Shown in pieces: positions 1-64,000 of a DNA stretch of 64,000 nucleotides; within the stretch, counting starts at the first letter, position 1, and every line of letters starts with the position of its first letter. Location of the stretch: positions 7,961 to 71,960 of the forward strand of contig CBINHE010000002.1 in NCBI GenBank assembly GCA_966250375.1, given 5' to 3'. The notes under the pieces were generated by a model. The model was given only the letters and a program-made list of their open reading frames with translations. It had not been told where the DNA came from and did not search any database. Origin of the DNA: an uncultured Oxalobacteraceae bacterium (GTDB lineage Bacteria > Pseudomonadota > Gammaproteobacteria > Burkholderiales > Burkholderiaceae_D). Position numbers and translations under genes: made by a program.

Positions 1-432
1 ACTGTTCGCCCGATCCAGATCCTGATGGTGGAAGATAACCCGGGTGATGTACGGCTGACCAAGGAAGCGCTGAAGGATGCGAAGGTGTCGAACACGCTCT
101 ATGTGGTGGAGGACGGCGTGGCGGCGCTGGATTTTCTGTATCGGCGCGGCGAATATAGCGATGCGCCGCGCCCGGACTTGATCTTGCTGGACCTGAACTT
201 GCCCAAGAAGAACGGGCGGGAGGTGCTGGGAGAGATCAAGCAGGATGAGCAACTGAAGATGATACCGGTAGTCATCTTGACCACGTCGCAGGCGGAAGAA
301 GACGTGGTGCGCGCGTACCGCCTCCATGCAAACTGCTATATCGTCAAGCCGGTCGATTTTGTGCAATTCACCAAGATCGTATGGACGATTGAGGACTTCT
401 GGCTCAGCATTGTTACCTTGCCAACAAAATGA
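1..432 (+). CDS. Receiver-only CheY-like response regulator (5' end probably outside window)
   Basis: Frame is open from nt 1. Receiver motifs present: [23 protein letters not shown] (phospho-Asp), VVILTTS, CYIVKP. No output domain. Confidence 0.85.
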
Positions 433-685
433 TGGCTGAGTGCTGCAATTTCCCTGGTCGAACTGCTGTTCCAGGACTTCCAGGCGCACAACATGGCAGC
501 AGATGGAGGGAACTCCATCCAGGATACGCAATCTTCTTGAATGCGACTTTCAGGATCGCTGTCATGAGACCGGGAAAGTTCAGCTATGGGGTGTTCCGCA
601 AGGATATCAATAAGCCACAGTCGGCCACCTGTCACATTTTCATTTATCACGATGTGCCGGTAAATGATGCCACCTCCAGAATAAC

Positions 686-2497
686 GTGATGAACGATACC
701 CGAATCAATATATTGTTGATCGAAGATAGTCCTGGCGACGCGCGGTTGATCGAGCATATGCTGGAGCAGGCACAAGGATTGCCATTTGAATTGACTTGGA
801 TCGACAACCTGCCTGACGGAATTACACACTTGCAAACCAAACGGACGGATGTGCTATTGCTCGATCTTGGCCTGCCGGGAAGCACTGGATTGGATACCTT
901 GCAAAGATTGTTGAGACGTGTGTCGATAGTGCCGACACTAGTTGTATTGAGTGGTCTGAGTGATGAGGATGTTGCCGTTCAGGCTGTGCAGTGTGGCGCG
1001 CAGGACTATCTGGTTAAAGGGCAGGTGGACACACCACTATTGGTGCGCTCGATCCGTTACGCCATCGAGCGCAGCCAAGCCAAGAAAGCATTGCGGCAGG
1101 CGTATGACGAATTGGAGCACCGAGTCGTGGAGCGCACGGCTGAATTGGCGAACACGATCAAGGCCTTGCACGCAGAAATCGCGGAACGCAAGCAAGCGGA
1201 AGAGCGAATCCGCTACATGGCGCACTATGATGCGCTGACCGGCTTACCCAATCGCGAACTATTGCAAGATCGCATAACGCAGGCGATCGCATACGCCCAC
1301 CGTAATCGTACGCAGGTGGCGGTAATTTTCGTTGACCTGGATTATTTCAAACATATCAACGATTCCCTGGGACACAAAATCGGTGATCGCCTTTTGCAAA
1401 TGGTTGCGGCCCGCTTGCAGGAATGTCTGCGTGAAGGAGATAGCGTGGCCCGCCCCGGCGGAGATGAGTACGTGTTATGCCTCCCCTTGCTGACCGGCGT
1501 TGGTGATGCCGTGCGCGTGGCGCAAAAGGCGCTGGATGCCGTGGGCCACCCTTTCGTTGTGGAAGGAAACGAATTGCATGCAAGCGCCAGTATCGGCATC
1601 AGCATCTACCCGGACGATGGCTGTGATGTCGGAACCTTGATGCGCGCTGCCGACACGGCGATGAATCATGCCAAGGAACGCGGGCGGGGAAACTACCAAT
1701 TTTTCACGCAAGCACTCAACAATGCGGCGCAGCAGCGGCGGACTTTGGAAAACAAATTGCGGCAGGCATTAGCGAAAGGCGAATTCGAGCTGCACTATCA
1801 GCCGCAGGTAAACATGGCGAACGGCGTCATATTTTCAGGGGAAGCCTTGCTGCGCTGGCGTCAACCGGGAACAGAGCCGATTTCATGCGGGAGTCTCATT
1901 TCCATCGCTGAAGAAACCGGCCTGATACTATCCATCGGTGAGTGGGTATTGCGCAAGGCGTGCCGTCAGCTCAAACAATGGCAAGATGCCGGTCATCCGG
2001 AATTGCGCATCGCGGTCAATTTGTCGCCGCGTCAGTTTTACCAGCCGCACTTCCTCGACATGATCGTAGATACCCTTCATGAAACGGGATTGGCTGCGAC
2101 CGCTCTTGACCTGGAAATCACCGAGGGCCTCTTGCTGCAACGCAACGATGACATTGTCGACATGCTGAATCAGCTCAGCGGCATGGGGATACAACTGTCG
2201 GTGGATGATTTCGGGACCGGATATTCCAGCCTTGCGTATTTGCAGCGCTTTCCTGTGCATGCGCTCAAGATCGACCAGTCATTTGTACGCGACATTGGTC
2301 GTGACCGGAATGCCACCGCACTGGTCACCGCCATCATCGCCATGGCGAACAGTCTGCACATGAAGGTGCTGGCGGAAGGCGTGGAAACCTCGCAGCAAAT
2401 TGCCTTCCTGATGTCTCGTGGCTGCTCCTCCGCCCAAGGTTTTTATTACAGCGAAGCGGTACCGGCGGATGCATTTATCAAGTTGCTGGATAAATAG
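686..2497 (+). CDS. Response regulator with REC-GGDEF-EAL domains (c-di-GMP turnover)
   Basis: Receiver domain (ILLIEDSPGD, VLLLDLGLPG). GGDEF domain has variant site GGDEY preceded by RxxD (REGD). EAL domain motifs EALLRW, DDFGTGYSSL, KIDQSF, EGVET. Start is GTG 686 or ATG 689. Confidence 0.9.
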   Translation: MMNDTRINILLIEDSPGDARLIEHMLEQAQGLPFELTWIDNLPDGITHLQTKRTDVLLLDLGLPGSTGLDTLQRLLRRVSIVPTLVVLSGLSDEDVAVQAVQCGAQDYLVKGQVDTPLLVRSIRYAIERSQAKKALRQAYDELEHRVVERTAELANTIKALHAEIAERKQAEERIRYMAHYDALTGLPNRELLQDRITQAIAYAHRNRTQVAVIFVDLDYFKHINDSLGHKIGDRLLQMVAARLQECLREGDSVARPGGDEYVLCLPLLTGVGDAVRVAQKALDAVGHPFVVEGNELHASASIGISIYPDDGCDVGTLMRAADTAMNHAKERGRGNYQFFTQALNNAAQQRRTLENKLRQALAKGEFELHYQPQVNMANGVIFSGEALLRWRQPGTEPISCGSLISIAEETGLILSIGEWVLRKACRQLKQWQDAGHPELRIAVNLSPRQFYQPHFLDMIVDTLHETGLAATALDLEITEGLLLQRNDDIVDMLNQLSGMGIQLSVDDFGTGYSSLAYLQRFPVHALKIDQSFVRDIGRDRNATALVTAIIAMANSLHMKVLAEGVETSQQIAFLMSRGCSSAQGFYYSEAVPADAFIKLLDK

Positions 2498-2583
2498 GAT
2501 GAAGTGAGTGGATGGTTCTGCGACACTAGCGGATTGCCGATGACTGTAAAGTGCACCCCATCATTGATTCACAAATAGTGGAT

Positions 2584-3240
2584 TTATGTGCCAAGCATGA
2601 AACTGCGTACGCCCGAACCGACCAGTTGGACGCCGATGCAGACCATCACAAAACCCATGAGCCGGCTCAAGACATCCATGCCATCCTTTCCTACCCAACG
2701 TGACAAGAGTTGCGAGAATCGCAGCGTGATCCAGATGAGTATGCACGTCAGCAAGATGCTGGCCACCGTTGCACCATAGGCAGCAGCTTCTCGCATGCCA
2801 ATCTTCAATTCGGCGATCTCGGTCGAAATGCCGATGACCACCGCAATTGCGCCGGGTCCACTGATACCGGGCATGGCGAGCGGGAAAAAGGCAATGTTGC
2901 GGCCCGCGTGGCCACTCGTCGGGCGCGTATCGGGATCTTGAAACAACATGCGATAGCCGAGCAGGGCGACAGTCAATCCACCGGCGATACGTAAGGCGCC
3001 GTAGGAGATACCGAAGCCTTTCAGGATTAATACGCCGCCGAACAGGCTCACGGTCAGAATCGCGAAGGCGTATATGCATGCTTTCTTTGCCTGCTGGTGG
3101 CGCATCACATCATCCATTTCACTGGTCAGCGCCAGGAACAAGGGAATCTTCGACGCTGGATTGGTGATGATCAAAAGGCTCACCAAGCCACCGAAAAAGT
3201 AGGAGGCAAGTGTCTGCCGGACAAGACTGTCAAATAGCAT
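2584..3240 (-). CDS. MarC-family (UPF0056) integral membrane protein
   Basis: 218 aa, about 6 hydrophobic segments, N-terminal pattern like MarC/NAAT family (ITNPASKIPLFLALT). Confidence 0.75.
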   Translation of the reverse strand: MLFDSLVRQTLASYFFGGLVSLLIITNPASKIPLFLALTSEMDDVMRHQQAKKACIYAFAILTVSLFGGVLILKGFGISYGALRIAGGLTVALLGYRMLFQDPDTRPTSGHAGRNIAFFPLAMPGISGPGAIAVVIGISTEIAELKIGMREAAAYGATVASILLTCILIWITLRFSQLLSRWVGKDGMDVLSRLMGFVMVCIGVQLVGSGVRSFMLGT

Positions 3241-3524
3241 AAGTAGAGGGAGATGCAGACATTATTAATAACCTTGCGCCGGTCAACAAAGGGCACGCAA
3301 TATATCGATTCAAACCGTTTAGCTGAGCGGCGATTTCGTATTGCGTTTCATCATTATGGTAATACAGTAATAGCAAATAAGGTTGCTTATCTTATGGGAG
3401 GTATTGCAGATACCTAATGCAAATTTTTCATGAAATAATGTTATTTATGCATGGCATTTAATTGGCATTTTGATTCACTGATGTTGTTCTTGCCGAGTAC
3501 TTGGGCGCACCTCCAAAAAAAAAA

Positions 3525-3562
3525 GCCCGCTGCCTGTGCAGGGGGCTTTATTTATCTGTTGT
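3525..3562 (-). terminator. Rho-independent terminator of sodB
   Basis: On the minus strand: GC-rich hairpin (gccccctgc/gcagcgggc) followed by a run of 10 T. Confidence 0.6.
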
Positions 3563-3602
3563 TCCGAACTGTATTTATTCCGAACAAACACAAGTAGAGT
3601 TA

Positions 3603-4181
3603 CTACGCAAAATTCTTCGCCACAAAATCCCAGTTCACCAGATTCCAGAATGTTTCGACATACTTTGCGCGTAAGTTGCGATAGTCGATGTAGTACGCAT
3701 GTTCCCACACATCGCAGGTCATCAGCGGCTTGTCGGTACCGGTCAGCGGTGTGCCGGCATTGGAGGTGTTGGCGATATCGACCGAACCGTCCGCTTTCTT
3801 GACCAGCCAAGTCCAGCCGGAACCGAAATTACCTACGCAAGACTTCGTGAATTCTTCCTTGAACTTGTCGAACGAACTCCATTTGGCGCCGATTGCATCG
3901 GCCAGTGCGCCAGTCGGAGCACCGCCGCCGTTCGGCTTCATGCAGTTCCAGTAGAACGTATGGTTCCATACCTGCGCCGCATTGTTGAACACGCCGCCGG
4001 ATGATTTCTTGATGATGTCTTCTAGCGAGGCGCTTTCGAATTCAGTGCCTTTGATCAGGTTGTTCAGGTTGGTCACGTAGGCTTGATGGTGTTTGCCGTA
4101 GTGGTATTCGAGCGTTTCTTTGGAAATGTGCGGCTGCAGAGCATCCATTGCGTAAGGCAGGGGAGGGAGGGTATGTTCCAT
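3603..4181 (-). CDS. sodB: Iron superoxide dismutase
   Basis: [10 protein letters not shown]...HHQAYV...[16 protein letters not shown]...[16 protein letters not shown] at 4181 chosen; the ORF-track extension to 4346 has no SOD-like sequence. Confidence 0.95.
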
Positions 4182-4317
4182 GGTGCATCCTTTCAGTTGT
4201 TGGATAGATAGATGGTATTTTTGAAAGACCTCAATTGTATGTCGGATGTCGATTGCCTGCAGTAGCCAACCAATTTGCAATTTGATGATCCACAAAACGC
4301 CGCCCTTTAATGCAAGG

Positions 4318-5679
4318 TCATTCCAGCGTTTCCTGCACACTCGCAATGCCTACCTCCGCACATCCTTCCGCCAGACGGATATTGACGAGGCCGCGCGGAT
4401 GCAGTTCTTTCGGCCCGCGTATGACCTTGCCTTTGGCATCGGTAACAATCGCATAACCGCGCTCCAGTGTGCGCTGCGGATTGAGTAATTCCAGTTGCGC
4501 AGCAAGTGCGGAAAGCCCTTGTCGCTGCCTGGATGAAAACGTGGCGAGCGCGGTATTCAGGCGTCGCGTGTTGTCGTTCAGACGTATCCGATGCGGTGCG
4601 ACGTCGGGGAGTTGGGCCTTCAAGCGCGTACCCAACTGCATTGCCGCAAACCGGGCACGGGTCAACGGCGTACGCGTGGCATGCGCCAGGCGGCTTTGCA
4701 AGCCTTGCAGCTTCAAGCGCTCGTGCGCGATGGTGGCGGCCGGACTTGCCAATCTGTGCGATAGCCAATCCAGCGTTTGCGCCGCATTGGCCAACTGTCG
4801 CCGCATGGCACGGGTCAGATCGTCGGCATGCGTATCCAGCGTTGCGATCCAGTCCGCGTGTGGCGTTGCGGCCATTTCTGCGGCAGCAGTCGGCGTCGGT
4901 GCCCGCAGGTCGGCGGCGAAGTCGGCGATCGTGAAATCGGTCTCATGTCCGACGCCAGAGATGACAGGCATCGCGCACGCGGCAACCGTTCGGGCAACGA
5001 CTTCTTCATTGAACGACCACAGGTCTTCGATACTGCCGCCGCCGCGGCATACCAGCAGCACATCGCATTCGGCGCGGGCCGAGGCGGTGGCAATCGCTTG
5101 CGCGATTTTCTGTCCCGCGCCTTCTCCTTGCACCGGTGTCGGATACAGGATGACGTGGACATGCGGCGCGCGCCGCCGCAGCGTGGTCAGGATGTCGCGC
5201 AGTGCGGCTGCTTGCAGACTGGTAACGATGCCGATGATTTTGCAAAATACAGGCAGCGGCCGCTTGCGATCGGGATCGAATAAACCTTCCGCATTCAATT
5301 TTTCTTTCAGCCGCAGGAATGCTTCATACAGATTGCCGACGCCGGCGCGGCGGATTGCCTCGACACTGAGCTGATAATCACCGCGCGGCGCGTACAGCGT
5401 CACCAGTGCCCGGACTTCCACCTTGTCGCCTTCGCGCGGCGCGAAATCCGCATATTGTGCACGGCCGCGAAACATCACTGCCCGCACTTGGGCCCCGTCG
5501 TCCTTGAGCGTGAAGTACCAGTGACCCGATGCGGCTCGCGTGAAATTGGAAATTTCCCCCGTGACCCATGCCAACGGGAAGTTGCGCTCCAGCATCCGCG
5601 CCACTGCCTGGTTCAGCGCCGATACTGTTAGCACAGAGGGCTTGGAATATGTGTTCTCTGAAACGTTGTCAAAATTCAT
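4318..5679 (-). CDS. xseA: Exodeoxyribonuclease VII large subunit
   Basis: 453 aa with N-terminal OB fold pattern (VSALN..V...LE..F..VWV.GEISNF...[10 protein letters not shown]) and a long C-terminal helical region. Confidence 0.9.
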
Positions 5680-6082
5680 GTTGTGTCCGGCAGTAAAACC
5701 TGTCCACAGGCACGTCGAACGGGCATATTTTTTTCATAAGCATTTGAAAATATAGGGAGTTTTCTCTAAGTAATTGATTTTTATAGGGAAATAAAAAGTG
5801 CCTCATTTCCAAGCAGCAAACTAAATCTCTTTGAAATCAAGTATTTAAGAAATATCTGGGAAGTTACTCACAAAGTTATCCACAGTAAATGTGAAGAACT
5901 TTGGAAATAATTTATAGCATGTCGAGACTTGCTCACAATGGCGCAACACGTTACATTCTGCATCCAGACAACCGAACCGAATTATTGGTCCGGCCAAGAC
6001 ATGAAAATTCAGATCGAATCAAACCCTCATTTCCAGTGCGCGTATCCGCTTGCGTGCCGATTTCTTTAAGAAGGAGCTTCTT

Positions 6083-6688
6083 TTGCTCGCCATTATTCAA
6101 GCTGCAGGATGGCCGATCTGGCTGCTGCTGATCGCCTCTGTGATTGCACTCGCATTGATCATCGAGCGAATATTGTACCTGCGCCGTAGCCGCATTTTGC
6201 CCTCAAATTTGCTCCAGGAAGTCATCCGCGTTTATCACAACGGCAAGATCAACGCCGAAGTTGTTTCCAATCTCGAACAGAATTCGTCGTTGGGCCGGGT
6301 GCTGGCCGCCGGCCTGCGCAATGTCGATGCGCCGCGCGACGAGATGAAAGAATCGATCGAAGAGGCCGGGCGCGGAGCCGCCCATGAGCTGGAGCGTTTC
6401 CTGACGACACTGGGCACGATCGCCACCTTGGCACCGCTGATGGGCCTGTTCGGCACCGTGGTCGGCATGATCGAAATTTTCGGTGCGCAAAATGCCACCG
6501 GCGCTAACCCGGCACAACTGGCGCATGGCATCTCGGTGGCGCTCTACAATACCGGTTTCGGCTTGGCGATTGCGATGCCGACCCTGGTGTTTTACCGTCA
6601 TTTTCGCGCTCTGGTCGATAGCTTCATCATCGATATGGAGCAACAGGCGGTGAAGTTCGTTGATACCGTGCACGGCAAGCGCAAATAG
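6083..6688 (+). CDS. exbB: MotA/TolQ/ExbB-family proton channel
   Basis: Three TM segments and a conserved C-terminal LGLFGTV.GMI / ALYNTGFGL pattern. TTG 6083 lies 6 nt after AAGGAG; the ORF track starts at 6050. Confidence 0.85.
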   Translation: MLAIIQAAGWPIWLLLIASVIALALIIERILYLRRSRILPSNLLQEVIRVYHNGKINAEVVSNLEQNSSLGRVLAAGLRNVDAPRDEMKESIEEAGRGAAHELERFLTTLGTIATLAPLMGLFGTVVGMIEIFGAQNATGANPAQLAHGISVALYNTGFGLAIAMPTLVFYRHFRALVDSFIIDMEQQAVKFVDTVHGKRK

Positions 6689-6700
6689 CAAGGTGCATCC

Positions 6701-7135
6701 ATGAACTTCCGCAAAGGCAAAGGCCGCGAAGACCCGGAAATCAACCTGATTCCGTTCATCGATGTACTGCTGGTGATCCTGATTTTCCTGATGGTCACGA
6801 CCACCTACAGCAAACTCACCGCGCTGCAAATCACCTTGCCCACAGCCGATGCGGAAAAGGCGATGGAGCGCCCGTTCGAGATCAATGTCGGCGTGGACGC
6901 CGAAGGGCACTATGCGGTGAACAATACGCAAGTCGCCGTACGCGATGCGACGGGACTGGCCGACGAACTGAAGACTGCGGCGAATGGCAAGGGCGAGTCG
7001 TCCAAGGACCCGGTCGTCATTATCAATGCCGATGCGGCCACATCCCACCAGTCAGTGATCAACGTGCTGGAAGCGGCACGCTTGGCTGGTTTTGACAAAG
7101 TGACGTTTACAGCGCAGACCGGCGGCAAGAAATAG
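6701..7135 (+). CDS. exbD: ExbD/TolR-family biopolymer transport protein
   Basis: EINLIPFIDVLLVILIFLMV N-terminal TM signature, 144 aa, immediately after exbB. Confidence 0.85.
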   Translation: MNFRKGKGREDPEINLIPFIDVLLVILIFLMVTTTYSKLTALQITLPTADAEKAMERPFEINVGVDAEGHYAVNNTQVAVRDATGLADELKTAANGKGESSKDPVVIINADAATSHQSVINVLEAARLAGFDKVTFTAQTGGKK

Positions 7136-7226
7136 ACATACCTCGGTTTCTCATCCAGCAGGCCATGAATGGAAAACGCGTAGCGGAAATTTAGCTGCGC
7201 ATTACTCACCTTACGGAATTATCGGC

Positions 7227-8276
7227 TTGTCCTCTGCGCGCTCCCGATTCGAATCAATCCTGACGCGTAGCTGGGCACGACGCGGATTGTTGGCGCGGCT
7301 CTTGTGGCCGGTTTCCTTGCTGTTTCAAATGCTGACAGCGCTGCGGCGCGGCCTGTACCAAGCCGGCGTACTGCCGTCGACTCGCTTGCCGGTGCCGGTC
7401 ATTATCGTTGGCAACGTGTTTGTCGGTGGTACCGGCAAGACGCCTTTCACGATATGGCTGATTGATGCATTACGGCACGCAGGATATGTGCCTGGCGTTA
7501 TTTCACGCGGCTATGGCGCACAAGGCGATGCGCCGCGGCCAGTGACTTCGGCTTCACGGATGCAGGAGGCGGGCGATGAACCTTTGTTGATTGCTCAGCG
7601 TACACAAGCCGCCGTGATGGTCGGACGCAGCCGGGCGGCAACGGCACGCGCGCTATTGGCGGCGCATCCCGAGGTCAATGTGATCGTGTCGGACGATGGT
7701 TTGCAACATTATGCATTGCAGCGAGATATTGAAATCGTGCTGTTCGATGCGCGCGGTGCCGGCAATGGTTGGTTGTTGCCTGCTGGACCTTTACGTGAAT
7801 CAGCATCGCGGCGGCGCGACTTCACTGTATTAAATGCGCAGCAAATGCCGGACGATATTTCCGGCAATCCTGTTCGCATGATCCTGGAAGGTGAGTACGC
7901 CGAGCGTTTATCGGATCGATCGCAACGCATTGCATTGCGATCGCTGCAGTCATTCCAAACCCCAGGTCGTGTCGTCCCCCGTATTGTCGCCGCCGCCGGA
8001 ATCGGCAACCCTGAACGTTTTTTCGCCATGCTGCGCGTGGCCGATCTCTCTTTTGATGCGCTTCCGCTGCCGGACCATCACGATTTTGCCGATCATCCTT
8101 TTGGCAATGTACAAGCCGATATCATCCTGATTACCGAGAAGGATGCAGTAAAATGTAGCCAAATTGATGCAATCAAAAACGACCCGAGACTGTGGGTCGT
8201 GCCCGTTACAGCGCGCATCGACCGTGCGCTGGCAGAACAAATAGTGGAGAAACTGCGTGGACACCCGACTGCTTGA
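7227..8276 (+). CDS. lpxK: Tetraacyldisaccharide 4'-kinase
   Basis: [17 protein letters not shown]-loop, 349 aa, followed by ycaR-kdsB as in many proteobacteria. TTG start. Confidence 0.9.
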
Positions 8277-8454
8277 TATCCTGGTTTGCCCAATCTGCAA
8301 GGGGCCGCTTACATACGACAAGAAAGCGCAAGAACTGATCTGCAATGGCGACAAGCTTGCCTATCCGATCCGCGACGGCATTCCGGTCATGTGGGCGGAC
8401 GAAGCGCGTGAGTTGAATGCAGCGTCGGGTGGTGGTGTGCAGTCCGGTAAATAA
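8257..8454 (+). CDS. Trm112/YcaR-family small zinc-ribbon-like protein
   Basis: [18 protein letters not shown]...[10 protein letters not shown]. Overlaps the lpxK end by 20 nt. Confidence 0.85.
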
Positions 8455-8502
8455 GCGGGGCAACCTATCCTCCGCACTACAAATAAAAAACGATCGTCTC
8501 CG

Positions 8503-9255
8503 ATGTCCTTCACCGTCATTATTCCAGCCCGTCTCGCATCGACCCGCCTGCCGAACAAGCCATTGGCGGACTTGGGCGGCAAACCCATGGTCGTGCGCGT
8601 GGCCGAGCGCGCCGCACAGTCCGGCGCTGCGCAAGTCGTCGTCGCAACCGACCATGCGGACATATTTGCGGCCTGTCAGGCGCATCGGGTAACGGTGCAC
8701 ATGACGCGCGCCGACCATCCGTCCGGCACCGACCGCATTGCGGAAGTGGCAGCGGCCATGGAGCTGGCGGCCGATGCGGTGGTGGTCAACGTGCAGGGCG
8801 ATGAACCCATGATCGATCCCGCACTGATTGCCGCCACCGCAGCGAAGATTGATGCCGATGTTCCGATGTCGACCGCCGCCCATGCGATTGACGATGTGGC
8901 CGATGTCTTCAATCCCAATGTCGTGAAAATCGTGCTGGATAAGGCGGGGCGGGCGCTTTATTTTTCGCGGGCCACGATCCCTTGGCATCGCGACGGCTTC
9001 GCGCAATCTAAAGAAGCGATGCCGACAGGCTACGCTCCGTTGCGCCATATCGGCCTCTATGCATACAGCAATGCATTTTTGCAGACTTACCCAAAGCTCG
9101 CTGCGTCACCACTGGAGCACGTCGAAGCCTTGGAGCAATTACGGGTGCTGTGGCATGGTTTCTCGATTGCGGTGCATATAACACAAAACAACCCTGCAGC
9201 CGGTGTCGATACGCCGGAAGACCTGGTGCGCGTCAGACGGCATTTCGGGCAATGA
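8503..9255 (+). CDS. kdsB: 3-deoxy-manno-octulosonate cytidylyltransferase
   Basis: [25 protein letters not shown]...VNVQGDEP...HIGLYAY motifs. Confidence 0.95.
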
Positions 9256-9399
9256 ATTTGCGGAAATCGGCGGCAAAGCACCGATTTGGTGAATTTTTGT
9301 GGTAAGTTTCGTGCAAAGTTCGTGTGGTAAAAAGCATATCTCAGGGTGGTAATGGCTTAGAGCCACCGTAAGGAATTCAAAACTCGTTTAGGAAATTAA

Positions 9400-10059
<660 letters not shown>

Positions 10060-10062
10060 ATG

Positions 10063-10090
10063 AAGCGGACCATGTGTCCGCTTTTTTTTC
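10063..10090 (+). terminator. Rho-independent terminator after adk
   Basis: aagcggac-catgt-gtccgctt hairpin followed by T8. Confidence 0.7.
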
Positions 10091-10276
10091 GTGCGCTTGA
10101 TCGTGATCAAATCACAAGCATCGCAGCACCAGACTCAGCGGAAAGTTTTGCAGTATGCAGTATTGCGGAATGACGATAGCCGATATCGATTGCAGCAACG
10201 ATACCTGCCGCCGCCGTTCTCCGAAATGTCTAATTTTGTCGTGGCAATATCGTGACAATAACGAGGAGGAGTCAAT

Positions 10277-12415
10277 ATGGCAGCAGGCTTGTGGTTCCCT
10301 GTAGTGTGCGGCATTATCGCCGTTATCTACGGTTTGATGTCTCGCAGTTGGATTCTGAAACAGGACGCCGGCAATGCACGGATGCGGGAAATTGCCGCGG
10401 CAATTCAACAGGGTGCGGCAGCCTATCTGGCGCGCCAGTACCGCACCATCGCCATCGTCGGTGCGGCACTATTCGTCATTATTGCGATTCTCCCTGGTTT
10501 GGGTTTGATCACGGCACTGGGCTTCCTGGTCGGCGCGGTGTTGTCAGGCGCTTGCGGTTTCATTGGCATGAATGTATCGGTGCGCGCCAATGTCCGTACT
10601 GCACAGGCAGCGACCCAAGGCATGAATGAAGCGCTCAATGTTGCCTTCAAGGGCGGCGCGATCACCGGCATGCTGGTGGTGGGCTTGGGCCTCTTGGGCG
10701 TCACAATTTTTTACTGGTACCTGATATCTTCTGGTCAAGCTGGCGCAGCGTCGCTGCACGACATCATCAAGCCTCTGATTGGTCTGGCGTTCGGCGCTTC
10801 ACTGATTTCGATTTTTGCGCGTCTGGGCGGCGGCATTTTCACCAAGGGTGCGGACGTCGGCGCCGATCTGGTCGGTAAAGTCGAAGCCGGCATTCCGGAA
10901 GATGATCCGCGTAATCCTGCAGTGATCGCCGATAACGTCGGCGACAACGTTGGCGACTGTGCCGGTATGGCGGCCGACTTGTTCGAGACTTATGTTGTTA
11001 CGTTGATCGCGACGATGCTGCTCGGCACATTGATGATCCAAGGCGCGGAACTGCAGGCTGCGCTGTATCCGTTGCTGCTGGGCGGTGTGTCGATCCTCGC
11101 ATCGATCGTCGGCTGCTCGATGGTCAAGGCTAAGCCGGGCAAGAAAATCATGTGGGCGCTATATACCGGGCTGTGGTGGGCAGCCGGCCTGTCACTGATC
11201 GGTTTTGCCGTTGTCACGTGGCAATTGATGCCGGAAGCGATGCGCATGCCGATGATGGGCTCCGCCGTCGTGGGTATCGTGTTGACCGGCTTGATGGTCT
11301 ATATCACCGAGTACTACACTGGTACCGACTTCAAACCCGTGCAACACGTCGCGCAAGCTTCGACCACGGGTCATGGCACCAATATCATCGCGGGTCTCGG
11401 CGTGTCGATGAAAGCGACCGCCTACCCGGTGCTGGCGGTGTGTATCGCGATCCTGGTTGCCTATTGGCTGGGTGGACTGTACGGCATTGCGATCGCCGCG
11501 ACATCGATGCTGTCGATGGCAGGCATTATTGTCGCGCTCGACGCATACGGCCCGATCACCGATAACGCCGGCGGCATCGCCGAAATGTCGCACATGCCGG
11601 ACTCGGTGCGCGCGATCACCGATCCTCTCGATGCAGTCGGTAACACAACCAAGGCCGTCACGAAAGGTTATGCGATCGGCTCGGCCGGCTTGGCGGCGCT
11701 GGTTCTGTTTGCTGATTACACGCATGCGCTGGATTCGGTTGGCAAAAGCACGTCCTTCGATCTGTCGAACCCGATGGTCATCGTCGGCCTCTTCATCGGT
11801 GGCTTGATTCCTTATCTGTTCGGTGCGATGGCAATGGAGGCAGTGGGACGCGCGGCCGGTGCAGTTGTGGTTGAGGTACGGCGTCAGTTTCGTGACATCA
11901 AGGGCATCATGGATGGCAGTGGCAAGCCAGAGTACGACAAGGCGGTCGATATGCTGACCACCGCAGCGATCAAGGAAATGGTCATCCCTTCACTGTTGCC
12001 GGTTGTGGTGCCGATTCTGGTGGGCATGATTCTCGGACCAGCCGCGTTGGGCGGCTTGCTTATGGGCGCCATTGTCACGGGCCTGTTCGTCGCGATTTCA
12101 ATGACTACCGGCGGCGGTGCATGGGATAACGCGAAAAAGTACATTGAAGACGGTCATCACGGAGGCAAAGGTTCGGAAGCGCACAAGGCAGCCGTGACCG
12201 GGGATACCGTCGGAGATCCGTACAAGGACACTGCCGGGCCTGCGGTCAATCCGCTGATCAAGATCATTAACATCGTGGCATTGCTGCTGGTACCTTTGTT
12301 GCCTGCGACCGGCATGCAACTAGGGGCAATGCATGGCGCACCGGTGACTACGGTCAGCATGCCGGCGGCCATTGGGCCAGCCACCGCTGCTATGCCGGTG
12401 CCAGCCAAACCGTAG
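10277..12415 (+). CDS. hppA: Membrane-bound H+-translocating pyrophosphatase (K+-independent type)
   Basis: 712 aa polytopic protein. Motifs [34 protein letters not shown] carries the Lys that marks the K+-independent subclass. Confidence 0.95.
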
Positions 12416-12435
12416 CAATTGCATTGCGTAGAAAA

Positions 12436-12466
12436 AAGGCAGCTTCGGCTGCCTTTTTTCTTTTTC
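12436..12466 (+). terminator. Rho-independent terminator after hppA
   Basis: aaggcagc-ttcg-gctgcctt hairpin followed by a T-run. Confidence 0.7.
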
Positions 12467-12496
12467 GCGCAAAAATTCGCTACAATGAATATCATC

Positions 12497-12516
12497 TGAC
12501 GTTTACGTAAACGTCA
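12497..12516. promoter_or_regulatory. Perfect 20-bp palindrome, candidate operator
   Basis: TGACGTTTAC/GTAAACGTCA begins 11 nt after a TACAAT -10-like hexamer (12481-12486) and ends 30 nt before the SDR gene start. Confidence 0.5.
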
Positions 12517-12546
12517 TGCAAATTCTCAATTTTCAAAGAGGAAAGA

Positions 12547-13305
12547 ATGCAAATCGAAAACAGCGTATTCATTATCACCGGTGGCGCGTCCGGGTTGGGT
12601 GCCGCGACCGCGCGCATGATCGTCGACAGCGGCGGCAAAGTAGTATTGGCCGATGTGCAAGTTGACGCCGGCGAGAAACTCGCTGATGAATTGAAAGGCA
12701 AGTTCATCAAATGCGATGTCACCTCCGAAGCCGATGGTAAAGCGGTGGTCGATGCCGCGACCTCGATGGGCACTTTGCGCGGTCTGGTCAATTGCGCCGG
12801 TGTGGCGCCCGCGATAAAAACGGTCGGCAAAGACGGCCCGCATCCGCTGGATGCATTTCAGCGCACGATCAATATCAATCTGGTGGGCACCTTCAACATG
12901 GCGCGTCTGGCCGCCGATGCGATGGCCAAGACCGACGCCACCAACCAGGGCGAGCGCGGCGTAATCATCAATACCGCATCGGTTGCTGCGTTCGACGGCC
13001 AGATCGGGCAAGCCGCGTATGCATCATCGAAAGCCGCGGTGGCCGGCATGACGCTGCCGATGGCGCGCGATCTGTCACGCAACGGTATTCGCGTGATGAC
13101 GATTGCTCCCGGCATCTTCGAGACGCCAATGCTGCTTGGTATGCCGCAAGAAGTGCAGGATGCGTTGGGCCGCATGGTGCCGTTCCCGCCGCGTCTGGGT
13201 CGCCCGGCGGAATATGCGCATCTGGCCAAGACGATTATCGAGAACGTGATGTTGAATGGTGAAACGATCCGTCTCGATGGCGCGATCCGCATGCAACCGA
13301 AGTAA
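12547..13305 (+). CDS. Short-chain dehydrogenase, 3-hydroxyacyl-CoA / 3-hydroxy-2-methylbutyryl-CoA dehydrogenase type
   Basis: ITGGASGLG cofactor motif, YASSKAAV catalytic motif, overall similarity to type II HADH. Confidence 0.85.
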
Positions 13306-13441
13306 TCGCGATAAGAACAATTCATCTGCGGTATTTTTTTCGTCAAAAAAGACACCGAGACTGCAGGCGTAATCGATTGCTGTCGATTGCAAGGATTGAA
13401 ATGTGCAATGACAGTCGCAGCCAAGTTGGCTATACGCACTA

Positions 13442-13470
13442 GGCAAGCTTCGCGCTTGCCTTTTTATTTT
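13442..13470 (+). terminator. Hairpin plus T-run directly upstream of ggt
   Basis: ggcaagc-ttcgc-gcttgcc followed by tttttatttt. Confidence 0.55.
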
Positions 13471-13481
13471 CAGAGGCGCTA

Positions 13482-15275
13482 ATGATCAGAGCCAGATTGA
13501 TTTCCATCGCGTTTGCCGCAGCGCTGTCAAGTGCATGCACGACTGCGCCGACTTTCCAGCACAAGGTACCCGAAACCGGCATGCAGGCACCGGAGGCGGC
13601 GAGCGGCTATGCCGAGAAAGCCGGCGTGGTGTCGAAAAAATTCATGGTCGCCGCGGCCAGTCCACTGGCGACCGATGCCGGCTATCAGATCCTGAAGGCG
13701 GGCGGCTCTGCGATCGATGCGGCAATTGCAACACAGATGGTACTGACGTTGGTGGAACCGCAGTCGTCCGGCATTGGCGGTGGCGCTTTCCTGATGCATT
13801 TCGATGGCAGCACAGTCAAGGCGTTTGATGGGCGCGAGACTGCGCCTGCTACCGCCACTGAAAAACTATTTCAGACGGCGGACGGCAAGGCCATGAGCTT
13901 TTACGATGGCGTGGTCGGCGGCCGTTCGACCGGCGTGCCCGGCGTGTTACGCATGCTGGAATTGGCGCACAAGCAGTATGGAAAGCTGCCTTGGGCGACA
14001 TTGTTTGTGCCGGCGATCAAACTGGCCAATGACGGCTTTGCGGTCAGCCCGCGTTTGCATACCTTGCTCAAGTCCGAAAAATACCTGAAAAACGATGCAG
14101 AGGCTGCCGCGTATTTTTACGATCAGGAAGGCAATCCGCGATCGGTCGGTCATGTACTGAAAAATCCTGAACTGGCGAACGTACTGCGCGAAATCGCTAC
14201 CGGCGGCGCCGACGCTTTTTATAAAGGCTACATTGCGCAAGACATCGAAGCCAAAGTCAAAAGCCATCCGGCCAATCCGGGCGGCTTGAGCGCTGCCGAT
14301 ATTGCCGGCTACCAGGCGAAAGTGCGCGAGCCGGTCTGCACCGATTACAAAAAATGGATCGTGTGCGGCATGCCGCCGCCATCATCCGGCGGCATCGCGA
14401 TTGCGCAAATGCTGGGTATGCTGGAGACCCGGGATATCAGCGGTTTTGCGCCGAAAGAGGGGAGGCCGAATGCGGATGCGATTCACCTGTTTTCGGAAGC
14501 GGGACGTCTTGCCTATGCAGATCGCGGCCGCTATGTGGCCGATACCGATTTTGTGCCGCTGCCGGGCAACAGCATCAAGCCATTGTTGGATAAAAAGTAC
14601 TTGGCCGAGCGCGCTGCATTTATCACCGACAAATCGATGGGGCCAGCCAAGTTCGGTACGCCGCCCGCAATGAGTGTTGCATGGGGTTTGGACACCTCGC
14701 CCGAATTGCCTTCGACATCGCACATTTCGATCGTCGACGCCAACGGTAATGCGATCTCGATGACGACCACGATCGAAGATGCATTTGGCTCGCGCCAGAT
14801 GGTCGACGGTTTTTTACTCAACAACCAGTTGACCGATTTCTCCTTCGATGTCGCCGATGCGAATGGCCCGATCGCGAATCGGGTACAGCCCGGCAAGCGG
14901 CCGCGCAGTTCGATGGCGCCGACTTTCGTGTTCGACAAGGACAGCAAGAAGCTGCTGTTGTCGACCGGTTCGCCGGGCGGTTCCGCGATCATCAATTACA
15001 TCGGCAAGGTATTGGTCGGCACGATGGATTGGGGATTGAATGTGCAGCAGGCAATCAGCTTGCCGAACTTCGGTAGTCGCAACGGTCCTACCGAGCTGGA
15101 GCAGGGGCGCGTATCGGATGCCTTGGTCGAGGCGCTGAAGGCCAAAGGCCATAACGTGCGGGTGATGGAACAAACCTCCGGCTTGCAAGGCATCATGCGT
15201 GTGAATATCCATGGTGAAGAGATGTGGTTCGGCGGCGCCGACCCGCGGCGCGAGGGTATCGTGAAAGGCGATTGA
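13482..15275 (+). CDS. ggt: Gamma-glutamyltransferase (periplasmic/lipoprotein precursor)
   Basis: Signal/lipobox-like N-terminus (AAALSSAC). GGGAF, the autoprocessing site PSTSHISIVD and GSPGGSAI motifs. Confidence 0.95.
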   Translation: MIRARLISIAFAAALSSACTTAPTFQHKVPETGMQAPEAASGYAEKAGVVSKKFMVAAASPLATDAGYQILKAGGSAIDAAIATQMVLTLVEPQSSGIGGGAFLMHFDGSTVKAFDGRETAPATATEKLFQTADGKAMSFYDGVVGGRSTGVPGVLRMLELAHKQYGKLPWATLFVPAIKLANDGFAVSPRLHTLLKSEKYLKNDAEAAAYFYDQEGNPRSVGHVLKNPELANVLREIATGGADAFYKGYIAQDIEAKVKSHPANPGGLSAADIAGYQAKVREPVCTDYKKWIVCGMPPPSSGGIAIAQMLGMLETRDISGFAPKEGRPNADAIHLFSEAGRLAYADRGRYVADTDFVPLPGNSIKPLLDKKYLAERAAFITDKSMGPAKFGTPPAMSVAWGLDTSPELPSTSHISIVDANGNAISMTTTIEDAFGSRQMVDGFLLNNQLTDFSFDVADANGPIANRVQPGKRPRSSMAPTFVFDKDSKKLLLSTGSPGGSAIINYIGKVLVGTMDWGLNVQQAISLPNFGSRNGPTELEQGRVSDALVEALKAKGHNVRVMEQTSGLQGIMRVNIHGEEMWFGGADPRREGIVKGD

Positions 15276-15299
15276 CTTTCCGCTTGAACGCACATCAAT

Positions 15300-15328
15300 A
15301 CGCCGGGTTTGACCGGCGTTGTTTTTTT
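15300..15328 (+). terminator. Rho-independent terminator after ggt
   Basis: cgccggg-tttga-ccggcg followed by a T-run. Confidence 0.6.
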
Positions 15329-15385
15329 AATGCAGCAATGGCCTCTGTTCTCCACAAACAATAAACTCCCTGCTAATCTCTTGCT

Positions 15386-16612
15386 ATGGGAGACAAAAAG
15401 AAAACAGGACTTGTTTTGACCGGAGGCGGTGCGCGAGCAGCGTACCAAGTCGGTGTTTTGCAAGCTATTTCTTCCATTCTGCAGGAAGCCGGTTGGGCAC
15501 CGGATCGCAATCCCTACGATATCATTTGCGGTACCTCCGCTGGCGCCATCAATGCGACCGCGCTTGCGTGCCATGCCGACAATTTCGGCGAGGGGCTGGA
15601 AAAGGTTGTGCGTATCTGGGAACACTTCACGGTCGAGCAGGTATACCGCGCCGACTCGCTGGGTGTAATGCGTTCAAGTGCGAAATGGCTGTCACTGTTG
15701 TCGTTCGGCTGGCTACTGCGCAAATGGCATGCGCATCCGCCGAGCTCGCTGCTGGATAATACGCCCCTGGTCACGTTGTTGAACCGGATGCTGAATTTTC
15801 CGCGGCTCGATGCCGCGCTGCTGGACGGCTCATTGCATGCGCTGGCAGTGACCGCATCGTCGTACACGGCTGGGCAGCACATCACTTTTTATCAGACCGA
15901 GGCGGATATCGAGCCGTGGATACGCATGCAGCGTATTGCCATGCGCAGCCAGATCGGCCTTGAACATTTACTGGCCTCTTCCGCTATTCCGCTGATTTTT
16001 CCGGCGACACCGATTTACTGCGACGGCCGTCGCGAATACTTCGGCGATGGATCGATGCGCCAACTGGCGCCGATTTCCCCTGCAATTCATTTGGGCGCCG
16101 AAAAGGTGCTGGTGATCGGCGCGGGACGACTGGTCGAACCGGCGCGCGATACGTCGCAATTTGCGCAGTATCCCAGTCTGGCGCAAATTGCCGGTCATGC
16201 GATGTCCAGCATCTTCCTCGATAGTCTGGCGATCGATATCGAGCGGATGAATCGTATTAATTTGACACTCTCATTCTTAACGGAAGAGCAAAAAGCCAAG
16301 ACGCCGTTGCGGCCGATCGAGATGCTGATCATTGCGCCGTCCGAGCGCCTGGACGAAATAGCGAGCCGCTACGTCGGCAGCTTGCCCGGCCCGATCAGAA
16401 TGATGCTGGCAGGGATCGGAGCGACCGAGGTGCGGGGCTCGGCGCTGGCATCGTATCTGTTATTTGAATCCAGCTATACCTGTGAACTCATCCGACTGGG
16501 GCAGCGCGACGTATTTGCGCGCCGCGCGGATGTGCTGACATTTTTCGGTGCAGAAAACGGCGCCAACACTTCTCTCGGTGGCATCGTAACGAATTCGAGT
16601 GTAAGTGCGTAG
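15386..16612 (+). CDS. Patatin-like phospholipase
   Basis: [13 protein letters not shown] oxyanion motif, GTSAGA (GxSxG), DGS Asp dyad region. Confidence 0.85.
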
Positions 16613-16673
16613 GATACGGAAGCTTCGAAAATCAAAAAGACCAATCATGCCGTTCAAGGCGTGAATGAAGCGA

Positions 16674-17021
16674 TCAATCGTCATTGTGATAGCGGTGGTG
16701 CCTCCAGGGATGGTGTTTTTTGTAACGTACTTCTTCAACATAGTACGGTTGCGGGTAGTAACCGCGGTATTGCACAACCGGCGCGCGCTCCACATACACG
16801 GGTTGCGGCCGCACATACACGCGTTGCGGTTGCACATATACAGGCTGCGGCTGCACATAAACGACCGGCGGGTCATAAACTGGTGCTGGATAGGGAGTGC
16901 CGACACTAACCGACCAATTCACGCGGGCGTGATCATGTGCCATTGCCAATGGGGTGCTTAACATCAAGACTGCACCTGCGATTGATGCTGTGATTGCTAT
17001 TCTAGAAACGTTTTTCATCAT
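16674..17021 (-). CDS. Small secreted His/Pro-rich repeat protein (PxPV-type heptad repeats)
   Basis: Signal peptide ending AMA-HD. Four tandem VYV[QR]PQ[PR]-like heptads. His-rich termini (HDHARV, HHPWRHHRYH). Confidence 0.6.
   Translation of the reverse strand: MMKNVSRIAITASIAGAVLMLSTPLAMAHDHARVNWSVSVGTPYPAPVYDPPVVYVQPQPVYVQPQRVYVRPQPVYVERAPVVQYRGYYPQPYYVEEVRYKKHHPWRHHRYHNDD
16791..16874. repeat. Four imperfect in-frame 21-bp tandem repeats
   Basis: cacatacacgggttgcggccg / cacatacacgcgttgcggttg / cacatatacaggctgcggctg / cacataaacgaccggcgggtc. Confidence 0.85.
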
Positions 17022-17229
17022 GGTCCTCCTTCAATATTGCGGCACATAACCCATCTCTATTTAACGCCAGAATCGTGGCAAAGGACTACAGAGGATTGGC
17101 AAGATCGCGGTAATTATTGAAACAATTTGTATCCATACAGGTTGATTCGTTTAGTACAACACGTTACCCTACGGTATCTAAGTTTTTAATTATTGTCTTA
17201 TTTGCAATGAAAGACATAAGGAAGCAACT

Positions 17230-17604
17230 GTGAATGCCAATGCACTGAGAAGTGGCTTACTTTATCTCGTTGCGTTATTTTTGTCTTTTCAGGTTTTTGC
17301 AAGAGATGCGGTATCGATCGGGACGATTTCATGGGCTGGTTTGCCGGTCGAAGCGAGGAAGACGCTGGTATTGATCAAGCAGGGTGGGCCTTTTCCATAT
17401 GCCAAGGACGGTGCCGTATTTGGCAATTATGAGGGGATTTTACCCAAGCAGAAGCGCGGGTATTATCACGAGTTTACGGTCAAGACCGCGGGAGCGCACA
17501 ACCGTGGCGCACGACGCATTATTGTCGGCGGCGAGCCGGTGGCGTCACAGGATTTTTATTTTACCGACGATCATTATGCGACGTTCAAGCGAATAAAAGA
17601 GTAA
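17230..17604 (+). CDS. Secreted guanyl-specific ribonuclease (barnase/RNase Sa/N1-T1 family)
   Basis: Signal peptide. GGPFPY..DG..F.N.EG.LP, GYYHEFTV (catalytic Glu), ARRIIVGG, YFTDDHYATF (catalytic His). GTG start. Confidence 0.85.
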   Translation: MNANALRSGLLYLVALFLSFQVFARDAVSIGTISWAGLPVEARKTLVLIKQGGPFPYAKDGAVFGNYEGILPKQKRGYYHEFTVKTAGAHNRGARRIIVGGEPVASQDFYFTDDHYATFKRIKE

Positions 17605-17608
17605 TGGC

Positions 17609-18067
17609 ATGCGAACAGAGTCACTGCACAGAATAAATGCAACTATGACCACACGAGTTGAGGGAGAAATGAACCTGTTGACAACCGTGCCACCCAATGT
17701 GGTGCAGTCCATCCGTGCATTCCGCGTGACTGATTTGCAGGAAGAGGCAGCTCGACTTGGACACCATTTCCTGTACGCATACTGTGCAGAAGCGACAACC
17801 AAGCAGCAAGTTCTGGCTATCATCGCTGACGCGTTTCATTTTCCGAAACACTTCGGCAAGAATTTCGACGCGCTGGGTGATTGCCTGACGGATTTGGCGC
17901 ATAAAGCGGGACCGCAGCCCGGTTTCCTGGTGGTTTTGGAACAATTGCCGAATACCCCGAAGTTCGATAAGGAAGCACGCGAAACGCTGCTGGACGTGTT
18001 CCGCGATGCGGCCGATTTTTGGGCTGATAAAAAGGTCTCGTTTCGCGTGTTTTATTCCTTCCAATAA
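17609..18067 (+). CDS. Barstar-family ribonuclease inhibitor
   Basis: Starts 4 nt after the RNase stop. FHFPKHFGKNFDALGDCLTDL barstar signature. True start could be the internal MNLL. Confidence 0.8.
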   Translation: MRTESLHRINATMTTRVEGEMNLLTTVPPNVVQSIRAFRVTDLQEEAARLGHHFLYAYCAEATTKQQVLAIIADAFHFPKHFGKNFDALGDCLTDLAHKAGPQPGFLVVLEQLPNTPKFDKEARETLLDVFRDAADFWADKKVSFRVFYSFQ

Positions 18068-18159
18068 ACACCACGCTGTCACGAAGCGCTAAAACGCCGA
18101 CCTTTTTTATTGGCTTGACGCCGGCATCCGGACCGCAACGGTACGGTACAATGCGCGCC

Positions 18160-18774
18160 ATGAGAAATATCGTTATTTTGATTTCAGGGCGTGGCAGCAA
18201 TATGCAAGCCATCGTCCGTGCTGCGCAGGCGGAACAATGGCCGGCCAGGATCGCTGCGGTGATCAGCAATAAGGCCGATGCTGAAGGATTAGTGTTCGCT
18301 GCGGAACAAGGCATCCCGACCGCAGTCGTAGCCAATAAGAATTTCCCCACGCGTGAGGCATTCGATGCTGCACTCCAAGTCGCGATTGACCGGTTCGCGC
18401 CCGATCTGGTGGTGCTCGCAGGCTTTATGCGCATTCTTACGGCGCCGTTCGTCGAACATTACGCCGGCCGCATGCTCAATATTCATCCATCATTGTTGCC
18501 GAGTTTTCCCGGCCTCTCAACGCATCGCCAGGCGTTGGCAGCAGGCGTCAAGGTACATGGCGCCACAGTGCATTTTGTCACGGCGGACCTTGACCATGGG
18601 CCGGTTGTGGCGCAAGCGGTAGTGCCAGTACTGGCCGGCGACACGGAAGAGATGCTGTCCTCACGCGTGCTGGTTCAGGAACATGTGATTTATCCGCGCG
18701 CTGTTCGCTCGTTCATCGAGGGCAAGCTGACTCTCGAAAACAGCCACGTGCATGTCGTCACAGACCTGCAGTAG
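18160..18774 (+). CDS. purN: Phosphoribosylglycinamide formyltransferase
   Basis: VILISGRGSNMQAI, LAGFMRIL, NIHPSLLP, HGATVHFV motifs. ATG 18160 chosen over the ORF-track start 18115. Confidence 0.93.
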   Translation: MRNIVILISGRGSNMQAIVRAAQAEQWPARIAAVISNKADAEGLVFAAEQGIPTAVVANKNFPTREAFDAALQVAIDRFAPDLVVLAGFMRILTAPFVEHYAGRMLNIHPSLLPSFPGLSTHRQALAAGVKVHGATVHFVTADLDHGPVVAQAVVPVLAGDTEEMLSSRVLVQEHVIYPRAVRSFIEGKLTLENSHVHVVTDLQ

Positions 18775-18809
18775 CACGGCAGCAAACAAGATTATTAGAA
18801 GGATTCTGT

Positions 18810-20066
18810 ATGAGATTGCCACCAGCCGTCGTTGGCTTCACGGAAGAAGTGCTACGCGAGATTTTGCGTTTTACCGGCCCGGCGGACGTTACCTTGTCAC
18901 GTTATTTTAAAGATCACCCCAAGATCGGTTCCCGCGAACGGGGTGCAATCGCCGAGGGCGTGTATGGCCTTTTGCGCAACAAATCCGTATACGCGAGTTT
19001 CTCCGAATCCGGAGCCGGCCCGACAATGCGACGCTTGACCTTGCTCGGTTTGGCCGATGCCGTCGGTGTTGATGCACTCGGTGGATTGTCGGTTGAAGAA
19101 ACCGACTGGCTGAACCGCGTGATGCAAATCGACCGTGCTACCTTGCCCGCCGCGTTGCGTGCGAACTTTCCGCAATGGTTGTTCGACAAGCTGGTTGCAC
19201 GGCATGGCGAGGAAAAAATGCTGCAACTGGCTGAGGCATTGAACCGGCCAGCGCCGCTAGATCTGCGTGTCAACGCACTGAAATCCACGCGTGATGACGT
19301 GATCGCTGAACTGGCGACAGCACCGATCCTGTGCGAGCCGACGCCTTATGCGCCGTTGGGTATCCGGATACTGAAAAAGCCCGCGCTGCAGAATCTTCCA
19401 TTGTTCAAAAACGGTTCGATCGAAGTGCAGGACGAGGGCAGTCAATTATTGTCCCAGGTAGTTGGTGCCAGACGCGGCGAGATGGTCGTCGATTTCTGCG
19501 CCGGTGCCGGCGGCAAGACCTTGGCCCTGGGTGCAGCGATGCGCAACACAGGACGCCTGTACGCATTTGACGTATCGGAAAAGCGTTTGGGTAAACTGAA
19601 ACCGCGCCTGGCCAGAAGCGGCCTGTCGAATGTGCATCCAGTGTTGATCGCGCATGAAAATGATGCAAAAATCAAGCGTTTGGCCGGAAAAATCGACCGT
19701 GTATTGGTCGATGCGCCGTGCAGCGGTTTGGGCACCTTGCGCCGCAATCCCGACGTCAAATGGCGCCAGACATCGGTGTCCCTGGTCGAATTGAATGCCA
19801 AGCAGATTGCCATCTTGTCCGGCGCCGCGCGCTTGGTGAAGCCAGGTGGGCGGCTAGTCTATGCGACTTGCAGTTTGCTCGACGAAGAGAATGAGGCGAT
19901 CGTCACGCAGTTCATGTCTTTTCATGAGGATTTTGTGCTGGTGCCGATGAAAGACGTGTTGGCCGAACAAAAAATAGTGCTGGACATGCAGGACTACTTG
20001 ACGCTTGTGCCGCATGAGCATCAAACAGACGGTTTTTTTGCCGCGGTACTTGAACGTAAAAAATGA
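18810..20066 (+). CDS. NOL1/NOP2/Sun-family RNA m5C methyltransferase (RsmB/RsmF-like)
   Basis: VDFCAGAGGKT SAM motif, DAPCSGLGTLRRNPD and YATCS catalytic Cys motifs. Confidence 0.85.
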   Translation: MRLPPAVVGFTEEVLREILRFTGPADVTLSRYFKDHPKIGSRERGAIAEGVYGLLRNKSVYASFSESGAGPTMRRLTLLGLADAVGVDALGGLSVEETDWLNRVMQIDRATLPAALRANFPQWLFDKLVARHGEEKMLQLAEALNRPAPLDLRVNALKSTRDDVIAELATAPILCEPTPYAPLGIRILKKPALQNLPLFKNGSIEVQDEGSQLLSQVVGARRGEMVVDFCAGAGGKTLALGAAMRNTGRLYAFDVSEKRLGKLKPRLARSGLSNVHPVLIAHENDAKIKRLAGKIDRVLVDAPCSGLGTLRRNPDVKWRQTSVSLVELNAKQIAILSGAARLVKPGGRLVYATCSLLDEENEAIVTQFMSFHEDFVLVPMKDVLAEQKIVLDMQDYLTLVPHEHQTDGFFAAVLERKK

Positions 20067-20626
20067 GGCAATGGCTCGCCATTGGCGTAACATGCATTTG
20101 CACCGGCATCGTTGCGCCCCATGCCATCGCACGAGACGCCGCCCCGGCGATGGCCGCACAAGGCACGCTGCAAGCCGCATTTGCGCCATGGGATGATGTT
20201 GAAGGCGTGATCATCGATGAAATCGCTGGCGCACGCAGGCAAGTGCTGGTGCAGGCCTATTTATTGACCAGCAAGAAGATCGCGAATGCGCTGATCGCTG
20301 CATACCGACGTGGTGTTGACGTGCGCGTATTGGCCGATGCGGAACAACTCTCCAAAACCGAATCGTCAATGCTGCCGGACTTGGCAGCTACCGGCATTCC
20401 AGTGTGGCTGGAGACGAAATATCAAAATGCCCACAACAAGATTGTCGTGATTGATGCTGCGACGCCGGACGCCACTGTGATCACCGGCAGTTTCAATTTC
20501 ACTTGGAACGCGCAGCACAAGAATGCCGAAAATATCATCATCGTGCGCAGAAACCCCTCGCTCGCATCCCAATACACGTTGAATTGGGAGCGGCATCGAC
20601 AAGACGCAATGCAATATAAAAAATGA
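20063..20626 (+). CDS. Secreted single-HKD phospholipase D-family protein (Nuc-like endonuclease)
   Basis: Signal peptide (..PHAIA-RD). HNKIVVID....GSFNFT..A...N.EN HKD motif. ATGA overlap with the upstream gene. Confidence 0.85.
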   Translation: MRQWLAIGVTCICTGIVAPHAIARDAAPAMAAQGTLQAAFAPWDDVEGVIIDEIAGARRQVLVQAYLLTSKKIANALIAAYRRGVDVRVLADAEQLSKTESSMLPDLAATGIPVWLETKYQNAHNKIVVIDAATPDATVITGSFNFTWNAQHKNAENIIIVRRNPSLASQYTLNWERHRQDAMQYKK

Positions 20627-21915
20627 CGACAGCTCCGCTCTCCAGTCTCTGGCTCGATCTTTGGTCCGATTTGCAGGATCCCGGCATGCTGTGGCAAATC
20701 GGTGCTCTGGTTATTTGCGTTGTGGCCGGGTGGGGATTAGCGCGGGCATTGCGGGCGACGGTTGCCGTGAAGGATGTGCAATTGGGGGTGATGCGTGTGG
20801 GAGTCGAGAGTTTTTCTCGCGTTCTTTCTCCGCTCTTGGCGTTGACCTTGATCGTAATTGCAAAACCGCTGCTCGCGAAATGGCATCATATCAATCTGCT
20901 GCGCGTCGCCATACCGTTGGTCGCATCATTCGCGCTGATTCGTCTGGCGTTCTATGTACTGCGACGGATTTTTGTCCGAGGCGGCCAAGTCGGCAGTTTT
21001 ATGCTGTTGTTTGAAAAGGTCTTTGCTGCCCTAGTCTGGGCCTGTGTTGCCCTTTATATCACGGGATTGTGGCCCGAGCTCATACGGTATCTCGAAGAGG
21101 TCGTGATTCCGGTCGGGCGTAACAAGATACCTCTATTGGTTATTTGGCAAGCCGCGGTGTCAGTTATCGTAACGTTGCTGCTCGCGCTTTGGGCCGGTGC
21201 GGCGCTCGAAGACCGCCTGATGCAATTGGACACCGTGCATTCGTCATTGCGGGCAGCAATGGCGCGCATGGGGCGTGCATTGTTGGTCGTCGTCGCAGTG
21301 TTGTTGAGCCTGTCATCGGTCGGTATCGATTTAACGGTCTTGTCCGTTTTTGGCGGCGCGTTGGGGGTCGGTATCGGCCTCGGATTGCAGAAAATTGTGA
21401 GCAGCTATGTATCGGGCTTCGTGATTCTGCTGGAACGCAGTTTGGCGGTGGGCGACATGGTCGCAGTTGATAAGTACTACGGCAAGGTGACGCAAATTAA
21501 TACCCGCTATACCATCGTGCAAGGCTTGGATGGCATCGAATCTGTCGTGCCCAACGATATGCTGATATTGAGCCCGGTACAGAATTATTCGCTGACCGAT
21601 AGGACATTACGGCTGGCGACGCATGTCAGCGTAAGTTATCAAACAAATATTGATGATGCCATACGATGGTTGGAAGAAGCGACTGCAAGCGTCGCTCGGG
21701 TCTTGAAAAAACCGGCGCCGCAAGCAATGCTGATCAAGTTTGGTGCGGACGGGCTGGAACTGGAAATCGGCTTCTGGATTGCGGACCCCGAAAATGGGCG
21801 CCTTAATGTGCTGTCCGACGTCAATCGCGCAATCTGGGCAGCCCTGCAAAATCATCAAATCACAGAACCGTATCTGCAACGTGAAATGAGGCTGATTGGC
21901 GAAGTAAAGGCATGA
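20623..21915 (+). CDS. MscS-family mechanosensitive channel
   Basis: Several N-terminal TM segments, then SVFGGALGVGIGLGLQ pore helix and beta-domain (GDMV.V....G.V..I..R.T). ATGA overlap with the PLD gene. Confidence 0.85.
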   Translation: MTTAPLSSLWLDLWSDLQDPGMLWQIGALVICVVAGWGLARALRATVAVKDVQLGVMRVGVESFSRVLSPLLALTLIVIAKPLLAKWHHINLLRVAIPLVASFALIRLAFYVLRRIFVRGGQVGSFMLLFEKVFAALVWACVALYITGLWPELIRYLEEVVIPVGRNKIPLLVIWQAAVSVIVTLLLALWAGAALEDRLMQLDTVHSSLRAAMARMGRALLVVVAVLLSLSSVGIDLTVLSVFGGALGVGIGLGLQKIVSSYVSGFVILLERSLAVGDMVAVDKYYGKVTQINTRYTIVQGLDGIESVVPNDMLILSPVQNYSLTDRTLRLATHVSVSYQTNIDDAIRWLEEATASVARVLKKPAPQAMLIKFGADGLELEIGFWIADPENGRLNVLSDVNRAIWAALQNHQITEPYLQREMRLIGEVKA

Positions 21916-22036
21916 CCCTTTTGGTAATAGGCCTTAACCTGTAAAAAGCGTACAATGCGGAACAAAAATCAATGTGCGTTCCCTATTGGCGTTCAACAGG
22001 CGAATCGCGACGATGGAGTTAGCTTAGGAGTGGGAA

Positions 22037-23245
22037 TTGATTTTATCAACAATGTTTGATGCAGTACTGAATTTTTTATCGAATGGTCTTACGAGTGCGA
22101 CGAGCTGGGAAGTCGTTATTTATACGCTCGTTGTCACGCACATCACGATTGCGGCTGTCACGATTTTCCTGCATCGCAGTCAGGCGCATCGTGCGCTCGA
22201 TTTGCATGCCATTCCGAGTCATTTCTTCCGCTTTTGGCTGTGGTTGACAACCGGTATGGTCACCAAGGAGTGGGCGGCCATCCACCGCAAGCACCACGCC
22301 AAGTGCGAAACCGAAGAAGACCCGCATAGCCCGGTAACACGAGGCATCAAGAAGGTGCTGCTGGAAGGTTCGGAGCTTTATCGCACCGAATCGAAAAATC
22401 TCGAGACGATCGAAAAGTATGGTCATGGCACGCCCGATGACTGGATCGAACGCAATCTGTATACCAAATACAGCTGGCAGGGTGTCGCCCTGATGATGAT
22501 TATCAACGTGTTGCTGTTCGGTGTGATCGGTGTGACGGTATGGGCGATACAGATGTTGTGGATTCCGATTTTTGCAGCCGGCGTGATCAACGGTATCGGC
22601 CATTTTTGGGGTTATCGCAATTATGAAAGCACCGATGCAGCAACCAATATCGTCCCGTGGGGTATCCTCATCGGCGGCGAAGAACTGCACAACAATCATC
22701 ACACGTTCGGAACCTCGGCCAAACTGTCGTCCAAGTGGTATGAATTCGATATCGGCTGGATGTACATTCGCATCCTCGAAATCGCGGGTTTGGCGAAAGT
22801 GAAAAAAGTAGCGCCGGCGCCGAAATTCGACCGTGAAAAACTGGTTGCTGATTTCGAAACGCTGCAATCGGTCATCGCCAACCGCTATGACGTGACTGCG
22901 AAATATGCGAAATCCTTGAAGCAGGCATGGCACGATGAGCTTGAGGTATTGAAAGACAAAGCCAAGCTGGAAGCCGCTTTTCTGAGGTCGTCCAAAAAGT
23001 TGCTGCAGCGTGAGCCTGCCAAATTGGAGGCGCCGCAAAAGCAGCAGCTTACGGAATTGTTTGCGCACAGCAAGGCGTTGCAAACGATGCACGAAATGCG
23101 CGTCGAACTTGGTGCAATCTGGGAGCGTTCGCATGCCAGTCGCGACCAACTGCTGCAGCAGTTGCAAGACTGGTGTGCAAGAGCGGAAGCGTCCGGTATC
23201 CAAGCTTTGCGCGACTTCTCCATGCGTTTGCGTAGTTATGCATAA
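22037..23245 (+). CDS. Membrane acyl-CoA/acyl-lipid delta-9-type fatty acid desaturase
   Basis: Three His boxes: HRSQAH, HRKHH, HNNHH. TTG 22037 or ATG 22052 start. Confidence 0.9.
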   Translation: MILSTMFDAVLNFLSNGLTSATSWEVVIYTLVVTHITIAAVTIFLHRSQAHRALDLHAIPSHFFRFWLWLTTGMVTKEWAAIHRKHHAKCETEEDPHSPVTRGIKKVLLEGSELYRTESKNLETIEKYGHGTPDDWIERNLYTKYSWQGVALMMIINVLLFGVIGVTVWAIQMLWIPIFAAGVINGIGHFWGYRNYESTDAATNIVPWGILIGGEELHNNHHTFGTSAKLSSKWYEFDIGWMYIRILEIAGLAKVKKVAPAPKFDREKLVADFETLQSVIANRYDVTAKYAKSLKQAWHDELEVLKDKAKLEAAFLRSSKKLLQREPAKLEAPQKQQLTELFAHSKALQTMHEMRVELGAIWERSHASRDQLLQQLQDWCARAEASGIQALRDFSMRLRSYA

Positions 23246-23313
23246 ACGACGAGCAGTCATGATGCGCCCAAGGGGGCGCTAGCACTCCCGCCCACTGCTG
23301 ACGTCATTCCACT

Positions 23314-23352
23314 AAACGCGATCACGATTTACTGGTCGCGTTTTTGTTTTTT
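23314..23352 (+). terminator. Hairpin plus T-run after the desaturase gene
   Basis: acgcgatca...tggtcgcgt (1 mismatch) followed by tttttgtttttttt. Confidence 0.5.
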
Positions 23353-23404
23353 TTGCGTTTGGAAAAAGTAGGCTGTTCCGGATTTTTGAACTGAAGGACC
23401 TAAC

Positions 23405-23441
23405 AAAAAGCCCCGCATGATTGGATCATGCGGGGCTTTTT
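23405..23441. terminator. Bidirectional terminator (A-run, hairpin, T-run)
   Basis: aaaaa-gccccgcatga-ttgg-atcatgcggggc-ttttt. Lies just downstream of rpmG (minus) and the desaturase gene (plus). Confidence 0.7.
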
Positions 23442-23457
23442 GCCGAACCGGGATCGA

Positions 23458-23625
23458 TTATTTGATCTTGGTTTCTTTGTATGCCACGTGCTTGCGTGCC
23501 TTGGGATCGAACTTCATGATCTCCATTTTTTCAGGCGTGGTGCGCTTGTTTTTTGTGGTGGTGTAGAAATGACCCGTGCCTGCGGTCGATTCCAGCTTGA
23601 TTTTGTCGCGGCCGGATTTAGCCAT
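23458..23625 (-). CDS. rpmG: 50S ribosomal protein L33
   Basis: Below the ORF-track cutoff. My translation: [55 protein letters not shown] (55 aa). Confidence 0.95.
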
Positions 23626-23656
23626 GATTTTTCCTTTTATCTTGTCAGTCGGGAAC

Positions 23657-23697
23657 AGAGCGGGCCGCGTAGGCGAGGACGCCTAGGTTGCCGCTCT
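23657..23697. repeat. Inverted repeat / nested hairpin in the rpmB-rpmG spacer
   Basis: AGAGCGG...taggcg-agga-cgccta...CCGCTCT. Outer arms match the termini of the TAGAGCGG repeat family. Confidence 0.4.
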
Positions 23698-23719
23698 ATG
23701 CCGCAATTTCTAAAATTCG

Positions 23720-23956
23720 TTAGACTTTTTCGCCGCGGGCGCGCATATCGGCCAGCACGGCATCAATGCCGATTTTATCGATGACACGCAAGCCAGCGTT
23801 GGACAAGCGCAGCGATACCCAGCGATTTTCAGATTCAACGAAAAAACGGCGGTTTTGCAGGTTAGGCAAAAAGCGGCGTTTCGTTTTGTTATTTGCATGG
23901 GAAACGTTGTTGCCGACCATCGGCCCCTTCCCGGTGACTTGGCAGACACGTGCCAT
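23720..23956 (-). CDS. rpmB: 50S ribosomal protein L28
   Basis: [34 protein letters not shown]... Confidence 0.97.
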
Positions 23957-24095
23957 GTTTTACTCCTCAAAGATTTCCGAAATTGGAAAAAACAAGAGTA
24001 TAGCGAAAAAAATCAGATATTTCAATGACTTGCGGAAAACAAGTGTGTCATGAAAAATCAATTGATTTAACAATTTTGTCGTGGGTTTGCCTTTG

Positions 24096-24770
24096 CTACA
24101 AATGTCCATGTTCCGCAAATGAGTAGACCTGCCGTCCAGCCACCACGAAGTGATCGAGTACCCGCACATCTACCAGCGCAAGGGCCTGCTTCAACGCTTG
24201 CGTCAATGTATGGTCGGCCGCACTGGGTTCGGCACTGCCGGATGGATGATTGTGGGCCATGATGATACTGGCTGCGTTATGCGCTAGCGACACCTTGACG
24301 ACTTCACGCGGATAGACGCTGGTGTGCGTCAGGGTGCCACGAAACATCTCTTCGCTGGCAATCAGGCGGTTTTTTACGTCCAGGAACAGCACGGCAAACG
24401 ATTCATATGGTTTGCTGCCTAACAGAAGCTGCAGATAATGTTTTACCGCCTGCGGCGAACTGAGGGTGACGCCGGCTTTCAACTCTTCTCCCAGCGCTCG
24501 CCGCGCCAGTTCCAGCACCGCCTGTAATTGCGCGAATTTGGCCGGCCCAAGTCCATTGATCTGCGAAAAATCGGTGAGCGTCGCGGAAAACAAGCCATTG
24601 AGCGAACCAAAATGGCCCACCATGTCGCGCCCGAGATCCACCGCACTCTTGCCTGTTACGCCAACCCGCAGGAATACCGCCAGCAATTCCGCGTCGGACA
24701 GGCTTTGCGGGCCATGTTTAATGAGTCGCTCGCGCGGACGTTGTTCTTGTGGCCAGTCGGTGATTGCCAT
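24096..24770 (-). CDS. radC: RadC-family (UPF0758, JAMM-like) protein
   Basis: N-terminal HhH region ([14 protein letters not shown]) and C-terminal HNHPSG..PS..D motif. Adjacent to rpmBG as in enterobacteria. Confidence 0.9.
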
Positions 24771-24844
24771 TATCTGTTTGAGAGGGGGAGTTTAGAAGGA
24801 ACGTGGCTTAAAATAGCGAGCTATCATGCCACCCCGGATTTTCA

Positions 24845-25300
24845 ATGTCAAATTCACAATACATCGTTGTTGGCGAAAACGCCTATCTCACACTGCACTA
24901 CCGCCTCTCATCCATGGATGGTGCGGATATCGTCAGCACTTTTCAGGATAATCCAGCGACGCTTCAGCTCGGCACGGGCCAGCTCGCGCCGTTTCTCGAG
25001 GCGTGTTTGATCGGGTTGCCGGAAGGCGCGTGCGAAACTTTCGAACTGCAGCCGGAAAAAGCATTCGGTCCGCGCAATCCCGATCTAATACAAAAAGTGT
25101 CGCGTGCCACGCTGGACGAAAATTCGCCTGCGGATGCGGATTATGCGATTGGCGATGTGGTGGAGTTTGCGGCGCCTTCAGGTGGCCGGTTTGCCGGCGT
25201 GTTGCGTGAAATCGATGCAGAAGATGCATTGTTCGATTTTAATCACCCTTTGGCTGGACAGACGCTGAAATTCGAAGTGAAAATTATCGGCATATTGTGA
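24845..25300 (+). CDS. fkpB: FKBP-type peptidyl-prolyl cis-trans isomerase (SlpA/FkpB type)
   Basis: 151 aa with FKBP fold and insert-in-flap pattern (LHYRL...G.LI.GLE..L.G...G....DFNHPLAG..L.F.V.I). Directly upstream of ispH. Confidence 0.85.
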   Translation: MSNSQYIVVGENAYLTLHYRLSSMDGADIVSTFQDNPATLQLGTGQLAPFLEACLIGLPEGACETFELQPEKAFGPRNPDLIQKVSRATLDENSPADADYAIGDVVEFAAPSGGRFAGVLREIDAEDALFDFNHPLAGQTLKFEVKIIGIL

Positions 25301-25357
25301 GAATGAATGATCGCCTCGCTGGTCTTGATCAAGATTTCGTAGTTCTTAGGATTAAAA

Positions 25358-26305
25358 ATGGATAAAGAAATTTTACTCGCGCAGCCGCGCGGTTTCTGTG
25401 CCGGGGTCGACCGTGCGATCGAAATCGTTGAACGCGCGTTGCAGCAGTTCGGCGCGCCGATCTATGTGCGCCATGAAATCGTGCATAACGCCTATGTGGT
25501 TGATGATCTGCGCACCAAAGGTGCGATTTTTATTGAAGAACTGGCGGACGTCCCGGCCGGCAATACTGTCGTGTTTTCTGCGCATGGCGTGTCCAAGGCG
25601 GTGCAGGTCGAGGCTGACGCGCGCGGCTTGCGTGTATTCGATGCGACTTGTCCTTTGGTGACCAAGGTCCATATCGAGGTCGCCAAGATGCGTCGTGAAG
25701 GTCGTGAAATCATCATGATTGGTCATGACGGACATCCGGAAGTGGAAGGCACGATGGGACAGGCGGAAGAGGGCATGTACCTGGTTGAAAATGTTGCCGA
25801 TGTGGAAAAGCTCATTGTGGCCAACGCCGACATGTTGGCCTATGTGTCGCAGACGACGTTGTCCGTTGACGATACTGCGGACGTGATTGCGGCGCTGAAG
25901 CATAAATTTCCCAATATCACGGCGCCGAAAAGAGGCGATATTTGTTATGCGACGACTAACCGGCAGGAGGCAGTCAAATTCATGGCGCCACAGGTTGAGG
26001 TGGTGATCGTGGTGGGTAGTCCGAATAGCTCCAACTCCAATCGCTTGCGTGAAGTTGCTGAAAAGAAGGGCGTAACCGCCTACATGGTGGACAACGCTTC
26101 GCAAATCGACTCCGCTTGGCTGAACGGGAAAACACGCATTGGCGTGACAGCCGGCGCCTCAGCACCAGAGATATTGGTGCAAGCGGTCATCAACCGATTG
26201 AAAGAATGCGGTGCCAAGAGCGTACGGCCATTGGCAGGGGTCGAGGAGCATGTTACTTTCCCTCTGCCAAAGGGGCTGAATGGCGTTCCACTAGTGCGAA
26301 ATTAA
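25358..26305 (+). CDS. ispH: 4-hydroxy-3-methylbut-2-enyl diphosphate reductase
   Basis: [41 protein letters not shown] motifs including the three cluster cysteines. Confidence 0.97.
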
Positions 26306-26507
26306 ATTTAGAGCATTCAGTCAATTTCTACAAGAAAGTTCATTTTTTAAAGTGGCGATTTTGCAGAATGCAATATCACGGTCACTACTGCAATGCGGGT
26401 TTGGGAAAAAGCTTTTTTGCTTTACACAAAAATTGTGATGTGGCACAAAGAGCTCAACTTATCGCGCTGTCCGGTCACCGCGAGTGCAATATCATCGGCC
26501 TCGGTAT

Positions 26508-26631
26508 TAGAGCGGTTTGCGAATCAGTGTAAGGGGCCAATCTCGGGCCTGCGGTGCTCGGTGTACATCACGTACACGTGCGCTCCTCGGCCCGACCTCG
26601 GCTCCCTTGCACAGACCCGCAAACCGCTCTA
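26508..26631. mobile_element. MITE-like hairpin repeat, TAGAGCGG family, copy A1 (124 bp)
   Basis: Termini TAGAGCGGTTTGCG / CGCAAACCGCTCTA (14 bp perfect, imperfect out to about 27 bp). Internal gcggtgctcg-hairpin-gcgctcctcg...ccttgc module shared with the other copies. Confidence 0.65.
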
Positions 26632-26907
26632 GTGACAGTGCATAAGCAAGGGCCAAAAATATGATAAAAATTTCCATCGAAAGCCATTTAGGAAAGACAA
26701 GATCATGAGCAGTAGTCACACCATCAATAATCCGCAAGTCCGGACTCATCTTTTCCTATAACCAATACTCAAGCATAAGCGACGCGCAGGCAATTTTTGC
26801 TGAATGTGATTTTTTTGCCTGGAATGATTTCTGCTTATCAACATAATGCATTGCGCTGGCGTCGTCACAGCTTTTTTCGATCCGATTTTTTAGAGAGCAA
26901 GAAAATT

Positions 26908-27837
26908 ATGGATACACTTATCCAACAGATTATCAACGGGCTCGTTCTCGGCAGCATGTATGCCTTGGTCGCGCTCGGCTACACGATGGTGTACGGCGTC
27001 CTGAATCTGATCAACTTTGCACATGGCGATGTGCTGATGGTAGGGGCAATGGTCGGTATCACGATCCTGAAAATAGTGCAAACTGCGGCGCCGGATTTGC
27101 CCGGTGTCGTCAAGCTGATCATTGCGATCATTGGTGCGATTCCGGTGTGCATCGCCGTCAATGTGTTGATCGAACGTATCGCCTACCGGAGACTGCGCAA
27201 TGCGCCGCGATTGGCGCCGCTGATCACCGCAATCGGCGTATCAATTCTGTTGCAAACTTTTGCGATGATGATATGGGGCCGCAACCCGGTAACCTTTCCG
27301 CAAGTCATGCCGTCCGAATCGCTCCATTTCTTCGGTGCTCTCATTTCGCCAACCCAGGTGATGCTGCTGATACTGGCGACATTGTCGATGATGGGCTTGT
27401 TATTGCTGGTTGAAAAAACAAAAATGGGGCGCGCGATGCGCGCAACTGCCGAAAATCCCCGTGTAGCCGGCTTGATGGGTGTGGATTCCAATAAAGTCGT
27501 CGTGCTGACGTTTGCCATCGGTGCAGCTCTCGCCGCGGTCGCGGGCGTGATGTGGGGGGCAACTTATGCATCAGCGCAGTTTGCCATGGGTTTCCTGCCG
27601 GGCCTGAAGGCTTTCTCCGCTGCGGTTCTGGGTGGCATTGGCAACATCTACGGCGCCATGTTAGGCGGTATCCTGCTGGGCTTGATCGAGAGTCTCGGCG
27701 CCGGTTACATCGGTGACCTGACCGGTAACTTCCTGGGCAGCCAGTATCAAGATATCTTTGCATTTGTTGTGCTTATTATTGTCCTCACATTACGGCCGTC
27801 CGGCATCATGGGCGAGCGTGTGGCGGATCGCGCATAA
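26908..27837 (+). CDS. livH: Branched-chain amino acid ABC transporter permease
   Basis: MDTLIQQIINGLVLGSMYALVALGYTMVYG typical LivH N-terminus. ATG 26908 chosen over the ORF-track start 26797. Confidence 0.9.
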   Translation: MDTLIQQIINGLVLGSMYALVALGYTMVYGVLNLINFAHGDVLMVGAMVGITILKIVQTAAPDLPGVVKLIIAIIGAIPVCIAVNVLIERIAYRRLRNAPRLAPLITAIGVSILLQTFAMMIWGRNPVTFPQVMPSESLHFFGALISPTQVMLLILATLSMMGLLLLVEKTKMGRAMRATAENPRVAGLMGVDSNKVVVLTFAIGAALAAVAGVMWGATYASAQFAMGFLPGLKAFSAAVLGGIGNIYGAMLGGILLGLIESLGAGYIGDLTGNFLGSQYQDIFAFVVLIIVLTLRPSGIMGERVADRA

Positions 27838-27848
27838 AGGGGATATTC

Positions 27849-29069
27849 ATGGCTAATTATTTTGGCATCAAACGCAATCCGCGCAAGGCCTATACAGACT
27901 GGATCCTGATCGGCATCGCGGTTGTGATTTTCCCTTTCATTGCCATGCACTTTGGTAACTCCTGGGTGCGGATCATGGACTTCGCCCTGCTGTACATCAT
28001 GCTCGCCCTTGGTCTCAATATCGTGGTCGGTTTTGCCGGGTTGCTGGACTTGGGTTATATCGCATTCTATGCGTTGGGCGCCTACATGACCGGCATCCTG
28101 GCATCGCCGCAATTCGCGACGATATTGGAATCCTTTGTGAACGAATATCCGATGATCGGACATGCGCTGTTGTGGATTTTCGGGCCGGAGATTGCGCAAA
28201 ACGGCATTCATCTGTCGCTATGGTTCATCGTGCCGTTGAGTGCCGCGCTGGCTGCATTTTTTGGCGCGTTGCTGGGTGCACCGACACTGAAACTGCGTGG
28301 CGACTACCTCGCGATCGTGACGCTCGGTTTCGGCGAAATCATCCGCATTTTCATGAATAACCTGAATGCACCGGTCAACATCACGAACGGACCGCAGGGC
28401 ATCAACATGATCGACCCGATCCGGATTTTCGGCGTGTCACTGGCAGGTGAACCCGGATCGCAGGCGACTGTCCATCTCGGCAGTTTTTCGATGCCGTCCG
28501 TGAATGCCTATTACTTCCTGTTTTTGGCATTGTGTGTTGCGATCATTTTTATTACGTTTCGCCTGCAGCACTCCCGCCTGGGGCGCGCATGGGTGGCGAT
28601 TCGTGAAGATGAAATTGCGGCCAAAGCGATGGGTATCAACACACGCAATGTCAAATTGCTCGCGTTCTCGATGGGGGCATCCTTCGGTGGCATCGCCGGC
28701 GCGATGTTCGCGTCGTTCCAGGGCTTCGTGTCGCCCGAATCTTTTTCGTTGATGGAGTCGATCAGCGTATTGGCGATGGTGGTGCTGGGTGGTATCGGAC
28801 ATATCCCGGGCGTCATCCTGGGCGGTGTGATTCTGGCGGCATTGCCGGAAATCCTGCGCCACGTGGTGGAACCGCTGCAACGGAATTTGTTTGGCACCGT
28901 ATTGATCGAAGCCGAAGTGTTGCGCCAATTGCTGTACGGCTTGGCGATGGTCGTCATCATGCTCAATCGTCCATCCGGATTATGGCCGGCGCCCAAGTCC
29001 GAGGATCGTCCCGATCTGGATATCGACGTGGACAAGCCTGCACGCGCAACCGGCGTAGTTGCTGCATAA
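27849..29069 (+). CDS. livM: Branched-chain amino acid ABC transporter permease
   Basis: LDLGYIAFYALGAY, GDYLAIVTLGFGEI, INTR..KLLAF motifs. Confidence 0.9.
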   Translation: MANYFGIKRNPRKAYTDWILIGIAVVIFPFIAMHFGNSWVRIMDFALLYIMLALGLNIVVGFAGLLDLGYIAFYALGAYMTGILASPQFATILESFVNEYPMIGHALLWIFGPEIAQNGIHLSLWFIVPLSAALAAFFGALLGAPTLKLRGDYLAIVTLGFGEIIRIFMNNLNAPVNITNGPQGINMIDPIRIFGVSLAGEPGSQATVHLGSFSMPSVNAYYFLFLALCVAIIFITFRLQHSRLGRAWVAIREDEIAAKAMGINTRNVKLLAFSMGASFGGIAGAMFASFQGFVSPESFSLMESISVLAMVVLGGIGHIPGVILGGVILAALPEILRHVVEPLQRNLFGTVLIEAEVLRQLLYGLAMVVIMLNRPSGLWPAPKSEDRPDLDIDVDKPARATGVVAA

Positions 29070-29079
29070 GGAGAACAAT

Positions 29080-29850
29080 ATGCACGAACAAATTATTCTG
29101 AATATCGCCGGTGTCAGCAAGCGGTTCGGCGGCCTGCAAGCACTGTCCGAAGTCGGCGTCAAGATCATCAAGGGCCAGATTTATGGCTTGATAGGCCCCA
29201 ATGGCGCGGGCAAGACGACGTTCTTCAATGTGCTCACAGGCTTGTATCAGCCGGATACCGGTACCTTCGAACTCGCCGGCAAACCGTATTCACCGTCAGC
29301 ACCGCATGAAGTTGCGAAAGCAGGAATCGCCCGAACGTTCCAGAACATTCGCCTGTTTAGCGAGATGACCGCGCTGGAAAACGTGATGGTCGGCCGTCAC
29401 GTCCGCACCCGTCAGGGCGTGCTCGGTGCGATCCTGCGCCACCGTGCCGCGCGAGAAGAAGAGGCGGCGATCCGCATACGTGCGATGGAATTGCTGGATT
29501 TCGTCGGTATCGCGAAATTCGCGGAGCGCACTTCCAGGCATCTATCCTATGGCGATCAGCGCCGTCTGGAAATTGCCCGTGCACTGGCGACCGATCCCCA
29601 GTTGCTGGCGCTCGATGAACCGGCGGCAGGCATGAATGCGACTGAAAAATTGGGATTGCGCGAGCTTCTCGTCAAGATCAAGGCGGAAGGCAAAACCATC
29701 CTGCTGATCGAACACGACGTGAAATTGATGATGGGACTGTGCGACCGAATCACTGTTCTCGATTACGGCAGGCCGATTGCGGAAGGCGTACCCGCTGACA
29801 TACAAAAAAATCCGGCTGTCATCGCGGCATATTTGGGAGGGGCTCATTAA
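29080..29850 (+). CDS. livG: Branched-chain amino acid ABC transporter ATP-binding protein
   Basis: GPNGAGKTT, LSYGDQRRLEIARAL, LLALDEPAAG. AAGGAGA ribosome-binding site upstream of ATG 29080. Confidence 0.92.
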   Translation: MHEQIILNIAGVSKRFGGLQALSEVGVKIIKGQIYGLIGPNGAGKTTFFNVLTGLYQPDTGTFELAGKPYSPSAPHEVAKAGIARTFQNIRLFSEMTALENVMVGRHVRTRQGVLGAILRHRAAREEEAAIRIRAMELLDFVGIAKFAERTSRHLSYGDQRRLEIARALATDPQLLALDEPAAGMNATEKLGLRELLVKIKAEGKTILLIEHDVKLMMGLCDRITVLDYGRPIAEGVPADIQKNPAVIAAYLGGAH

Positions 29851-30575
29851 TGGTTGAAAACATATTAAAAGTCAGCGGCCTGAAAATTGCATACGGCGGG
29901 ATACAGGCTGTCAAAGGCGTCGATCTTGAAGTCAATAAAGGCGAACTGATTACCTTGATTGGCGCAAACGGCGCCGGCAAGACCACGACGCTGAAGGCGA
30001 TTACCGGTACGCTGCCGGATTGCAAGGTGGAAGGCCATATCGAATACGCTGGCCGGCCGATCAACGGCCGCTCTTCTTTCCAGCTGGTCAAAGAAAATCT
30101 GGCGATGGTACCGGAAGGACGAGGTGTGTTCACTCGCATGTCGGTCCACGAAAACATGCAAATGGGCGCCTATACCCGTAACGATAAAGCAGGCATCAAA
30201 GCGGATATCGAGAAATGGTTCGCGGTTTTCCCGCGTTTGAAAGAGCGTTCAGCGCAGATGGCAGGCACTCTGTCGGGCGGCGAGCAGCAAATGCTGGCGA
30301 TGGCGCGCGCGTTGATGAGCCATCCGAAGCTGCTGTTGCTGGATGAGCCCTCAATGGGATTGTCGCCGATCATGGTCGAAAAGATCTTTGAAGTCGTGCA
30401 CAATGTCTCGGCGCAGGGCGTGACGATTCTGCTGGTCGAGCAAAACGCAAAGCTCGCACTGCAAGCGGCGCACCGGGGCTATGTGATGGAGTCCGGATTG
30501 ATTACGATGACGGGCATTGGAAAAGACATGCTGAATGATCCGAAAGTGCAGGAAGCTTATCTGGGTGAAGGCTGA
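29850..30575 (+). CDS. livF: Branched-chain amino acid ABC transporter ATP-binding protein
   Basis: GANGAGKTT, LSGGEQQMLAMARAL, LLLDEPS. TAATG overlap with livG. Confidence 0.92.
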   Translation: MVENILKVSGLKIAYGGIQAVKGVDLEVNKGELITLIGANGAGKTTTLKAITGTLPDCKVEGHIEYAGRPINGRSSFQLVKENLAMVPEGRGVFTRMSVHENMQMGAYTRNDKAGIKADIEKWFAVFPRLKERSAQMAGTLSGGEQQMLAMARALMSHPKLLLLDEPSMGLSPIMVEKIFEVVHNVSAQGVTILLVEQNAKLALQAAHRGYVMESGLITMTGIGKDMLNDPKVQEAYLGEG

Positions 30576-30630
30576 TCAAGCCTGACCGGTCAGCGACTGG
30601 TCAGAACAATAGATAAGCAACAGATCAAAC

Positions 30631-30670
30631 ACCGCCTTGCAGAGAAATCCGCAAGGCGGTTTTGTTTTGC
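30631..30670 (+). terminator. Rho-independent terminator after livF
   Basis: accgccttgc-agagaaatcc-gcaaggcggt followed by ttttgtttt. Confidence 0.7.
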
Positions 30671-30755
30671 CGGACGGAATATTGCTACTGTCGGCATCGC
30701 ATGCGAGAGGTGCCAGGCAATGGCATAATCAAGCCGTTGTCAAGGAGCCCACACC

Positions 30756-31451
30756 ATGAATTTTGTCTTCCCTCCACGCACTCCCGCAGTCGTTCCTGTC
30801 GCAGGCCGCAATGCTTTTTTTCCTGTTCATCGCATCTATTGCGTTGGTCGCAATTACGTAGAACACGCCAAGGAAATGGGCGGCACCGGCCGCGAAGCGC
30901 CATTCTTTTTCATGAAACCGGCGGACGCTGTTTTGGCTGTGCCGCATGGCGCCGTGGGTGAAATGCCCTATCCTCCGATGACGAACGATTTGCACCACGA
31001 AATCGAGCTGGTCGTCGCGATTGGTAAGGACGGGAAAAACATTAAGGCAGCCGATGCGCGGCAGCATGTATGGGGCTATGCGGTAGGTCTGGACATGACT
31101 CGTCGCGATTTGCAAGGAGACGCAAAGAAGGCCGGCCGCCCGTGGAGTACGGGTAAGGGATTCGATTATTCTGCACCGATTGCGCCGATTCATCCGATGA
31201 ATGACACGGGTTGGATCACACAAGGTGCGATTCATTTGAACGTCAACGGCGCGTCACGTCAAAAGAGCGATATCTCGAAATTAATCTGGAATGTCGCGGA
31301 GACGATTGAGCACTTGTCGAAATACTTCACCTTGCAAGCAGGCGATTTGATTTTTACCGGCACACCGGAGGGCGTCGCCGCAGTCAAGCCCGGTGATTTG
31401 CTTGAGGGGGGAATAGACGGACTGGGCGAATTGCGTGTGAAGATAGTTTGA
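30756..31451 (+). CDS. Fumarylacetoacetate hydrolase-family protein (short form, fumarylpyruvate/acylpyruvate hydrolase-like)
   Basis: 231 aa. YCVGRNY..H..E, FFMKP, HHEIELVV.IG, GFD.S motifs. Confidence 0.85.
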   Translation: MNFVFPPRTPAVVPVAGRNAFFPVHRIYCVGRNYVEHAKEMGGTGREAPFFFMKPADAVLAVPHGAVGEMPYPPMTNDLHHEIELVVAIGKDGKNIKAADARQHVWGYAVGLDMTRRDLQGDAKKAGRPWSTGKGFDYSAPIAPIHPMNDTGWITQGAIHLNVNGASRQKSDISKLIWNVAETIEHLSKYFTLQAGDLIFTGTPEGVAAVKPGDLLEGGIDGLGELRVKIV

Positions 31452-31546
31452 TTTCCTGACCAGCGCATTCTTCGTGTGCATCGTTTTGGCTGGCGCAATG
31501 GGTACCAATCCTTCCATAAGTGCAGTGGACACAGAAGGAGCAAGAC

Positions 31547-32203
31547 ATGAAGCTTTATAGTTATTTTCGCAGTTCGGCTTCGTATCGGGTGAGGATTGCG
31601 CTCAACCTGAAAGGGCTGGCCTACGAGACGGTGCCTGTTCACCTGACCAAAAACGGCGGCGAACAGTTTTCGCCGGAATATCGCAAGCTCAATCCGGATG
31701 CACTGGTCCCCGCATTGATCGATGACTCAGCAGAGCATAGTGCGCTCTTGACGCAATCGCTGGCCATGATCGAGTATCTGGAGGAGATGTATCCCGAGCC
31801 GCCGCTCCTGCCCAAAGCACCGGCCGACCGCGCCTACGTACGCAGCATCGGATTATCGATCGCGTGTGAAATCCATCCGCTGAATAACTTGCGTGTGCTG
31901 CGCTATCTGGTGCGCGACTTGAAAGTAAGCGAAGACGACAAAGATGTGTGGTATCGCCATTGGTGCGAGCATGGGTTGGCTGCGGTCGAAACGGTGCTTG
32001 CAAATGATAGCCGGGTTGGAAAGTTTTGTTACGGCGACTCACCTACGCTGGCTGATTGCTTATTGATCCCGCAAATTGCGAATGCGCAGCGCTTCAATTG
32101 CAACTTGTCGGCGATGCCTACCATCATGCGTATCAATCAAACCTGTCTCGCCCTTGCGCCATTTGCCAATGCCGCGCCGGCCATGCAACCTGATGCAGAA
32201 TAA
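31547..32203 (+). CDS. maiA: Maleylacetoacetate/maleylpyruvate isomerase (zeta-class GST)
   Basis: MKLYSYFRSSASYRVRIALNLKG zeta-GST signature (SSxSxRVRIAL). Confidence 0.85.
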   Translation: MKLYSYFRSSASYRVRIALNLKGLAYETVPVHLTKNGGEQFSPEYRKLNPDALVPALIDDSAEHSALLTQSLAMIEYLEEMYPEPPLLPKAPADRAYVRSIGLSIACEIHPLNNLRVLRYLVRDLKVSEDDKDVWYRHWCEHGLAAVETVLANDSRVGKFCYGDSPTLADCLLIPQIANAQRFNCNLSAMPTIMRINQTCLALAPFANAAPAMQPDAE

Positions 32204-32276
32204 AATCCATGGCGAATTGATTGTCCTGGATTGTTGAGCCATATCAATGGACTGCAACAGAGCTTGCTTGCTCAGC

Positions 32277-32305
32277 TTGCCAGATTTTTTGTCGGCGCAT
32301 ATACT
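32277..32305 (+). promoter_or_regulatory. Candidate sigma70 promoter of the cobalamin operon
   Basis: TTGCCA - 17 nt - TATACT, about 40 nt upstream of the riboswitch core. Confidence 0.45.
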
Positions 32306-32344
32306 CGCCCGGTAGCATTGCTTCAGGTATTCCACAAACAGTCG

Positions 32345-32540
32345 TTTATGGAATGAAATGGGAAGTCGGTGAGTTTTCTGAATAAGCGAACAAAACCGAC
32401 GCTGCCCCCGCAACGGTAATCGAGTAAAAAGGTTTGCAGTATGCCACTGTGCAATTCAATGCATGGGAAGGCGCAGACCCAGGGAAGCCCCGCAAGGGAA
32501 TCCCGCTCGTAAGCCCGGAGACCAGCCTGAAGCCATCGTA
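32345..32540 (+). promoter_or_regulatory. Cobalamin (AdoCbl) riboswitch
   Basis: GGGAAgtcGGTG...GCTGCCCCCGCAACGGTAA...GCCACTG...GGGAAGGC and B12 box AGCCCGGAGACCAGCCT (32512-32528). Located 5' of cbtB. Confidence 0.85.
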
Positions 32541-32717
32541 GAGTTTGTATCGCGGAGGGCGATTCAGACGGATTGCTATGCTACGCACCCGTCTTTTACT
32601 TCCTTCTTCCATGCAGGCTTGTTCACGCGTTTTGCGCGGTGATCGGCAATGGAGACGTCATCTCATTCCTGTTGTCATCGTGCCTTGAGTACTCTCTTCT
32701 TTCAGGAGGAATATCAC

Positions 32718-32915
32718 ATGTCGTCAATACCTGGTTTGCTCGATAACGTTGATTCACAGTCCCATTCGGCCACGTGGAAAGACAAAATACTGCCGGTAAT
32801 GCTTGCTACAAGCCTTGGGCTGGTGCTGCTTTATGGCGCGGCTTTCGCCGAGACGGCGGCGTTGCATAATGCCGCACATGATGGCCGTCATTCTGCCGGT
32901 TTTCCGTGCCACTGA
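32718..32915 (+). CDS. cbtB: Cobalt transporter subunit CbtB
   Basis: 65 aa, one TM segment, C-terminal HNAAHDGRHSAGFPCH signature. AGGAGGA ribosome-binding site before ATG 32718. Confidence 0.85.
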   Translation: MSSIPGLLDNVDSQSHSATWKDKILPVMLATSLGLVLLYGAAFAETAALHNAAHDGRHSAGFPCH

Positions 32916-32920
32916 CCCGC

Positions 32921-33646
32921 ATGGCAGGGATGTTTAATCTGGCGACATTCAGGCGGATTGTGTCCGCAGCGGCATTGGCGGGTATGTTGGCGGGCTTGTT
33001 GTTGACCGTTGTTCAGCAACTTCAGGTGAGCCAGATCATACTCAAGGCTGAAGTGTATGAGAACGCAGCGGCTGCCTCGCAACCTGCCCATGTCCATGCT
33101 TCTGTCGAGCAGGAGCATCACGAACATGAGCATCACGAGCATGAGGTCTGGCAACCTGCCAACGGTGTAGAGCGGACTTTGTTCACGGCCTTGGCGAATA
33201 TCAGTCTGGCCGTTGGCTTCGGTTTGCTGCTGGGAGCCGCCATCTGTCTGCGTGGTGAAGTCAGCGGATGGCGTGCCGGGCTGTTGTGGGGCGTGGCAGG
33301 GTACACGGTTTTTTTTGTGGCCCCTTCCTTGGGTTTATCCCCGGAAGTTCCTGGCACCGAAGCGGCTCCACTGGCTGACCGACAACTATGGTGGCTCATC
33401 ACTGTGGGCATGACGGCAAGTGGACTATCACTGCTGATTTTTGCTCGAACCTGGCAGGTCAAAATACTGGGAGCAATCTTGCTCGGCGTTCCACACCTGA
33501 TCGGTGCGCCGCAGCTGCAAGTTCACACTAACGCACCGCCTGTCGAATTGGCCCGCGCTTTCATCTATGCCACGGCTATTGCCAATGCGGTGTTCTGGCT
33601 CGCGCTTGGCAGTTTGATGGGATTCTTTTACAAGAAATTCGCCTAG
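32921..33646 (+). CDS. cbtA: Cobalt transporter subunit CbtA
   Basis: Polytopic protein with His-rich loop EQEHHEHEHHEHE. Follows cbtB. The start is uncertain (GTG 32906, ATG 32921 or ATG 32930). Stop TAG 33644-33646 lies inside the repeat terminus. Confidence 0.85.
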   Translation: MAGMFNLATFRRIVSAAALAGMLAGLLLTVVQQLQVSQIILKAEVYENAAAASQPAHVHASVEQEHHEHEHHEHEVWQPANGVERTLFTALANISLAVGFGLLLGAAICLRGEVSGWRAGLLWGVAGYTVFFVAPSLGLSPEVPGTEAAPLADRQLWWLITVGMTASGLSLLIFARTWQVKILGAILLGVPHLIGAPQLQVHTNAPPVELARAFIYATAIANAVFWLALGSLMGFFYKKFA

Positions 33647-33881
33647 TGGTCAGTCAGGTTGAAACGGCGGGAAAGAAATCGATGGATTTTTTCGTCTGGC
33701 AAGGGTGTAGCAGGGGTTTCGCGCAGCATGCTGCGCGCCTGCGGAACAGTATCGGCTTGCAAGCCGATACGCGCCCTGCAAGGGCGAGGAGGCGCATAGC
33801 GAGCTATGCAACGACGAGCAACGCAGCCAGGCGGAAAAAGACGCGATTTATTCCCGTCGTTTCAGCCTGACTGACCACTAG
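33643..33881. mobile_element. MITE-like hairpin repeat, copy B1 (239 bp)
   Basis: 31-nt terminal inverted repeats (33643-33673 / 33851-33881, 2 mismatches). About 174-nt core that is about 88% identical (hand alignment) to the reverse complement of 55236-55411. Confidence 0.7.
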
Positions 33882-33980
33882 TCATCGTACTTGGCAGGGA
33901 GGGGCGTGGGGGCGTTACACGGGCAGTTTACGTGGCTCCATTCGCTTAAGTTGATCGCTCCGGCGTGAATAAAAAATATT

Positions 33981-34319
33981 ATGAGAACTCACACCAGACA
34001 CGTATTCATGTGCGTCGGCCCGCGCTGCACCGAAGATGGCATAAAGGCGCAAGCCATGTTCGAATTGATGGGAGAGAAGATCGATGCCCGTCCAGAGCTG
34101 CGGATCAAACGCACCAGAACCCATTGCATGGTCGCATGCCGGAATCAAGGGCCGATTCTCGTGGTGTATCCCGAAGGCGTATGGTATCGCTGCGATAACG
34201 AAACAGCATTGGAGCGGATCGTCGTCGAACATCTGGTCGGTGGGCGTGAAGTGGGCGAATTGATTTTCCATCGTCTGGGTGAAGGCGACATCTGCGCAGT
34301 GGAAAACGGCGATGCGTGA
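33981..34319 (+). CDS. Thioredoxin-like [2Fe-2S] ferredoxin-domain protein
   Basis: Cys pattern CVGPRC...C..C(R)NQGP, then VVYPEGVWY. Stop overlaps the cobN start (ATGCGTGA). No obvious SD, so the start is uncertain. Confidence 0.7.
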
Positions 34320-37300
34320 AATGAACGCGGCGGGTGCGCGCATCGCGCTGTTGACGCATGCCCCGAATGACCTGACGGTGCTGCACAGCGCGCTGGCCCA
34401 ACTGCCGCAAGAATTCCCGCCGGTGACCGGCGTCAACCTGCAGGCACTTGAAAGTGAAGTGCAGATGGCGGCGCTGCTGGCACATGAACTCGCTGCGGCC
34501 CGGATCATCATCTTGCGCGTATTGGGACGCCTCGGCAGCGTGCCGGGTTTTGCCGAGTTAATAGGCCAAGCCCGGAAGCAGGGACGGCATTTGATCGTCA
34601 TCAGCGGTACCGGAGAACCCGATCCGGAATTGGTGGCGGTGTCCACCGTTTCCTCCGGCGTGCTGCAGCAGGCTCTGACCTATTTTCAGGCCGGCGGCAG
34701 CATCAATCTGGCACAACTGTTGCGCTATTTGTCCGACCATCTTTTGCTGACCGGCTTCGGCTTCGAGCCGGCGCTGGCTTTGCCCGAGCATGGACTGTAT
34801 CACCCCGACTTGCCCCAAGGCGCCGGCATCGACGACTGGCTGGATCAGCGCGTGCCGCAGCAGCCGAGTGTCGGTATCGTTTTCTACCGGGCTCACTGGA
34901 TGAGCGGCAATACGCGCTTCGTTGATGCGCTGGTTGATGCACTGGAAAAGCGCGGCATGAATGTGCTGCCGGTATTCACCTCGTCACTCCGTGCCGGAGG
35001 CGATGGCGGCGCGCAATTGCCGACGGCGCTGCGCCATTTCAGCGAGGAAGTCAACGGCAAAACGCGCGCGCTTATCGATGTGCTTATCAACACGACTTCG
35101 TTTGCCATGGGTGAAATCACGCCTGGCGGGCCGACCCCGGCAGGCTGGTCAGTCGGTGTGCTGGAGCGACTCAATGTGCCGGTGCTGCAAGCCATGACCA
35201 GCGGCATGATGCTGGGGCAGTGGCAGCAATCGGCGCGCGGCATGAACCCGCTCGACGCCGCGATGAACGTGGTGTTGCCGGAGTTCGACGGGCGCATCAT
35301 CACCGTCCCTGTGTCGTTCAAGACGCGGGCCGCCGGCATGTCTAACGAGACGGTCGAATACGAGCCGCTGTCCGATCGCGTGGCGCGCGTGGCAGGTCTC
35401 GCGGCGCGTTTCGCGCGGCTGAAACGGCTGCCCAATGCGGACAAGCGCGTGGCCTTTATTTTTACCAATTCCAACAGCAAGGCATCGCAAATCGGCAATG
35501 CAGTTGGCCTCGACGCGCCGGCATCGCTGATGCGCATCCTGTGCGCGATGCGCGACGCCGGTTATCGCATCGACCAGTTGCCCGAAGACGGCACCGCGCT
35601 GATTCATGCGTTGATTGACCGCTGCGCCTACGACAATACCTGGCTTAGCGCCGAGCAGTTGACGCACGCGGTCGGACGCGTGCCGGCGGCGCAGTACGCG
35701 GCGTGGTTTGACGATTTGCCGCTGGAGATGCAGGAGAAAATGGCGGCGCAATGGGGGCCGCCGCCGGGCGTAGCCTATGTGCATGATGATCATCTGGCGC
35801 TGGCTGGCATTGAGCTGGGCAATGCCTTCGTTGCGCTGCAACCACCGCGCGGTTACGGCATGGACCCGGATGCGATCTATCACCAGCCCGATCTGCCGCC
35901 GACCCACCATTATTACGCGCTATATCGCTGGTTACGGGATGAGTGGCGCGCTGACGCCATCGTTCATGTCGGCAAGCACGGCACGCTCGAATGGCTGCCA
36001 GGCAAGGGCGTGGGCCTGTCGGGAAACTGTTTTCCGGATGCGCTGCTGGCGGATATGCCTCTGTTTTATCCCTTCATCATCAATGACCCTGGCGAGGGTG
36101 CGCAGGCCAAGCGCCGCGCCCATGCCGTCGTCGTCGATCACCTGACGCCGCCGATGACCACCGCCGACACCTATGGCGCGCTGGCCCAGTTGACTCAACT
36201 GGTGGACGAGTACTATCAGGTGGAAGTGCTCGATCCGGCCAAGCTGCCGTTGTTGCAGCAGCAGATATGGGAGCTGGTGAAGGAGACCAATCTGGATGCG
36301 GATCTGCAGGCCAGACTGCTGCATCATGACCATGATCACCATGATCATCACGACCACCACGATCATGACCACGATGATCACGCCCATTTCCATGGCCACG
36401 ATCACAAACACGATCACGATCATCAGCATGGCCACGACCACGACGATCATGACCATGACGACGAAATTCCCGCCGCACTGGCAAACATGGACGGAGCCGA
36501 TGTCGCCCATCTGATCGAGGATCTCGACGGTTATTTGTGCGAGTTAGGCGCGGCGCAGATCCGCGACGGCTTGCACATTCTTGGCCAAGCGCCCGAAAAC
36601 GAGCAACTGGTTGACATGCTGGTGTCCCTTACGCGTCTGCCGAATCAGGATATCCCTGGTTTGCAGGCGGAAGTAGCCCGGCTGTTCGGGTTGAAAATCG
36701 ACATGCTGCTGGAGCACAAGGGCCGTCGTTTGAATGTTGTCAGTGCTCTGGCTCGCCTGGCTGAACGACCGGTCGTGACACGAGCCGATGCGCTGGAGGC
36801 GATCGATGTGTTGTGCCGCAAACTGTTCGTCGAACTGCATGCGCGCGGTCATCTTGCATCATGTATAGACGAGGTGCTGGATCTGGTTTTTGGCGGACTT
36901 GACGCCGATGGTAGTGCAGTCAACCAGCCGCTTTTACAACCTGCGCTTCGTGCGCGCAGTAGCGTATTTTCGCAAGTGAAAAAGCCGCGTGTACAAGAGA
37001 GTGCCGTCCGCACGATGCCGGTCAAGGCCGTCCATCAAGATGCGTCGGCAGATACCGAAATTTGCTATGACGGTTTGCGTCGCATACTCGGTTTTGCCTG
37101 CCGCGAGCTGGCGCCGAATCTGGCGCGCGCTTCGGACGAGATTGACAACCTGTTGAGCGGGCTGGCCGGCGGTTATGTGCCGGCGGGACCGAGCGGCTCG
37201 CCGACGCGCGGCATGGCGCATATCCTGCCGACCGGGCGCAATTTCTACTCGGTCGATCCGCGCAGCGTGCCGTCGCAGTCGGCCTGGCGCGTCGGATCGC

Positions 37301-38514
37301 AATTGTCGCATGAAGTGCTGGCGCGCCATGTGCGCGAAACCGACGACTATCCGGAAAGCGTCGCCATCAGTATCTGGGGCACCAGCGCGATGCGCACGCA
37401 TGGCGATGACGTGGCGCAGATTCTGGCGCTGCTCGGTGTGCGTCCGGTGTGGCGGCCGGAAAATAGACAACTGACCGGCGTCGAAGTGATTCCGCTTGCG
37501 GAACTGAAACGCCCGCGCATCGATGTAACAACGCGCATCAGCGGCTTTTTCCGCGATGCATTCCCGCAATTGATCGATTTGATCGATGACGCGGTCAATG
37601 CCGTCATCAAGTTGGACGAGCCGCTGTCGCAAAATTTCGTGCGCAAGCATTATCTCGCCGAATTGGGCGAATGGATCGGGAAGGGATTGCCGCAAGATGA
37701 GGCATCCCGTCGCGCCGGTTATCGCATCTTCGGCGCCAAGCCTGGCAGTTACGGTGCCGGCATTCTGCCGTTGATCCAGGAAAAGAATTGGCAAGCCGAT
37801 GCCGACTTCGCCGAGGCCTATGTCAACTGGGGCGGCTATGCGTATGCGCGCAATACGCAAGGCGTGGACGAACGCGATGCGTTCCGGGTACGCCTGTCGG
37901 GCGTACAGGTGGCGCTGCACAACCAGGACAATCGCGAGCACGACATTTTCGACAGCGATGATTACTTGCAATTCCACGGCGGCATGATCGCCACCATCCG
38001 TGCCCTGACCGGGCAGCAGCCCCGTCACTATTTCGGCGACAGCCATGATCCGGCGCGGGCTCAGGTGCGCGATCTCAAGGAAGAGACCTTACGGGTATTC
38101 CGCTCGCGCGTCGTCAATCCCAAGTGGCTGACAAGTATTCAGCGTCACGGTTACAAGGGTGGACTGGAATTGACGGCGACGGTTGATTACCTGTTCGGTT
38201 ACGACGCCACCGCCCAGGTGATGGACGACTGGATGTACGAGCAAGTGGCAAGTACCTATGCGTTCGATCCCGAGATGCAGCGCTTTCTGCAGGAAGCCAA
38301 TCCGTGGGCGCAGAACGCGATCGCCGAACGCTTGCTGGAAGCGGCCAGCCGCGGCATGTGGGCCGAGCCGCAGCCGCAGACGCTGGAGGCGCTGCGTGCG
38401 CTGTATCTACGCAGTGAAACCTTGCTAGAGGCGCGCGGCGAGACACCGCGCAATGCATCTCTGCCCAGTTGGGGACAGAGTACCGCTTCGCTTAACTCTT
38501 TCCCGCAAGATTGA
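34312..38514 (+). CDS. cobN: Cobaltochelatase large subunit CobN (with His/Asp-rich insert)
   Basis: About 1400 aa. CobN/Mg-chelatase H family blocks throughout (e.g. [51 protein letters not shown]). Confidence 0.95.
36322..36465 (+). repeat. CAY/GAY codon repeat encoding a 48-aa His/Asp tract within cobN
   Basis: [48 protein letters not shown] (24 His and 17 Asp by hand count). Confidence 0.9.
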
Positions 38515-38519
38515 CGACT

Positions 38520-40424
38520 ATGAATTTTCCATTTTCCGCCATCGTCGGACAGCCGCAGTTGAAATCCGCGCTGCTGCTTTGCGCGGTCGATCCGACGCTG
38601 GGTGGCGTGCTGATTCGGGGCGACAAGGGAACGGCCAAAAGCACGGCGGCGCGGGCGTTGACAGATATCCTGCCGCTGATTGAACGTGTCGCCGGCTGTG
38701 CGTTCAACTGTTCGCCCGGCACGCCCTGTGGACATTGCGAGATCTGTAGCGACGCGAGTGCGACGGCGCAGGTTGCTACGGTGCCTTTTGTCACGCTGCC
38801 GCTCGGTGCGACCGAGGATCGAGTGCTCGGCACCCTCGATCTGGAGCGCGCGCTGCAGGGCGCCAAGCGTGCTTTTCAACCCGGCTTGCTGGCGGCAGCG
38901 CACCGCGGCATTCTCTACATCGATGAAGTTAACCTGTTGCCCGATCACCTGGTGGATGTCCTGCTGGACGTGGCAGCGATGGGTATTAACTCCGTGCAGC
39001 GCGAAGGCTTGTCGATCACGCATCCGGCACGCTTCACGCTGATCGGCACGATGAATCTGGAAGAGGGCGACTTGCGCCCGCAACTGCTCGACCGCTTCGG
39101 CCTGATGGTCGAAGTGACGGCGCCGCGTGAAAAAGCCTTGCGCGCCGAGGTGGTGCGCCGCCGTATCGCATTCGAGGCAAATCCTGCCGGTTACGCCACC
39201 GGCTGGGATCAGCAGCAGGATGCGCTACGTCACCAGCTTGCCACCGCGCAGCGCTTGTTGCCGGAGGTGGTGCTGGATGATGCGTTGCTCGACCTGATCA
39301 GTCATCTGTGCTGCGAATTCGACGTCGCCAGCCTGCGTGCCGACATCGTGATGCACAAGGCATCGCGCGCATTGGCGGCACTTGAGGGGCGGATGCGGGT
39401 GACGCCTGAAGACGTGCGTTGCGCGGCGGAATTGGTGCTGCCGCATCGCCGCCGCCGCAAACCGTTCGAACAGCCGGGCCTGGATCGCGAGCGTCTCGAC
39501 GAATTGATGCAGCAAGCCGCTCAGCCACCGGAATCGAACGATGAATCAAATGCTGCCTCACAGGACGAAGGCGCAGAGAATGCGGAGGGCGACGCTGGAC
39601 AGGAGAATCAGCAACAGGTGTTCGCTGCCGCATCCACCGGCACCGCGCGCCGGCTCGCGGTCGATGCCGCCTCGGCTCGCAGCACTGTGGGCCGGCGCAG
39701 CGAGGCACTGGATGCGTCGCGTGGCCGCGTGGTGCGCGCAGTCCAGCATGACAATCCGAGCAGCCTTGCGGTCGGTGCGACACTGCGTAGCGCAGCGCTG
39801 CGCGATCCGAAGGAATTTCAAGTAACTAAAAGCGATCTGCACCAGCAGATTCGCATCGGCAAGAGCGCCAACCTCATCCTGTTCGTGGTGGATGCCTCCG
39901 GCTCCATGGCGGCGCAGCGGCGCATGGAAGCGGTCAAGGGGGCGGTACTGGCGCTGCTGACCGATGCCTACCAGCGGCGCGACGAAGTGGCTGTCATCTC
40001 CTTTCGCGGCGAAGCGGCGGCGCTGCTGCTGGCGCCCACTCGCAGCGTCGATCGCGCCGAGCAGGGATTGCGCGAGCTGCCCACCGGTGGCCGCACGCCA
40101 TTGCCGCACGCGCTGCAGTTGGCGTTGCAAACCCTGGAGCAGGCGGGTGCAAGCAGCGCACCGCCGCTGCTGGTCTTGCTGAGCGACGGCAGGGCGAACG
40201 TTGCATTAAGCGATGGCGGCGACCCATGGCGCGAGACGCTGGCGCTGGCGGAGCTGCTGGCCGGACGCGGTGTGCCGGCATTGGTGCTCGATACCGAAAG
40301 CGGTTACCTGCGTCTGGGCCGGGCTGGACAACTGGCGCAAGCGCTGGGTGCCGAATGCCTGACGCTGGAGCAGTTATCGGTAGAGAACTTGGCGCTCACG
40401 ATACGTGGTCGCATGAAATTTTAA
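38520..40424 (+). CDS. Fused ChlI-like AAA+ / ChlD-like vWA chelatase subunit (ChlID type)
   Basis: N-terminus FPFSAIVGQ, GDKGTAKST Walker A, LYIDEVNLL Walker B. Acidic linker (ESNDESNAASQDEGAENAEGD). C-terminal vWA domain (LILFVVDASGSM). TTG 38511 or ATG 38520 start, overlapping or abutting the cobN stop. Confidence 0.88.
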   Translation: MNFPFSAIVGQPQLKSALLLCAVDPTLGGVLIRGDKGTAKSTAARALTDILPLIERVAGCAFNCSPGTPCGHCEICSDASATAQVATVPFVTLPLGATEDRVLGTLDLERALQGAKRAFQPGLLAAAHRGILYIDEVNLLPDHLVDVLLDVAAMGINSVQREGLSITHPARFTLIGTMNLEEGDLRPQLLDRFGLMVEVTAPREKALRAEVVRRRIAFEANPAGYATGWDQQQDALRHQLATAQRLLPEVVLDDALLDLISHLCCEFDVASLRADIVMHKASRALAALEGRMRVTPEDVRCAAELVLPHRRRRKPFEQPGLDRERLDELMQQAAQPPESNDESNAASQDEGAENAEGDAGQENQQQVFAAASTGTARRLAVDAASARSTVGRRSEALDASRGRVVRAVQHDNPSSLAVGATLRSAALRDPKEFQVTKSDLHQQIRIGKSANLILFVVDASGSMAAQRRMEAVKGAVLALLTDAYQRRDEVAVISFRGEAAALLLAPTRSVDRAEQGLRELPTGGRTPLPHALQLALQTLEQAGASSAPPLLVLLSDGRANVALSDGGDPWRETLALAELLAGRGVPALVLDTESGYLRLGRAGQLAQALGAECLTLEQLSVENLALTIRGRMKF

Positions 40425-40433
40425 GGAGTAGTG

Positions 40434-41138
40434 ATGATCATCTGTATCGGTGCAGGGCCGGGCGACGTTGGTTACTTGACGCAGCGCGGGGCGGAATTGA
40501 TCCGCGATGCCGACGTGGTAGCCGGATTCGATGCGGTAGTGAATGTCGTGCGCAGCTTGATCGCGCCGGCAGCAGAAGTGGTGACGATGGGTTATCGCGA
40601 TCAGGTCGAAAAACTGGCGCAGGTGGCGTTGGCGCACCATGCCGGCAAGCGTTGCGTCGTGGTATTCATGGGTGATATTCACTTCAGCGGCTTCCAGTAC
40701 CTGGAGCGGGTCGAGCGCGCGTGCGGTCACGCGGTAGAAACGCTGCCGGGAATATCCTCCGCGCAAATTCTCGCGTCGCGTGCCAAAGTATGTTTCGACG
40801 AAACCACGTTCATCACTTTTCACCGTCGTGGCGATCTCGGTCCTTTCAAACGTCATCTGGTGCATGTGCTGCAAGACGAGCGCAATGCGATCGTGATCCC
40901 GTGCCCGTGGGACGCGGCACGCTCCTTCATGCCACGCCACATCGCCGCTTACCTGCTGGAGAATGGCGTGTCGCCTGAGCATCCAACCGAAGTGTGGGAG
41001 AACCTGACGCGCGGCGAAGCAGAATGGCATGGCACGCTTGCCGAATGCGTCGATCGCGATTTTACAGACATGAGCATCATGCTGATCCGTACGCGCAAGC
41101 CAATGGACAGCCAGATCGAGCCGCCGGAGGGCAAATGA
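40434..41138 (+). CDS. cbiE: Tetrapyrrole methylase, CbiE-like (precorrin-6Y / cobalt-precorrin-7 C5-methyltransferase)
   Basis: [11 protein letters not shown]...ADVVAG...PGISSAQ methylase fold, about 235 aa. No fused CbiT/CobL C-terminal half. The subfamily assignment is tentative. Confidence 0.6.
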
Positions 41139-42733
41139 CGCAGGCCGATCAGTGCGACCCGTTCGGTATCGTGATTGCCGGTCACGGCAGCCGCGATCCC
41201 GACGCTGTTCGCGAGTTCGAGGCGCTGATCGAGTTGGTTCGGGCGCGCGCCCCGCAGCATGTGGTCAGCCACGGCTATCTGGAGTTCGCCAGCCCGACCA
41301 TCGAGCAGGGAGTGGCAGCGAATCTCGCCGCCGGTGCACGGCAAGTGGCCGTGGTGCCGGGCGTGCTGCTGGCAGCGCGTCACGCCAAGAACGACATGCC
41401 GAGCGAGCTACTGGCGTTGGCGCGCGAGCATCCTGCCATCGATTTTCATTTTGGTGCACCGCTCAACATGCATCCGCTGCTGTTGCAGCTCGCGCAGGAG
41501 CGTATCGTCGCCGCCGAGTCGACATCCCCGAACACGGTGCGACGCGCTGACACTTGCCTGGTGCTGGTCGGGCGCGGCACCACCGATCCGGATGCCAATG
41601 GCGACGTCGCCAAGCTGGCGCGCATGCTGGAAGAGGGCATGGGTTTCGGCGGGGCGTACGTCTGTTATTCGGGCAGCGCCAAGCCGCTGGTCGCCGATGG
41701 CTTGCGCGCTGCGGCGCGGCTTGGATTTTCGAGGCTCATCGTGTTGCCGTTCTTTTTATTCGACGGCGTGCTGGTCAAGCGCATCTATGCGGCGGCCGAC
41801 GCATTGCAGGCGCGTGAGCCGGCGCTGGAAGTGCTCAAGGCCGGTTATCTCGGCGTGCATCCGCACGTGGCCGACGTCATGATCGAACGCGCGCGCGAAG
41901 CGGTAGCCGGGCGCGCTGCGATGAACTGTTCGCTGTGTAAATACCGGGTGCAGATCGTCGGCTTCGAGGAGCAAGTGGGTGAACCGCAGCGGGCGCACCA
42001 TCTGCGGGTGCGAGGCTTGCTGGAGAAAGAGAGTGCGGGCACGTTGCAGCCGCCTGAAATCAAACCAGAATTTACACCCTACGAGCCGCATCCGATAGAA
42101 GCCGAGAGCTTCCGCATCATTGCCGCCGGACGCGACTGGTCGGGCTTCCCCGCAGCGCATTTGACAGTGCTGCAACGGCTGGTGCATACCAGCGGCGACT
42201 TCGATGCGGTTGACGATATCTACTTTTCGCCGGGGGCGGTCGAGATAGGCATCCGCGCACTATTGCGCTGCAAGCGCGTAGTGGCCGACGTCACCATGGT
42301 GCAAACCGGTTTGAAGCGCGCGCTGCTCGAGCAACTCGACATCGAAACCTGGTGCGGGGTGCACGACCGCGAGACGCACTTGATGGCACAGACGCAGGGC
42401 ATCACGCGCTCTGCGGCCGGTATCCGGCGCGCCTGGGAAAAATTCGGCAATGACATCGTACTCGCGATTGGCGATGCGCCGACGGCGATCGTCGAGGCGA
42501 CACGCCTGATCCGCGAGCACGGCTGGCGGCCGCAACTGGTGATCGGCTTGCCGGTCGGCTTCGTCGGCACCCGTGAAAGCAAGGATGAGTTGCGCCGTTG
42601 CCTGCAAGTGCCGCGCATTACCAATAGCGGCACGCGCGGTGGTTCACCGTGGGCGGCGAGTGTGGTCAATGCGCTGATGATCGATGCGGTTAATCAGATA
42701 ACTGTGCAGCTTGCATGGTATGGCCGAGCTTGA
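41135..42733 (+). CDS. Fusion of long CbiX-type chelatase (two CbiX halves plus MXCXXC motif) with precorrin-8X methylmutase CobH/CbiC
   Basis: Two GHGSRD / GRGTTD CbiX repeats. MNCSLC at 41921-41938. C-terminal CobH signature ([22 protein letters not shown]). ATGA overlap with cbiE; the ORF-track start 40994 is rejected. Confidence 0.85.
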
Positions 42734-43868
42734 ACGGACAGAATTCGATTTGCTCGTGCCGGCAGGAAACGGTCTGCGGCGCGGGCGCACGACGGGCAGT
42801 TGCGCCACGGCGGCGGTCAAGGCAGCGCTTTACTTGCTATTGCGCGGGGAGCGATGTGAGCGTGTAGAGGTAACACTGCCGGACGGCGCGCATTATCTGG
42901 TGGTGCCGATTCAGGATTTGTGTCGGCTCGATCAACACACTGTGCGTGCAGAGGTGCAGAAGGATGGCGGCGACGATCCGGACAGCACCCATGGCGCGAC
43001 CATTTTCGCCGAGGTGCGGCGCAACGACACGGGGCAGATTCGCTTCTTCGCCGGCCGCGGTGTCGGCACCGCGACCCAGCCCGGTTTGCGGGTAGCGGTG
43101 GGTGAGCCGGCGATTAATCCGGCGCCGCGCCAGATGATGCGGCAGGCGGTTGCTGAAGTGCTGGAAGAATCATTGCCGGAGGAACGGAAAGCAGGCTTTG
43201 ATCTGACGATCGGCTGCGAAAATGGTGAAGTGATCGCGCGGAAAACATTTAATCCCCGGCTCGGCATTCTCGGCGGCATTTCGATCCTCGGCACGTCGGG
43301 CATCGTCGAGCCGATGTCGATGGCATCCTGGATTGCGTCGATTGAAGTGTATGTGCGCGTCGCGCTCGGCGGCGGTGCGCAGAGTGTGGCTTACCTGCCG
43401 GGCAAGATCGGTCGTGATTACGCGAAGGATGTGTTGCAGTTGCCCGAAAAGCGCACGGTGCAGATCGCCAATTTTTTGGGCGATGCGCTCGACTTCACGC
43501 AGAAGGCGCTGAGTGAGGAGCAACGCCGCCTCGAGGTGCTGTGGCTGGCCGGCCATCCAGGCAAACTGGCAAAATTGCTCGACGGCGCATGGGACACGCA
43601 TTCGAGCAAGAGCAACATGGCGATGGGCTGCGTGGCGCGAGTGGCGGCAGAACGCGGGTTTGCGCCGGACTTGGTACAGGAAATAGAAAAGGCAAATACA
43701 GTGGAAGCAGCGATGGAAAGATTAAAGAGCGAACCCGGGGCGCAGGCGTTGTGGGTCGACATCGAGCAGCGCATCGGCGTGCTGGCACATGCGCGCGTGC
43801 CGGCGGTGAATAAGGTTGAAGTGCGCTTGTTTGACTTGCACGGCAATGCGCTAGGAGAGGATGCGTGA
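42720..43868 (+). CDS. cbiD: Cobalt-precorrin-5B (C1)-methyltransferase CbiD
   Basis: [27 protein letters not shown] motifs. Confidence 0.9.
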
Positions 43869-44620
43869 GCATGAGATCAAAACCCGGCACCGCAGTTGGC
43901 ACATTCTGGGGCATCGGCGTTGGCCCGGGACCAGCCGGCTATCTGCCGCTCGCGGCGCTCGAGGCGCTACGGCAAGCCGACGTCGTACTCGTGCCGCGGG
44001 CGCGCAGCGCGGAAACGTCGGTCGCACTGCAATGCCTGACCGGTATCGACATCCGGTCGCAACGACTACGGGAAATCGAATTCAACATGGATCCGGACCG
44101 GTCGGTATTGCGCGAGCATTATGCGCAGTTGGCCGACACGATTGCAGTCGATCTGTGCGCCGGACGCAATGTGGCTTACCTGACGATCGGCGATACGCTG
44201 ACGTACTCCACCTACGGCTATGTGCTGGCCGCGTTGCGCGAGCGGCTGCCCGAATTGCCACACCGTACTTTTCCCGGCATCACCAGCTACGCAGCCGCCG
44301 CATCGGCCCTGAGCTGGCCGCTGGGCGAGGGCAAGGAACGAATACTGATCTTGCCGTGTCCTGACGATCCTCTGGCGCTGCGGCGCGATATCGAAACGCA
44401 TGACATCGTGGTGTTGATGAAGGTCGGCGCACGCCTGGCTTGGGTACTCGACCTGTTGCGCGACATGGGCATCGCCGAATATTGCGCATTTGCGCGCCGC
44501 ATCGGCTTGCCAGGTGAAATGCTGGCGACCGATGTCGAGAATTTATGTGCGACCGAGGCAATGGGGTATCTTGCGACGCTGCTGATCCGTAAAACCCCGA
44601 GAGAAAAAAGACACACATGA
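43865..44620 (+). CDS. cobI: Precorrin-2 / cobalt-factor II C20-methyltransferase
   Basis: GTFWGIGVGPGPAGYL...ADVV, TIGDTLTYSTY, PGITS. GTG 43865 or ATG 43871 start. Confidence 0.88.
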   Translation: MSMRSKPGTAVGTFWGIGVGPGPAGYLPLAALEALRQADVVLVPRARSAETSVALQCLTGIDIRSQRLREIEFNMDPDRSVLREHYAQLADTIAVDLCAGRNVAYLTIGDTLTYSTYGYVLAALRERLPELPHRTFPGITSYAAAASALSWPLGEGKERILILPCPDDPLALRRDIETHDIVVLMKVGARLAWVLDLLRDMGIAEYCAFARRIGLPGEMLATDVENLCATEAMGYLATLLIRKTPREKRHT

Positions 44621-45417
44621 AGGTATATTTCATCGGTGCCGGTCCCGGCGCTTCCGACCTGATCACGCTGCGTGGCGCCAACATACTGGGCCGCGTCAAC
44701 ATGGTGCTGTACGCCGGTTCGTTGGTACCGACCGACATGCTGCAGCATTGTCGCCCAGATGCCGAGCTGATCGATACCGCCAAGCTCGACCTCGAACAGC
44801 AGGAGGCGTGTTACCGCCGTGCCCAGACAGCCGGCTGCGACGTGGCGCGCCTGCACTCGGGCGATCCGGCAATCTACGGCGCGACCGCCGAGCAAATGCG
44901 GCGGCTCGATGCGCTGGGCATCGAATACGAGATAGTGCCGGGGGTGTCGTCGTTCAGCGCCGCCGCCGCCGCAGTCAAGGCCGAATTGACCAAGCCGGAA
45001 GTGTCGCAGACCATCATCCTGACCCGCGTTTCCGGTCGTGCATCGGCGGTGCCGGAAGCAGAAGCGATCGCCAAATTGGCCGAGCATCGCGCGACCATGT
45101 GCATTTTCCTGTCGGGGCCGCATCTGAAAAAAATCGTGACCGACCTGCGTCTGCATTATCCGGAGGACACGCCGGTGACACTGGTTTATCGGGCTAGCTG
45201 GCCCGAGCAACGCATCTATCAGGGAAGCCTTGGCACGGTGTTGAAAGAAACCAAGCGCGGCGCCTGGAACCTGACCACCATGCTGCTGGTCGGCGCAGCG
45301 CTGGGGGATGGCGCGCAGGTGGAGTCAAGCTTGTACTCGAAGGATTTCAAGCATCTGTTTCGGGCCGTGAAAAAGACCAAGCCAAAGGTCGAAAAGATCG
45401 AAAAGGCAATAGCGTGA
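44617..45417 (+). CDS. cobM: Precorrin-4 / cobalt-precorrin-4 C11-methyltransferase
   Basis: VYFIGAGPGASDLIT.RG, LHSGDPAIYGA, VPGVSS. ATGA overlap. Confidence 0.92.
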   Translation: MKVYFIGAGPGASDLITLRGANILGRVNMVLYAGSLVPTDMLQHCRPDAELIDTAKLDLEQQEACYRRAQTAGCDVARLHSGDPAIYGATAEQMRRLDALGIEYEIVPGVSSFSAAAAAVKAELTKPEVSQTIILTRVSGRASAVPEAEAIAKLAEHRATMCIFLSGPHLKKIVTDLRLHYPEDTPVTLVYRASWPEQRIYQGSLGTVLKETKRGAWNLTTMLLVGAALGDGAQVESSLYSKDFKHLFRAVKKTKPKVEKIEKAIA

Positions 45418-46190
45418 GCGGGGACGTAAATGCATCACTCGGCATCTGGCTGGTGCGCGCAGAAAGCGAAGCACTCGCCGCTGCTCTGCAAGCGCAGCTC
45501 GGCGGCACGATGTACCGCCCCTGGTTGAATCCGTCCGTGACACAGAAGCAGCAGTTCGCTGCCGTGTATCGACAGCATGCACAGTGGGTGATGGTGGCAG
45601 CCAGTGGCATCGCGGTGCGCTTTCTCGATGGCTTGGCGCAGGATAAGCACAGCGATCCGGCGCTGGTGGTGCTGGACGAAGCGGGCTGTTATGCGGTATC
45701 GCTGCTGGCCGGGCACGAGGGCGGCGCCAACCGTCTGGCTTATCGCGTGGCTAACGCAGTCGGCGCGGTGCCGGTGGTCACCACGGCGACCGAGGCCTTG
45801 AAGTCGCTCGTGGTTGGCATTGGTTGCCGCAAGGGCGTGTCGGCCGAGCGAATCGACGCGGCGGTGCAGCAGGCGCTTGATGGGCTTGCTGGGCGCCGTT
45901 TAAACGAAGTGCGCGAGGTTGCGACGATCGACCTGAAGGCGGACGAGCCGGGATTGATCGAATTCTGCGCGCGGCATGACTTGCCGCTGCGGATCTTTGC
46001 GCGTGACACGGTAGCGGCACGGGCATGGGTGACGCAGCCCTCGGATTGGGTACGTCAAAACGTGGGGCTCGATGGCGTATGCGAACCATGCGCTTTGATC
46101 GCCTGCACGCGCGGCAAACTGGCGGTGCCGAAAATGGCTTTGGACGGCGTGGCCGTGGCAGTAGTAGAAGATAAATGGATGGAAGCATGA
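45414..46190 (+). CDS. cbiG: CbiG-family protein (cobalt-precorrin-5A hydrolase / CobE-like C-terminal domain)
   Basis: N-terminal CbiG region plus C-terminal VVGIGCRKG....I...V........L....V..ATID.K..E. Confidence 0.8.
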   Translation: MSGDVNASLGIWLVRAESEALAAALQAQLGGTMYRPWLNPSVTQKQQFAAVYRQHAQWVMVAASGIAVRFLDGLAQDKHSDPALVVLDEAGCYAVSLLAGHEGGANRLAYRVANAVGAVPVVTTATEALKSLVVGIGCRKGVSAERIDAAVQQALDGLAGRRLNEVREVATIDLKADEPGLIEFCARHDLPLRIFARDTVAARAWVTQPSDWVRQNVGLDGVCEPCALIACTRGKLAVPKMALDGVAVAVVEDKWMEA

Positions 46191-47746
46191 CTGGGGTACT
46201 GAATTTGGTGTCGGTCGGACCGGGCTTTAACGACTTGATCATTCCGCGTGCCGAAGCGGCGTTGCGCGACAGCGACGTGATCGTGGCCTACGAGTTGTAT
46301 TTGCGCTGGATCGAACCGTGGCTGGAAGGCAAGGAAATTCACACGCCGCCGCTGACGCAAGAGCGCGAGCGCGCTTTGCTGGCGATCGACAAAGCCCGCA
46401 GCGGCGCCAAAGTCGCCTTGATTTCCAGCGGCGACATCGGTATTTACGCAATGGCGGCACTGGCGTTCGAGGAGATGCAGGAAGACGATACCTACGAGGT
46501 GAATGTCGTGCCGGGGATTACTTCGGCCAATGCCTGCGCGTCGTTGCTGGGCTCGCCCTTATCGCATGACTTCGCCACCCTCAGCCTGTCCGATTTGCTA
46601 TGTCCTTGGGAATGGATCGAAAACCGCGCACGGCACATCGCGCAAGCCGACTTGGCTTGCGTGTTGTACAACGTGCAGAGCGCCGGCCGGCAGCAGGGTG
46701 TCTATCGCATCCTGAATCTCATGCTGGAATCCAAGGCGCCGCATACCTTGTGCGGCGTGGTGAAAAATGCTTATCGGCCCGGTCAGCAAGTCAGCATCCA
46801 TCGCCTGGAAGAATTGCCGGCATTGCAGTTCGATATGCTCACCACCATCGTGATCGGCAACCGGTTTACCCGGCGCAAGCGCGGCCGCATTTTTACGCCG
46901 CGCGGCTACAACGACTGGGCTTCGCCGGATGTTGCGCCAGCCATGCAGCAGGAACAGCATGCATTACCCGATCATGCAGTCTGGGTTTTTTCCGGTACCA
47001 GCGACGGCAATGCACTGGCGACGCAGTTGGCAGCAGCGCAGGACTGCCCGGTGATCGTATCCGCAGCTACTGAATACGGTGGCGAGGTGGCCATCAAGGA
47101 CTGTCCGGGCGTGTCGGTCTGGGCCGGTCGTCAAGGCATCGAAGCACGCCGGCAGGCCCTGACGCGCAGCCATGCGCGCGCGCTGGTCGATGCGACGCAT
47201 CCCTATGCCACGATCATTTCCGAACAGTTGATTGGTTTATCGCGTGAACTCGGCATCCCGTATTTGCGCTATGAGCGGCCCAGTGCGCTTGCGCCGGCGT
47301 ACGGTGATTTGTGCGAATCGATGGCGCAGGCAGCCGAACGCGCCATCGCGCTCGGCCGACGTATTTTTCTGGCGACCGGCTCCAAGGATCTGGCGACGTT
47401 TCTGCAAGCGCCCGGTGCAAATGCGCGAGAGTGGTTTGTGCGTGTCACGGCAGAGCCGGAATTCATTCAGCGCGCGATCGATCTGGGCGTGCCGCGCAGC
47501 CACCTGTGCGCGATGCAAGGACCCTTCTCGGAGGCGTTCAATACGGCATTGTGGCGCGATTGGCAAATCGATTGTGTGGTGACCAAGGATTCCGGCGACG
47601 CCGGCGGCTATCGCGCCAAAGCGGCAGCGGCGCAGGCGCTGGATATTCCATTGCTCGTGATTCAACGGCCGAATCTGGCGTATCCGCTGTTCACCTCGAC
47701 GTTCGATGCTGTGTTACAGCAACTGGCGACGTGGAAAATAGCATGA
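46187..47746 (+). CDS. Fusion of precorrin-3B C17-methyltransferase (CobJ/CbiH) with precorrin-6A reductase (CobK/CbiJ)
   Basis: N-terminus LVSVGPG...SSGDIGIYAMA...VPGITS. C-terminus VWVFSGTSDG...VDATHPYA...LRYERP...KDSG. ATGA overlap with cbiG. Confidence 0.88.
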   Translation: MTGVLNLVSVGPGFNDLIIPRAEAALRDSDVIVAYELYLRWIEPWLEGKEIHTPPLTQERERALLAIDKARSGAKVALISSGDIGIYAMAALAFEEMQEDDTYEVNVVPGITSANACASLLGSPLSHDFATLSLSDLLCPWEWIENRARHIAQADLACVLYNVQSAGRQQGVYRILNLMLESKAPHTLCGVVKNAYRPGQQVSIHRLEELPALQFDMLTTIVIGNRFTRRKRGRIFTPRGYNDWASPDVAPAMQQEQHALPDHAVWVFSGTSDGNALATQLAAAQDCPVIVSAATEYGGEVAIKDCPGVSVWAGRQGIEARRQALTRSHARALVDATHPYATIISEQLIGLSRELGIPYLRYERPSALAPAYGDLCESMAQAAERAIALGRRIFLATGSKDLATFLQAPGANAREWFVRVTAEPEFIQRAIDLGVPRSHLCAMQGPFSEAFNTALWRDWQIDCVVTKDSGDAGGYRAKAAAAQALDIPLLVIQRPNLAYPLFTSTFDAVLQQLATWKIA

Positions 47747-48867
47747 ATCAGCTGATTCCCGTCACCATCGTCACCGGTTTTTTGGGCTCGGGCAAAACCA
47801 CCTTGCTGCGCAGCTTGATTCAACGCAGGCAAACCCGCCGCCTTGCGCTGTTGATCAATGAGTTCGGCGAAGTCTCGATCGACGGGGAGTTGATCCGCGA
47901 CAGTGCCGATAATAATAACGATGGTGATCAGATCCGGATTCACGATTTTTCACACGGCCTGATCGCCTATGGCGACGATGAACTTTTTATTCCTGTCATG
48001 CGCGCGATCGCTGAACGCCGCGCCAATGTCGATCATGTGCTGATCGAAACCTCCGGCCTGGCGCTGCCGACGGCGGTAATGGAAATGCTGCAGAGCCCCG
48101 AACTGGCCGCAGATTTTATTCTGGATGCGACACTGGCCGTGGTGGATACGCCCTTGTTATTGTCCGATCAGTTCGAGCGCGGTAATGAGGCCGATGGCCC
48201 GCAAGCGGCGGTCGCCGGCATGTTTGAACAGCAGCTCGAATACGCCGATGTCGTGGTGTTGAATAAAATCGATCTGCTCGATGAAAATGCGCTGCTACTG
48301 GCCGAGACCCGCGTGCGGCAACGCGCGCCGAATGTGCGCTTCCTTGAACTGGCCTATCACGCACAGCTTGATATCCGCCTTGCTCTGGGACTGCGCTTGC
48401 ATCAGCCAACATTGGTTGCGCACAACCACCGTTACACGCCGCTGGCGTCGATGCCGGGCGCCGATGCTTCTCTACTCGGCAATCAAGATCGCTTGAACGG
48501 TCACGCTCATTCCGGCTTGAGTGCCCACAGCCATGGCCTCGCGACGCACAAGCATTTTCATGAGCAGGACCCGGGCTGGCTGTCGTTTGTCCTGCGCAGC
48601 CAGGCGCCGCAGCAAACAGAAACATTGAAATTCGCGTTGATCGAAGCGGCCAAGGCGGAACCGATCTTGCGCAGTAAAGGTTTTATTCGTACCAACGATT
48701 CGGAACGTGCGGTGCTGGTGCAGGGCGTGCGCTCACGGGTGGCGATCAGTGTCGATGCAGAAAAATCGGCCCCACAAAAATCGGAACTGGTGTTCATCGG
48801 TTACCATCCGAGCCGCACCAAAGTGGCGACACTGTTATCCGACTTGACCGGAACTACCTGGAGATAA
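47743..48867 (+). CDS. cobW: CobW (COG0523 metallochaperone GTPase)
   Basis: PVTIVTGFLGSGKTTLL, ETSGLA, LNKIDL. His-rich stretch NGHAHSGLSAHSHGLATHKHFHE. ATGA overlap; the ORF-track start 47311 is rejected. Confidence 0.9.
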   Translation: MNQLIPVTIVTGFLGSGKTTLLRSLIQRRQTRRLALLINEFGEVSIDGELIRDSADNNNDGDQIRIHDFSHGLIAYGDDELFIPVMRAIAERRANVDHVLIETSGLALPTAVMEMLQSPELAADFILDATLAVVDTPLLLSDQFERGNEADGPQAAVAGMFEQQLEYADVVVLNKIDLLDENALLLAETRVRQRAPNVRFLELAYHAQLDIRLALGLRLHQPTLVAHNHRYTPLASMPGADASLLGNQDRLNGHAHSGLSAHSHGLATHKHFHEQDPGWLSFVLRSQAPQQTETLKFALIEAAKAEPILRSKGFIRTNDSERAVLVQGVRSRVAISVDAEKSAPQKSELVFIGYHPSRTKVATLLSDLTGTTWR

Positions 48868-48872
48868 TTTTA

Positions 48873-49475
48873 ATGAAAACCGATCCTGAATCACATAAAC
48901 GGATGACCCAGCGTCATAAAGAAGGCTTCGAAAAAAAGAAGGCCGCTGCGCAAAAAGAAAAAGGCTTGCTGATTGTGTACACCGGCACCGGCAAAGGCAA
49001 ATCCACCGCCGCATTCGGCATGGGCATGCGCATACTCGGCCATCAGATGAAACTGGGTGTGGTGCAATTCATCAAGGGCGCATTACACAGCGCCGAACGC
49101 CAGGTGCTCGGCAGTAACCCCAATTGCGATTTTCATGTCGTCGGCGCCGGTTATACCTGGGATACGCAGGATCGCGCAGCCGACATGCAAACGGCCGCCA
49201 ACGGTTGGGCCGAAGCGGTCAGGATGATCACCGATCCTTCCTACGATATGGTGATTCTCGATGAACTCAATATCGTGCTTAAGTATCAATACCTCGACTT
49301 GGCCGAAGTCCTTGAGGTATTCGGCAAGCGGCGCGAGATGCTGCACATCGTTGTCACCGGCCGTCATGCACCGGAGGGATTGATCGAACTGGCCGATCTC
49401 GTCAGCGATATTCGCCCGGTAAAACACCCGTATCAGGAGCAGGGCATCAAGGCGCAAAAAGGGGTGGAGTTTTAA
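48873..49475 (+). CDS. cobO: Cob(I)yrinic acid a,c-diamide adenosyltransferase
   Basis: GLLIVYTGTGKGKSTAAFG, VQFIKG, LDELN, TGR motifs. Confidence 0.93.
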   Translation: MKTDPESHKRMTQRHKEGFEKKKAAAQKEKGLLIVYTGTGKGKSTAAFGMGMRILGHQMKLGVVQFIKGALHSAERQVLGSNPNCDFHVVGAGYTWDTQDRAADMQTAANGWAEAVRMITDPSYDMVILDELNIVLKYQYLDLAEVLEVFGKRREMLHIVVTGRHAPEGLIELADLVSDIRPVKHPYQEQGIKAQKGVEF

Positions 49476-49476
49476 G

Positions 49477-50769
49477 GTGCAAACGCAACGCTGCCCCGCG
49501 CTCTTCATCAGCGCACCCGGCTCCAATCACGGCAAGACGACCGTCACTGCCGCGCTCGCCCGCTTCCATGCCAACCAAGGTCGTAAAGTCAGGGTATTCA
49601 AGACCGGGCCGGATTTTCTTGATCCGATGATACTTGAGCGCGCTTGCGGCCAGCCGGTGTACCAACTGGATCTTTGGCTGGCAGGTGAAGCAGAATGTCG
49701 GCGCCTGGTCTACGAGGCGGCGCAAACGGCGGATCTGATCCTGATCGAGGGCGTGATGGGTTTGTTCGACGGTAGCCCTTGCAGCGCTGATCTCGCCGAA
49801 AAATCAGGGGTGCCGGTGCTGGCGGTAATCGACGCATCCGGAGTAGCGCAAACGTTGGGCGCAATCGCGTATGGACTTGCCCATTATCGTTCAGGACTGC
49901 CGTTCGCCGGCGCGCTGGCCAATGCGGTCGCCAGCAGCCGTCATGAAGAAATGATCGTGCAGGGCATGCCCCCGGGAATGCGCTACTTCGGCGGGCTGCC
50001 GCGCAATACGCAATTTACTTTGCCGGAGCGGCATCTGGGTCTGGTGCAGGCCGAAGAGGTTATCGATCTCGAATCCCGCCTGTCGGCAGCCGCAGCGTCG
50101 ATTGCCTTGACAAGCTTGGCAGAATTGCCGGCAGCAGTGGAGTTCACCTGTACCGCCGTTGAACCGTTGCAGCAACTGCTGGCTGGTATGCGCATCGGCA
50201 TTGCGCGTGATCCGGCATTTTCATTTATTTATCCGGCCAATCTGGATTTGTTGGAGGCGCTGGGCGCCGAGCTTGTTTTCTTTTCGCCGCTCGCCGACCA
50301 GGCGCTACCAGAGGTGGACAGCCTTTACCTGCCGGGCGGATATCCGGAACTGCATCTTCAGCAATTGCAGGATAACGCAGCGCTGAAAGCCGCGCTGCAC
50401 AGCCACTTCCAGCGAGGAAAACCGATTTACGCAGAGTGCGGCGGGATGCTGTATTTGCTCGAATCGCTCACCGACAAAGCTGGAAAGCGCGGCGCAATGA
50501 CGGGGATTTTGCCAGGACACGCCCTCATGCAGGCGCGTTTGCAAGGCTTGGGTTATCAATCGGCGCCGATGCCGGGCGGCGTGCTGCGTAGCCATACTTT
50601 TCACCACTCGGTGATCGACACGCCGCTGACCCCGATCGCATCCGGTGAGCGTTTATACAATACCTCGCAAGGAGAGAGGATTTTTCAATTGGAGCGACTG
50701 ACAGCAAGTTACCTGCACTGTTACTTTCCTTCCAATCCAAGCGCGGCTGCCCGGCTGTTTCTGCCATGA
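49477..50769 (+). CDS. cobB: Cobyrinic / hydrogenobyrinic acid a,c-diamide synthase
   Basis: GSNHGKTTVT, FKTGPDFLDP, amidotransferase half with YAECGGMLYL. GTG start 1 nt after the cobO stop. Confidence 0.9.
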   Translation: MQTQRCPALFISAPGSNHGKTTVTAALARFHANQGRKVRVFKTGPDFLDPMILERACGQPVYQLDLWLAGEAECRRLVYEAAQTADLILIEGVMGLFDGSPCSADLAEKSGVPVLAVIDASGVAQTLGAIAYGLAHYRSGLPFAGALANAVASSRHEEMIVQGMPPGMRYFGGLPRNTQFTLPERHLGLVQAEEVIDLESRLSAAAASIALTSLAELPAAVEFTCTAVEPLQQLLAGMRIGIARDPAFSFIYPANLDLLEALGAELVFFSPLADQALPEVDSLYLPGGYPELHLQQLQDNAALKAALHSHFQRGKPIYAECGGMLYLLESLTDKAGKRGAMTGILPGHALMQARLQGLGYQSAPMPGGVLRSHTFHHSVIDTPLTPIASGERLYNTSQGERIFQLERLTASYLHCYFPSNPSAAARLFLP

Positions 50770-51431
50770 ACCGATTCAGCAACGAAGAGGTCGCCGCAGT
50801 ATACAAAGTGATCGCCGAACGGCGCGATATCCGCCACTTTCTGCCGGACCCACTCTCGCCGGAACTGCTGGCCCGCCTGTTGAACGCCGCGCATCTGGCT
50901 CCCAGCGTCGGCTTCATGCAGCCGTGGCGGTTTATCCGGATTTCGGACCCCAGCCTGCGCACCACCATTCACCAGATGGTAGAACAAGAGCGCATCAACA
51001 CCGCCCATGCCTTGCATGAGCGCGAGGACGAATTCATGCGGCTGAAAGTGGAGGGTGTGCGCGAGTGCGGCGAATTGCTGGTGGTGGCGTTGATGGATCG
51101 GCGCGAGGAGCATATTTTCGGACGTCGCACGCTGCCGGAAATGGACCTCGCCTCGGTTGCTTGCGCGATCCAAAACATCTGGCTGGCAGCTCGCGCCGAA
51201 GGTGTCGGCATGGGCTGGGTTTCGCTGTTCGATCCGGAGCAACTGCGTCTTGTACTGGGCATGCCCGCCGGCGCCAAGCCGATTGCGATCCTGTGTCTGG
51301 GTCATGTGGCAGCCTTTTATCCGAAGCCGATGCTCGAACTTGAAGGCTGGGCGGTGCGGCAGAAGCTGCAAGACATGGTGTACGAGAATGCCTGGCGCGA
51401 TCATGCCGAGACCAATAGTGAACCAGAATAA
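50766..51431 (+). CDS. bluB: 5,6-dimethylbenzimidazole synthase (BluB, nitroreductase fold)
   Basis: FSNEEVAAVYKVIAERRDIRHFLPDPL, APSVGFMQPWRF motifs. ATGA overlap. Confidence 0.88.
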   Translation: MNRFSNEEVAAVYKVIAERRDIRHFLPDPLSPELLARLLNAAHLAPSVGFMQPWRFIRISDPSLRTTIHQMVEQERINTAHALHEREDEFMRLKVEGVRECGELLVVALMDRREEHIFGRRTLPEMDLASVACAIQNIWLAARAEGVGMGWVSLFDPEQLRLVLGMPAGAKPIAILCLGHVAAFYPKPMLELEGWAVRQKLQDMVYENAWRDHAETNSEPE

Positions 51432-51471
51432 ACCTGAATCATCACCCCAATTTTTATTTAAGGAGAATCAT

Positions 51472-51996
51472 ATGCGTACCAAATTTATCCGCTGGTGTAT
51501 CACCCTGATGCCGATCGCTTTCTGCAGTATGGCCTATGCGCATCCTGGCCATACGAATGGCACCATGGCCGGCATTCTCCATCCGCTTCTCGGCCTCGAT
51601 CATTTGTTCGCCATGCTTGCGGTCGGCGTATGGGCAGCTCAGTTAGGAGGACGTGCAAAGTGGCTGCTGCCAACCAGTTTCGTTACGCTCATGGCGCTGG
51701 CCGGCAGCATGGGCATGGCCGGTATCGCGTTGCCCATGGTGGAAAGCGGTATCGCCACTTCGGTGCTGCTGCTGGGCTTGCTGATTGCTTTTTCGGTGAA
51801 AGTGACGCCCGCTCTTGGCGCCGGCATCGTCGGTTTATTTGCCGTTTTTCACGGCTATGCGCATGGTGTAGAAATGCCCCTGCTGGGCTCGCCATGGCAG
51901 TATGGTTTCGGTTTTGTTGTGTCCACCATCGTATTGCATGGTCTGGGCCTGTTGCTTGGCGGGCGCTTGCAAACTCGAGCGTGCGCCATCAATTGA
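51472..51996 (+). CDS. hupE: HupE/UreJ-family Ni/Co transporter
   Basis: Signal peptide then AHPGH, HPLLGLDHLFAML, FHGYAHG motifs. AAGGAGA ribosome-binding site. The ORF-track start 51157 is rejected. Confidence 0.85.
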   Translation: MRTKFIRWCITLMPIAFCSMAYAHPGHTNGTMAGILHPLLGLDHLFAMLAVGVWAAQLGGRAKWLLPTSFVTLMALAGSMGMAGIALPMVESGIATSVLLLGLLIAFSVKVTPALGAGIVGLFAVFHGYAHGVEMPLLGSPWQYGFGFVVSTIVLHGLGLLLGGRLQTRACAIN

Positions 51997-52052
51997 CGCA
52001 ACGCTCGTATTCCAGGCTGCCAAGCCTACCGCAGATTACAAATGCGGACTGA

Positions 52053-52553
52053 TCAGTACGGTGTGAGAGACACGCGCAATTTCAATCTGTCGCCCGGTTC
52101 ATAGGGCATTACGCTGCTATAGGTATGGCCGCGATATTCGTACACTACGTTGTATCCGACAGTCCGCGATTCCCAGCGGTCGACAGTGTGGCACTGCCGT
52201 ACCGGTTGTTCCGTGACGACCGACTCGTTGTTGTTTTCTATCCGGTCTCCGACGATCGCACCGGTAATCGCGCCAACTGCGGTCGCGGCAGTGCGACCAT
52301 TGCCGCCACCGATCTGGTTGCCGAGAATCCCTCCGGCCAAGCCGCCAATGATGGAGCCGCCGACACCGCGTTGTTGCGGACGCTGCGCCTGTTGTACGTA
52401 TTCGGTCCTGCATTCCTGACGCGGCTGATTGAATTGCTCGACTTGCGGCGACACGCTCACCACGCGAGCATAGTCGTCAAAATCGGCTGCCTGTGCGGAT
52501 GAGGCGATGCCCCAAAACATAAGCGGAATACTTGCGTAAATTGATTTTTTCAT
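52053..52553 (-). CDS. Secreted glycine-zipper (2TM) domain protein
   Basis: Signal peptide (SSAQA-AD). GGSIIGGLAGGILGNQIGGG..TAATAVGAITGAIVGD glycine zipper. Confidence 0.75.
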   Translation of the reverse strand: MKKSIYASIPLMFWGIASSAQAADFDDYARVVSVSPQVEQFNQPRQECRTEYVQQAQRPQQRGVGGSIIGGLAGGILGNQIGGGNGRTAATAVGAITGAIVGDRIENNNESVVTEQPVRQCHTVDRWESRTVGYNVVYEYRGHTYSSVMPYEPGDRLKLRVSLTPY

Positions 52554-52894
52554 GGAACGCCCCCTTTTTTGTTTGTAGATAAGCTAGTAAACGCCGAAAT
52601 GCATGGATGGACTACAAGAATTGTGTAAGAGAATGTTTCTGAGACAACGTGGAAGAGAATGGCCGGTATGTTCCTCCGTTTATATCTTAAGCGACTGAAG
52701 TCATACGTGGTTGATTATGCTGTTGCGGTTCCTGATGTAAGCGCAGGCAGCAGCAATTCTATTTCAATGTCCCCCTCCCACGTTGACAGATAACCGCGTG
52801 GGCACATAAAGCCGTGCTCACCCTACATGGCTCACTCGTAAATGCGAGCAGAAAATAGAGTTATTTAATGTTGTTTGTAGTTGTCAGCGGACGT

Positions 52895-52935
52895 TAAAAA
52901 AGGCTGCAAACCTTTGGTTATGCGGTTTGCAGCCT
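52895..52935 (-). terminator. Rho-independent terminator downstream of tRNA-Arg
   Basis: aggctgcaaacc / ggtttgcagcct 12-bp stem with a T-run on the minus strand. Confidence 0.65.
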
Positions 52936-52963
52936 TATATCGGTGTTTTCGATTTGGTGGGGG

Positions 52964-53038
52964 TGGTCCCGCCGACAGGAATCGAACCTGTATCTAGCGC
53001 TTAGGAGGCACTTGTTCTATCCATTGAACTACGGCGAG
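52964..53038 (-). tRNA. tRNA-Arg (anticodon CCU)
   Basis: Hand-folded 75-nt cloverleaf: CTCGCCG-TA-GTTC-AATGGATA-GAAC-A-AGTGC-CTCCTAA-GCGCT-AGAT-ACAGG-TTCGATT-CCTGT-CGGCGGG-A-CCA. CCA is encoded. Confidence 0.9.
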
Positions 53039-53197
53039 ACGCTGGCAACTTGATGGTTATTTTTAAATTACACCCGGGATTATAGCCGACACATACGCCA
53101 AGAATCACGGTTAGTACATGCAAATCGGTACAATGCTGGCTTCATTCATTCAATTGGTCACACTTTTCAGTGTATCGGCCATATCAATCAGGCATTT

Positions 53198-55111
53198 ATG
53201 GCAGTCATTTCTCTCTCCAATGCGCAACTCGCATTTGGCCATGTCGCATTGCTGGATCATGCGGAATTTTCTCTTGAGTCGGCTGAACGTGTCGGTTTGA
53301 TTGGACGCAACGGCACCGGCAAATCGTCGTTGCTCAAAATCCTTGCAGGGAGATCCAAACTGGACGACGGTTTGCTGGTCATGCAGCAGGGCCTCAAGAT
53401 TGCGTATGTAGAACAGGAGCCGCATTTTGCGTCCGACATGACAGTATTCGATGCGGTCGCGTCCGGCTTGGGCGAGCTGCCGGCATTGCTGGCGGAATAT
53501 GAGGCATTGACCGGGCAATTCGGCGGCGACAATGACGATGCGCTGATGGAGCGGATGCACGATATCCAGGTCAAACTCGATGCGGGAGACGCGTGGAATT
53601 TGAACAATCGTGTAGAGACTACGCTTGACCGCTTGAATCTTGCCAAGGATTCGCTGATGGGGACCTTATCGGGCGGGATGCAAAAGCGCGTGGCGTTGGC
53701 ATGCGCGTTGGTCAGTGCGCCGGATGTGTTGCTGTTGGATGAACCGACCAACCATCTCGACTTTACATCGATTCTGTGGCTGGAGGGCTTGCTGCGCGAC
53801 TACAAGGGTAGCGTGCTGTTCATCACACATGATCGCAGCTTTCTGGATAATGTCGCTACCCGCATCATCGAACTGGATCGGGGGCGCCTGGTTTCTTTTC
53901 CCGGTAATTTCAGTACTTATCAAACGCGCAAGGCCGAGCAGCTTGAGGTGGAGGAGGTCGAAAATGCCAAGTTCGACAAATTTCTCGCGCAGGAAGAAGT
54001 CTGGATACGCAAGGGCGTACAGGCGCGCCGCACACGAGACGAAGGCCGGGTGCGACGACTGGAGGCATTGCGGCTGCAGCGCAGCGCACGGCGCGAGCAG
54101 CAAGGACAGGTCAAGCTGGATGTATCGACCGGCGATCGGTCGGGCAAGATCGTTGCCGAACTGACCGACGTCAACAAGAGTTACGGCGGCAAAGTGATCG
54201 TGCGTGACTTTAGCGCGACGATCCTGCGCGGCGATAAGGTGGGCTTGATCGGGCCGAATGGTGCCGGCAAAACCACGCTGCTGAAACTTATTTTAGGTGA
54301 AGAGAAAGCGGATGCCGGCACGATCCGTCAAGGCACTAAATTGCAAGTCGCCTATTTCGATCAGATGCGCGCGCAATTGAACGAGGAAGCCAGTTTGGCC
54401 GATACGATTGCGCCGGGTAGCGACTGGGTTGAAATCAATGGCCAGCGCAAGCACGTGATGACCTATCTGAACGATTTCCTGTTTGCGCCGGAACGCGCAC
54501 GTTCACCGGTCAAGTCCTTGTCGGGCGGCGAACGCAATCGCCTGTTGTTGGCACGTTTGTTCGCCAAACCGGCTAATGTGTTGGTATTGGACGAGCCGAC
54601 CAATGACCTCGATATCGACACGCTGGAGCTATTGGAAGAACTGTTGGAAGACTATAGCGGCACGGTGTTTTTGGTCAGTCACGATCGGACCTTCCTTGAC
54701 AATGTCGTCACGCAAGTGATTGCTTCCGAAGGAAACGGACTGTGGCGCGAATACATTGGCGGCTACAGTGATTGGGAGCGGGTTCGTCCGACAAGCGCGT
54801 CGTCAGGGGCGGCAAAGGGTGCCGCCAGGATCGATGTGAAAATCGAGGCCAAAGAAGCTCCCCAGACAGTCGCTGTCAAGAAAAAGAAACTCAGCTACAA
54901 AGAGCAGCGTGATCTGGAAGCATTGCCGGTTTTGATCGCGCAGTTGGAGGCAGAACAGAAAGCTATTTCAGAAAAGTTGGCCGATCCTGATTTATACAAG
55001 CAAGAGGCAGGAGCACTGCAACAGCTCAATCAGCGTTTCGCCGAAATCGATACGCTGCTGCTGGAAAATCTGGAGAAGTGGGAGGCGATCGAAGCGCGTA
55101 GCAAAGAGTGA
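53198..55111 (+). CDS. uup: ABC-F family ATPase (Uup-like)
   Basis: Two ABC cassettes (GRNGTGKSS, GPNGAGKTT; LSGGMQKR, LSGGERNR), no TM domain, C-terminal coiled coil. Confidence 0.9.
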   Translation: MAVISLSNAQLAFGHVALLDHAEFSLESAERVGLIGRNGTGKSSLLKILAGRSKLDDGLLVMQQGLKIAYVEQEPHFASDMTVFDAVASGLGELPALLAEYEALTGQFGGDNDDALMERMHDIQVKLDAGDAWNLNNRVETTLDRLNLAKDSLMGTLSGGMQKRVALACALVSAPDVLLLDEPTNHLDFTSILWLEGLLRDYKGSVLFITHDRSFLDNVATRIIELDRGRLVSFPGNFSTYQTRKAEQLEVEEVENAKFDKFLAQEEVWIRKGVQARRTRDEGRVRRLEALRLQRSARREQQGQVKLDVSTGDRSGKIVAELTDVNKSYGGKVIVRDFSATILRGDKVGLIGPNGAGKTTLLKLILGEEKADAGTIRQGTKLQVAYFDQMRAQLNEEASLADTIAPGSDWVEINGQRKHVMTYLNDFLFAPERARSPVKSLSGGERNRLLLARLFAKPANVLVLDEPTNDLDIDTLELLEELLEDYSGTVFLVSHDRTFLDNVVTQVIASEGNGLWREYIGGYSDWERVRPTSASSGAAKGAARIDVKIEAKEAPQTVAVKKKKLSYKEQRDLEALPVLIAQLEAEQKAISEKLADPDLYKQEAGALQQLNQRFAEIDTLLLENLEKWEAIEARSKE

Positions 55112-55139
55112 TATTTCACAACGCTTGGTATCGGACCTC

Positions 55140-55465
55140 TAGAGCGGATTGCAAATCACAGTAGGCTGCGCCCCGCGCACCGATACCGTCGCAAGAGCAC
55201 TACCTTATACCAATCTGCAGCCATAACGTGACATTAAATCGCGTCTTTTTTCGCCTGGCTGCGTTGCTCGTCGTTGCCATAGCTCGCTATGGCGCGTCCT
55301 CTCCCTTGCAGGGCGCGTCTGCGCTTGCAAGCGCAGACCGTTACGCAGGCGGACAGTATGCTGTCCGAATTCCCTGCTACACCCTTGCCAGCCGAAAAAA
55401 TCCATCGATTTCATTGTCACGTTATGGCTGCAGATTGGTATTACATCGGAGCGCAAACCGCTCTA
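55140..55465. mobile_element. Composite repeat: TAGAGCGG-family copy A3 interrupted by copy B2
   Basis: Outer termini TAGAGCGGATTGC / GCAAACCGCTCTA. The inner element occupies 55207-55441. Confidence 0.6.
55207..55441. mobile_element. MITE-like hairpin repeat, copy B2 (235 bp, inverted relative to B1)
   Basis: 27-bp perfect terminal inverted repeat ATACCAATCTGCAGCCATAACGTGACA. Core 55236-55411 is homologous to 33676-33849. Confidence 0.7.
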
Positions 55466-56332
55466 ATTCAAGCGCTTGATTGCATCGCGCAACTCCGGCA
55501 ATTTGTCGCGCAACGCCGCCGCATCCGCCGCATACGGCCGCTCTGACAGGTAATCCTCGAGATCCTGCAAGGCGGCTTGCGGGCATTCCATATTTGCATA
55601 CGCCAGTCCGCGGTCGCGTCGCTCGATGATTTCATCCGGCAGCAGAATGACCATCCGCTCTTGCACGCTTAGCAAGTGCTCCCATTGATGGCGTTCCTGG
55701 AACAGCGCTTTCAGGTTGCGCAGCATGCGCACCAGAATTTCACGCGGTTGCGCTTCCTGCAAATAGGCCGCCAGCATTGCTTCCGCCGGGTACTCCTGCT
55801 GCTCAAGAAAAGACCCCAGACGTTCTTCCAGATCCTCACGCGACAAACTCGCGCCATTGAATGGGTCCAGAATGATATCGCCGGATTGCACGGACAATTT
55901 CATCAGAAAGTGGCCGGGAAAAGAAACGCCTTTGATGTTCAAGCCTATTTGTTCCGCCAGCTCCATGTACACGACAGCAAGTGAAATGGGGATGCCGCGC
56001 CGCGTGCTGATTACGCAATGCAGGTAGCTGTTGTCGGGCGTGTAGTAGTCGTTGATGTTGCCTGCGAAACCGAGCTCACGGTAAAAGAAATGATTCAGCA
56101 TCCGCAATTTTTGGATCGATGATGCATCGGATGGCAAGCGGCGCAGCAGTCGCGCTGCCAGAATATCGATTTCGGCTTGCGGTGCGCCCATGTCGAGTTG
56201 CGGGTTGCTACCTTGCGCAATAGCCAATGCGGCTTCAAACAACGGGATGCAATCATCCTGTTGCACCAGCGAAGTGAAATAGTCAAGGGAATTAATCATC
56301 ATATCGTGTTCATCATATAACCATGATGTCAC
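55463..56332 (-). CDS. SirB1/YchA-like protein (transglutaminase-like N-terminal domain plus TPR)
   Basis: 289 aa with the domain pattern of the SirB1 family. Stop codon TAG (55465-55463) coincides with the repeat terminus. Confidence 0.7.
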   Translation of the reverse strand: MTSWLYDEHDMMINSLDYFTSLVQQDDCIPLFEAALAIAQGSNPQLDMGAPQAEIDILAARLLRRLPSDASSIQKLRMLNHFFYRELGFAGNINDYYTPDNSYLHCVISTRRGIPISLAVVYMELAEQIGLNIKGVSFPGHFLMKLSVQSGDIILDPFNGASLSREDLEERLGSFLEQQEYPAEAMLAAYLQEAQPREILVRMLRNLKALFQERHQWEHLLSVQERMVILLPDEIIERRDRGLAYANMECPQAALQDLEDYLSERPYAADAAALRDKLPELRDAIKRLN

Positions 56333-56381
56333 TAAAGGAAAAACAGCCTGCTATCGGCGTTGCCGATAGCTTGGCCGTCAT

Positions 56382-57926
56382 TCAGTCCGAAATACGCTTG
56401 AAGTCCTGCACACGAAATCCCATTGCAAGTAATGCGCCAAAATAGGTAACGATGCAGACTGCGATCACTATTGTCAGCGCGATAATGCGTTTGAGCGGAT
56501 GCAGCGCCATCCAGTCGAAGTGGCCGGCAGCCCATAATGCCATGCCGCCCATCAGAAACAATGCCCCCGCGAGGCGGACGAAAAACAATCCCCAGCCGTG
56601 CCGTGCAGTATAAATCCCGGCTCGCCGCAAGCCGAAATACAGAAAAAGTGCATTCAAACATGCACCCAGCCCAACAGAAAGCGCCAAGCCGGCATGCGCT
56701 ATCCAAGGTACGAAAATCAAGTTCATGATTTGTGATGCAATCAACACGCTAATCGCAATTTTGACAGGCGTTCTGATGTTTTGTTTTGCATAAAAACCGG
56801 GGGCGAGAATTTTGACGACAATCAACCCGATCAGCCCGACACCGTAGGCGACCAACGCTTTGCCGGTCATATTGACCGCTTGCGCATCAAATTTACCATA
56901 GTAGTAGAGCGTGGTCGTCAACGGTTCCGACAGTGTCGCAAGCGCCACCGCACACGGCAACGCCAGTAAAAACGTCAAGCGCAGGCCCCAGTCGAGTAGT
57001 GCAGAATATTCGGTTTTGTCGCCGTCCGAATTCGCCTTCGAAAGACTGGGGAGCAAAATGGTGCCAAGCGCAACGCCGAGCAATGCTGTCGGGAATTCCA
57101 TCAAGCGGTCTGCATAGCCAAGCCAGGATACGCTGCCGTGTTCAAGACGAGATGCAATATTGGTATTGATCATGATGCTGATTTGAGCTGCGGAAACAGC
57201 GAAAACGGCAGGCCCCATTTTTTTTAATATACGCCGTACGCCAGGGTCATTCAACGCGAACAATGGATTGAAAGTCAGGCGCGGTAACATGCCGATCTTG
57301 ATCAGGGCAGGGATTTGAACGGCCAACTGCAAGATGCCGCCGACAAATACCGCGATTGCCAATGCATATACCGGTTGTTTCAAATACGGCGCCAGAAAAA
57401 GAGACGCTGCGATGGACGATAAATTCAGCAGGACGGGTGTAAAGGCCGGGATCTTGAATTCGCGCCAAGTATTCAGAATGCCGCCGGACAGCGCAACCAG
57501 GGACATGAACCCGATATACGGAAACATGATCCGAGTCATCACTACGGAGGCCTCGAATACGCCGGGCGTGGATTGGAGTCCGGTTGCAATCAAATAGACA
57601 ATGACCGGCGCGGCTATGATGCCAAGAACGCAGGTAAACAAAAGTACGCAGACCAGGATCGTTGCTACATGATCTACCAGATTTTTGGTGGCGGCATGCC
57701 CTTTCTGGATTTTATATTCGGCCAGAATCGGCACAAATGCTTGTGAAAATGCGCCTTCCGCAAATAACCGGCGCAGCAGGTTAGGAATGCGAAAGGCGAT
57801 GTTATACGCGTCTGTGTAAGCCGTCGCGCCGAATGCGCGTGCAATCAGTATGTCGCGAACCATTCCGGTCACGCGAGAAAGCATCGTCATGCCGGAAATG
57901 GTTGCGAGCGTTTTAAGCAAGTTCAT
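56382..57926 (-). CDS. murJ: Lipid II flippase MurJ (MviN)
   Basis: 514 aa polytopic protein. N-terminus LSRVTGMVRDILIARAFGA...DAYNIAFRIPNLLRRLFAEGAFSQAFVP. Confidence 0.95.
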   Translation of the reverse strand: MNLLKTLATISGMTMLSRVTGMVRDILIARAFGATAYTDAYNIAFRIPNLLRRLFAEGAFSQAFVPILAEYKIQKGHAATKNLVDHVATILVCVLLFTCVLGIIAAPVIVYLIATGLQSTPGVFEASVVMTRIMFPYIGFMSLVALSGGILNTWREFKIPAFTPVLLNLSSIAASLFLAPYLKQPVYALAIAVFVGGILQLAVQIPALIKIGMLPRLTFNPLFALNDPGVRRILKKMGPAVFAVSAAQISIMINTNIASRLEHGSVSWLGYADRLMEFPTALLGVALGTILLPSLSKANSDGDKTEYSALLDWGLRLTFLLALPCAVALATLSEPLTTTLYYYGKFDAQAVNMTGKALVAYGVGLIGLIVVKILAPGFYAKQNIRTPVKIAISVLIASQIMNLIFVPWIAHAGLALSVGLGACLNALFLYFGLRRAGIYTARHGWGLFFVRLAGALFLMGGMALWAAGHFDWMALHPLKRIIALTIVIAVCIVTYFGALLAMGFRVQDFKRISD

Positions 57927-58207
57927 GGAGCGGGATGATGGTAGCTGTTCGGGTTATTGCGATAGGCACCGCACAAGTGCTGGTGCAAGGGGGAAGGCGG
58001 CAGAATCTTCATGTGGAGTATATAGAAAAACCTTTGTTTTTCCCTCTGAGGTCATGTGAAAATTTAAAATGCTCTTGAGGAGTATTTGATTTTCAACTCG
58101 GCGGAGAGAGGTAAATTGCCAGATGCGCGGCATTTTCATCACAAATTTGGCACAACGCGAAACGCGATAATGCGGCCAACGCGAACGCACGCGAGGGCGG
58201 GACATAA

Positions 58208-58369
58208 TAGAGCGGTTTTCGTATGAGTGTGCGGGTGCTGCGGGCCGCTTTGGAGCGCATTGCGGCGTTGCTCGTCGCTTGTGTGGCTCGCCACACGGCG
58301 CTCCTCGCGCCTTGCCCTGGACCCCAAATCAACCCGCAGCACCCGCACACTCATACGAAAACCGCTCTA
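58208..58369. mobile_element. MITE-like hairpin repeat, TAGAGCGG family, copy A2 (162 bp)
   Basis: Perfect 37-bp terminal inverted repeat (58208-58244 / 58333-58369). Internal gcgttgctcgtcg-hairpin-ggcgctcctcgcgccttgc module. Confidence 0.7.
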
Positions 58370-58385
58370 GGTTCGTAAAGGGTAT

Positions 58386-59279
58386 TCAATACAATTTTTG
58401 CGACGCTTCATGCACTAGTTGCTGATACAGCGCATGCCGCATCACGGCGATCTGCTCCGATTCAACTGCCGAGAGGATGGCGCAAGAGGGTTCGTTCAGG
58501 TGGTGGCAATTATAAAATTTGCAGTGCCCCAGATGCGGTGCAAATTCGGGAAATGCACGCTCTAGCATTCCTTCAGAGAGATGATACAGGCCGAATTCCT
58601 GAAAGCCGGGCGAATCGATGATCGCCGTCTCTTTGTCGACTGCATACAGCCGGGTAAAGGTGGTGGTGTGCTTGCCGGTGTCGAGTGCAGCGGAAATTTC
58701 GCGCGTCGCAATGTCGGCATCCGGCACCAGCAGATTAATCAGCGACGATTTCCCCATGCCGGATTGGCCGATCAGGATCGATGATTCTCCTCGCATTAAA
58801 GGCATCAGCGCAGCGCACGTCGCTTCCGCTGCAGTGCGGGCGGATACTTCATGCACCGGATAACCGAGTCTTGCATACAAGGCCAGGCGCTCGCGTGTCC
58901 TGGGCAAGGATGCGGTGACATCGATTTTGTTGAGCACGATGTGGGCAGTGATGCCGGCCGCGTCCGCTGCAACCAGTGAGCGCGACACCAGGTCGTCGGA
59001 AAAGCTCGGTTCGGTTGCAACCACGATGAATAGTTGCGTGACGTTGGCGGCCAATAGCTTCGACTTGTATTGATCGGAGCGGTACAGCAATGTCTTGCGA
59101 TCAGTGATCGATTCGATGACACCCTGATTCGGTGAGGTCAATTTGAGATTGACGATGTCGCCGACCGTCACATCGCTTTTCTTGCCGCGGGTGACGCATT
59201 GCAGGCGCGCGGTATCGGTCTGCGCAAGGTAGTGCCGGCCATGCGCGGCGATGATGGTGCCGGTAAGATTCTCCATCAA
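58386..59279 (-). CDS. rsgA: Ribosome small-subunit-dependent GTPase A
   Basis: Circularly permuted GTPase: [18 protein letters not shown], zinc motif C.F..C.H..EP.C. Confidence 0.92.
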
Positions 59280-59630
59280 TCAAGCGAACGATTGTTGAAA
59301 AATCGCGTCCACCTTGGCAGCGCAAATGAAGTCGTTTTCCGAAATGCCGCCGCGTCCGTCATTGACCGAATGGGTATCGAATTTAATGATGCACCGGTTG
59401 TAGGCCACCACCAGTTCCGGATGATGGTCTTCCGCATGGATCACGTAAGCAATCGCATTGATGAAGGCCAGGGTTTCATAGTAATTCTTGAATCCGAAGG
59501 TTTTGACGATCTTGCCTCCTTGCAGGGCCCAGCCTTCTACCGCAGACAGGTAGTCTTTGATTTCCGTGTCTGTCAAACCTGTGTCCAGGTGATGGCATTT
59601 TTTTTCGAGCAGGTCGGCAGCTTTTATCAT
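59280..59630 (-). CDS. phhB: Pterin-4a-carbinolamine dehydratase
   Basis: HHPE...Y..V.....TH motif (AEDHHPELVVAYNRCIIKFDTHS). ATG 59630 chosen. Confidence 0.88.
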   Translation of the reverse strand: MIKAADLLEKKCHHLDTGLTDTEIKDYLSAVEGWALQGGKIVKTFGFKNYYETLAFINAIAYVIHAEDHHPELVVAYNRCIIKFDTHSVNDGRGGISENDFICAAKVDAIFQQSFA

Positions 59631-59646
59631 GGGGATTACCTTGTTT

Positions 59647-60903
59647 TTAACTGGCGAGCAGTTTGTTGATTCGGACTGTTGCAGGCGGGTGCGAATCATA
59701 GAAAGCCGAATGCAGCGGATCAGGCGTGAGCGTGGATGCATTATCCTCATACAGTTTTACCAATGCAGCAACCAGATCCTGCGCATTGGTGTATTGAGCG
59801 GCGAATGCATCGGCTTCGAATTCATGCTTGCGCGACGTAATCGAGTTCAGCGGCGAAAACAGGAAGGTAAATACCGGCAGCACCAGCATGAACAGAATCA
59901 GTGCCATCGCATCGTTGCTCGCGCCCAGCATCGGATTGACGCCCAGTCCCGTATAGAACCAGGCTTGCGTCTTCAGATAACCCAATAACGCAAGAAACCC
60001 GAGCGACACGGCGAACATCACGGCAATGCGTTTGACAATGTGTTTCAGTTTGAAATGGCCGAGTTCATGCGCCAGCACCGCTTCGATTTCCTGCGGCGCG
60101 AGGCGTGACAGCAGCGTGTCGAAAAACACAATGCGCTTGGCCGCGCCGAAGCCGGAAAAATACGCATTGCCATGCGCACTGCGTTTGGACCCATCCATCA
60201 CGAACAAGCCGCTGGAGGCAAAACCAACGCGCTTCATCAGGTTCTCGATGCGTGTGCGCAGGCTATCATCTGCCAATGGCGTGAACTTGTTGAACAGCGG
60301 CGCGATCACGGTAGGGTAGAGCACCAGCATCAGCAACTGGAAGCCGCTCCACACGATCCATGCGTAGAACCACCATAAATCGCCGGCCTTTTCCATCAAG
60401 GTCAACATCACCCATATCAGCGGCAAACCGATCGCGGCGCCCAACAGTACGCCTTTTACCATGTCGGCAATGAACAGACCCAATGTCATTTTGTTGAAAC
60501 CGAATTTGGCTTCCAGCACAAATTGTTTGTAGTATTCAAAAGGCAAGTCGATCACTCCGGAAATAGTCACGAATGCGACCAGCAGGCCGATTTGATACGT
60601 CATGCCGGGGCCGGTGAGTTTGAGCATCGCGACCGATAGCCATTGCAATCCGCCCAACAGCGTGAAACCGATCAGGACTGCGGTGCTGATCAGCATCATC
60701 AGCAAGCCCATCTTGGTTTTCGCGATGGTGTAATCGGCCGCTTTTTGATGCGCGGCGAGCGGGATTTTTTCGGCGAATTGCGGCGGAACTGCGCTGCGAT
60801 GGGCGAGAATATGGCGGATATGACGTGAACTCAACCAGAAGCGAACAGCCAAGGTAATGAGAAGAAAGCTGACAAACAAAACTGAAAACGCGAGTGAATA
60901 CAT
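59647..60903 (-). CDS. M48-family (Ste24/HtpX-like) zinc metalloprotease
   Basis: Multi-TM N-terminal half, [10 protein letters not shown] zinc motif, downstream EFEADAFA. Confidence 0.88.
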
Positions 60904-60947
60904 TCTTTGCCTGTGCGAAAATGGCGAATTACCTAGGAATACAAATT

Positions 60948-61535
60948 ATGTCACAAGCTACGGACGCTAACACAGCACCAACCATACCCGCCCGCCCGAA
61001 CGAGTTCAATCTGGTGTGGGTCGACATGGAAATGACCGGTCTGGACCCGGACAACGACCGCATTATCGAGGTCGCGGTCGTGGTCACCGATGCCAATCTG
61101 AATACGCTTGCCGAAGGCCCAGTGTTCGCAATTCACCAGTCGGATGCGATGCTGGATGGCATGGATGCGTGGAATAAGGGCACGCATGGTCGATCCGGCT
61201 TGATCGAACGTGTGAAAGCCTCGACGGTTACCGAAGCCGATGCCGAAAAGACGCTGATCGATTTTCTGAAACATTTCGTGCCGGCCGGCAAATCGCCGAT
61301 GTGCGGCAATACAATTTGCCAAGACCGCCGTTTCATGGCGCGCGGCATGCCGAAGCTGGAAGCGTTTTTCCACTATCGCAATCTCGACGTATCCACGCTG
61401 AAAGAGTTATGCAAGCGCTGGAAGCCGGAATTGGCCAGCGGCTTCAAAAAACATCAAAAGCACACGGCGCTGGCGGATATTATCGAATCGATCGACGAGC
61501 TGAAGTATTACCGCGAGCATTTCATCAAGCTTTGA
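60948..61535 (+). CDS. orn: Oligoribonuclease
   Basis: [17 protein letters not shown] motif, [24 protein letters not shown]. Confidence 0.95.
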
Positions 61536-61565
61536 ATTTGTCGATCCGGCCCGAATTGCGTTCCT

Positions 61566-61631
61566 GTAGGAGTGGGTCTTGCCCGCGATAAGCACCACTT
61601 GTAACGCAATCACGGGCAAGGCCCACTCTAC
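61566..61631. repeat. REP-like imperfect palindrome between convergent genes
   Basis: GTAGGAGTGGGTCTTGCCCGCGAT - 19 nt - ATCACGGGCAAGGCCCACTCTAC. Confidence 0.6.
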
Positions 61632-61642
61632 AAATTCATTCT

Positions 61643-62356
61643 CTACGTATTATCGGCGCCGCAGCATTTTTTGAATTTCTTGCCGCTGCCACAAGGGCAA
61701 TCATCATTGCGTCCGACTTTGGGCGTGTCGCGTTGCACCTGCACCACCGCCGATTTGCGGTGCGGCAACCAGAATTTATAAACTTCCGGAATCGCCGCCT
61801 CCATTTCGACCGCGAGCTTGTGGCGCTTGACCGGATCGTCGACCAGGTGCATCTCGCTTTCTTCGACTTCTTCCGCGCCGAGCAGATAGATCGGCCGCAT
61901 GATTGGCGCCAGATTGGATGACCAGATCGGCGCCCATGCGTTTGCGCGCAGATTGATGCCTTCCCAGAAACCCCAGGCCCAGGCTTCGCCATCCAGCAAT
62001 GGACGGCCTTCCCATTCGTGTTCGCAAAACAGCGGTTCGTATTCTTTTGGCGCGACTTCAAACGTGATCGCGATTTCATTCATGAAGCGTGCAATCAGGC
62101 CGACGATGCGCTCGTATTCCTTGTCGTTCTTGAATTTCGGCGCCTGTTCGGCGTCAGCGCCCCATACGCGCGGCAGCCATTCGGTCAGTACTACTTCCTG
62201 CGGGCCGATCGCAAGCGCGGTCAGATAGCCGTGCAAGGCGTCCATGGTCATGCCGTCTTCGGCGCAGCGGTCGGAGAGCAGGAACTGGTCGAGTTCCTTG
62301 AATTCTTTGTCGGAGAGGGGGTGGTCGAGTTGCATCGGGATTTGCGCAAAAAGCAT
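61643..62356 (-). CDS. YgfB/UPF0149-family protein with C-terminal SEC-C metal-binding motif
   Basis: C-terminus [20 protein letters not shown]-terminal [12 protein letters not shown] pattern typical of UPF0149. Confidence 0.8.
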
Positions 62357-62403
62357 TCAATGATCGGACCGATAGTTTAACGCGTTACATTTGCAGGATG
62401 TGC

Positions 62404-62634
62404 TTATCGTTTTCCGGGAGTATCCAATTCCTCGCCGACGACGGTGATGTGCAATTTCGATTTCACCGCTTTGCGGTTGATTTCGCCGGGGGAAAAACGT
62501 GCGCCTTTAAAACGTGCTGCAACACGATCGGCGAACTCACGGGCGTTTTCTGTCTCTATCGACGAAATCACGTCCGCTACCGTGCCATCTGCGTTAATGA
62601 AAACGGTCCGCGTGATGTTTCCTGTAACCGCCAC
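62404..62634 (-). CDS. Orphan TonB C-terminal-domain-like ORF (possible gene remnant)
   Basis: 76 aa from GTG. G.I.R.VFI.ADG.V.DV........REFADRV....K.ARF.PG pattern resembles the TonB_C fold. An in-frame stop lies 34 nt upstream of the GTG, and there is no TM or Pro-rich part. Confidence 0.35.
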   Translation of the reverse strand: MAVTGNITRTVFINADGTVADVISSIETENAREFADRVAARFKGARFSPGEINRKAVKSKLHITVVGEELDTPGKR

Positions 62635-62702
62635 TTCGTCAATTGAAGGTATGTTTAGATCGATTTGTCAGATATTCATGTTTGGCTCGTACAATGGCGG
62701 GT

Positions 62703-63695
62703 ATGGACACATACACGCCGCCTTCCTTTTCCACGCTGACTCCCGATATTGTGCTTGACGCGCTTGACAGCGCCGGCTTGCATGGCGACGGCCGCCTGCT
62801 GGCGTTAAACAGCTATGAAAACCGCGTTTATCAAATCGGCATGGAGGAGGGGCCGCCGTTGGTGGCGAAGTTCTACCGCCCGGCGCGCTGGAGCGATGCC
62901 GCGATTCTTGAAGAACATGCCTTTGTAGCCGAACTGGTCGCGCACGAGATTCCGGTAGTGCCAGCGCTGGAGCTGGATGGCGGCAAGACGCTGCACCAAT
63001 TCAAGGGTTTTCATTTTTCCGTGTTTTCAAGGCACGGCGGTCGTGCACCTGAATTGGAAGACCCTGCAACACTGGAATGGATGGGGCGCTTTCTTGGGCG
63101 GATCCATGCGATTGGTGTACTGAAAACATTCAGCGAGCGTCCCACGTTCGATAGCGTAAATTTTGGCGAAGAGCCGCGCGATTATCTGTTGGCAAATGAT
63201 TTCATTCCAGCCGATCTTGACGATGCCTATCGCAGCGTGGTGACACAGGCGCTGGATGGCGTGCGCCATTGTTTCGAGCGCGCCGGATCGGTGCAACAGC
63301 TACGTTTGCACGGCGACTGCCATTGCGGCAATGTGCTGTGGACCGATGCCGGTCCCCACTTTGTCGATTTCGACGATAGCCGCATGGGTCCTGCGGTGCA
63401 GGATTTATGGATGCTGCTGTCGGGCGAGCGGGCCGACATGGTGCGTCAGTTGTCCGATTTACTGGCAGGGTATGAGGATTTTTTCGATTTCAATCCGCGC
63501 GAGTTGTATCTGATTGAAGCGCTGCGCACCTTGCGCCTGATTCATTATTCGGCGTGGCTGGCGCGGCGTTGGGACGATCCGGCATTTCCGGTCGCCTTCC
63601 CGTGGTTTAACACCCAGCGTTACTGGCAGGACCGCATTCTGGAATTGCGCGAACAGGTCGCGTTGATGGATGAGCCGCCGCTGTGGCCGGCGTGA
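62703..63695 (+). CDS. srkA: Stress-response Ser/Thr kinase SrkA (YihE/RdoA family)
   Basis: NSYENRVY, VAKFYRP.RWS, HGDCH.GN.LW, FVDFDD motifs. Confidence 0.85.
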   Translation: MDTYTPPSFSTLTPDIVLDALDSAGLHGDGRLLALNSYENRVYQIGMEEGPPLVAKFYRPARWSDAAILEEHAFVAELVAHEIPVVPALELDGGKTLHQFKGFHFSVFSRHGGRAPELEDPATLEWMGRFLGRIHAIGVLKTFSERPTFDSVNFGEEPRDYLLANDFIPADLDDAYRSVVTQALDGVRHCFERAGSVQQLRLHGDCHCGNVLWTDAGPHFVDFDDSRMGPAVQDLWMLLSGERADMVRQLSDLLAGYEDFFDFNPRELYLIEALRTLRLIHYSAWLARRWDDPAFPVAFPWFNTQRYWQDRILELREQVALMDEPPLWPA

Positions 63696-63705
63696 GCTGC
63701 GTCTT

Positions 63706-64000
63706 TCAAGAAGACGCGCGTGTGTATTCAATCGGGCTCCGATCAATCCGCTTGGTCAAAATGATCGAGGTCGCGGTTTGGCGCACACCTTCAATGGCGC
63801 CGATCTGGTCCAGCAGGCGATCAAGGTCACCGGTCGAGTGACAGCGCAAGGTCAACATATAGTCGATGGTGCCGCTGACCGCGCACAGGGTTTCGACTTC
63901 CGGCATCGTTTGCAGCACTTTGACAAAGCCGGCAGAGCTGCGAGGATCGATCGAAATACCGACGTAGGCGCGCACCGCAGGCTGATACAACTCCTGATTC
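63706..64000 (-). CDS. Lrp/AsnC-family transcriptional regulator (C-terminal part; N-terminus outside window)
   Basis: RAM/AsnC_trans_reg domain pattern (V.I........F...L...PEV.....V.G..DY.L...). Confidence 0.85.
   Translation of the reverse strand, partial: NQELYQPAVRAYVGISIDPRSSAGFVKVLQTMPEVETLCAVSGTIDYMLTLRCHSTGDLDRLLDQIGAIEGVRQTATSIILTKRIDRSPIEYTRASS

What the first reader, a model, noticed from the sequence alone, without database searches (positions are those of the whole stretch)
26508..26631. All five repeats share one core module and TA-bounded TAG(A/T)G(C/T)GG-like ends, possibly a Correia-like MITE superfamily
Copy A1 (upstream of livH) has termini TAGAGCGGTTTGCG/CGCAAACCGCTCTA. 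Its interior contains gcggtgctcg - hairpin (gtgtac-atcac-gtacac) - gtgcgctcctcgg ... ctcccttgc. The same ordered blocks (GCGTTGCTCG, a variable-sequence hairpin, GCGC(G)TCCTC, CCTTGC) occur in A2, B1 and B2 even though their terminal repeats differ. The termini of A1, A2 and A3 (TAGAGCGGaTT) and of B1 (TAGTGGTCAG), and blocks such as GCGTTGC.TCG.C and CGCCTTG, remind me of the Neisseria Correia element (TATAGTGGATTAA..., ...GGCGTTGCCTCGCC..., ...TTCGTCGCCTTGTCC...). That comparison is from memory and unverified. Correia elements are known to carry promoters, IHF sites and RNase III sites. A related but distinct family here would be a genome-wide expression modifier. No cognate transposase is present in the window.
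Basis: partly seen in the sequence, partly recalled or inferred. Interest (0 to 1): 0.6.

Follow-up and report, generated by a model that had tools for sequence, protein, structure and literature searches.

The report
IS630-derived MITEs sharing a hairpin core
The 124-base repeat upstream of livH is a small non-coding mobile element whose ends come from an IS630-type insertion sequence. Three of the five repeats carry a conserved hairpin module that sits inside mobile elements with unrelated ends across the Burkholderiales, while kinship with the Neisseria Correia element remains suggestive only.

Summary
The repeats are real and abundant: about 130 elements in this 4.45-Mb draft genome, and the core was found in 36 of 150 genomes sampled across the order. 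They are not one family.

**Ends.**
- A1, A2 and A3 share TA-flanked TAGAGCGG ends. These match a roughly 1.03-1.06-kb IS630-family insertion sequence (IS) found in relatives but not in this assembly.
- B1 has different TA-flanked ends (GTGGTCAG).
- B2 has TACCAAT ends and a proven 3-bp TTA duplication. Its ends match another IS630-like IS in this genome.

**Core.**
- The GCGTTGC-hairpin-CCTTGC core is strong in A2, B1 and B2 (61-91 bits).
- It is weak in A1 (6 bits).
- A3 has none of its own; the core there belongs to the nested B2.
- The core is not IS-derived. It sits at the apex of elements from at least eight end classes. Its hairpin keeps pairing through compensatory changes.
- The arms next to the core fold better on one strand.

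**Correia.** Homology of the interior is not significant. The end tips resemble each other only weakly. However, the transposase of the TAGAGCGG IS groups with a 905-bp Neisseria IS630 element whose ends closely match Correia ends.

Two earlier follow-ups in this scan examined B1 and B2 of the same window, and first-stage notes on other genomes share short words with A2.

The parts
26508..26631 (.). A1: 124-nt non-coding MITE of the TAGAGCGG class, between ispH (lytB, 25358-26305) and livH (26797-27837)
   Evidence: about 10-12 A1-type copies in the genome
26508..26535 (+). A1 left terminal inverted repeat (TA + GAGCGGTTTGCG...)
   Evidence: I10; 22/27 identical to the right end of the IS630-family IS of G002
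26604..26631 (-). A1 right terminal inverted repeat (...CGCAAACCGCTC + TA)
   Evidence: I10
26540..26604 (+). A1 interior with an apex hairpin (26561-26577) and core-like blocks GCGGTGCTCG / GCGCTCCTCGG
   Evidence: only 6.2 bits against core model R1; similarity to the core is weak
58208..58369 (.). A2: 162-nt MITE of the TAGAGCGG class with 46-nt arms that are 93% complementary
   Evidence: full-length copies about 90% identical in G002 and G003
58254..58322 (+). Core module in A2 (GCGTTGCTCGTCG - hairpin - GCGCTCCTCGCGCCTTGC)
   Evidence: 90.8 bits, E = 1.6e-22
55140..55465 (.). A3: TAGAGCGG-class MITE (109-nt type, with a roughly 20-nt internal deletion) interrupted by B2. It has no core of its own.
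55208..55440 (.). B2: 233-nt MITE with TACCAATC... ends, flanked by a TTA duplication (55205-55207 and 55441-55443)
   Evidence: empty-site comparison with intact A3-type copies; ends 23/29 identical to the IS630-like IS at G000:C99
55250..55316 (+). Core module in B2
   Evidence: 60.8 bits, E = 1.3e-14
33644..33880 (.). B1: 237-nt MITE with TA + GTGGTCAGTCAGG... ends. It shares about 180 nt of interior with B2, in inverted orientation.
   Evidence: (I1, I3, I6)
33771..33835 (-). Core module in B1
   Evidence: 62.4 bits, E = 4.9e-15

Best explanation
**What A1 is.** A1 is a non-autonomous MITE. Its roughly 27-nt terminal inverted repeats derive from an IS630-family IS. That IS is 1.03-1.06 kb long, has two reading frames joined by a frameshift, and has ends reading TAGAGCGnwTTTC....

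**How it moves (inferred).** A transposase supplied in trans by that IS binds the two ends, cuts the element out and pastes it into a TA, which is duplicated. This follows from what is established for the IS630/Tc1 family. The assembled genome of the window lacks that transposase, so its TAGAGCGG copies are probably stranded now.

**How the five repeats differ.** They belong to three end classes served by different enzymes:
- TAGAGCGG: TA flanks, IS630-family.
- GTGGTCAG: TA flanks, enzyme not found.
- TACCAATC: TNA duplication, matched to an IS630-like IS in the same genome.

**What links A2, B1 and B2, and faintly A1.** The link is a separate 50-70-nt module, not the ends. It reads GCnGCGTTGCyCsTCG, then a 5-6-bp hairpin with a CTCG loop, then GCGCTCsksGCGCCTTGC. 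It always lies at the apex of the element's long hairpin.

**What the module does (inferred).** I read it as a hitch-hiking passenger that MITEs of unrelated IS lineages have repeatedly acquired. It may be kept because it seeds hairpin or cruciform folding of one strand and so brings the two ends together. This last step was not tested.
For: **The elements are abundant and mobile.**
- The genome holds 53 core copies, and the cores sit in at least 8 end classes.
- 199 TAGAGCGG tips were counted.
- Element sizes run from 44 to 357 nt and include nested insertions.
- The core copies lie almost only between genes.

**Cognate ISs were found.**
- G002, which carries a protein annotated as from a Herminiimonas sp. 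MAG, has TAGAGCGGATTTCG... ends around a DDE_3 transposase. The IS is 1025 bp once two contigs are joined across a 127-nt overlap.
- Homologous ISs with the same ends occur in Noviherbaspirillum cavernae (L180:825-1879) and in a JGI contig (L181:802-1858).
- The A1 tip is 22/27 identical to the IS end.
- The IS at G000:C99:10895-12061 has TACCAATCTTCAG... ends, TAA flanks and a DDE_3 domain.
- The IS at G000:C73:3230-4594 is ISAzo13-type, and its ends are 30/32 identical to those of a third MITE class.

**The core is separate from the ends.**
- It is absent from intact A3-type copies and from minimal 44-70-nt TAGAGCGG elements.
- I saw nothing like it when reading the subterminal sequences of the joined IS; no formal search of the IS sequences was run.
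- It is conserved across genera while the flanking arms differ.
- It was found in 36 of 150 genomes and 27 of 97 genera of the order.
- It was also found in Burkholderia and Caballeronia replicons.

**The core is structured.**
- Four of five hairpin pairs show compensatory double changes, in 17, 16, 12 and 1 sequences.
- With 30-55 nt of arms included, the strand complementary to GCGTTGC folds 7-11 kcal/mol better. This holds in 20/27 copies here (p = 1e-4) and 71/79 copies in other genera (p = 1e-13).
Against: **Mobility of the TAGAGCGG class is only indirectly shown.**
- No empty site was available for a TAGAGCGG-class insertion, because no same-genus genome is held. Its TA duplication therefore cannot be separated from the inverted repeat.
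- The cognate transposase is missing from this 202-contig assembly.
- The G002 IS copy has at least two, probably three, frameshifts.

**A1's membership of the core family is weak** (6.2 bits).

**Nothing shows what the core does.**
- There is no orientation bias relative to neighbouring genes: 15 same versus 13 opposite.
- There is no preference for convergent, tandem or divergent gaps.
- No promoter or terminator signal above expectation was found around A1.
- How the same core came to lie between unrelated ends is unexplained.
Confidence: 0.75

Rival explanations
1. The elements, core included, are true homologues of the Neisseria Correia elements. On this view the whole element, ends and interior, descends from one ancestor within Burkholderiales/Neisseriaceae.
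For: **Shared general features.**
- Both are 100-160-nt hairpin elements flanked by TA.
- Neisseria lies in the same GTDB order as the window's genome.

**Weak sequence signals.**
- The tips read TA-GAGCGGATT versus TA-TAGTGGATT, 9/11 identical. Anchored alignment of Correia with the A3 left end gives z of about 3 and p = 0.003-0.015. The TNA-class ends give z of about 0.
- All three short-form Correia copies align over the full length of the core model and rank 2nd, 4th and 5th in 77 kb. About 0.1-0.3% of 106-nt windows score as high.

**Transposase kinship.**
- The transposases of the TAGAGCGG IS and of the Neisseria IS with Correia-like ends are 28% identical over their full length (E = 4e-30). 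The other IS630-like IS of G000 gives only E = 8e-4.
Against: - Core HMM against 200 kb of Neisseria DNA: no hit at E <= 10. Correia HMM against the genome: best E = 0.54, and not in these elements.
- Pairwise alignment is no better than dinucleotide shuffles.
- The covariance-model scores of 9.6-11.2 bits lie inside the noise. Noise reaches 11.9 bits in the same search and 20 bits in the window.
- No core match at E <= 1e-5 was listed for any Neisseriaceae genome among the 150 sampled.
- True family members score at least 31 bits, with a wide gap down to noise.
- The core occurs with unrelated ends, so sharing it would not show that the elements share an ancestor.
Confidence: 0.3
2. The core is itself a small mobile unit, like the 75-83-nt three-hairpin module seen here. 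It would insert into the apex of existing hairpin elements using an unidentified enzyme, possibly through single-stranded DNA.
For: - The three-hairpin module demonstrably inserts into otherwise identical elements. A3-type copies are 109 nt without it and 186 nt with it. A1-type copies are 124 nt without it and 202 nt with it, and there it lies in the apex hairpin.
- The same arms can carry a different apex (C26:8904).
- The core lies inside at least 8 end classes.
- In 34 of 45 cases the GCGTTGC strand lies on the locally G-rich strand (p = 0.0008). Such a bias is expected of insertion into one replication strand.
- The arms fold better on one strand.
Against: - No pair of otherwise identical elements with and without the core was found.
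- No target duplication or defined ends of the core were seen.
- The GC-skew bias was not significant in other genera: 46/79, p = 0.18, using 8-kb windows.
- The genome's Y1 (IS200/RAYT-type) genes are flanked by their own, different GTAG-type REP sequences. No core or module motif lies within 2.5 kb of them.
Confidence: 0.3
3. The core is a functional RNA element, for example a processing site, a stabiliser or terminator, or a small RNA. The host would select for it after co-transcription with neighbouring genes.
For: - The unpaired blocks are conserved across the order and the hairpin covaries.
- One strand folds better, through G-U pairs.
- Correia and ERIC elements are known RNase substrates (PMC10969869).
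Against: - Orientation relative to flanking genes is random (15:13) and there is no preference for 3' ends or convergent gaps.
- No Rfam family matches. Only generic hairpin (miRNA-type) hits appear, far below threshold.
- No terminator-like site was found around A1.
Confidence: 0.15

Closest known systems
Correia repeat-enclosed elements (CREE / NEMIS) of Neisseria
   Same: - Small, non-coding, TA-flanked hairpin MITEs of 100-160 nt, present in many copies and mostly between genes.
- Length variants arise from an internal module (Correia: 105 versus 155 nt).
- Similar end tip: TA-nAGyGGATT.
- The closest candidate parent ISs belong to the same IS630 subgroup.
   Different: - The 26-nt Correia repeat is not present (0 of 13-mer matches in G000).
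- The interiors are not significantly alike.
- Here one apex core is shared by elements with unrelated ends and two duplication lengths.
- The family spans many genera of Burkholderiales, not one genus.
- IHF sites, promoters and RNase III cleavage were not shown here.
RUP of Streptococcus pneumoniae, with IS630-Spn1 as its proposed mobiliser
   Same: - A MITE whose inverted repeats match an IS630-family IS and which inserts at TA (PMC2229807).
- The Neisseria IS found here is about 55% identical to streptococcal IS630 transposases.
   Different: - RUP is one family with one IS partner in the same genome.
- Here the partner IS of the TAGAGCGG class is absent from the assembly.
- Several IS lineages share one passenger core.
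REP / REPIN elements with RAYT transposases
   Same: - Short, conserved, imperfect palindromes that persist for a long time.
- Strand asymmetry.
   Different: - There is no GTAG head, and no RAYT gene is flanked by the core.
- The genome's RAYT-like genes have their own distinct REPs.
- These elements have long terminal inverted repeats and target duplications.

Membership tests
Correia / CREE / NEMIS | 26-nt terminal inverted repeat TATAGTGGATTAA(CAAAAA|ATTTAAA)... (PMC5039591) | tested here: not met
   G000 has no TATAGTGGATTAA. The tips share 9/11 positions. The best anchored alignment gives p = 0.003-0.015 uncorrected.
Correia / CREE / NEMIS | Conserved interior (GGCGTTGCCTCGCC ... GCTTCGTCGCCTTGTCC) | tested here: inconclusive
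   The HMM found no hit. Shuffle tests gave z = 0.3-1.1. The covariance model gave 9.6-11.2 bits, E = 0.2-0.5, within noise.
Correia / CREE / NEMIS | TA target duplication | tested here: inconclusive
   All 30 paired TAGAGCGG elements begin and end with TA, and so do the cognate IS copies. No empty site was available to separate the duplication from the repeat.
Correia / CREE / NEMIS | Promoters, IHF site and RNase III cleavage | not testable with these tools
   The consensus scan around A1 found one promoter-like site, which equals expectation and lies outside the element.
IS630-derived MITE | Terminal inverted repeats match those of an IS630-family IS | tested here: met
   A1 tip 22/27 and A2 tip 17/23 identical to the G002 IS ends. 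The ISs carry DDE_3 transposases that their sources annotate as IS630 family.
IS630-derived MITE | No coding capacity, small size, many copies | tested here: met
   Sizes are 44-357 nt, and 199 tips were counted. The ORFs overlapping A1 (ORF listing) were not kept by the codon-usage gene caller.
IS630-derived MITE | Cognate transposase present in the same genome | tested here: not met
   tblastn of the G002 transposase against G000 gave a best E of 0.054. The assembly has 202 contigs, so an unassembled copy cannot be excluded.
REP / REPIN-RAYT | GTAG-headed palindrome flanking a Y1 transposase gene | tested here: not met
   Y1 genes at C40 and C74 have their own distinct REPs. No core motif lies within 2.5 kb.
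Any Rfam RNA family | Match at the gathering score | tested here: not met
   Only the cobalamin riboswitch and a tRNA matched in the window. In E-value mode only miRNA-type hairpin noise appeared.

The most novel reading that the evidence does not exclude
The 50-70-nt core, together with the three-hairpin module, would be a new kind of order-wide hyper-parasite: a structured passenger that rides inside MITEs of unrelated transposase families (two IS630 lineages, ISAzo13 and others). It would act at the single-strand level, which would explain the one-strand folding and the possible orientation bias relative to replication. It would be old enough to be shared with the Correia elements of Neisseria.
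Probability: 0.2. Interest if true: 0.8.

Novelty: new variant of a known kind. Interest (0 to 1): 0.6.

Why it matters
- MITE interiors are usually regarded as junk left over from the parent IS. Here one conserved, structured interior is shared by elements with unrelated ends in about a quarter of the Burkholderiales genomes sampled. That implies selection on the passenger itself and gives a defined sequence to test.
- The work assigns parent ISs to three MITE classes.
- As a by-product, it points to a 905-bp IS630 element with Correia-like ends in Neisseria. That would make the long-open question of what moves Correia elements directly testable.

Tried and rejected
**Tests of the Correia link that failed or stayed at noise level.**
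- nhmmer of the core against Neisseria DNA, and of Correia against the genome, found nothing.
- Three Smith-Waterman scoring schemes against dinucleotide shuffles were not significant.
- Iterating the covariance model over 253 kb of loci from many genera added no divergent members. There is a gap from 31 bits down to 15.7 bits, so I did not build a second model.

**Searches for a parent IS of the TAGAGCGG class.**
- G000: no long pairs of ends were found.
- G002: the nine solo ends examined were truncated remnants next to ordinary genes.
- ISAzo13 is absent from G002, G003, G004 and G028.

**Other checks.**
- Empty-site comparison for A1 in relatives failed. Only different genera are held and the intergenic region is not alignable. 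The gap is 260 nt in G003 and 491 nt (26306-26796) here.
- RAYT association was rejected.
- Rfam gave nothing.
- A plasmid search found only the core, in unannotated Burkholderia and Caballeronia replicons.
- No held paper contains the repeat strings.
- Two cited papers were not held: Polaromonas JS666 (PMC2570305) and Siddique 2011 (PMC3024310).

Full report
**Observation**

A1 lies at 26508-26631. It has perfect 14-nt termini (TAGAGCGGTTTGCG / CGCAAACCGCTCTA), and its arms are 86% complementary over 28 nt. Its apex hairpin is at 26561-26577.

A1 sits between ispH (lytB) and the first liv permease gene.

- A2 is at 58208-58369.
- A3 is at 55140-55465.
- B1 is at 33644-33880.
- B2 is at 55208-55440.

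**Copy number and spread**

The window is G000:C2:7961-71960, in a 4.45-Mb draft of 202 contigs with 54.8% G+C.

An iterated nhmmer search with the roughly 51-nt core found 53 copies. Read with their flanks, these cores lie inside at least eight different classes of terminal inverted repeat. End-tip searches suggest about 130 elements in the draft, and many contigs break inside them.

The organisms included:
- Massilia, Telluria, Noviherbaspirillum, Janthinobacterium, Herbaspirillum, Herminiimonas and Collimonas
- Rhizobacter, Polaromonas and Rhodoferax
- Nitrosomonas and Sterolibacteriaceae

A blastn search also found the core in Burkholderia and Caballeronia replicons, again at the apex of long hairpins with yet other arms.

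A covariance model of the core (R1) was built from 44 sequences from several genera, with only the central hairpin annotated. At E <= 1e-5 it matched 36 of 150 genomes drawn evenly from the order, in 27 of 97 genera.

**Do all five copies share the core?**

In the window, R1 gave these scores:
- A2: 90.8 bits.
- B1: 62.4 bits.
- B2: 60.8 bits.
- A1: 6.2 bits (E = 3.4, rank 22), while chance hits in coding DNA reach 20 bits.

A1 does carry blocks similar to the core (GCGGTGCTCG, GCGCTCCTCGG, CCCTTGC), but its membership of the core family is not established.

A3 has no core of its own. Seven intact 109-nt copies of the A3 type elsewhere in the genome have a different interior, and the core inside A3 belongs to the nested B2.

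The intact copies also provide an empty site. They read ...CCTTACATCGG..., whereas A3 reads CCTTA-[TACCAAT...ATTGGTA]-TTACATCGG. B2 therefore duplicated TTA. Other copies of the B2 class are flanked by TAA, TTA or TGA.

The ends therefore fall into at least two kinds:
- TA-flanked: TAGAGCGG in A1-A3, and GTGGTCAG in B1.
- TNA-flanked: B2 and three further classes.

**Parent insertion sequences**

*ISAzo13 partner of a TNA class.* G000:C73:3230-4594 is a 1365-bp ISAzo13-family IS (PF07592, NF033519). It has one stop codon and one frameshift. Its roughly 32-nt ends are 30/32 identical to those of the MITE class beginning TAAGGAACGTGC, and it is flanked by TAA.

*IS630-like partner of B2.* G000:C99:10895-12061 is an IS630-like IS with a DDE_3 domain. 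Its ends read TACCAATCTTCAGTCACAACGT, 23/29 identical to B2, and it is flanked by TAA.

*IS630-family partner of the TAGAGCGG class.*
- No long pairs of ends exist in G000.
- In G002 the nine solo ends examined are truncated remnants.
- A DDE_3 search in G002 found a transposase at the end of contig C182, preceded by TAGAGCGGATTTCGTAATTG.
- Its continuation lies at the start of contig C133 and is followed by ...CTAATTCGAAATCCGCTCTA.
- The two contigs overlap by 127 nt and join into a 1025-bp IS flanked by TA. It has at least two, probably three, frameshifts.
- G002 carries a protein annotated as from a Herminiimonas sp. MAG.
- Homologues are annotated as IS630 family transposases and are usually split into two frames, with fused 316-aa forms also present.
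- Two homologues that I fetched are bounded by the same ends: Noviherbaspirillum cavernae, 1055 bp, and a JGI contig, 1057 bp.
- The A1 tip is 22/27 identical to the right end of the G002 IS.
- G000 has no homologue of this transposase in its assembly.

**The core**

On reading the subterminal sequences of the joined IS, I saw nothing resembling the core. I did not run a formal search of the IS sequences. The core is also absent from minimal 44-70-nt TAGAGCGG elements and from the A3 type.

Across genera its unpaired blocks are nearly invariant, while the arms next to it differ. Four of the five hairpin pairs show compensatory double changes.

With 30-55 nt of arms included, the strand complementary to GCGTTGC folds 7-11 kcal/mol better. 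This holds in 20 of 27 copies here (p = 1e-4) and in 71 of 79 copies in other genera (p = 1e-13). The core alone shows no such asymmetry in G000, and in other genera the GCGTTGC strand is slightly the more stable one.

Orientation relative to neighbouring genes is random (15 versus 13), and the kinds of intergenic gap occupied follow expectation.

In 34 of 45 cases the GCGTTGC strand lies on the locally G-rich strand (p = 0.0008). With 8-kb windows in other genera the trend is the same but not significant (46/79, p = 0.18). I treat this as unexplained.

A separate 75-83-nt three-hairpin module (about 61 copies by motif count) inserts on its own:
- A3-type copies are 109 nt without it and 186 nt with it.
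- A1-type copies are 124 nt without it and 202 nt with it, and there it lies in the apex hairpin.

The genome's Y1-transposase genes have their own GTAG-type REPs and are not near core or module copies.

**Correia**

I fetched real Correia copies, of 155, 106 and 101 nt, from Neisseria prophage contigs. The published repeat variants confirm them (PMC5039591).

The tests gave the following:
- HMM searches in both directions found nothing.
- Pairwise alignment was no better than shuffles.
- R1 ranked the three short-form copies 2nd, 4th and 5th in 77 kb, aligned full-length and in register. The scores were only 9.6-11.2 bits (E = 0.2-0.5), against a noise maximum of 11.9 bits.
- About 0.1-0.3% of 106-nt windows score as high. 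That is suggestive for a hypothesis stated beforehand, but not after allowing for how the hypothesis arose.
- Anchored alignment of the ends gave z of about 3 for the A3 left end and about 0 for the TNA classes.

An order-wide scan showed many Correia tips only in one genus, taken to be Neisseria. One of those genomes, G123, carries at least 11 copies of a 905-bp IS630-family IS:
- Its left end reads TATAGTCAATTAAAAACAAAATGGTAC.
- Its right end reads TATAGTCAATTAAATTTAAAATAGGAC.
- It is flanked by TA, and some copies lie inside Correia elements.

These ends align with the four published Correia variants at z = 3-6. By eye, the two ends parallel the two known Correia variants, AACAAAAA and AAATTTAAA.

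Its transposase is 28% identical over 279 aa (E = 4e-30) to that of the TAGAGCGG IS. Against the C99 IS the TAGAGCGG-IS transposase gives only E = 8e-4.

Homologues are annotated in N. sicca, N. mucosa, N. meningitidis (partial), N. gonorrhoeae, Eikenella and Conchiformibius. They are about 55% identical to streptococcal IS630 transposases.

The papers I could read say that the enzyme that mobilises Correia elements is undetermined (PMC2649163, PMC2229807). None of the held papers contains these end strings. I cannot exclude that specialists already know of the link.

**Verdict**

A1 is an ordinary kind of element, an IS630-derived MITE, and its parent IS family is now identified.

The unusual part is the conserved, structured apex core that is shared by MITEs with unrelated ends across an order. 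Its function and its mode of spread are unknown.

Kinship with Correia is plausible at the level of the parent IS subgroup, but it is unproven for the interior.

Earlier follow-ups in this scan reached compatible conclusions for B1 and B2. I re-tested the nesting and the one-strand folding myself.

Noticed in passing
L182-L189 (G123, a 2.9-Mb Neisseria genome), e.g. L185:1174-2078: A 905-bp IS630-family IS in at least 11 copies. It has orfA of 129 aa and orfB of 197 aa joined at an A7 run. It is flanked by TA, and its ends align with the four published Correia repeat variants at z = 3-6. Some copies lie inside Correia elements. It is a candidate parent IS lineage for Correia. Homologues are annotated in several Neisseria species.
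   Followed up: partly
G000:C73:3230-4594 (outside the window): An ISAzo13-family IS of 1365 bp, with one stop codon and one frameshift. Its 32-nt ends match a MITE class (TAAGGAACGTGC...) that also carries the core. Both have a TAA/TTA/TGA 3-bp duplication.
   Followed up: yes
G000:C99:10895-12061 and window 55205-55443: An IS630-like (DDE_3) IS and its MITE derivatives (the B2 class) duplicate 3 bp (TNA) rather than the TA usual for IS630. This is proven for B2 by an empty-site comparison.
   Followed up: partly
genome-wide (45 core copies on contigs longer than 15 kb): In 34 of 45 cases the GCGTTGC strand of the core lies on the locally G-rich strand (p = 0.0008). The trend in other genera is weaker and not significant (46/79). 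This may be an orientation bias relative to replication.
   Followed up: partly
G000:C40:35392-36177 and C74:7726-8277 (outside the window): Two RAYT-like Y1-transposase genes with their own GTAG-headed REP palindromes, downstream of the C40 gene and on both sides of the C74 gene. These are unrelated to the core family.
   Followed up: no
window 43494-43537 and 49440-49502 (minus strand): Core model R1 gives 20.1 and 16.8 bits inside cob-operon coding DNA. These are chance matches and show that the model's E-values are too optimistic in G+C-rich coding sequence.
   Followed up: no
G000:C88:17404-17760 (outside the window): A second nested case. A B2-class element lies inside a TAGAGCG-class (F8-type) element at GATG-TAA-GGG, again with a TAA duplication.
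   Followed up: partly

Follow-up and report, generated by a model that had tools for sequence, protein, structure and literature searches.

A cobalamin operon with early- and late-type cobalt chelatases and no CbiT in an uncultured Oxalobacteraceae bacterium

The window, a 64,000-nucleotide stretch of DNA from an uncultured Oxalobacteraceae bacterium, contains seventeen forward-strand genes behind a cobalamin riboswitch, each assigned to a family with Pfam and NCBIfam. The aptamer (RF00174; 32308–32544) scores 113.8 bits against an Rfam gathering score of 31.5 and is full-length, covering model positions 1–189 of 189. Directly 5′ of it lies a candidate sigma-70-like promoter (TTGCCA-17-TATACT; 32277–32305), proposed from a consensus match only (10 of 12 positions). 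Eleven junctions overlap, by 4–41 nt if the longest reading frames are taken and by 4–14 nt with plausible later starts, such as the likely cobN start at ATG 34312, which overlaps the fdx stop. The layout given in the first-pass annotation is thereby confirmed with Rfam, Pfam and NCBIfam. The sole large gap, 334 nt between cbtA and fdx (33647–33980), holds a repeat element and is missing in relatives, where cbtA abuts fdx (in one, L027, fdx begins 8 nt past the end of cbtA); no terminator-like site was found on its forward strand. A 74-residue reading frame within the repeat element (33646–33870) matches no Pfam or NCBIfam family and was rejected as a gene. The flanking genes are unrelated housekeeping genes. 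The locus is a complete, riboswitch-controlled B12 operon of a design common to many betaproteobacteria, including Ralstonia solanacearum.

Candidate cobalt transporters lie at both ends of the operon. The first two genes encode the candidate subunits CbtB (32649–32915; PF09489, 67.6 bits; TIGR02459, 60.6 bits) and CbtA (32906–33646; PF09490, 167.8 bits; TIGR02458, 242.7 bits), and the last a candidate cobalt/nickel transporter of the HupE/UreJ family (51472–51996; PF04955, 176.4 bits). The latter is preceded by cobO, the corrinoid adenosyltransferase (48873–49475; NF004637, 266.8 bits), cobB/cbiA, the a,c-diamide synthase (49477–50769; NF002204, 428.9 bits), and bluB, the O2-dependent dimethylbenzimidazole synthase (50766–51431; TIGR02476, 258.5 bits).

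The corrin-ring module comprises a cbiE of the haloarchaeal/Ralstonia type (40431–41138; NF004457, 350.4 bits, cut-off 302), the C1 methyltransferase gene cbiD (42711–43868; TIGR00312, 389 bits), cobI/cbiL for C20 methylation (43865–44620; TIGR01467, 212.5 bits), cobM/cbiF for C11 methylation (44617–45417; TIGR01465, 331.9 bits), and a short cbiG with N and C domains and no middle domain (45414–46190; PF11760 and PF01890; NF005440, 405 bits against 395). It ends with a fusion of cobJ/cbiH, the C17 methyltransferase of ring contraction, to the reductase gene cobK/cbiJ (46175–47746; TIGR01466, 297 bits; TIGR00715, 184 bits).

Embedded in this module are two kinds of cobalt chelatase, a pairing already recognized in the first-pass annotation and upheld by the profiles. 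The late-type, ATP-dependent class I enzyme consists of the large subunit CobN (34279–38514; TIGR02257, 1241 bits, cut-off 822) and ChlID, a fused AAA+/von Willebrand A partner (38511–40424; TIGR02442, 795.7 bits, cut-off 779); neither a separate ChlI paralogue nor CobS was found in the genome. It is accompanied by CobW, a COG0523 GTPase cobalt chaperone (47743–48867; PF02492 and PF07683), which reaches 187 bits with TIGR02475, under the cut-off of 332. The early-type enzyme is a long CbiX fused to CobH (41135–42733; PF01903 twice; PF02570, 212.8 bits), with a two-lobed class II chelatase at residues 1–260 and a precorrin-8 methylmutase at about residues 319–520. Its M-N-C-S-L-C motif (encoded at 41921–41938) fits the MXCXXC motif of cobaltochelatase CbiX(long). 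The fusion is kept in 80 of 80 relatives, with His 17, His 83 and the MNCxLC Fe-S motif invariant in 79–80 of them. In four CobN-less genomes of the same order, CbiX is likewise fused or adjacent to CobH and is the only chelatase found. Upstream of cobN lies fdx, a CbiW-like, thioredoxin-like [2Fe-2S] ferredoxin gene (33981–34319) with a weak match to NF041612 (38.5 bits). With 44–49% identity, its product resembles ferredoxins encoded next to cbiH in early-type clusters that have no CobN; such homologues lie downstream of cbiH in three of these clusters, as the very next gene in at least two of them, and one reaches PF01257.

Several expected genes are missing, and here the absences noted earlier for the cluster extend to the whole 4.45-Mb genome, which is 98.76% complete. 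Profile searches of the genome gave at best 146 bits for CobG (cut-off 234.8), 19.7 for CobZ (372) and 28.5 for CobF (195.8), and the 146-bit match was rejected as a CobG because it is a NirA-type sulfite reductase beside cysH. None of the known O2-dependent routes by which a metal-free ring is contracted is thus encoded in the genome. CbiT, whose missing half had also been pointed out, reaches only 38.9 bits genome-wide against a cut-off of 78.3, leaving cbiE without a CbiT partner anywhere, so that the canonical early pathway cannot be fully written out. No precorrin-2 dehydrogenase of the SirC/CysG-N type was found. CbiT is present in none of 56 genomes with this operon type, as against five of five other B12 producers of the same order. 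The absence of this normally universal methylase is the least ordinary feature of the operon.

About 70 species of Burkholderiales and Methylococcales share the core order fdx-cobN-chlID-cbiE-cbiX/cobH-cbiD-cobI-cobM-cbiG-cobJK-cobW, which is also found on 129 Ralstonia megaplasmids and a Deinococcus plasmid. The first-pass annotation had allowed that the gene set might be the characterized norm of its clade; a norm it largely is, and its characterization is genetic, in R. solanacearum (PMC3353975). In that species the cob cluster is genetically required for B12-dependent MetH, and a cobN::Tn5 metE double mutant of strain GMI1000 grows only with added cobalamin (PMC3353975). As Ralstonia carries the same operon, the operon is functional and works in air. 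The Tn5 insertion is probably polar on downstream genes, however, in which case no conclusion on CobN itself can be drawn from the phenotype. The combination of an early with a late chelatase in one operon without CbiT is real and widespread. That the two chelatases coexist had already been noted in the literature (PMC6461909, PMC8305020) and is therefore a known open puzzle rather than a new one.

Comparison with known systems shows both likenesses and differences. The R. solanacearum megaplasmid cluster (RSp0626 is cobN in GMI1000; for example, AP024100.1, 1355175–1373247) has the same genes and order from fdx to cobW, then cobO-cobB-bluB, at 59–83% protein identity, and CbiT is absent from the two Ralstonia genomes searched. 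It differs in having a NiCoT-type transporter instead of cbtBA, no hupE and a 660-nt unannotated gap between chlID and cbiE, whereas the window has the repeat element between cbtA and fdx. The cobalamin cluster of Haloferax volcanii pHV3 (HVO_B0048–B0062) is likewise a cobalt-early set that encloses cobN and chlID, and it has the cbtB-cbtA-ferredoxin trio, a long CbiX, and adjacent cobN, cbiC and cbiE. Haloarchaeal CbiE belongs to the same NF004457 equivalog (35–40% identity across plasmid matches, 39% in Hfx. volcanii), and curators of haloarchaeal genomes count the late chelatase among the questions still to be settled (PMC8305020). Unlike the window, Haloferax has CbiT, no recognizable CbiD or CbiJ, a CbiX not fused to CbiC and extra genes (DUF3209 and a PQQ-like protein), and identities are just 29–51%. 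Compared by description only, the operon of Bacillus (Priestia) megaterium, reportedly cbiW-cbiH60-cbiX-cbiJ-cbiC-cbiD-cbiET-cbiL-cbiF-cbiG-cbiA, is likewise said to serve an O2-independent route in an aerobe, with a long CbiX bearing the MXCXXC Fe-S motif, the ferredoxin CbiW, CbiG and CbiD. It reportedly differs in having CbiET, and hence CbiT, and an Fe-S extension of CbiH, and in lacking CobN, ChlID and CobW. Classical late-insertion (aerobic) clusters, taken from Pseudosulfitobacter, Azospirillum, Azotobacter plasmids and a genome of the same order (G036), share cobW and cobN; some of them also have cbtAB, bluB, cbiD and a CbiG-like domain. They differ by CobG beside CobH, a CobL with a CbiT domain, often CobF, and no CbiX in the cluster.

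In the first-pass annotation, CbiX, CbiD and CbiG were named as early markers. CbiX retains that status, but CbiD and the CbiG N-domain occur in G036 with CobG and CobN, and one Azospirillum cluster combines CobG, CobN and CbiD. CbiD and CbiG are therefore no argument for the early route, and the conflict reduces to CbiX and the CbiW-like ferredoxin versus CobN-ChlID-CobW. With eight early-type CbiH drawn from five phyla the CobJ domain scores 175–197 bits, whereas with four CobG-associated CobJ of its own phylum it reaches 130–139 bits; CobI (CbiL) and CobH (CbiC) are likewise closer to early-route enzymes. In a maximum-likelihood tree, CobJ of this operon type falls outside the CobG-associated clade (support 99/100).

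Our preferred reading, held with about even confidence from sequence comparison, is that this Ralstonia-type operon directs cobalt-early, O2-independent ring contraction with CobN-ChlID as a second inserter. We infer each chemical step, the order of the chelatases and the role of CobN from the observed gene content, absences, conservation and genetic requirement in R. solanacearum. One B12-riboswitch transcript would provide cobalt import (CbtAB, HupE), the ring module, adenosylation by CobO and the lower-ligand enzyme BluB. Precorrin-2 would come from CobA, encoded elsewhere in the genome, and the CbiX(long) domain would insert Co(II) into sirohydrochlorin. CbiL, CbiH-CbiJ, CbiF, CbiG, CbiD, CbiE, CbiC and CbiA would then lead to cobyrinic acid a,c-diamide, with the CbiW-like ferredoxin as putative electron supplier; the scheme assigns no enzyme to the C15-methylation/decarboxylation usually performed by CbiT. 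CobN-ChlID with the chaperone CobW would form a second, energy-driven inserter kept by selection. All three are found in every genome examined with this operon type, at mean identities (76% for CobN, 73% for ChlID, 71% for CobW) about as high as those of the ring enzymes, and in one relative (L026) they are kept though unlinked from the operon. Such retention would be unexpected if CbiX alone sufficed. Our best guess is that CobN-ChlID serves high-affinity insertion at scarce cobalt or re-metalation of cobalt-free corrinoids.

A refinement of this scheme that gives CobN a specific role has a modest chance of being correct. CbiX would act when buffered cobalt is ample, whereas at scarce cobalt or high oxygen CobW-CobN-ChlID would spend GTP and ATP either to metalate sirohydrochlorin or a neighbouring early substrate or to rescue by-products without cobalt or metal-free corrinoids obtained by salvage. 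The presence of two cobalt importers and CobW in the operon is consistent with such conditional use, as is a second CobN-like gene under another B12 riboswitch, together with a TonB-dependent receptor. The ring module has, moreover, become associated with CobN of two distinct lineages, a divergent copy serving as replacement in one relative (L098). Cobalt-early haloarchaea also keep cobN-chlID in the cluster, and their curators proposed a salvage role (PMC8305020). To our knowledge, however, hydrogenobyrinic acid a,c-diamide is the only known substrate of any CobN, and in Deinococcus aquaticus an inserted transporter gene splits cobN beside intact ring genes, a hint that CobN may be dispensable in at least one lineage.

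We consider it improbable that insertion is truly late, with the Fe-S CbiX(long) and the ferredoxin replacing CobG to trigger contraction of a metal-free or transiently metalated intermediate, CbiX then not being the committed cobalt chelatase. The conserved retention of CobN, ChlID and CobW would fit, as would the B12 auxotrophy of the cobN::Tn5 mutant, although polarity on 13 downstream genes could explain the latter. In G036, which shares CbiD and CbiG, cobG lies directly beside cobH, in the place that CbiX takes here. CobM, CbiD and CobB do not lean towards the early type, since their scores with late-type enzymes are equal or better, and an AU test did not reject CobJ as sister to the late clade (p = 0.126). 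Against this stand the early-type resemblance of CobJ, CobI and CobH, the invariant chelatase histidines and the four CobN-less relatives with CbiX as sole chelatase. The operon also encodes no oxygenase or flavoprotein, the genome holds none that is CobG- or CobZ-like, and we know of no chelatase-fold protein that hydroxylates C20.

That the fused CbiX is instead a SirB-like siroheme ferrochelatase, a passenger in a late-insertion operon with an unrecognized oxygenase, is very improbable: its best solved-structure match, over both lobes, is the sirohydrochlorin ferrochelatase SirB of B. subtilis (5zt7, 116 bits) and an annotated CbiX of Paracoccus proved to be a ferrochelatase (Bali et al., PMC4063343), but the fused copy lies under a B12 riboswitch, is joined to CobH in all 80 relatives and carries the MXCXXC motif, and it is not needed for siroheme, since the sulfate-assimilation cluster of the same genome has a separate single-domain CbiX next to cobA and sulfite reductase.

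The operon opens with a full cobalamin riboswitch aptamer (RF00174) at 32308-32544 on the + strand, which the Rfam covariance model matches over model positions 1-189 of 189 with 113.8 bits against a gathering threshold of 31.5. A promoter-like site lies immediately 5' of it (32277-32305, + strand). Downstream are 17 + strand genes, every one supported by Pfam and NCBIfam: cbtB, cbtA, a gene for a thioredoxin-like [2Fe-2S] ferredoxin (fdx; 33981-34319, + strand), cobN (TIGR02257, 1241 bits), a fused chlID (TIGR02442, 796 bits), cbiE (NF004457, 350 bits against a cut-off of 302), a cbiX-cobH fusion joining a two-lobed CbiX to CobH, cbiD, cobI, cobM, a short form of cbiG with N and C domains and the middle domain missing, a cobJ-cobK fusion, cobW, cobO, cobB, bluB and hupE. 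Eleven gene junctions overlap, which suggests that the genes are co-transcribed. The sole large intergenic gap, 334 nt between cbtA and fdx, contains a repeat element missing from relatives; a terminator within it was rejected, as no terminator-like site was found there on the + strand. The genes flanking the operon are unrelated housekeeping genes, and a tRNA gene (62.3 bits) lies at 52967-53038 on the - strand, ~1 kb past the downstream end. Given the riboswitch, the 17 profile-supported genes and the 11 overlaps, the first-pass annotation was therefore correct in describing a riboswitch-fronted, 17-gene, same-strand operon with eleven overlapping junctions. The order fdx-cobN-chlID-cbiE-cbiX::cobH-cbiD-cobI-cobM-cbiG-cobJ::cobK-cobW, without CobG and without CbiT, places it in type W, our name for the 'Ralstonia-type' cob operon.

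B12 synthesis is conventionally split into a cobalt-early route using CbiX/CbiK and a cobalt-late route using CobG and CobNST. The first-pass annotation had found neither CobG, CobZ nor CobF in the cluster and had noted that a CbiT/CobL C-terminal half is missing. Both absences hold and extend to the whole 4.45-Mb, 98.76% complete assembly, where, judged against curated cut-offs, the best matches reach 146 bits for CobG (cut-off 234.8), 19.7 for CobZ (372), 28.5 for CobF (195.8) and 38.9 for CbiT (78.3). Five named type-W genomes likewise yielded no CobG above cut-off (0/5). The 146-bit match was rejected as a hidden CobG, being a NirA-family sulfite reductase that adjoins cysH, cobA and a small CbiX. 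These genes form a sulfate-assimilation cluster (siroheme branch) on contig C59, which holds the genome's sole cobA and a second, single-domain CbiX. The operon itself has only a 6-nt spacer between chlID and cbiE (40424-40431) and relies on this single cobA. A SirC, CysG N-domain or Met8p precorrin-2 dehydrogenase was also sought, and the 98.8%-complete genome gave no match to PF13241 (NAD_binding_7), a search that was positive in 12 of 14 control genomes; the genome nevertheless still encodes sulfite reductase, cobA and the small CbiX.

For the remainder of the pathway, the genome contains three further B12 riboswitches, heading a btuB-btuCD-cobU-cobD-aminotransferase-btuF cluster, a btuB-cobQ cluster and a TonB-receptor cluster with a second CobN-like gene; cobT adjoins one of the three. 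The late part of the B12 pathway is therefore present, and of the genes proposed earlier for a whole-genome check, cobA, cobQ, cobD and cobT were found outside the operon. CobS is absent from the genome, and the fused ChlID stands in for CobS/CobT.

To place the operon within its order, we examined an even sample of 151 genomes, only seven of which encode CobH. One of these (G036) is classically 'late', with CobG (330 bits) beside CobH, CobN, a CbiT domain, CbiD and a CbiG N-domain. Four (G012, G051, G130 and G149) are classically 'early', with CbiX adjacent or fused to CobH, CbiT at 127-137 bits and no CobN. The window's own genome and G117 represent a third design, type W, which has the CbiX-CobH fusion and CobN and lacks both CobG and CbiT. 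In G036 CbiD and CbiG accompany CobG and CobN, and CbiD does likewise in Azospirillum. The earlier use of CbiD and CbiG as markers of the early route thus fails, and the mixture in the operon is therefore one of CbiX and ferredoxin versus CobN-ChlID-CobW. The hybrid interpretation is supported in part: the presence of both chelatase types in one operon stands, whereas its CbiD/CbiG component is not diagnostic. In two of the early-type clusters (L121 6734-8092 in G051 and L124 15704-17077 in G149), CbiH carries a C-terminal ChuX/HutX-like domain of haem-binding fold, and the ferredoxin comes directly after it.

Of the early-route enzymes, CbiG (in its short form), CbiD, CbiJ, CbiE, CbiC and CbiA are all present. 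Several features point to the cobalt-early route. No known oxygenase (CobG/CobZ) is available in the genome. CbiX has the predicted catalytic histidines of a class II chelatase and aligns across both lobes with B. subtilis SirB; of the best 80 of 177 relatives, 79-80 keep His17, His83 and the MNCxLC motif unchanged. Its two PF01903 lobes are followed by MXCXXC, present as MNCSLC in 80/80 of the same best 80 of 177, and a 4Fe-4S cluster is predicted. PMC7242693, citing Leech 2003, gives this motif as a feature of the cobaltochelatase CbiX(long). In the four CobN-less relatives, a homologous CbiX, adjacent or fused to CobH, is the sole chelatase found. Three of these four clusters also contain ferredoxin homologues (44-49% identity) located 3' of cbiH, directly so in at least two, and the ferredoxin is accordingly not tied to CobN. 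CbiW of B. megaterium occupies a comparable position by cbiH.

The ring enzymes whose substrates depend most on the route also appear to resemble early-type proteins. With the 'early' and 'late' labels of the comparison enzymes taken from the annotated clusters themselves, CobJ aligns with eight early-type CbiH (Burkholderiales, Thermus, Leptospira, Roseburia and Parabacteroides) at 175-197 bits and with four CobG-linked CobJ of Proteobacteria at 130-139. The corresponding ranges are 66-93 versus 54-65 bits for CobI and 106-124 versus 79-100 for CobH. CobM, CbiD and CobB have no early-type affinity. A maximum-likelihood tree groups the CobG-linked CobJ together (99/100 support) and puts type W outside this group, as a separate, long-branched clade; an AU test did not reject type-W CobJ as sister of the late clade (p = 0.126). 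Similarity to solved structures was discarded as a discriminator because it was not decisive, CobJ agreeing best with the Thermus enzyme and CobM with that of R. capsulatus.

A late insertion of cobalt would be favored by the class I chelatase, for which the CobN and ChlID matches are joined by CobW domains. These three proteins occur in every type-W genome with mean identities of 76%, 73% and 71%, comparable to the ring enzymes, and in locus L026 cobN and chlID are retained though unlinked from the operon. The genome lacks CobF and has CbiD, which might substitute for it in a late route. It has no CobL with the CbiT-type decarboxylating C15 methylase domain that a late route would use. A counter-hint to universal CobN retention comes from Deinococcus aquaticus (L134 18332-24104), where an inserted formate/nitrite-transporter gene splits cobN into ORFs of 1007 and 585 aa and the ring genes are intact. 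There, cobN and chlID are separated by a toxin-antitoxin pair, and the record's gene table, from which pseudogenes are left out, does not list cobN. In a gammaproteobacterial MAG (L098 2876-8619), cobN and chlID are 44-58% identical versus 60-87% for the other operon genes and cbiE is inverted; here a divergent copy seems to have taken the place of the chelatase module. In L026 (9284-9989, on a 1-Mb contig that carries the label Acidobacteriota), the cbiE alignment is split over two frames, which suggests a frameshift, and cobN lies elsewhere in that genome. A programmed frameshift in chlID yielding a small subunit was rejected, since the linker has no X_XXY_YYZ heptamer and the ORF is continuous. 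Within CobN, a His/Asp-rich tract (36322-36465, residues ~682-729) coincides with breaks in the alignments to relatives (for example L037 and L095), and is a variable insert of low complexity rather than a conserved motif.

Both textbook routes have CbiT or the corresponding domain of CobL, as do all the producers outside type W that we examined. None of 56 type-W genomes gave a CbiT, and 5/5 other B12 producers of the same order did; the type-W survey covered 50 genomes (0/50) and then five further ones (0/5), and the lack is thus a consistent property of type W. A hidden CbiT was rejected, the best HMM matches being a PIMT-like protein between AcrB/TolC genes, PrmC and a protein-lysine methylase. 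When five CbiT domains taken from members of the order were used as tblastn queries, the genome gave no match, and none of the operon proteins has space for an additional domain. The CbiE of type W is itself unusual, belonging to a distinct family (NF004457) whose matches among 72,556 plasmid records came only from Ralstonia, Deinococcus and haloarchaea. No other core protein of the operon is as conserved (mean identity 84.9%; the highest value in 34 of 48 loci). When 400 genomes were sampled evenly across the phylum, only the window's own genome had a CbiE of this kind; the type-W design is common in certain genera and rare across families. We found no paper addressing the type-W CbiT gap in a literature search, and it is a less noticed puzzle than the two-chelatase logic. 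Type W might be a third way of making the corrin ring in its own right rather than a patchwork, with C15 methylation and decarboxylation achieved without CbiT, the haloarchaeal-type CbiE perhaps methylating both C5 and C15, both chelatases required and CobN-ChlID-CobW acting on a substrate other than hydrogenobyrinic acid a,c-diamide, but we consider this improbable.

A search with the CbiX-CobH protein against one genome per species found 177 relatives, and we kept the best 80. These best 80 of 177 include Janthinobacterium, Massilia, Duganella, Herbaspirillum, Glaciimonas, Gallionellaceae, Nitrosomonadaceae and Methylophilaceae, as well as Methylobacter and other Methylococcales, Ralstonia, Cupriavidus and Pseudogulbenkiania. 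Their loci keep the core order fdx-cobN-chlID-cbiE-cbiX/cobH-cbiD-cobI-cobM-cbiG-cobJK-cobW as far as the contig extends. Nine of the best 80 of 177, including the closest (90% identity), have cobA between chlID and cbiE (for example L022 8545-9303, L027 8526-9251 and L054 8431-9225). Three Methylococcales loci carry 5-7.5-kb insertions in the operon (L090 11864-19394, L048 14464-19297 and L072 15068-20115), one of which holds a 1547-aa ORF. The operon is also carried by 129 megaplasmids of the Ralstonia solanacearum complex and by the Deinococcus aquaticus plasmid pDATS01 (L134), with ring genes 48-70% identical; this last occurrence suggests that the unit has spread horizontally as a whole.

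The experimental anchor comes from R. solanacearum GMI1000, in which a cobN::Tn5 (RSp0626) metE double mutant grows in minimal medium only with cobalamin added (Plener et al. 2012, PMC3353975). Thus, an operon type that lacks CobG, CobF and CbiT supports the synthesis of functional B12 in aerobic culture. The Tn5 sits close to the 5' end of the 15-gene operon and probably has polar effects, and the mutant is therefore no proof of a need for CobN itself. A 2003 comparative genomics study by Rodionov et al. most likely describes this operon. For haloarchaea, cobN-chlID inside a cobalt-early cluster is a listed open issue, with salvage as the guess (Pfeiffer and Dyall-Smith 2021, PMC8305020); similar to the window's operon, the Haloferax cluster has cbtB-cbtA-ferredoxin, cobN, chlID, a long CbiX and a CbiE that falls into the same NCBIfam equivalog. 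The strict division into early and late routes is still found in a 2026 preprint. The co-occurrence of both chelatases has been pointed out before (PMC6461909, PMC8305020), and the two-chelatase logic is hence an already recognised question, not a new one. The possibility raised at first, that this gene set is simply the characterised norm for its clade, proved largely right: the set is standard across a large clade (the best 80 of 177 relatives and the 129 megaplasmids), and its two-chelatase logic stays a puzzle in the literature. The finding is real but ordinary for its clade, the operon being a member of a widespread, genetically validated type.

Many aerobic betaproteobacteria of soil and freshwater, methanotrophs and the plant pathogen R. 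solanacearum fit neither textbook route, keeping both chelatases and lacking CbiT; haloarchaea likewise fit neither and keep both chelatases. Identifying the chelatase that acts and the substitute for CbiT would put right the pathway assignments of metagenomic B12 surveys and explain how aerobes produce B12 without the oxygenase, and might give a shorter gene set for engineered B12 production.

The second CobN-like gene of the window's genome lies behind a riboswitch of 118.5 bits (contig C6:54890-62500; locus L106 891-8498), which is followed by a TonB-dependent receptor, a MotA/ExbB-like protein, a DUF2149 protein and the CobN-like protein itself (1322 aa, 32-36% identical to the operon's CobN). 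The cluster is without a ChlID of its own and looks like a putative B12-regulated uptake or chelation cluster.

What the first reader, a model, noticed from the sequence alone, without database searches (positions are those of the whole stretch)
33643..33881. Hairpin repeat inserted inside the B12-riboswitch operon, exactly on the cbtA stop codon
The 239-bp element separates the cobalt importer genes cbtBA from the ferredoxin-cobN biosynthetic genes. This is the only large gap (334 nt) in an otherwise overlapping 17-gene operon. Its first three bases, TAG (33644-33646), are the cbtA stop codon. The two mismatches in its 31-nt terminal stem would be G:U pairs in the sense-strand RNA and A:C in the antisense RNA, which suggests the fold matters in the operon transcript. 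A stem-loop of about 240 nt here could act as a processing site, a partial terminator or an mRNA stabiliser. That would give transporter and biosynthetic genes different stoichiometry under the same riboswitch.
Basis: partly seen in the sequence, partly recalled or inferred. Interest (0 to 1): 0.65.

Follow-up and report, generated by a model that had tools for sequence, protein, structure and literature searches.

The report
Correia-like mobile hairpin in B12 operon
The 239-base hairpin after the cobalt-transporter gene is a small non-coding mobile element (a MITE distantly related to the Correia elements of Neisseria) that jumped into the TA of the gene's stop codon; it belongs to a large family, not found in the databases and papers searched, whose conserved core is shaped to fold in one strand only.

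Summary
A 31-nt terminal inverted repeat (29/31) encloses a 239-nt near-perfect foldback that starts on the cbtA stop codon, downstream of a cobalamin riboswitch.

It is not an operon-specific device. A relative with 93% identical CbtA has the empty site AAATTCGC-CTAG-TCATCG. The window differs from it by a precise 235-bp insertion: a 233-bp element plus a duplicated TA. The stop-codon coincidence follows from the element's TA/CTAG target preference.

Most hits are copies, from Acidobacteriota, Beta/Gammaproteobacteria, Desulfobacterota, Myxococcota and Acidimicrobiia. They are 157-170 bp, have TA or TNA duplications and lineage-specific arms, and share an almost invariant asymmetric core (AAGGCGCGAGGAG-hairpin-CGACGAGCAACGC). 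A covariance model of that core picks Neisseria Correia elements as its best hits in Neisseria DNA.

- 131 G:U against 28 A:C mismatches in the arms.
- The sense RNA fold is more stable in 38 of 38 elements.
- In co-directional gene contexts, 19 copies are sense and 7 antisense.

There is no terminator signature. Co-transcription as a long hairpin that RNase III could cut, or that could stabilise the upstream mRNA, is plausible but untested. The element is a new member of a known kind, and its family is interesting.

The parts
32308..32544 (+). Cobalamin riboswitch upstream of cbtB-cbtA (context)
   Evidence: RF00174, 113.8 bits, E 9e-28
32906..33646 (+). cbtA. Its stop codon TAG (33644-33646) consists of the left TA duplication plus the first G of the element.
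   Evidence: ORF; PF09490 CbtA homologues; the empty site in L148 also reads ...TTCGCCTAG
33644..33645 (.). Left copy of the TA target-site duplication. The context is CTAG, so a 4-bp duplication cannot be excluded from this copy alone.
   Evidence: The alignment with the empty site shows a 235-bp insertion (233 + 2). Other copies have TA without the flanking C and G.
33646..33878 (+). Body of the MITE (233 bp). The sense strand is the + strand.
33646..33673 (+). 5' terminal arm (TIR, GTGGTCAGTCAGGTTGAAACGGCGGGAA). It pairs with 33851-33878.
   Evidence: Nearly the same TIR occurs in the Noviherbaspirillum MAG copies L076 and L105 and in an unrelated 117-bp MITE in L156.
33851..33878 (+). 3' terminal arm (TIR), with two G:U wobble positions against the 5' arm
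33674..33700 (+). Inner 5' arm (AGAAATCGATGGATTTTTTCGTCTGGC). It is conserved in copy B and in betaproteobacterial relatives and pairs with 33826-33850.
33701..33779 (+). Extra module of about 79 nt with two hairpins, inserted at the 5' side of the core and bounded by an AAGGG repeat. It is absent from the basal 157-170-bp relatives. It is shared with copy B and with four sites on the Cupriavidus metallidurans CH34 megaplasmid. Both hairpin stems show compensatory changes.
33780..33824 (+). Conserved asymmetric core: 5' motif AAGGGCGAGGAG (33780-33791), apical hairpin (33795-33808) and 3' motif CGACGAGCAACGC (33812-33824)
   Evidence: CM R1 hit at 33766-33843, 49 bits, E 4e-10; nhmmer E 1e-9; covariation in the family alignment
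33826..33850 (+). Inner 3' arm (GCCAGGCGGAAAAAGACGCGATTTA)
33879..33880 (.). Right copy of the TA target-site duplication
55210..55438 (-). Copy B. Its interior is 85-98% identical to copy A, but its 31-nt terminal arms are unrelated in sequence (CCAATCTGCAG...) and still self-complementary. It is flanked by TA and nested inside another foldback element. It lies downstream of the - strand gene 55463-56332, in the sense orientation.
   Evidence: I1, I3, I4; 39 bits
58210..58367 (-). Basal-size (158 bp) family member with a third TIR type (GAGCGGTTTTCG...), flanked by TA. It lies between two - strand genes, in the sense orientation.
   Evidence: I2; 70.8 bits, E 1e-15
26510..26629 (-). 120-bp foldback with the GAGCGG TIR and a degenerate core; a weak family match
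   Evidence: I8; 16.6 bits, E 0.076

Best explanation
The feature is a non-autonomous foldback transposable element (MITE) of 233 bp. It inserted into the TA of the CTAG that contains the cbtA stop codon and duplicated that TA. Because the element begins with G, the stop codon TAG is rebuilt and CbtA is unchanged.

The element belongs to a large, cross-phylum family with these traits:
- The basal size is 157-170 bp, with TA or TNA duplications.
- The terminal arms are specific to each lineage.
- An almost invariant, asymmetric core is predicted to form a helix with two tandem G.A motifs.
- The closest described relatives are the Correia/NEMIS elements of Neisseria.

Copy A carries an additional two-hairpin module of about 79 nt.

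Inference: because it lies inside the operon in the sense orientation, the element is transcribed with cbtBA and the cob genes and folds into a roughly 240-nt rod whose base is a 31-bp duplex. Such a duplex is a plausible RNase III substrate or a block to 3' exonucleases. The structure is G-rich, C-poor and tightly folded, so it should cause little Rho-dependent polarity. The insertion is therefore tolerated, and it may modestly uncouple the stability of the cbtBA segment from that of the downstream genes.

Shown: insertion, duplication, family membership, strand-specific structural constraint.
Inferred: co-transcription, RNase III or stabiliser action, and the kind of enzyme that moves it (a TA/TNA-duplicating DDE transposase of IS630 or IS5-group type supplied in trans).
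For: Insertion and duplication:
- L148 (CbtA 93% identical) reads AAGAAATTCGC-CTAG-TCATCGTACTTGGCAGGG. The window differs by exactly 235 bp.
- L149 and L151 also lack the element. Their cbtA-to-next-gene gaps are 102-177 nt, against 334 nt in the window.

Multicopy:
- The window holds three strong copies and one weak copy.
By my calculation about 4 hits are expected by chance.
- 77 hits also carry the upstream motif AAGGCGCGAGGAG, which the search pattern did not select for.

Duplications:
- TA in L021, L027, L048, L059, L118 and window copies B, 58210 and 26510.
- TAA/TAA, TTA/TTA or TAG/TAG in L049, L074, L081, L086, L091, L095, L110 and L112.

Structure:
- 81% of alignment cells are paired, against 68% in shuffles and 28-44% in slid controls.
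- The covariation score is 0.335 against 0.137, reached by 0 of 500 shuffles.

Strand specificity:
- 131 G:U against 28 A:C mismatches in the arms, p = 4e-17.
- The sense RNA fold is more stable in 38/38 elements, median difference -15.6 kcal/mol.
- The sense strand has G>C in 37/37 elements.
- In co-directional gene contexts, 19 copies are sense and 7 antisense, p = 0.03.

Link to Correia elements:
- CM R1, built without any Neisseria sequence, gives Correia elements as its two best hits in Neisseria prophage DNA. L122:13-97 is a full-length alignment at 22.7 bits, E 0.0024; L125 has E 0.0012.
- The C. metallidurans relative shares 95 nt at 80% identity with copy A (E 2e-14). It also shares a 31-nt stretch with 2 mismatches with a Correia core.

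Literature: Correia elements have a TA target, are 104-108 or 153-157 bp long, have a directional core, are cleaved by RNase III in mRNA, and have no known transposase (PMC2649163, PMC2229807).
Against: - No autonomous insertion sequence with matching ends was found, either in the loci held or by a metagenome scan with the TIR. The mobilising enzyme is therefore unknown.
- A sequence-only profile of the core did not detect Correia elements. The CM E-values are about 1e-3 and roughly calibrated, so homology with Correia is likely but not proven.
- There are no transcript data, so RNase III cleavage, stabilisation and any change in expression ratio are untested.
- The wobble bias is a property of the family consensus. 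A plain cut-and-paste dsDNA MITE does not obviously predict that.
Confidence: 0.85

Rival explanations
1. The hairpin is a dedicated regulatory RNA of the B12 operon (a processing site or stabiliser) that evolved, or is kept, to set different stoichiometry for the cobalt transporter and the biosynthetic enzymes under one riboswitch.
For: It is in the sense orientation inside the operon. Its fold is very stable. G:U wobbles preserve the sense fold. Correia elements are cleaved by RNase III in mRNA (PMC2649163).
Against: Relatives with the same operon lack the element. The same family lies next to unrelated genes in the window (MurJ, a transglutaminase-like protein, an ABC-F protein) and in many phyla. 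The G:U bias belongs to the family, not to this copy.
Confidence: 0.1
2. The element acts as an intrinsic (partial) terminator between cbtA and the downstream genes.
For: It contains a long GC-rich stem.
Against: No U-run follows the terminal stem or any internal hairpin on the + strand. The scan finds no terminator-like site in the element. The T6 run at 33688-33693 lies before its pairing partner, not after it.
Confidence: 0.04
3. The family does not move as double-stranded DNA by a classical DDE transposase. It moves through a single-stranded intermediate (ssDNA or RNA) of the sense strand, and the conserved core is the recognition structure.
For: The strand asymmetry is at the consensus level. 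The core is invariant across phyla while the TIRs are interchangeable. No transposase partner was found here, and none is known for Correia elements (PMC2649163).
Against: Short TA/TNA duplications and terminal inverted repeats are the signature of DDE cut-and-paste elements (RUP/IS630-Spn1 precedent, PMC2229807). The same TIR is found on a MITE without the core (L156). The sense strand shows no association with local GC skew (33:30), which argues weakly against a mechanism tied to lagging-strand ssDNA.
Confidence: 0.12
4. It is a REP/REPIN-type palindrome mobilised by a RAYT (REP-associated tyrosine transposase), or a chance palindrome.
For: It is an extragenic palindromic repeat that forms a long hairpin.
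Against: It has a target-site duplication and a precise empty site. At 233 bp with a non-palindromic conserved core, it does not have the REP-doublet form. The fold z-score is -14.8. The chance expectation for the arms is 0.
Confidence: 0.02

Closest known systems
Correia repeat-enclosed elements (CREE / NEMIS) of Neisseria
   Same: - A non-coding foldback element with terminal inverted repeats and a TA target duplication (occasionally CA, also seen here in L037).
- A similar basal size: 153-157 bp against 157-170 bp.
- A directional, non-palindromic core placed between the arms, with related motifs: AAGGCG(a)CGAAG ... apical hairpin ... GAG(g)CAACGC.
- The family CM aligns a short Correia element end to end.
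- A Cupriavidus intermediate shares segments with both.
- The sense strand folds better in Correia elements too.
- No known transposase.
- Correia hairpins in mRNA are RNase III substrates (PMC2649163).
   Different: - The terminal repeat sequence differs (GTGGTCAGTCAGG... against TATAGTGGATTAAC...).
- Copy A is 233 bp and carries an extra module of about 79 nt.
- An IHF site and end promoters were not tested or not found.
- The family is spread over several phyla, whereas Correia elements are described in Neisseria spp. (PMC2649163).
- Some subfamilies make 3-bp TNA duplications.
- The CM E-value is only about 2e-3, and a sequence-only profile finds nothing.
RUP (Streptococcus pneumoniae), mobilised by IS630-Spn1, and other TA-duplicating bacterial MITEs (ERIC etc.)
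   Same: Size of 100-200 bp, TA at the termini, transcripts that fold into long stem-loops, and a proposed trans-mobilisation by an IS630-type transposase (PMC2229807). ERIC elements alter the stability of the mRNAs they are inserted in (PMC10969869).
   Different: There is no sequence similarity. No parent insertion sequence has been identified here. RUP has no reported conserved functional core.
IS5-family (IS1031/ISL2/IS427 groups) and PIF/Harbinger-Tourist type elements
   Same: 3-bp TNA (TAA/TTA) duplications and ends that start with GGG/GGC, seen in several subfamilies. The assignment rests on my recollection of the ISfinder group definitions.
   Different: No transposase gene with matching ends was found. 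Copy A's subfamily duplicates TA in a CTAG context, which is more typical of IS630.
BRE (beta-proteobacterial repeat element, Bordetella; PMC3110155)
   Same: A small GC-rich repeat in betaproteobacterial intergenic regions, and it is transcribed.
   Different: The sequence is different (read from the paper's supplement). BRE is arranged in tandem arrays, and neither TIRs nor duplications are described for it.

Membership tests
MITE (miniature inverted-repeat transposable element) | Small size (about 100-300 bp) and no coding capacity | tested here: met
   The body is 233 bp. The only ORF inside it (33646-33870, 74 aa) is not conserved: relatives have stop codons or indels across that region.
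MITE (miniature inverted-repeat transposable element) | Terminal inverted repeats | tested here: met
   29 of 31 positions are complementary.
MITE (miniature inverted-repeat transposable element) | Target-site duplication and an empty site in relatives | tested here: met
   TA is duplicated, and L148 has the exact empty site.
MITE (miniature inverted-repeat transposable element) | Many dispersed copies | tested here: met
   3-4 copies in 64 kb.
MITE (miniature inverted-repeat transposable element) | An autonomous insertion sequence with the same ends | tested here: not met
   None was found in the loci held or in the metagenome TIR scan. Whole genomes could not be searched.
Correia / CREE / NEMIS | The 26-bp Correia repeat TATAGTGGATTAAC/A... 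at both ends | tested here: not met
   Copy A's ends read GTGGTCAGTCAGGTTGAA. Only TA + GTGG is shared.
Correia / CREE / NEMIS | TA target duplication | tested here: met
   PMC2649163.
Correia / CREE / NEMIS | A characteristic directional core | tested here: inconclusive
   The CM of this family aligns Correia elements at E 0.0012-0.0024, and they are its best hits. A bridging Cupriavidus element exists. nhmmer finds nothing.
Correia / CREE / NEMIS | An IHF-binding site in the long form, and promoters at the ends | tested here: not met
   There is no sigma-70-like site in or at the element. IHF binding was not examined.
Correia / CREE / NEMIS | RNase III cleavage of the hairpin in mRNA | not testable with these tools
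   A 31-bp duplex at the base of the fold is long enough in principle.
Intrinsic terminator | A GC-rich stem followed by a U-run | tested here: not met
   and direct reading of 33878-33900.
Any Rfam RNA family | A covariance-model match | tested here: not met
   No hit on the element at gathering score or at E<=10. No hit on six relatives or on a Correia element at E<=1.
REP / REPIN | A short REP palindrome doublet, no duplication, and an associated RAYT | tested here: not met
   A duplication is present, and the core is a long asymmetric one. A RAYT was not searched for.

The most novel reading that the evidence does not exclude
The element is one copy of a cross-phylum superfamily of Correia-like foldback elements that I found neither in Rfam nor in the papers searched.

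Its asymmetric core of about 45 nt is a functional single-stranded module. The core reads AAGGCGCGAGGAG / CGACGAGCAACGC, is predicted to stack two tandem G.A motifs, and has an optional expansion site. It is carried by interchangeable transposon ends.

One strand is selected to fold:
- G:U 131 against A:C 28.
- The sense fold wins in 38/38 elements.
- The sense strand has G>C in 37/37 elements.

The core would be either an RNA element that a conserved host factor recognises (an RNase, or a factor controlling 3'-end stability or polarity) or the recognition structure of a still unknown single-strand mobilisation mechanism. The latter could also explain why no transposase has ever been found for Correia elements.
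Probability: 0.3. Interest if true: 0.75.

Novelty: new member of a known kind. Interest (0 to 1): 0.5.

Why it matters
For this locus: the 'odd gap' in the cob operon is a recent transposon insertion, not part of B12 regulation. Annotators and anyone modelling the operon should treat it that way. It is still a natural experiment, because a close relative lacks the element. That allows a test of how a 240-nt hairpin inside a riboswitch-controlled polycistron changes the relative expression of upstream and downstream genes.

For the field: Correia elements have been studied for decades as Neisseria elements with no known mobilising enzyme. A large family of relatives in soil and sediment bacteria offers two things:
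- Comparative power to find the co-occurring enzyme.
- A way to test whether the conserved core acts as RNA.

The family has an invariant core, interchangeable ends and a clear one-strand folding constraint.

Tried and rejected
- **Rfam.** No family matched at gathering score or at permissive thresholds, on the window, on six relatives or on a Correia element.
- **Literature search for the core motifs as text.** Only unrelated primers came up.
- **BRE repeat of Bordetella as a candidate identity.** Its sequences, read from the paper's supplement, are different.
- **Sequence-only profile (nhmmer) of the core against Neisseria loci and the Cupriavidus locus.** No significant hit. Only the structure-aware CM found Correia elements.
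- **Search for an autonomous parent.**
  - TIR pairs 0.4-5 kb apart in all loci: none real. The L006 match is a chance hit inside a gene.
  - Core halves separated by a long insert: none.
  - Metagenome scan with copy A's TIR: 10 loci. These were the source organism's own junction (L154), two further MITE-like elements that carry the TIR (L156, interior without the core; L157, which seems to carry a variant core in the opposite orientation), and chance or unresolved hits, one of them next to an ISAs1-like transposase (L153).
- **Plasmid collection.** Only the inner module matched, on the Cupriavidus metallidurans megaplasmid, which carries no annotation there.
- **Orientation relative to replication.** Local GC skew shows no association (33:30).
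- **'Upstream gene reads into the element' count (45:16).** I do not use it as orientation evidence, because it is confounded by a preference for gene 3' ends (convergent 15 against divergent 5). Only the co-directional 19:7 counts.
- **Coding reading.** A small ORF or a GAGGAG Shine-Dalgarno followed by ATG is not conserved across subfamilies.
- **Papers not held.** Two papers I wanted were not available: PMC2570305 and PMC3024310.
Full report
**1. The observation**

- The repeat finder reports arms at 33643-33673 and 33851-33881: 31 nt, 94% complementary, 177 nt apart.
- The arm sequence occurs only there in the window, with 0 matches expected by chance.
- As RNA, the + strand folds into a single rod-like hairpin of -148.5 kcal/mol (z = -14.8 against dinucleotide shuffles). 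The - strand reaches -120.3 kcal/mol (z = -10.7).
- The two arm mismatches are T.G and G.T on the + strand, so they are wobble pairs only in the sense RNA.
- TAG at 33644-33646 ends the 246-aa ORF 32906-33646. That ORF is CbtA (PF09490).
- CbtB, CobN, a ChlI/ChlD-like chelatase subunit and a precorrin-type methylase flank it.
- A cobalamin riboswitch lies at 32308-32544 (113.8 bits).
- The + strand genes from 32.6 to about 52 kb overlap or nearly abut, apart from the 334-nt gap that holds the element.

**2. It is an insertion, and the stop-codon coincidence comes from the target site**

I fetched the cbtA loci of close relatives and aligned the junctions.
- L148 (CbtA 93% identical) reads ...AAGAAATTCGC CTAG TCATCGTACTTGGCAGGG...
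- The window has the same sequence, interrupted by exactly 235 extra bases between the two CTAGs.
- L149 (85% identical) and L151 (Sulfuriferula plumbiphila, 83%) read CTAA there and also lack the element.
- In these relatives the gap from cbtA to the next gene is 102-177 nt, and the gene order cbtB-cbtA-small ORF-cobN is the same.

The mobile unit is therefore 33646-33878 (233 bp) plus a duplicated TA. Because CTAG is a palindrome, this copy alone cannot exclude a 4-bp duplication. The element starts with G, so TA + G rebuilds the TAG stop. The protein is unchanged and the stop codon existed before the insertion.

An independent metagenome contig (L154) carries the same filled junction and breaks off inside the element.

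**3. It is one of many copies**

Within the window:
- A second copy (55210-55438, opposite strand) shares the inner 177 nt at 85-98% identity. Its 31-nt terminal arms are unrelated in sequence yet still complementary to each other (I1, I3, I4). Two internal hairpins show compensatory changes between the two copies.
- Two further foldbacks with a third kind of end (TA|GAGCGGTTT...) lie at 58210-58367 and 26510-26629. The first of these carries the same central motifs.
- Copy B is itself nested at a TA inside another such element, and that element abuts the TAG stop of the - strand gene 55463-56332.

In public genomes:
By my arithmetic about 4 hits are expected by chance (596 Gb x 2 strands / 4^19).
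- 77 of the 123 matches also carry the motif AAGGCGCGAGGAG about 30 nt upstream. The pattern did not select for that motif. These matches are enclosed by long self-complementary arms.
- The host genomes, mostly metagenome-assembled genomes (MAGs), are Acidobacteriota (mostly Vicinamibacterales), Betaproteobacteria (Thiobacillus/Hydrogenophilales, Sulfuriferula, Gallionellaceae, Noviherbaspirillum, Polaromonas, Burkholderiales, Rhodocyclales), Gammaproteobacteria, Desulfobacterota, Myxococcota and Acidimicrobiia, with single hits in other phyla. Some single hits may be binning errors.
- Many hits lie at contig ends, as expected for a repeat.

**4. Anatomy of the family**

- Complete elements are 157-170 bp.
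- Subfamilies whose ends begin GTG..., GAGCGG, CCAATC or GGGCGTG are flanked by TA, often in a CTAG context. L118 and the window copies at 58210, 26510 and B have TA without the flanking C and G.
- Subfamilies beginning GGGTTCG, GGGCCCG or GTACTGCG are flanked by 3-nt direct repeats: TAA, TTA or TAG.
- 14 of 35 complete elements abut the stop codon of an ORF of at least 80 codons: 8 on the sense side and 6 on the other side. Landing on a stop codon is therefore a habit of the family and does not depend on orientation.

The centre is an 80-84-nt unit made of:
- a variable stem P1;
- the nearly invariant 5' strand AAGGCGCGAGGAG;
- a variable apical hairpin of 5-7 bp;
- the 3' strand CGACGAGCAACGC.

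RNAfold pairs the two conserved strands as isolated G-C pairs that separate 2x2 loops. Two of those loops are CGAG/CGAG-type tandem G.A motifs.

On 66 distinct cores:
- 81% of cells are paired, against 68% in shuffles and 28-44% when the partners are slid.
- The covariation score is 0.335 against 0.137, reached by 0 of 500 shuffles.
- The variable pairs show G-C/C-G/A-U/U-A exchanges.

Copies A and B carry an extra module of about 79 nt with two hairpins, at the 5' edge of the core (33701-33779). The same module occurs at four places on the Cupriavidus metallidurans CH34 megaplasmid, again with compensatory changes in both hairpins. Other relatives (L008, L029, L058) carry a different expansion at the same spot.

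**5. One strand is constrained to fold**

I oriented every element by its core and paired its arms outward from the core.
- The arms hold 131 G:T mismatches against 28 A:C. G:T exceeds A:C in 32 elements and the reverse holds in 3 (binomial p = 4e-17).
- In the core alignment the one-sided changes are C-G to U-G throughout (columns 6-78, 7-77, 9-75, 21-62).
- The sense RNA fold is more stable than the antisense fold in 38 of 38 elements, with a median difference of -15.6 kcal/mol. The same holds for two Correia elements.
- The sense strand has G>C and A>T in 37 of 37 elements.

The copies are not independent, because subfamilies share ancestry. The bias nevertheless recurs in every subfamily and phylum.

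G.T is also the mildest mismatch in DNA, so this result alone does not separate RNA from single-stranded DNA.

Two further tests lean towards RNA, though only weakly:
- With crude ORF and GC3-based gene calls, elements between co-directional genes are sense in 19 cases and antisense in 7 (p = 0.03).
- The sense strand shows no association with local GC skew (33:30).

The larger figure, 45:16 for 'the upstream gene reads into the element', is confounded by a preference for gene 3' ends (convergent 15 against divergent 5). I do not rely on it.

In the window, all three strong-core copies are sense to the gene upstream of them.

**6. What it is related to**

- No Rfam family matches the element, six relatives or a Correia element.
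- The Cupriavidus copy contains GCCGCAGACAGTACAAGTAGTACGGCAAGGC. I recognised this as the centre of the Neisseria Correia element.
- I fetched real Correia elements from Neisseria prophage contigs.
- A covariance model built only from the 66 non-Neisseria cores returns Correia elements as its two best hits in 73 kb of that DNA:
  - L122:13-97 at 22.7 bits, E 0.0024, aligned over the whole model as P1 / AAGGCGaCGAAG / apical hairpin / GAGgCAACGC / P1';
  - a mini Correia element in L125 at E 0.0012.
- The E-values are roughly calibrated, and a sequence-only profile finds nothing.
- A direct alignment shows 31 nt with 2 mismatches between the short Correia element and the Cupriavidus element, and the motifs GCAAGG and GCAACG are shared by all five sequences aligned.

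The literature describes Correia elements as follows (PMC2649163, PMC2229807, PMC10969869):
- 104-108 or 153-157 bp long, with inverted repeats;
- a TA target duplication, sometimes CA;
- a directional core;
- an IHF site in the long form, and promoters at the ends;
- hairpins in mRNA that RNase III binds or cleaves;
- no identified mobilising enzyme.

I therefore file this element as a distant relative of the Correia type. It is not a Correia element in the strict sense, because the defining 26-bp repeat is absent.

**7. How it most likely works here**

Shown:
- a recent insertion at TA, without damage to cbtA;
- the sense orientation inside the operon;
- an exceptionally stable sense-strand fold with a 31-bp duplex at its base;
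- no U-run after any stem, and no promoter-like site.

Inferred:
- The element is transcribed as part of the riboswitch-controlled polycistron.
- The basal duplex is long enough for RNase III. Alternatively, the folded rod blocks 3' exonucleases. Either effect could give the cbtBA segment a different half-life from the downstream cob genes.
- The sense RNA is C-poor and tightly folded, so it should be a poor Rho loading site. That would explain why sense insertions in operons are tolerated and why the family keeps the sense strand foldable.

The size and direction of any effect on expression are unknown. Relatives manage without the element.

**8. What remains unexplained**

- Three different terminal repeats carry the same core within one genome.
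- Conversely, copy A's terminal repeat is found on a 117-bp MITE with an unrelated interior (L156). Ends and core are therefore separable modules.
- The core is nearly invariant across phyla while the ends diverge completely.
- The folding bias is a property of the family consensus rather than of individual copies.
- No autonomous partner was found.

These points leave room for the more novel reading: the core is a functional single-stranded module, either an RNA recognised by a conserved host factor or the recognition structure of an unknown mobilisation pathway.

**9. Verdict**

The finding is real. Its specific interpretation as an operon device is largely replaced by 'a Correia-like MITE that inserted at the TA of the stop codon'. 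The locus itself is ordinary. The family it reveals is of moderate interest.

Noticed in passing
window 55143-55467 (outer element) and 55210-55438 (copy B): Copy B is nested at a TA inside another foldback element with TAGAGCGG-type ends. That outer element in turn abuts the TAG stop of the - strand gene 55463-56332 (a transglutaminase-like/TPR protein). This is a MITE inside a MITE at a stop codon, between convergent genes.
   Followed up: partly
window 58210-58367 and 26510-26629: Two more TA-flanked foldbacks with GAGCGGTTT ends. The first has the best core match in the window (70.8 bits). The second has a degenerate core (E 0.076) and lies antisense to its neighbouring genes. That makes at least five MITE-like elements in 64 kb.
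   Followed up: partly
window 36322-36470 (inside cobN) and about 33095-33147 (inside cbtA): His/Asp-rich low-complexity stretches ([20 protein letters not shown]... for about 50 aa in CobN). The repeat finder picked them up as a 9-nt-period family. They may be metal-binding inserts.
   Followed up: no
window 33981-34319: A 112-aa ORF between the element and cobN, conserved in position in relatives (87-112 aa). It has no Pfam match at E<=1e-5.
   Followed up: partly
L156 (metagenome contig Ga0315268_10147844), reverse-strand offsets 169-286: A 117-bp TA-flanked MITE with the same terminal repeat as copy A (GTGGTCAGTCAACTTGAAACG) but an unrelated interior that lacks the conserved core. This shows that ends and core are separable modules.
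   Followed up: partly
L121 (Cupriavidus metallidurans CH34 megaplasmid NC_007974.2, 1432692-1433586): A foldback element that combines copy A's extra two-hairpin module with an apical hairpin almost identical to that of Neisseria Correia elements. There are four such places on the replicon, and none is annotated.
   Followed up: partly
L114 and L080 (Rhodocyclales and Proteobacteria MAGs): Just downstream of the core there is an inverted, degenerate second copy of the core motif (…GCGTTGCGCTCGTCG…). These may be head-to-head element pairs or a two-core variant.
   Followed up: no
L153:863-2428: A match to copy A's terminal repeat lies about 110 nt upstream of an ISAs1-family-like transposase ORF (380 aa). 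It is probably a chance match, since about 7 were expected for that pattern. ISAs1 elements (as I recall) make 8-10-bp duplications.
   Followed up: no
window 52967-53038: A tRNA gene on the - strand (62.3 bits), just beyond the end of the cob gene cluster.
   Followed up: no

What the first reader, a model, noticed from the sequence alone, without database searches (positions are those of the whole stretch)
33676..33849. Two ~175-nt repeat cores (33676-33849 and 55236-55411, opposite orientation) differ mainly by compensatory stem changes
I aligned copy 1 (+ strand) by hand with the reverse complement of copy 2. This gives roughly 88% identity: about 19 substitutions plus one paired insertion over about 174 nt. 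Hairpin 1 is cgCGcagcatgctgCGcg versus cgGAcagcatactgTCcg, with two base pairs swapped and both compensated. Hairpin 2 is tAtCGgc-ttgcaa-gcCGaTa versus tCtGCgc-ttgcaa-gcGCaGa, with three pairs swapped and all compensated. Hairpin 3 is gcatagc-ga-gctatgc versus gCcatagc-ga-gctatgGc, with one extra C:G pair added to both arms. No substitution breaks a stem. The loops and linkers (ctggcaagggtgtagcaggg, acgcgccctgcaaggg, aacgacgagcaacgcagccaggcg) are invariant. This pattern indicates selection on, or hairpin-templated repair of, a folded nucleic acid rather than a protein. A dispersed, structured, non-coding module of this kind matches no RNA family I recognise.
Basis: seen in the sequence. Interest (0 to 1): 0.75.

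Follow-up and report, generated by a model that had tools for sequence, protein, structure and literature searches.

The report
Mobile three-hairpin module inside nested MITEs
The two repeats are small mobile DNA elements that each carry the same 83-base, three-hairpin module; this module is widespread in Betaproteobacteria, matches no Rfam family, keeps its stems paired through compensated changes, and has no identified mobilising enzyme.

Summary
The two cores are 88.1% identical (19 substitutions plus one paired insertion), and every stem change is compensated.

The ~175-nt core is composite:
- Each copy is a 233-nt MITE. Copy 1 spans 33646-33878. Copy 2 spans 55208-55440 and is nested in a second MITE at 55142-55463.
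- Both the copy-1 MITE and the outer copy-2 MITE sit on the TA of the upstream gene's TAG stop codon. Close relatives have empty sites at both loci.
- Inside each MITE lies an 83-nt module (33702-33784 on +, 55303-55385 on -). Hairpin 3 belongs to the host MITE.

I found about 200 distinct module copies across Betaproteobacteria. The module has a fixed length and forms three serial hairpins. All four helices covary (97-98% of cells paired, against 57-88% in shuffles). Bulge, loops and linkers are well conserved.

The module is itself an insertion. At least nine host repeat families, including Correia-like and dRS3/REP-like ones, exist with and without it. In filled copies it replaces one C at an AGG|C|G site.

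Rfam and the literature searches gave no match. The best reading is a non-autonomous mobile DNA module recognised as a folded single strand, with the enzyme unknown. A structured-RNA role is not excluded.

The parts
33702..33784 (+). 83-nt module, copy 1. Layout: 5' lead AGGGTGTA; HpA at 33710-33742; linker GGAACA; HpB at 33749-33770; GCG; HpC at 33774-33784. HpA consists of P1a (GCAGG/CCTGC), a 5-nt bulge (GGTTT), P1b and the loop CATG.
   Evidence: The covariance model scores it at 105.9 bits. DNA and RNA minimum-free-energy folds give the same hairpins. Covariation across the family supports every helix.
55303..55385 (-). 83-nt module, copy 2, on the - strand. HpA is at 55377-55345, HpB at 55338-55317 and HpC at 55313-55303. 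It carries the commonest hairpin-1 allele (CGGACAGC...).
   Evidence: The covariance model scores it at 106.9 bits. It differs from copy 1 at 15 positions, of which 10 form 5 compensated pairs.
33646..33878 (+). Host MITE of copy 1, 233 nt. Its terminal inverted repeat is GTGGTCAGTCAGGTTGAAACGGCGGGAA. TA duplications lie at 33644-33645 and 33879-33880. The left TA is part of the TAG stop codon of cbtA.
   Evidence: The inverted repeat is I5. Relatives L119 (CbtA 93% identical) and L120 (85%) have true empty sites reading ...TTCGCC-TA-GTCATCG....
33794..33809 (+). Hairpin 3 (gcatagc-ga-gctatgc). It belongs to the host MITE interior, not to the module.
   Evidence: The module-less paralogue at 58208-58369, and L005, carry a hairpin at the homologous place with a different compensated stem.
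55208..55440 (-). Inner host MITE of copy 2, 233 nt. Its terminal inverted repeat is TACCAATCTGCAGCCATAACGTGACA, and it is flanked by TAA on both sides. Its interior is homologous to that of the copy-1 MITE, but its termini are unrelated.
   Evidence: The inverted repeat is I4. The alignment is, and the sequence was read.
55142..55463 (-). Outer MITE, 322 nt, with termini GAGCGGTTTGCG...GCAATCCGCTC. It encloses the inner MITE. TA duplications lie at 55464-55465 and 55140-55141. The first TA lies in the TAG stop codon of sirB1.
   Evidence: In L108 (SirB1 97% identical) the sirB1/ABC-F spacer is 33 nt, against 351 nt in the window. The alignment shows the whole element missing from L108.
58208..58369 (-). 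Module-less paralogue of the GAGCGG-type MITE. Its interior matches the host part of the two copies. It reads CAAGG-CG-CGAGGAG at the place where the copies carry the module.
   Evidence: (I2, D6). The element is absent from relative L108.
26508..26631 (.). A further MITE with TAGAGCGGTTTGCG termini and no module.
   Evidence: (I8).

Best explanation
The two repeats are nested mobile elements. Each is a 233-nt, Correia-like MITE lying next to a duplicated TA, and each carries an 83-nt module that is a mobile insertion in its own right.

The module folds, as a single strand, into three serial hairpins:
- HpA: a 5-bp helix (P1a), a 5-nt bulge, and a 7-bp helix (P1b) with loop CATG.
- HpB: 8 bp with loop NTGCAA.
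- HpC: CCC-TGCAA-GGG.

Proposed mechanism. A trans-acting enzyme, not identified, recognises this fold together with the fixed bulge, loops and linkers. It places the module at (A/G)GG|C|G sites, which usually lie near the apex of other palindromic repeats. Only lineages whose stems still pair keep spreading, so stems drift by compensated changes into discrete alleles while the unpaired parts stay fixed. The two window copies carry two such alleles.

What is shown and what is inferred.
- Shown: the fold and its covariation; the insertion status of both the MITEs and the module; the target motif; the wide distribution.
- Inferred: that the substrate is single-stranded DNA; that an enzyme acts in trans; that gene conversion or hairpin-templated correction helps keep the stems perfect.
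For: Structure.
- Module length is 83 nt in 89 of 93 distinct copies.
- Hairpins 1 and 2: 97.5% of cells paired against 65.5% in shuffles; 15 of 15 pairs covary; versions with one arm slid are 24-45% paired.
- An independent metagenome sample anchored only on loops and linker gives: P1a 97.9% against 88.4%; HpC 98.3% against 87.0%; hairpin 1 98.0% against 67.5%; hairpin 2 97.6% against 57.0%. No shuffle out of 500 reached the observed value in any of the four.

The module is an insertion.
- With the module removed, the joined flanks match contiguous module-less paralogues in at least 9 host families.
- The junction rule is the same throughout: empty = X-C-G..., filled = X-[79 nt GTG...CAAGG]-G....
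- The window holds its own module-less paralogue at 58208-58369.
- A diverged relative of the module is present in one of three orthologous Undibacterium loci.
- The allele of the copy-1 locus in a near-identical genome is 250 nt longer (3 x 83) and ends in a different module allele.

The MITEs are insertions. True empty sites exist for copy 1, for the outer MITE of copy 2 and for the element at 58208-58369.

DNA rather than RNA.
- Stems are almost purely Watson-Crick. Outside one pair there are 14 G.T, 9 A.C and 17 other mismatches in about 1060 cells, and the metagenome set shows the same.
- Orientation relative to flanking genes is 22:18.

Strand-specific constraint.
- The 5-nt bulge lies on one arm only.
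- Loop conservation is asymmetric: position 56 is free while position 61 is A in 58 of 76 copies.
- Pair 48-69 reads GC 31, GT 23, AT 19 and AC 2.
Against: - No transposase or RAYT gene was found near any of about 115 copies. ORF clustering gave only ABC, LysR and response-regulator families. A motif scan of about 870 kb found no Y1 signature.
- No split, full-length version with the two halves apart was seen.
- Orientation shows no clear bias to the replication strand. GC-skew sign is 36:54, p = 0.07, and the two window copies face opposite ways on one replichore. IS200/IS605-type single-strand transposons show such a bias.
- The loss of exactly one target nucleotide is not predicted by any bacterial transposition chemistry I know of.
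- Most empty/filled comparisons are between paralogues, not orthologues. An old with/without dimorphism spread by recombination among host repeats is therefore not excluded.
- Near-identity of the unpaired segments across several betaproteobacterial families could equally reflect a host function.
Confidence: 0.5

Rival explanations
1. The module is a structured RNA, for example a cis-acting stability or processing element, a protein-binding platform, or a new ribozyme class. It is carried passively by MITEs and conserved because the host or the element uses the transcript.
For: - Covariation is very strong in four helices, with conserved loops, bulge and linkers and a fixed length.
- The constraint is strand-asymmetric. 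Pair 48-69 tolerates G.U but not A.C, and loop conservation is asymmetric.
- Both window copies are sense to the upstream gene and would be co-transcribed.
- The family spans several betaproteobacterial families.
Against: - In tandem gene pairs the orientation is 22 sense to 18 antisense.
- I saw no U-tract after the hairpins and no sigma-70-like promoter on reading the module. This was not a formal scan.
- G.U pairs are about 1-3% of stem cells, no more common than other mismatches. From general knowledge, functional RNAs usually show more.
- The closing helix that the RNA minimum-free-energy fold predicts has no covariation support: 84.0% paired against 83.4% in shuffles.
- No Rfam family matches up to E = 10.
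- The module is a site-specific DNA insertion with copy-number variation.
Confidence: 0.25
2. The module is a REP/REPIN-type element mobilised by a domesticated RAYT (Y1 HUH) transposase. HpA would be a GTAG-tagged REP hairpin, and the mosaics would be the betaproteobacterial counterpart of BIMEs and NIMEs.
For: - HpA has a 5' G-N-A-G lead (GTAG in 42 of 76 copies) followed by a bulged, imperfect palindrome of 33 nt.
- Copies are extragenic, favour gene 3' ends (22 convergent to 9 divergent) and occur in mosaics and tandems.
- One host family is the dRS3-like palindrome ATTCC(C/G)GCG.AGGCGGGAAT. In Neisseria this is the REP of a Group 2 RAYT system (bioRxiv 10.1101/2021.07.10.451892, read).
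Against: - The T of the tag is variable: T 42, A 14, C 11, G 9.
- The hairpins lie in direct order and differ from one another, rather than being two inverted copies of one REP.
- No Y1/RAYT motif occurs in about 870 kb around about 115 copies, and no such ORF cluster was found. RAYT genes are typically flanked by their REPINs (same preprint).
Confidence: 0.15
3. There is no function or mobility. The hairpins are DNA palindromes kept perfect by intrastrand template-switch (quasipalindrome) correction, and the similarity between copies is shared ancestry of the MITEs.
For: - Stems are nearly perfect Watson-Crick pairs.
- Hairpins 1 and 2 are palindromic up to their centres (GCATGC, TTGCAA).
Against: - The mechanism does not explain the conserved unpaired bulge, linkers and 5' lead, nor the fixed length.
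- It does not explain the asymmetric conservation of symmetric loop positions.
- It does not explain the same module in at least 9 host repeat families with one junction rule.
- It does not explain discrete stem alleles shared between genera.
Confidence: 0.05

Closest known systems
Correia repeat-enclosed elements (CREE/NEMIS) of Neisseria
   Same: This comparison concerns the host MITEs, not the module.
- They are 100-300-nt intergenic elements with long terminal inverted repeats and a TA target duplication, often at gene ends.
- The terminus TA|GTGGTCAG... resembles the Correia terminus TA|TAGTGGATTAA... (published repeat variants in PMC5039591, read).
- Related loci, for example the Cupriavidus copy in L001, contain GCAGACAGTACAAGTAGTACGGCAAGG. 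From memory this is close to the Correia interior, but I did not verify it.
   Different: - Terminal repeats differ in sequence from Correia, and also differ between the two window copies.
- The hosts are Oxalobacteraceae and other Burkholderiales, not Neisseria.
- To my knowledge Correia elements do not carry this 83-nt module.
REP / BIME / REPIN-RAYT systems, and the Neisseria dRS3-NIME mosaics
   Same: - They are short extragenic palindromes arranged in mosaics.
- They are thought to act as single-stranded hairpins.
- They persist over long periods.
- dRS3-like palindromes are one of the module's host or target repeats (preprint read).
   Different: - The module is three different hairpins in direct order with fixed linkers, not inverted REP doublets.
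- The tag nucleotide is variable.
- No RAYT was found nearby.
IS200/IS605-derived miniature elements
   Same: - They have no terminal inverted repeats.
- They have subterminal hairpins and a short sequence-specific target with no duplication.
- The element's 3' end (CAAGG) resembles the target (AAGG, TAGG, TGAG).
   Different: - One target nucleotide is lost on insertion.
- There is no clear replication-strand bias.
- No TnpA-bearing full-length element or Y1 motif was seen.
ERIC/IRU repeats with internal insertions of about 70 bp
   Same: It is a structured intergenic repeat family in which some members carry an extra block of about 70-80 nt at a fixed internal site. This comes from my own knowledge of the ERIC literature and was not checked here.
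   Different: - The sequences are unrelated and the hosts are enterobacteria.
- Here the inserted block is the most conserved part, and it occurs in many unrelated host repeats.

Membership tests
Any Rfam RNA family | A covariance-model match at or above the family's gathering score | tested here: not met
   No match on the element at gathering threshold over the whole window. In the permissive search of 33600-33920 (E up to 10) only two chance eukaryotic hits appeared.
MITE, TA-duplicating and Correia-like (the host elements) | Terminal inverted repeats | tested here: met
   There are 27-31-bp inverted termini at 33643-33673/33851-33881 and 55207-55238/55410-55441. The outer element has GAGCGGTTTGCG termini.
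MITE, TA-duplicating and Correia-like (the host elements) | Target-site duplication, shown by an orthologous empty site | tested here: met
   The TA is present once in relatives L119, L120 and L108, and on both sides of the element in the window.
MITE, TA-duplicating and Correia-like (the host elements) | No coding capacity, small size and several copies | tested here: met
   The elements are 162-322 nt. ORFs across them are short and overlap on both strands. Four related elements lie in the window, and paralogues occur in other genomes.
MITE, TA-duplicating and Correia-like (the host elements) | A cognate full-length IS with matching termini | not tested
   No transposase gene with these termini was looked for beyond the loci already fetched.
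REP/REPIN-RAYT (the module) | A conserved GTAG (or CGTC) tetranucleotide at the foot of the hairpin | tested here: inconclusive
   G6, A8 and G9 are conserved, but position 7 reads T 42, A 14, C 11, G 9.
REP/REPIN-RAYT (the module) | Two copies of the same REP in inverted orientation forming one long hairpin (REPIN) | tested here: not met
   HpA, HpB and HpC differ from one another and lie in direct order. A closing long-range helix has no covariation support.
REP/REPIN-RAYT (the module) | An associated RAYT gene flanked by the repeat | tested here: not met
   No Y1/RAYT motif occurs in about 870 kb around about 115 copies, and no such ORF cluster was found. Whole genomes could not be searched.
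IS200/IS605-type single-strand element (the module) | No terminal inverted repeats, subterminal hairpins and no target duplication | tested here: met
IS200/IS605-type single-strand element (the module) | Precise insertion 3' of a short target with no loss of target bases | tested here: not met
   In 9 host families the filled form lacks the C of AGG-C-G. One case is a clean insertion (L011 compared with L040).
IS200/IS605-type single-strand element (the module) | Strong orientation bias to the lagging-strand template | tested here: not met
   GC-skew sign is 36:54, p = 0.07. Among loci with strong skew it is 25:33. The two window copies face opposite ways on a + skew replichore.
Integron attC site | R''(RYYYAAC)...R'(GTTRRRY) core sites pairing at the base of the hairpin | tested here: not met
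   GCGNAAC departs from RYYYAAC, and no GTTRRRY partner follows HpB (sequence read).

The most novel reading that the evidence does not exclude
The 83-nt module is a new class of minimal, site-specific mobile element: about 79 nt with three hairpins, no inverted termini and no target duplication. It replaces one nucleotide at AGG|C|G sites. It spreads through the palindromic repeats of Betaproteobacteria using an unrecognised enzyme, or a host enzyme that acts on folded single-stranded DNA. Alternatively, its transcript is a new structured RNA or ribozyme class that rides on MITEs.
Probability: 0.25. Interest if true: 0.8.

Novelty: new variant of a known kind. Interest (0 to 1): 0.62.

Why it matters
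Bacterial intergenic repeats such as REP, BIME, NIME and Correia elements are usually treated as simple palindromes. Here a fixed-length, three-hairpin unit is conserved across several families of Betaproteobacteria. All four of its helices covary, yet it behaves as an insertion that moves between unrelated repeat families at one short target motif.

- If it is mobile DNA, it defines a very small transposable unit with an unusual junction (one target base lost) and an unknown enzyme. The target motif and about 200 natural variants give a ready starting point for biochemistry.
- If it is an RNA, it is an abundant structured motif that is missing from Rfam.

Either way, it shows that compensated stem changes between two repeat copies can reflect sorting of pre-existing alleles rather than divergence in place. 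That matters for anyone using covariation as evidence for functional RNA.

In this window the elements sit on stop codons. One lies inside a cobalamin-riboswitch-controlled operon, so they may affect expression of neighbouring genes.

Tried and rejected
- Rfam: nothing at gathering threshold or up to E = 10.
- Full-text searches for the conserved strings and for MITE or REP reports in these genera: nothing relevant. The GTAG/CGTC REP survey (PMC3733652) does not mention these taxa.
- Phage collection: no match. Plasmid collection: only the C. metallidurans chromid.
- Enriched neighbouring gene: ORF clustering and Pfam gave only generic families.
- Y1/RAYT/IS200 motif scan of all loci: no hit.
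- Split, full-length element with the two halves apart: none. All apparent orphans were sequence variants of whole modules.
- Orientation relative to transcription and to GC skew: no significant bias.
- Alternative pairings. The RNA closing helix (1-7 with 70-76) and the 9-14 with 73-78 pairing are no better than shuffled. The RNAalifold pairing of CCUGCG with UGCAAGG involved only columns fixed by my search pattern, and covariation in the second sample supports HpC for part of that stretch, so I dropped it.
- Junction models. A target duplication, conservative site-specific recombination with an AGG or GG core, hairpin P-nucleotide footprints, and deletion between the AAGG(G) direct repeats all mispredict the junction by the one C. 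This is reasoning.
- attC, tRNA-like, retron and known small-ribozyme resemblances were considered from memory and rejected on sequence.
- Exact-protein look-ups of three window proteins failed because of start-codon choice or absence from the collection.

Full report
**1. The observation**

The two regions exist as described.
- Aligning 33676-33849 (+) with the reverse complement of 55236-55411 gives 155 matches, 19 mismatches and 2 gap columns, which is 88.1% identity (sequences).
- Hairpin 1 differs by two compensated pairs, hairpin 2 by three, and hairpin 3 by one added C:G pair. The quoted linkers are identical.
- Each copy lies inside its own 27-31-bp inverted repeat (I4 and I5). The whole element folds into a long hairpin with a z-score of -14 to -15.

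**2. The core is composite**

A pattern built from the conserved linkers was scanned against one genome per bacterial species. Apart from two chance matches and one contig binned as Paceibacteria, all come from Betaproteobacteria. They include Undibacterium, Herbaspirillum, Collimonas, Paraherbaspirillum, Herminiimonas, Cupriavidus, Rhizobacter, Methylophilaceae, Gallionellaceae and Rhodocyclaceae.

What is shared between loci is not the 175-nt core. It is an 83-nt module:
- window coordinates 33702-33784 (+) and 55303-55385 (-);
- length exactly 83 nt in 89 of 93 distinct copies;
- flanks that differ completely between lineages.

Hairpin 3 and the 3' tail belong to the host repeat. They recur without the module at 58208-58369 in the window itself.

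**3. Structure of the module**

On 76 copies, hairpins 1 and 2 are 97.5% paired, against 65.5% when partners are shuffled. All 15 pairs covary, 369 cells show a change on both sides, and versions with one arm slid are 24-45% paired.

My first pattern had fixed several columns. I therefore drew a second, independent sample from metagenomes, anchored only on loop and linker bases. This gave 95 distinct module-like copies. Results:

| Helix | Paired | Shuffled | Shuffles reaching observed |
|---|---|---|---|
| P1a (9-13 with 37-41) | 97.9% | 88.4% | 0/500 |
| HpC (73-75 with 81-83) | 98.3% | 87.0% | 0/500 |
| Hairpin 1 | 98.0% | 67.5% | 0/500 |
| Hairpin 2 | 97.6% | 57.0% | 0/500 |
| RNA closing helix (1-7 with 70-76) | 84.0% | 83.4% | 19/500 |
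| Alternative 9-14 with 73-78 | 93.1% | 93.1% | 344/500 |

- P1a occurs as GCAGG/CCTGC, GCTGG/CCAGC, GCGGG/CCCGC, GTCGG/CCGAC and GCAAG/CTTGC.
- HpC pairs occur as CG, TA, AT and GC.
- The last two pairings in the table are not supported.

The fold is therefore three serial hairpins:
- 5' lead GGTGNA;
- HpA: P1a, a 5-nt bulge (GGTTT or GAATT), P1b, loop CATG;
- linker GNAACG;
- HpB: 8 bp with loop NTGCAA;
- GCG;
- HpC: CCC-TGCAA-GGG.

Minimum-free-energy folds of the window copies agree. A second class of 3' tail exists (...CTCCCTCCCTATAGG).

**4. The host elements are MITEs, with true empty sites**

The window organism is an Oxalobacteraceae member near Noviherbaspirillum.
- Outer MITE of copy 2. 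In a relative with 97% identical SirB1 (L108), the sirB1/ABC-F spacer is 33 nt, against 351 nt in the window. The whole block 55142-55463 is missing. Its termini are GAGCGGTTTGCG, and the TA of the sirB1 TAG stop codon is duplicated.
- Copy 1. Relatives with 93% and 85% identical CbtA (L119, L120) read ...TTCGCC-TA-GTCATCG.... The window has TA-[33646-33878, 233 nt, terminus GTGGTCAGTCAGG...]-TA at that place.
- Inner MITE of copy 2. The element at 55208-55440 is also 233 nt and is flanked by TAA.
- The module-less element at 58208-58369 is likewise absent from L108.

These features resemble Correia elements: TA duplication, long inverted termini, location at gene ends, and a terminus TA|GTGG.... 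The published Correia repeat variants are in PMC5039591.

**5. The module is itself an insertion**

With the module removed, the joined flanks match contiguous module-less paralogues in at least nine host repeat families. These include:
- CTGGC(A/T)AGG-type Correia-like MITEs;
- an Undibacterium family;
- a GTAG-tagged palindrome in Paraherbaspirillum;
- dRS3-like palindromes (ATTCC.GCG.AGGCGGGAAT). In Neisseria these are the REP of a RAYT system (preprint 10.1101/2021.07.10.451892).

The junction rule is the same everywhere:
- empty = X-C-G...;
- filled = X-[79 nt GTG...CAAGG]-G...;
- X ends in AGG, GAG or GCG;
- the module's own 3' end (CAAGG) resembles the target.

One case, a module inserted into an older inverted module, is a clean insertion at GCAGG^G.

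Further signs of turnover:
- At an orthologous locus in three Undibacterium species, one species carries an extra 77-nt module-like insertion. The shared module differs at three fully compensated hairpin-1 pairs but at only two other positions, while flanking genes are roughly 90% identical by eye.
- The allele of the cbtA locus in a near-identical genome (GCA_002838105.1) is 250 nt longer, which equals 3 x 83. It contains an assembly gap and ends in a different module allele.
- Stem alleles are discrete and recur across loci and genera. For example, CGGACAGCATGCTGTCCG occurs in window copy 2 with a one-base loop difference and exactly in many other genomes.

**6. RNA or DNA**

Against a classical RNA:
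- G.T pairs are about as rare as other mismatches. Outside one pair there are 14 G.T, 9 A.C and 17 others in about 1060 cells, and the metagenome set shows the same.
- Orientation in tandem gene pairs is 22 sense to 18 antisense.
- I saw no U-tract after the hairpins and no sigma-70-like promoter on reading the module. This was not a formal scan.
- Rfam has no match.

For a strand-specific single strand, whether RNA or single-stranded DNA:
- the bulge lies on one arm only;
- pair 48-69 reads GC 31, GT 23, AT 19, AC 2;
- symmetric loop positions are conserved unequally.

Against an IS200/IS605-type mechanism:
- there is no clear replication-strand bias (36:54, p = 0.07), and the two window copies face opposite ways on one replichore;
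- one target base is lost on insertion;
- no Y1 motif, RAYT or recurrent neighbouring gene occurs in about 870 kb around about 115 copies;
- no split, full-length form was found.

**7. Conclusion**

The inference that a folded nucleic acid is under constraint is also right. The unit needs redefining, however. It is an 83-nt, three-hairpin module that inserts site-specifically into other palindromic repeats and is carried here by two nested, recently inserted MITEs.

The most likely mechanism is a non-autonomous mobile DNA module recognised as a folded single strand by an enzyme that has not been identified (confidence about 0.5). Stem alleles would be maintained by selection for mobility and exchanged between copies. 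A structured-RNA function remains possible (about 0.25).

Three points remain unexplained:
- the one-nucleotide target loss;
- the unrelated terminal stems of two otherwise homologous 233-nt MITEs;
- the identity of the enzyme.

Noticed in passing
window 32308-32544 (+), with the genes to 38514: A cobalamin riboswitch (113.8 bits) lies upstream of cbtB-cbtA, an 87-aa ORF and cobN. The copy-1 MITE sits inside this apparent operon, between cbtA and the downstream genes, so it may affect read-through.
   Followed up: partly
window 33644-33646 and 55463-55465: The copy-1 MITE and the outer copy-2 MITE both occupy the TA of the upstream gene's TAG stop codon (cbtA and sirB1). The first base of the element restores TAG, so the reading frame is unchanged.
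   Followed up: yes
window 58208-58369 and 26508-26631: Two further MITEs with TAGAGCGGTTT(G/T)CG termini lack the module. The first has an interior homologous to the host part of the two copies and is absent from a 97% relative.
   Followed up: partly
window 33646-33676 / 33850-33878 compared with 55410-55440 / 55208-55238: The two 233-nt MITEs share their interior, but their 27-31-bp terminal stems are unrelated in sequence and nearly equal in length. This is unusual for members of one MITE family.
   Followed up: no
L118 2780-3300 (GCA_002838105.1, LLBZ010032675.1): A near-identical genome has the same MITE at the cbtA locus, but the spacer is 250 nt longer (3 x 83). It contains a 223-N gap and ends in a different module allele with the compensated P1a variant GCTGG/CCAGC. 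This may be a tandem module array or population heterogeneity.
   Followed up: partly
L015 4098-4175 compared with L092 and L022 (orthologous Undibacterium loci): A lineage-specific 77-nt insertion of a diverged module-like element (covariance model 26.7 bits) replaces about 3-5 nt present in the two sister species.
   Followed up: partly
L115 about 1225 onward: A contig with 99% identical SirB1 carries the same composite element as the window. It then diverges completely just after the inner MITE's right end. This is either a rearrangement or a metagenome misassembly at the repeat.
   Followed up: no
window 36307-36479 and 33095-33147: Degenerate 9-nt-periodic CAT/CAC/GAC repeats encode His/Asp-rich stretches in cobN and cbtA, which are probably metal-binding linkers.
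   Followed up: no
L011 1557-1700, L040 and L067 (Undibacterium MAG): A canonical module is inserted into the P1a arm of an older, inverted, diverged module. This shows that modules can target one another.
   Followed up: partly
L088 (contig labelled Candidatus Paceibacteria): A typical Undibacterium-type host repeat with module sits on a contig binned as Paceibacteria. This is most likely a binning error.
   Followed up: no
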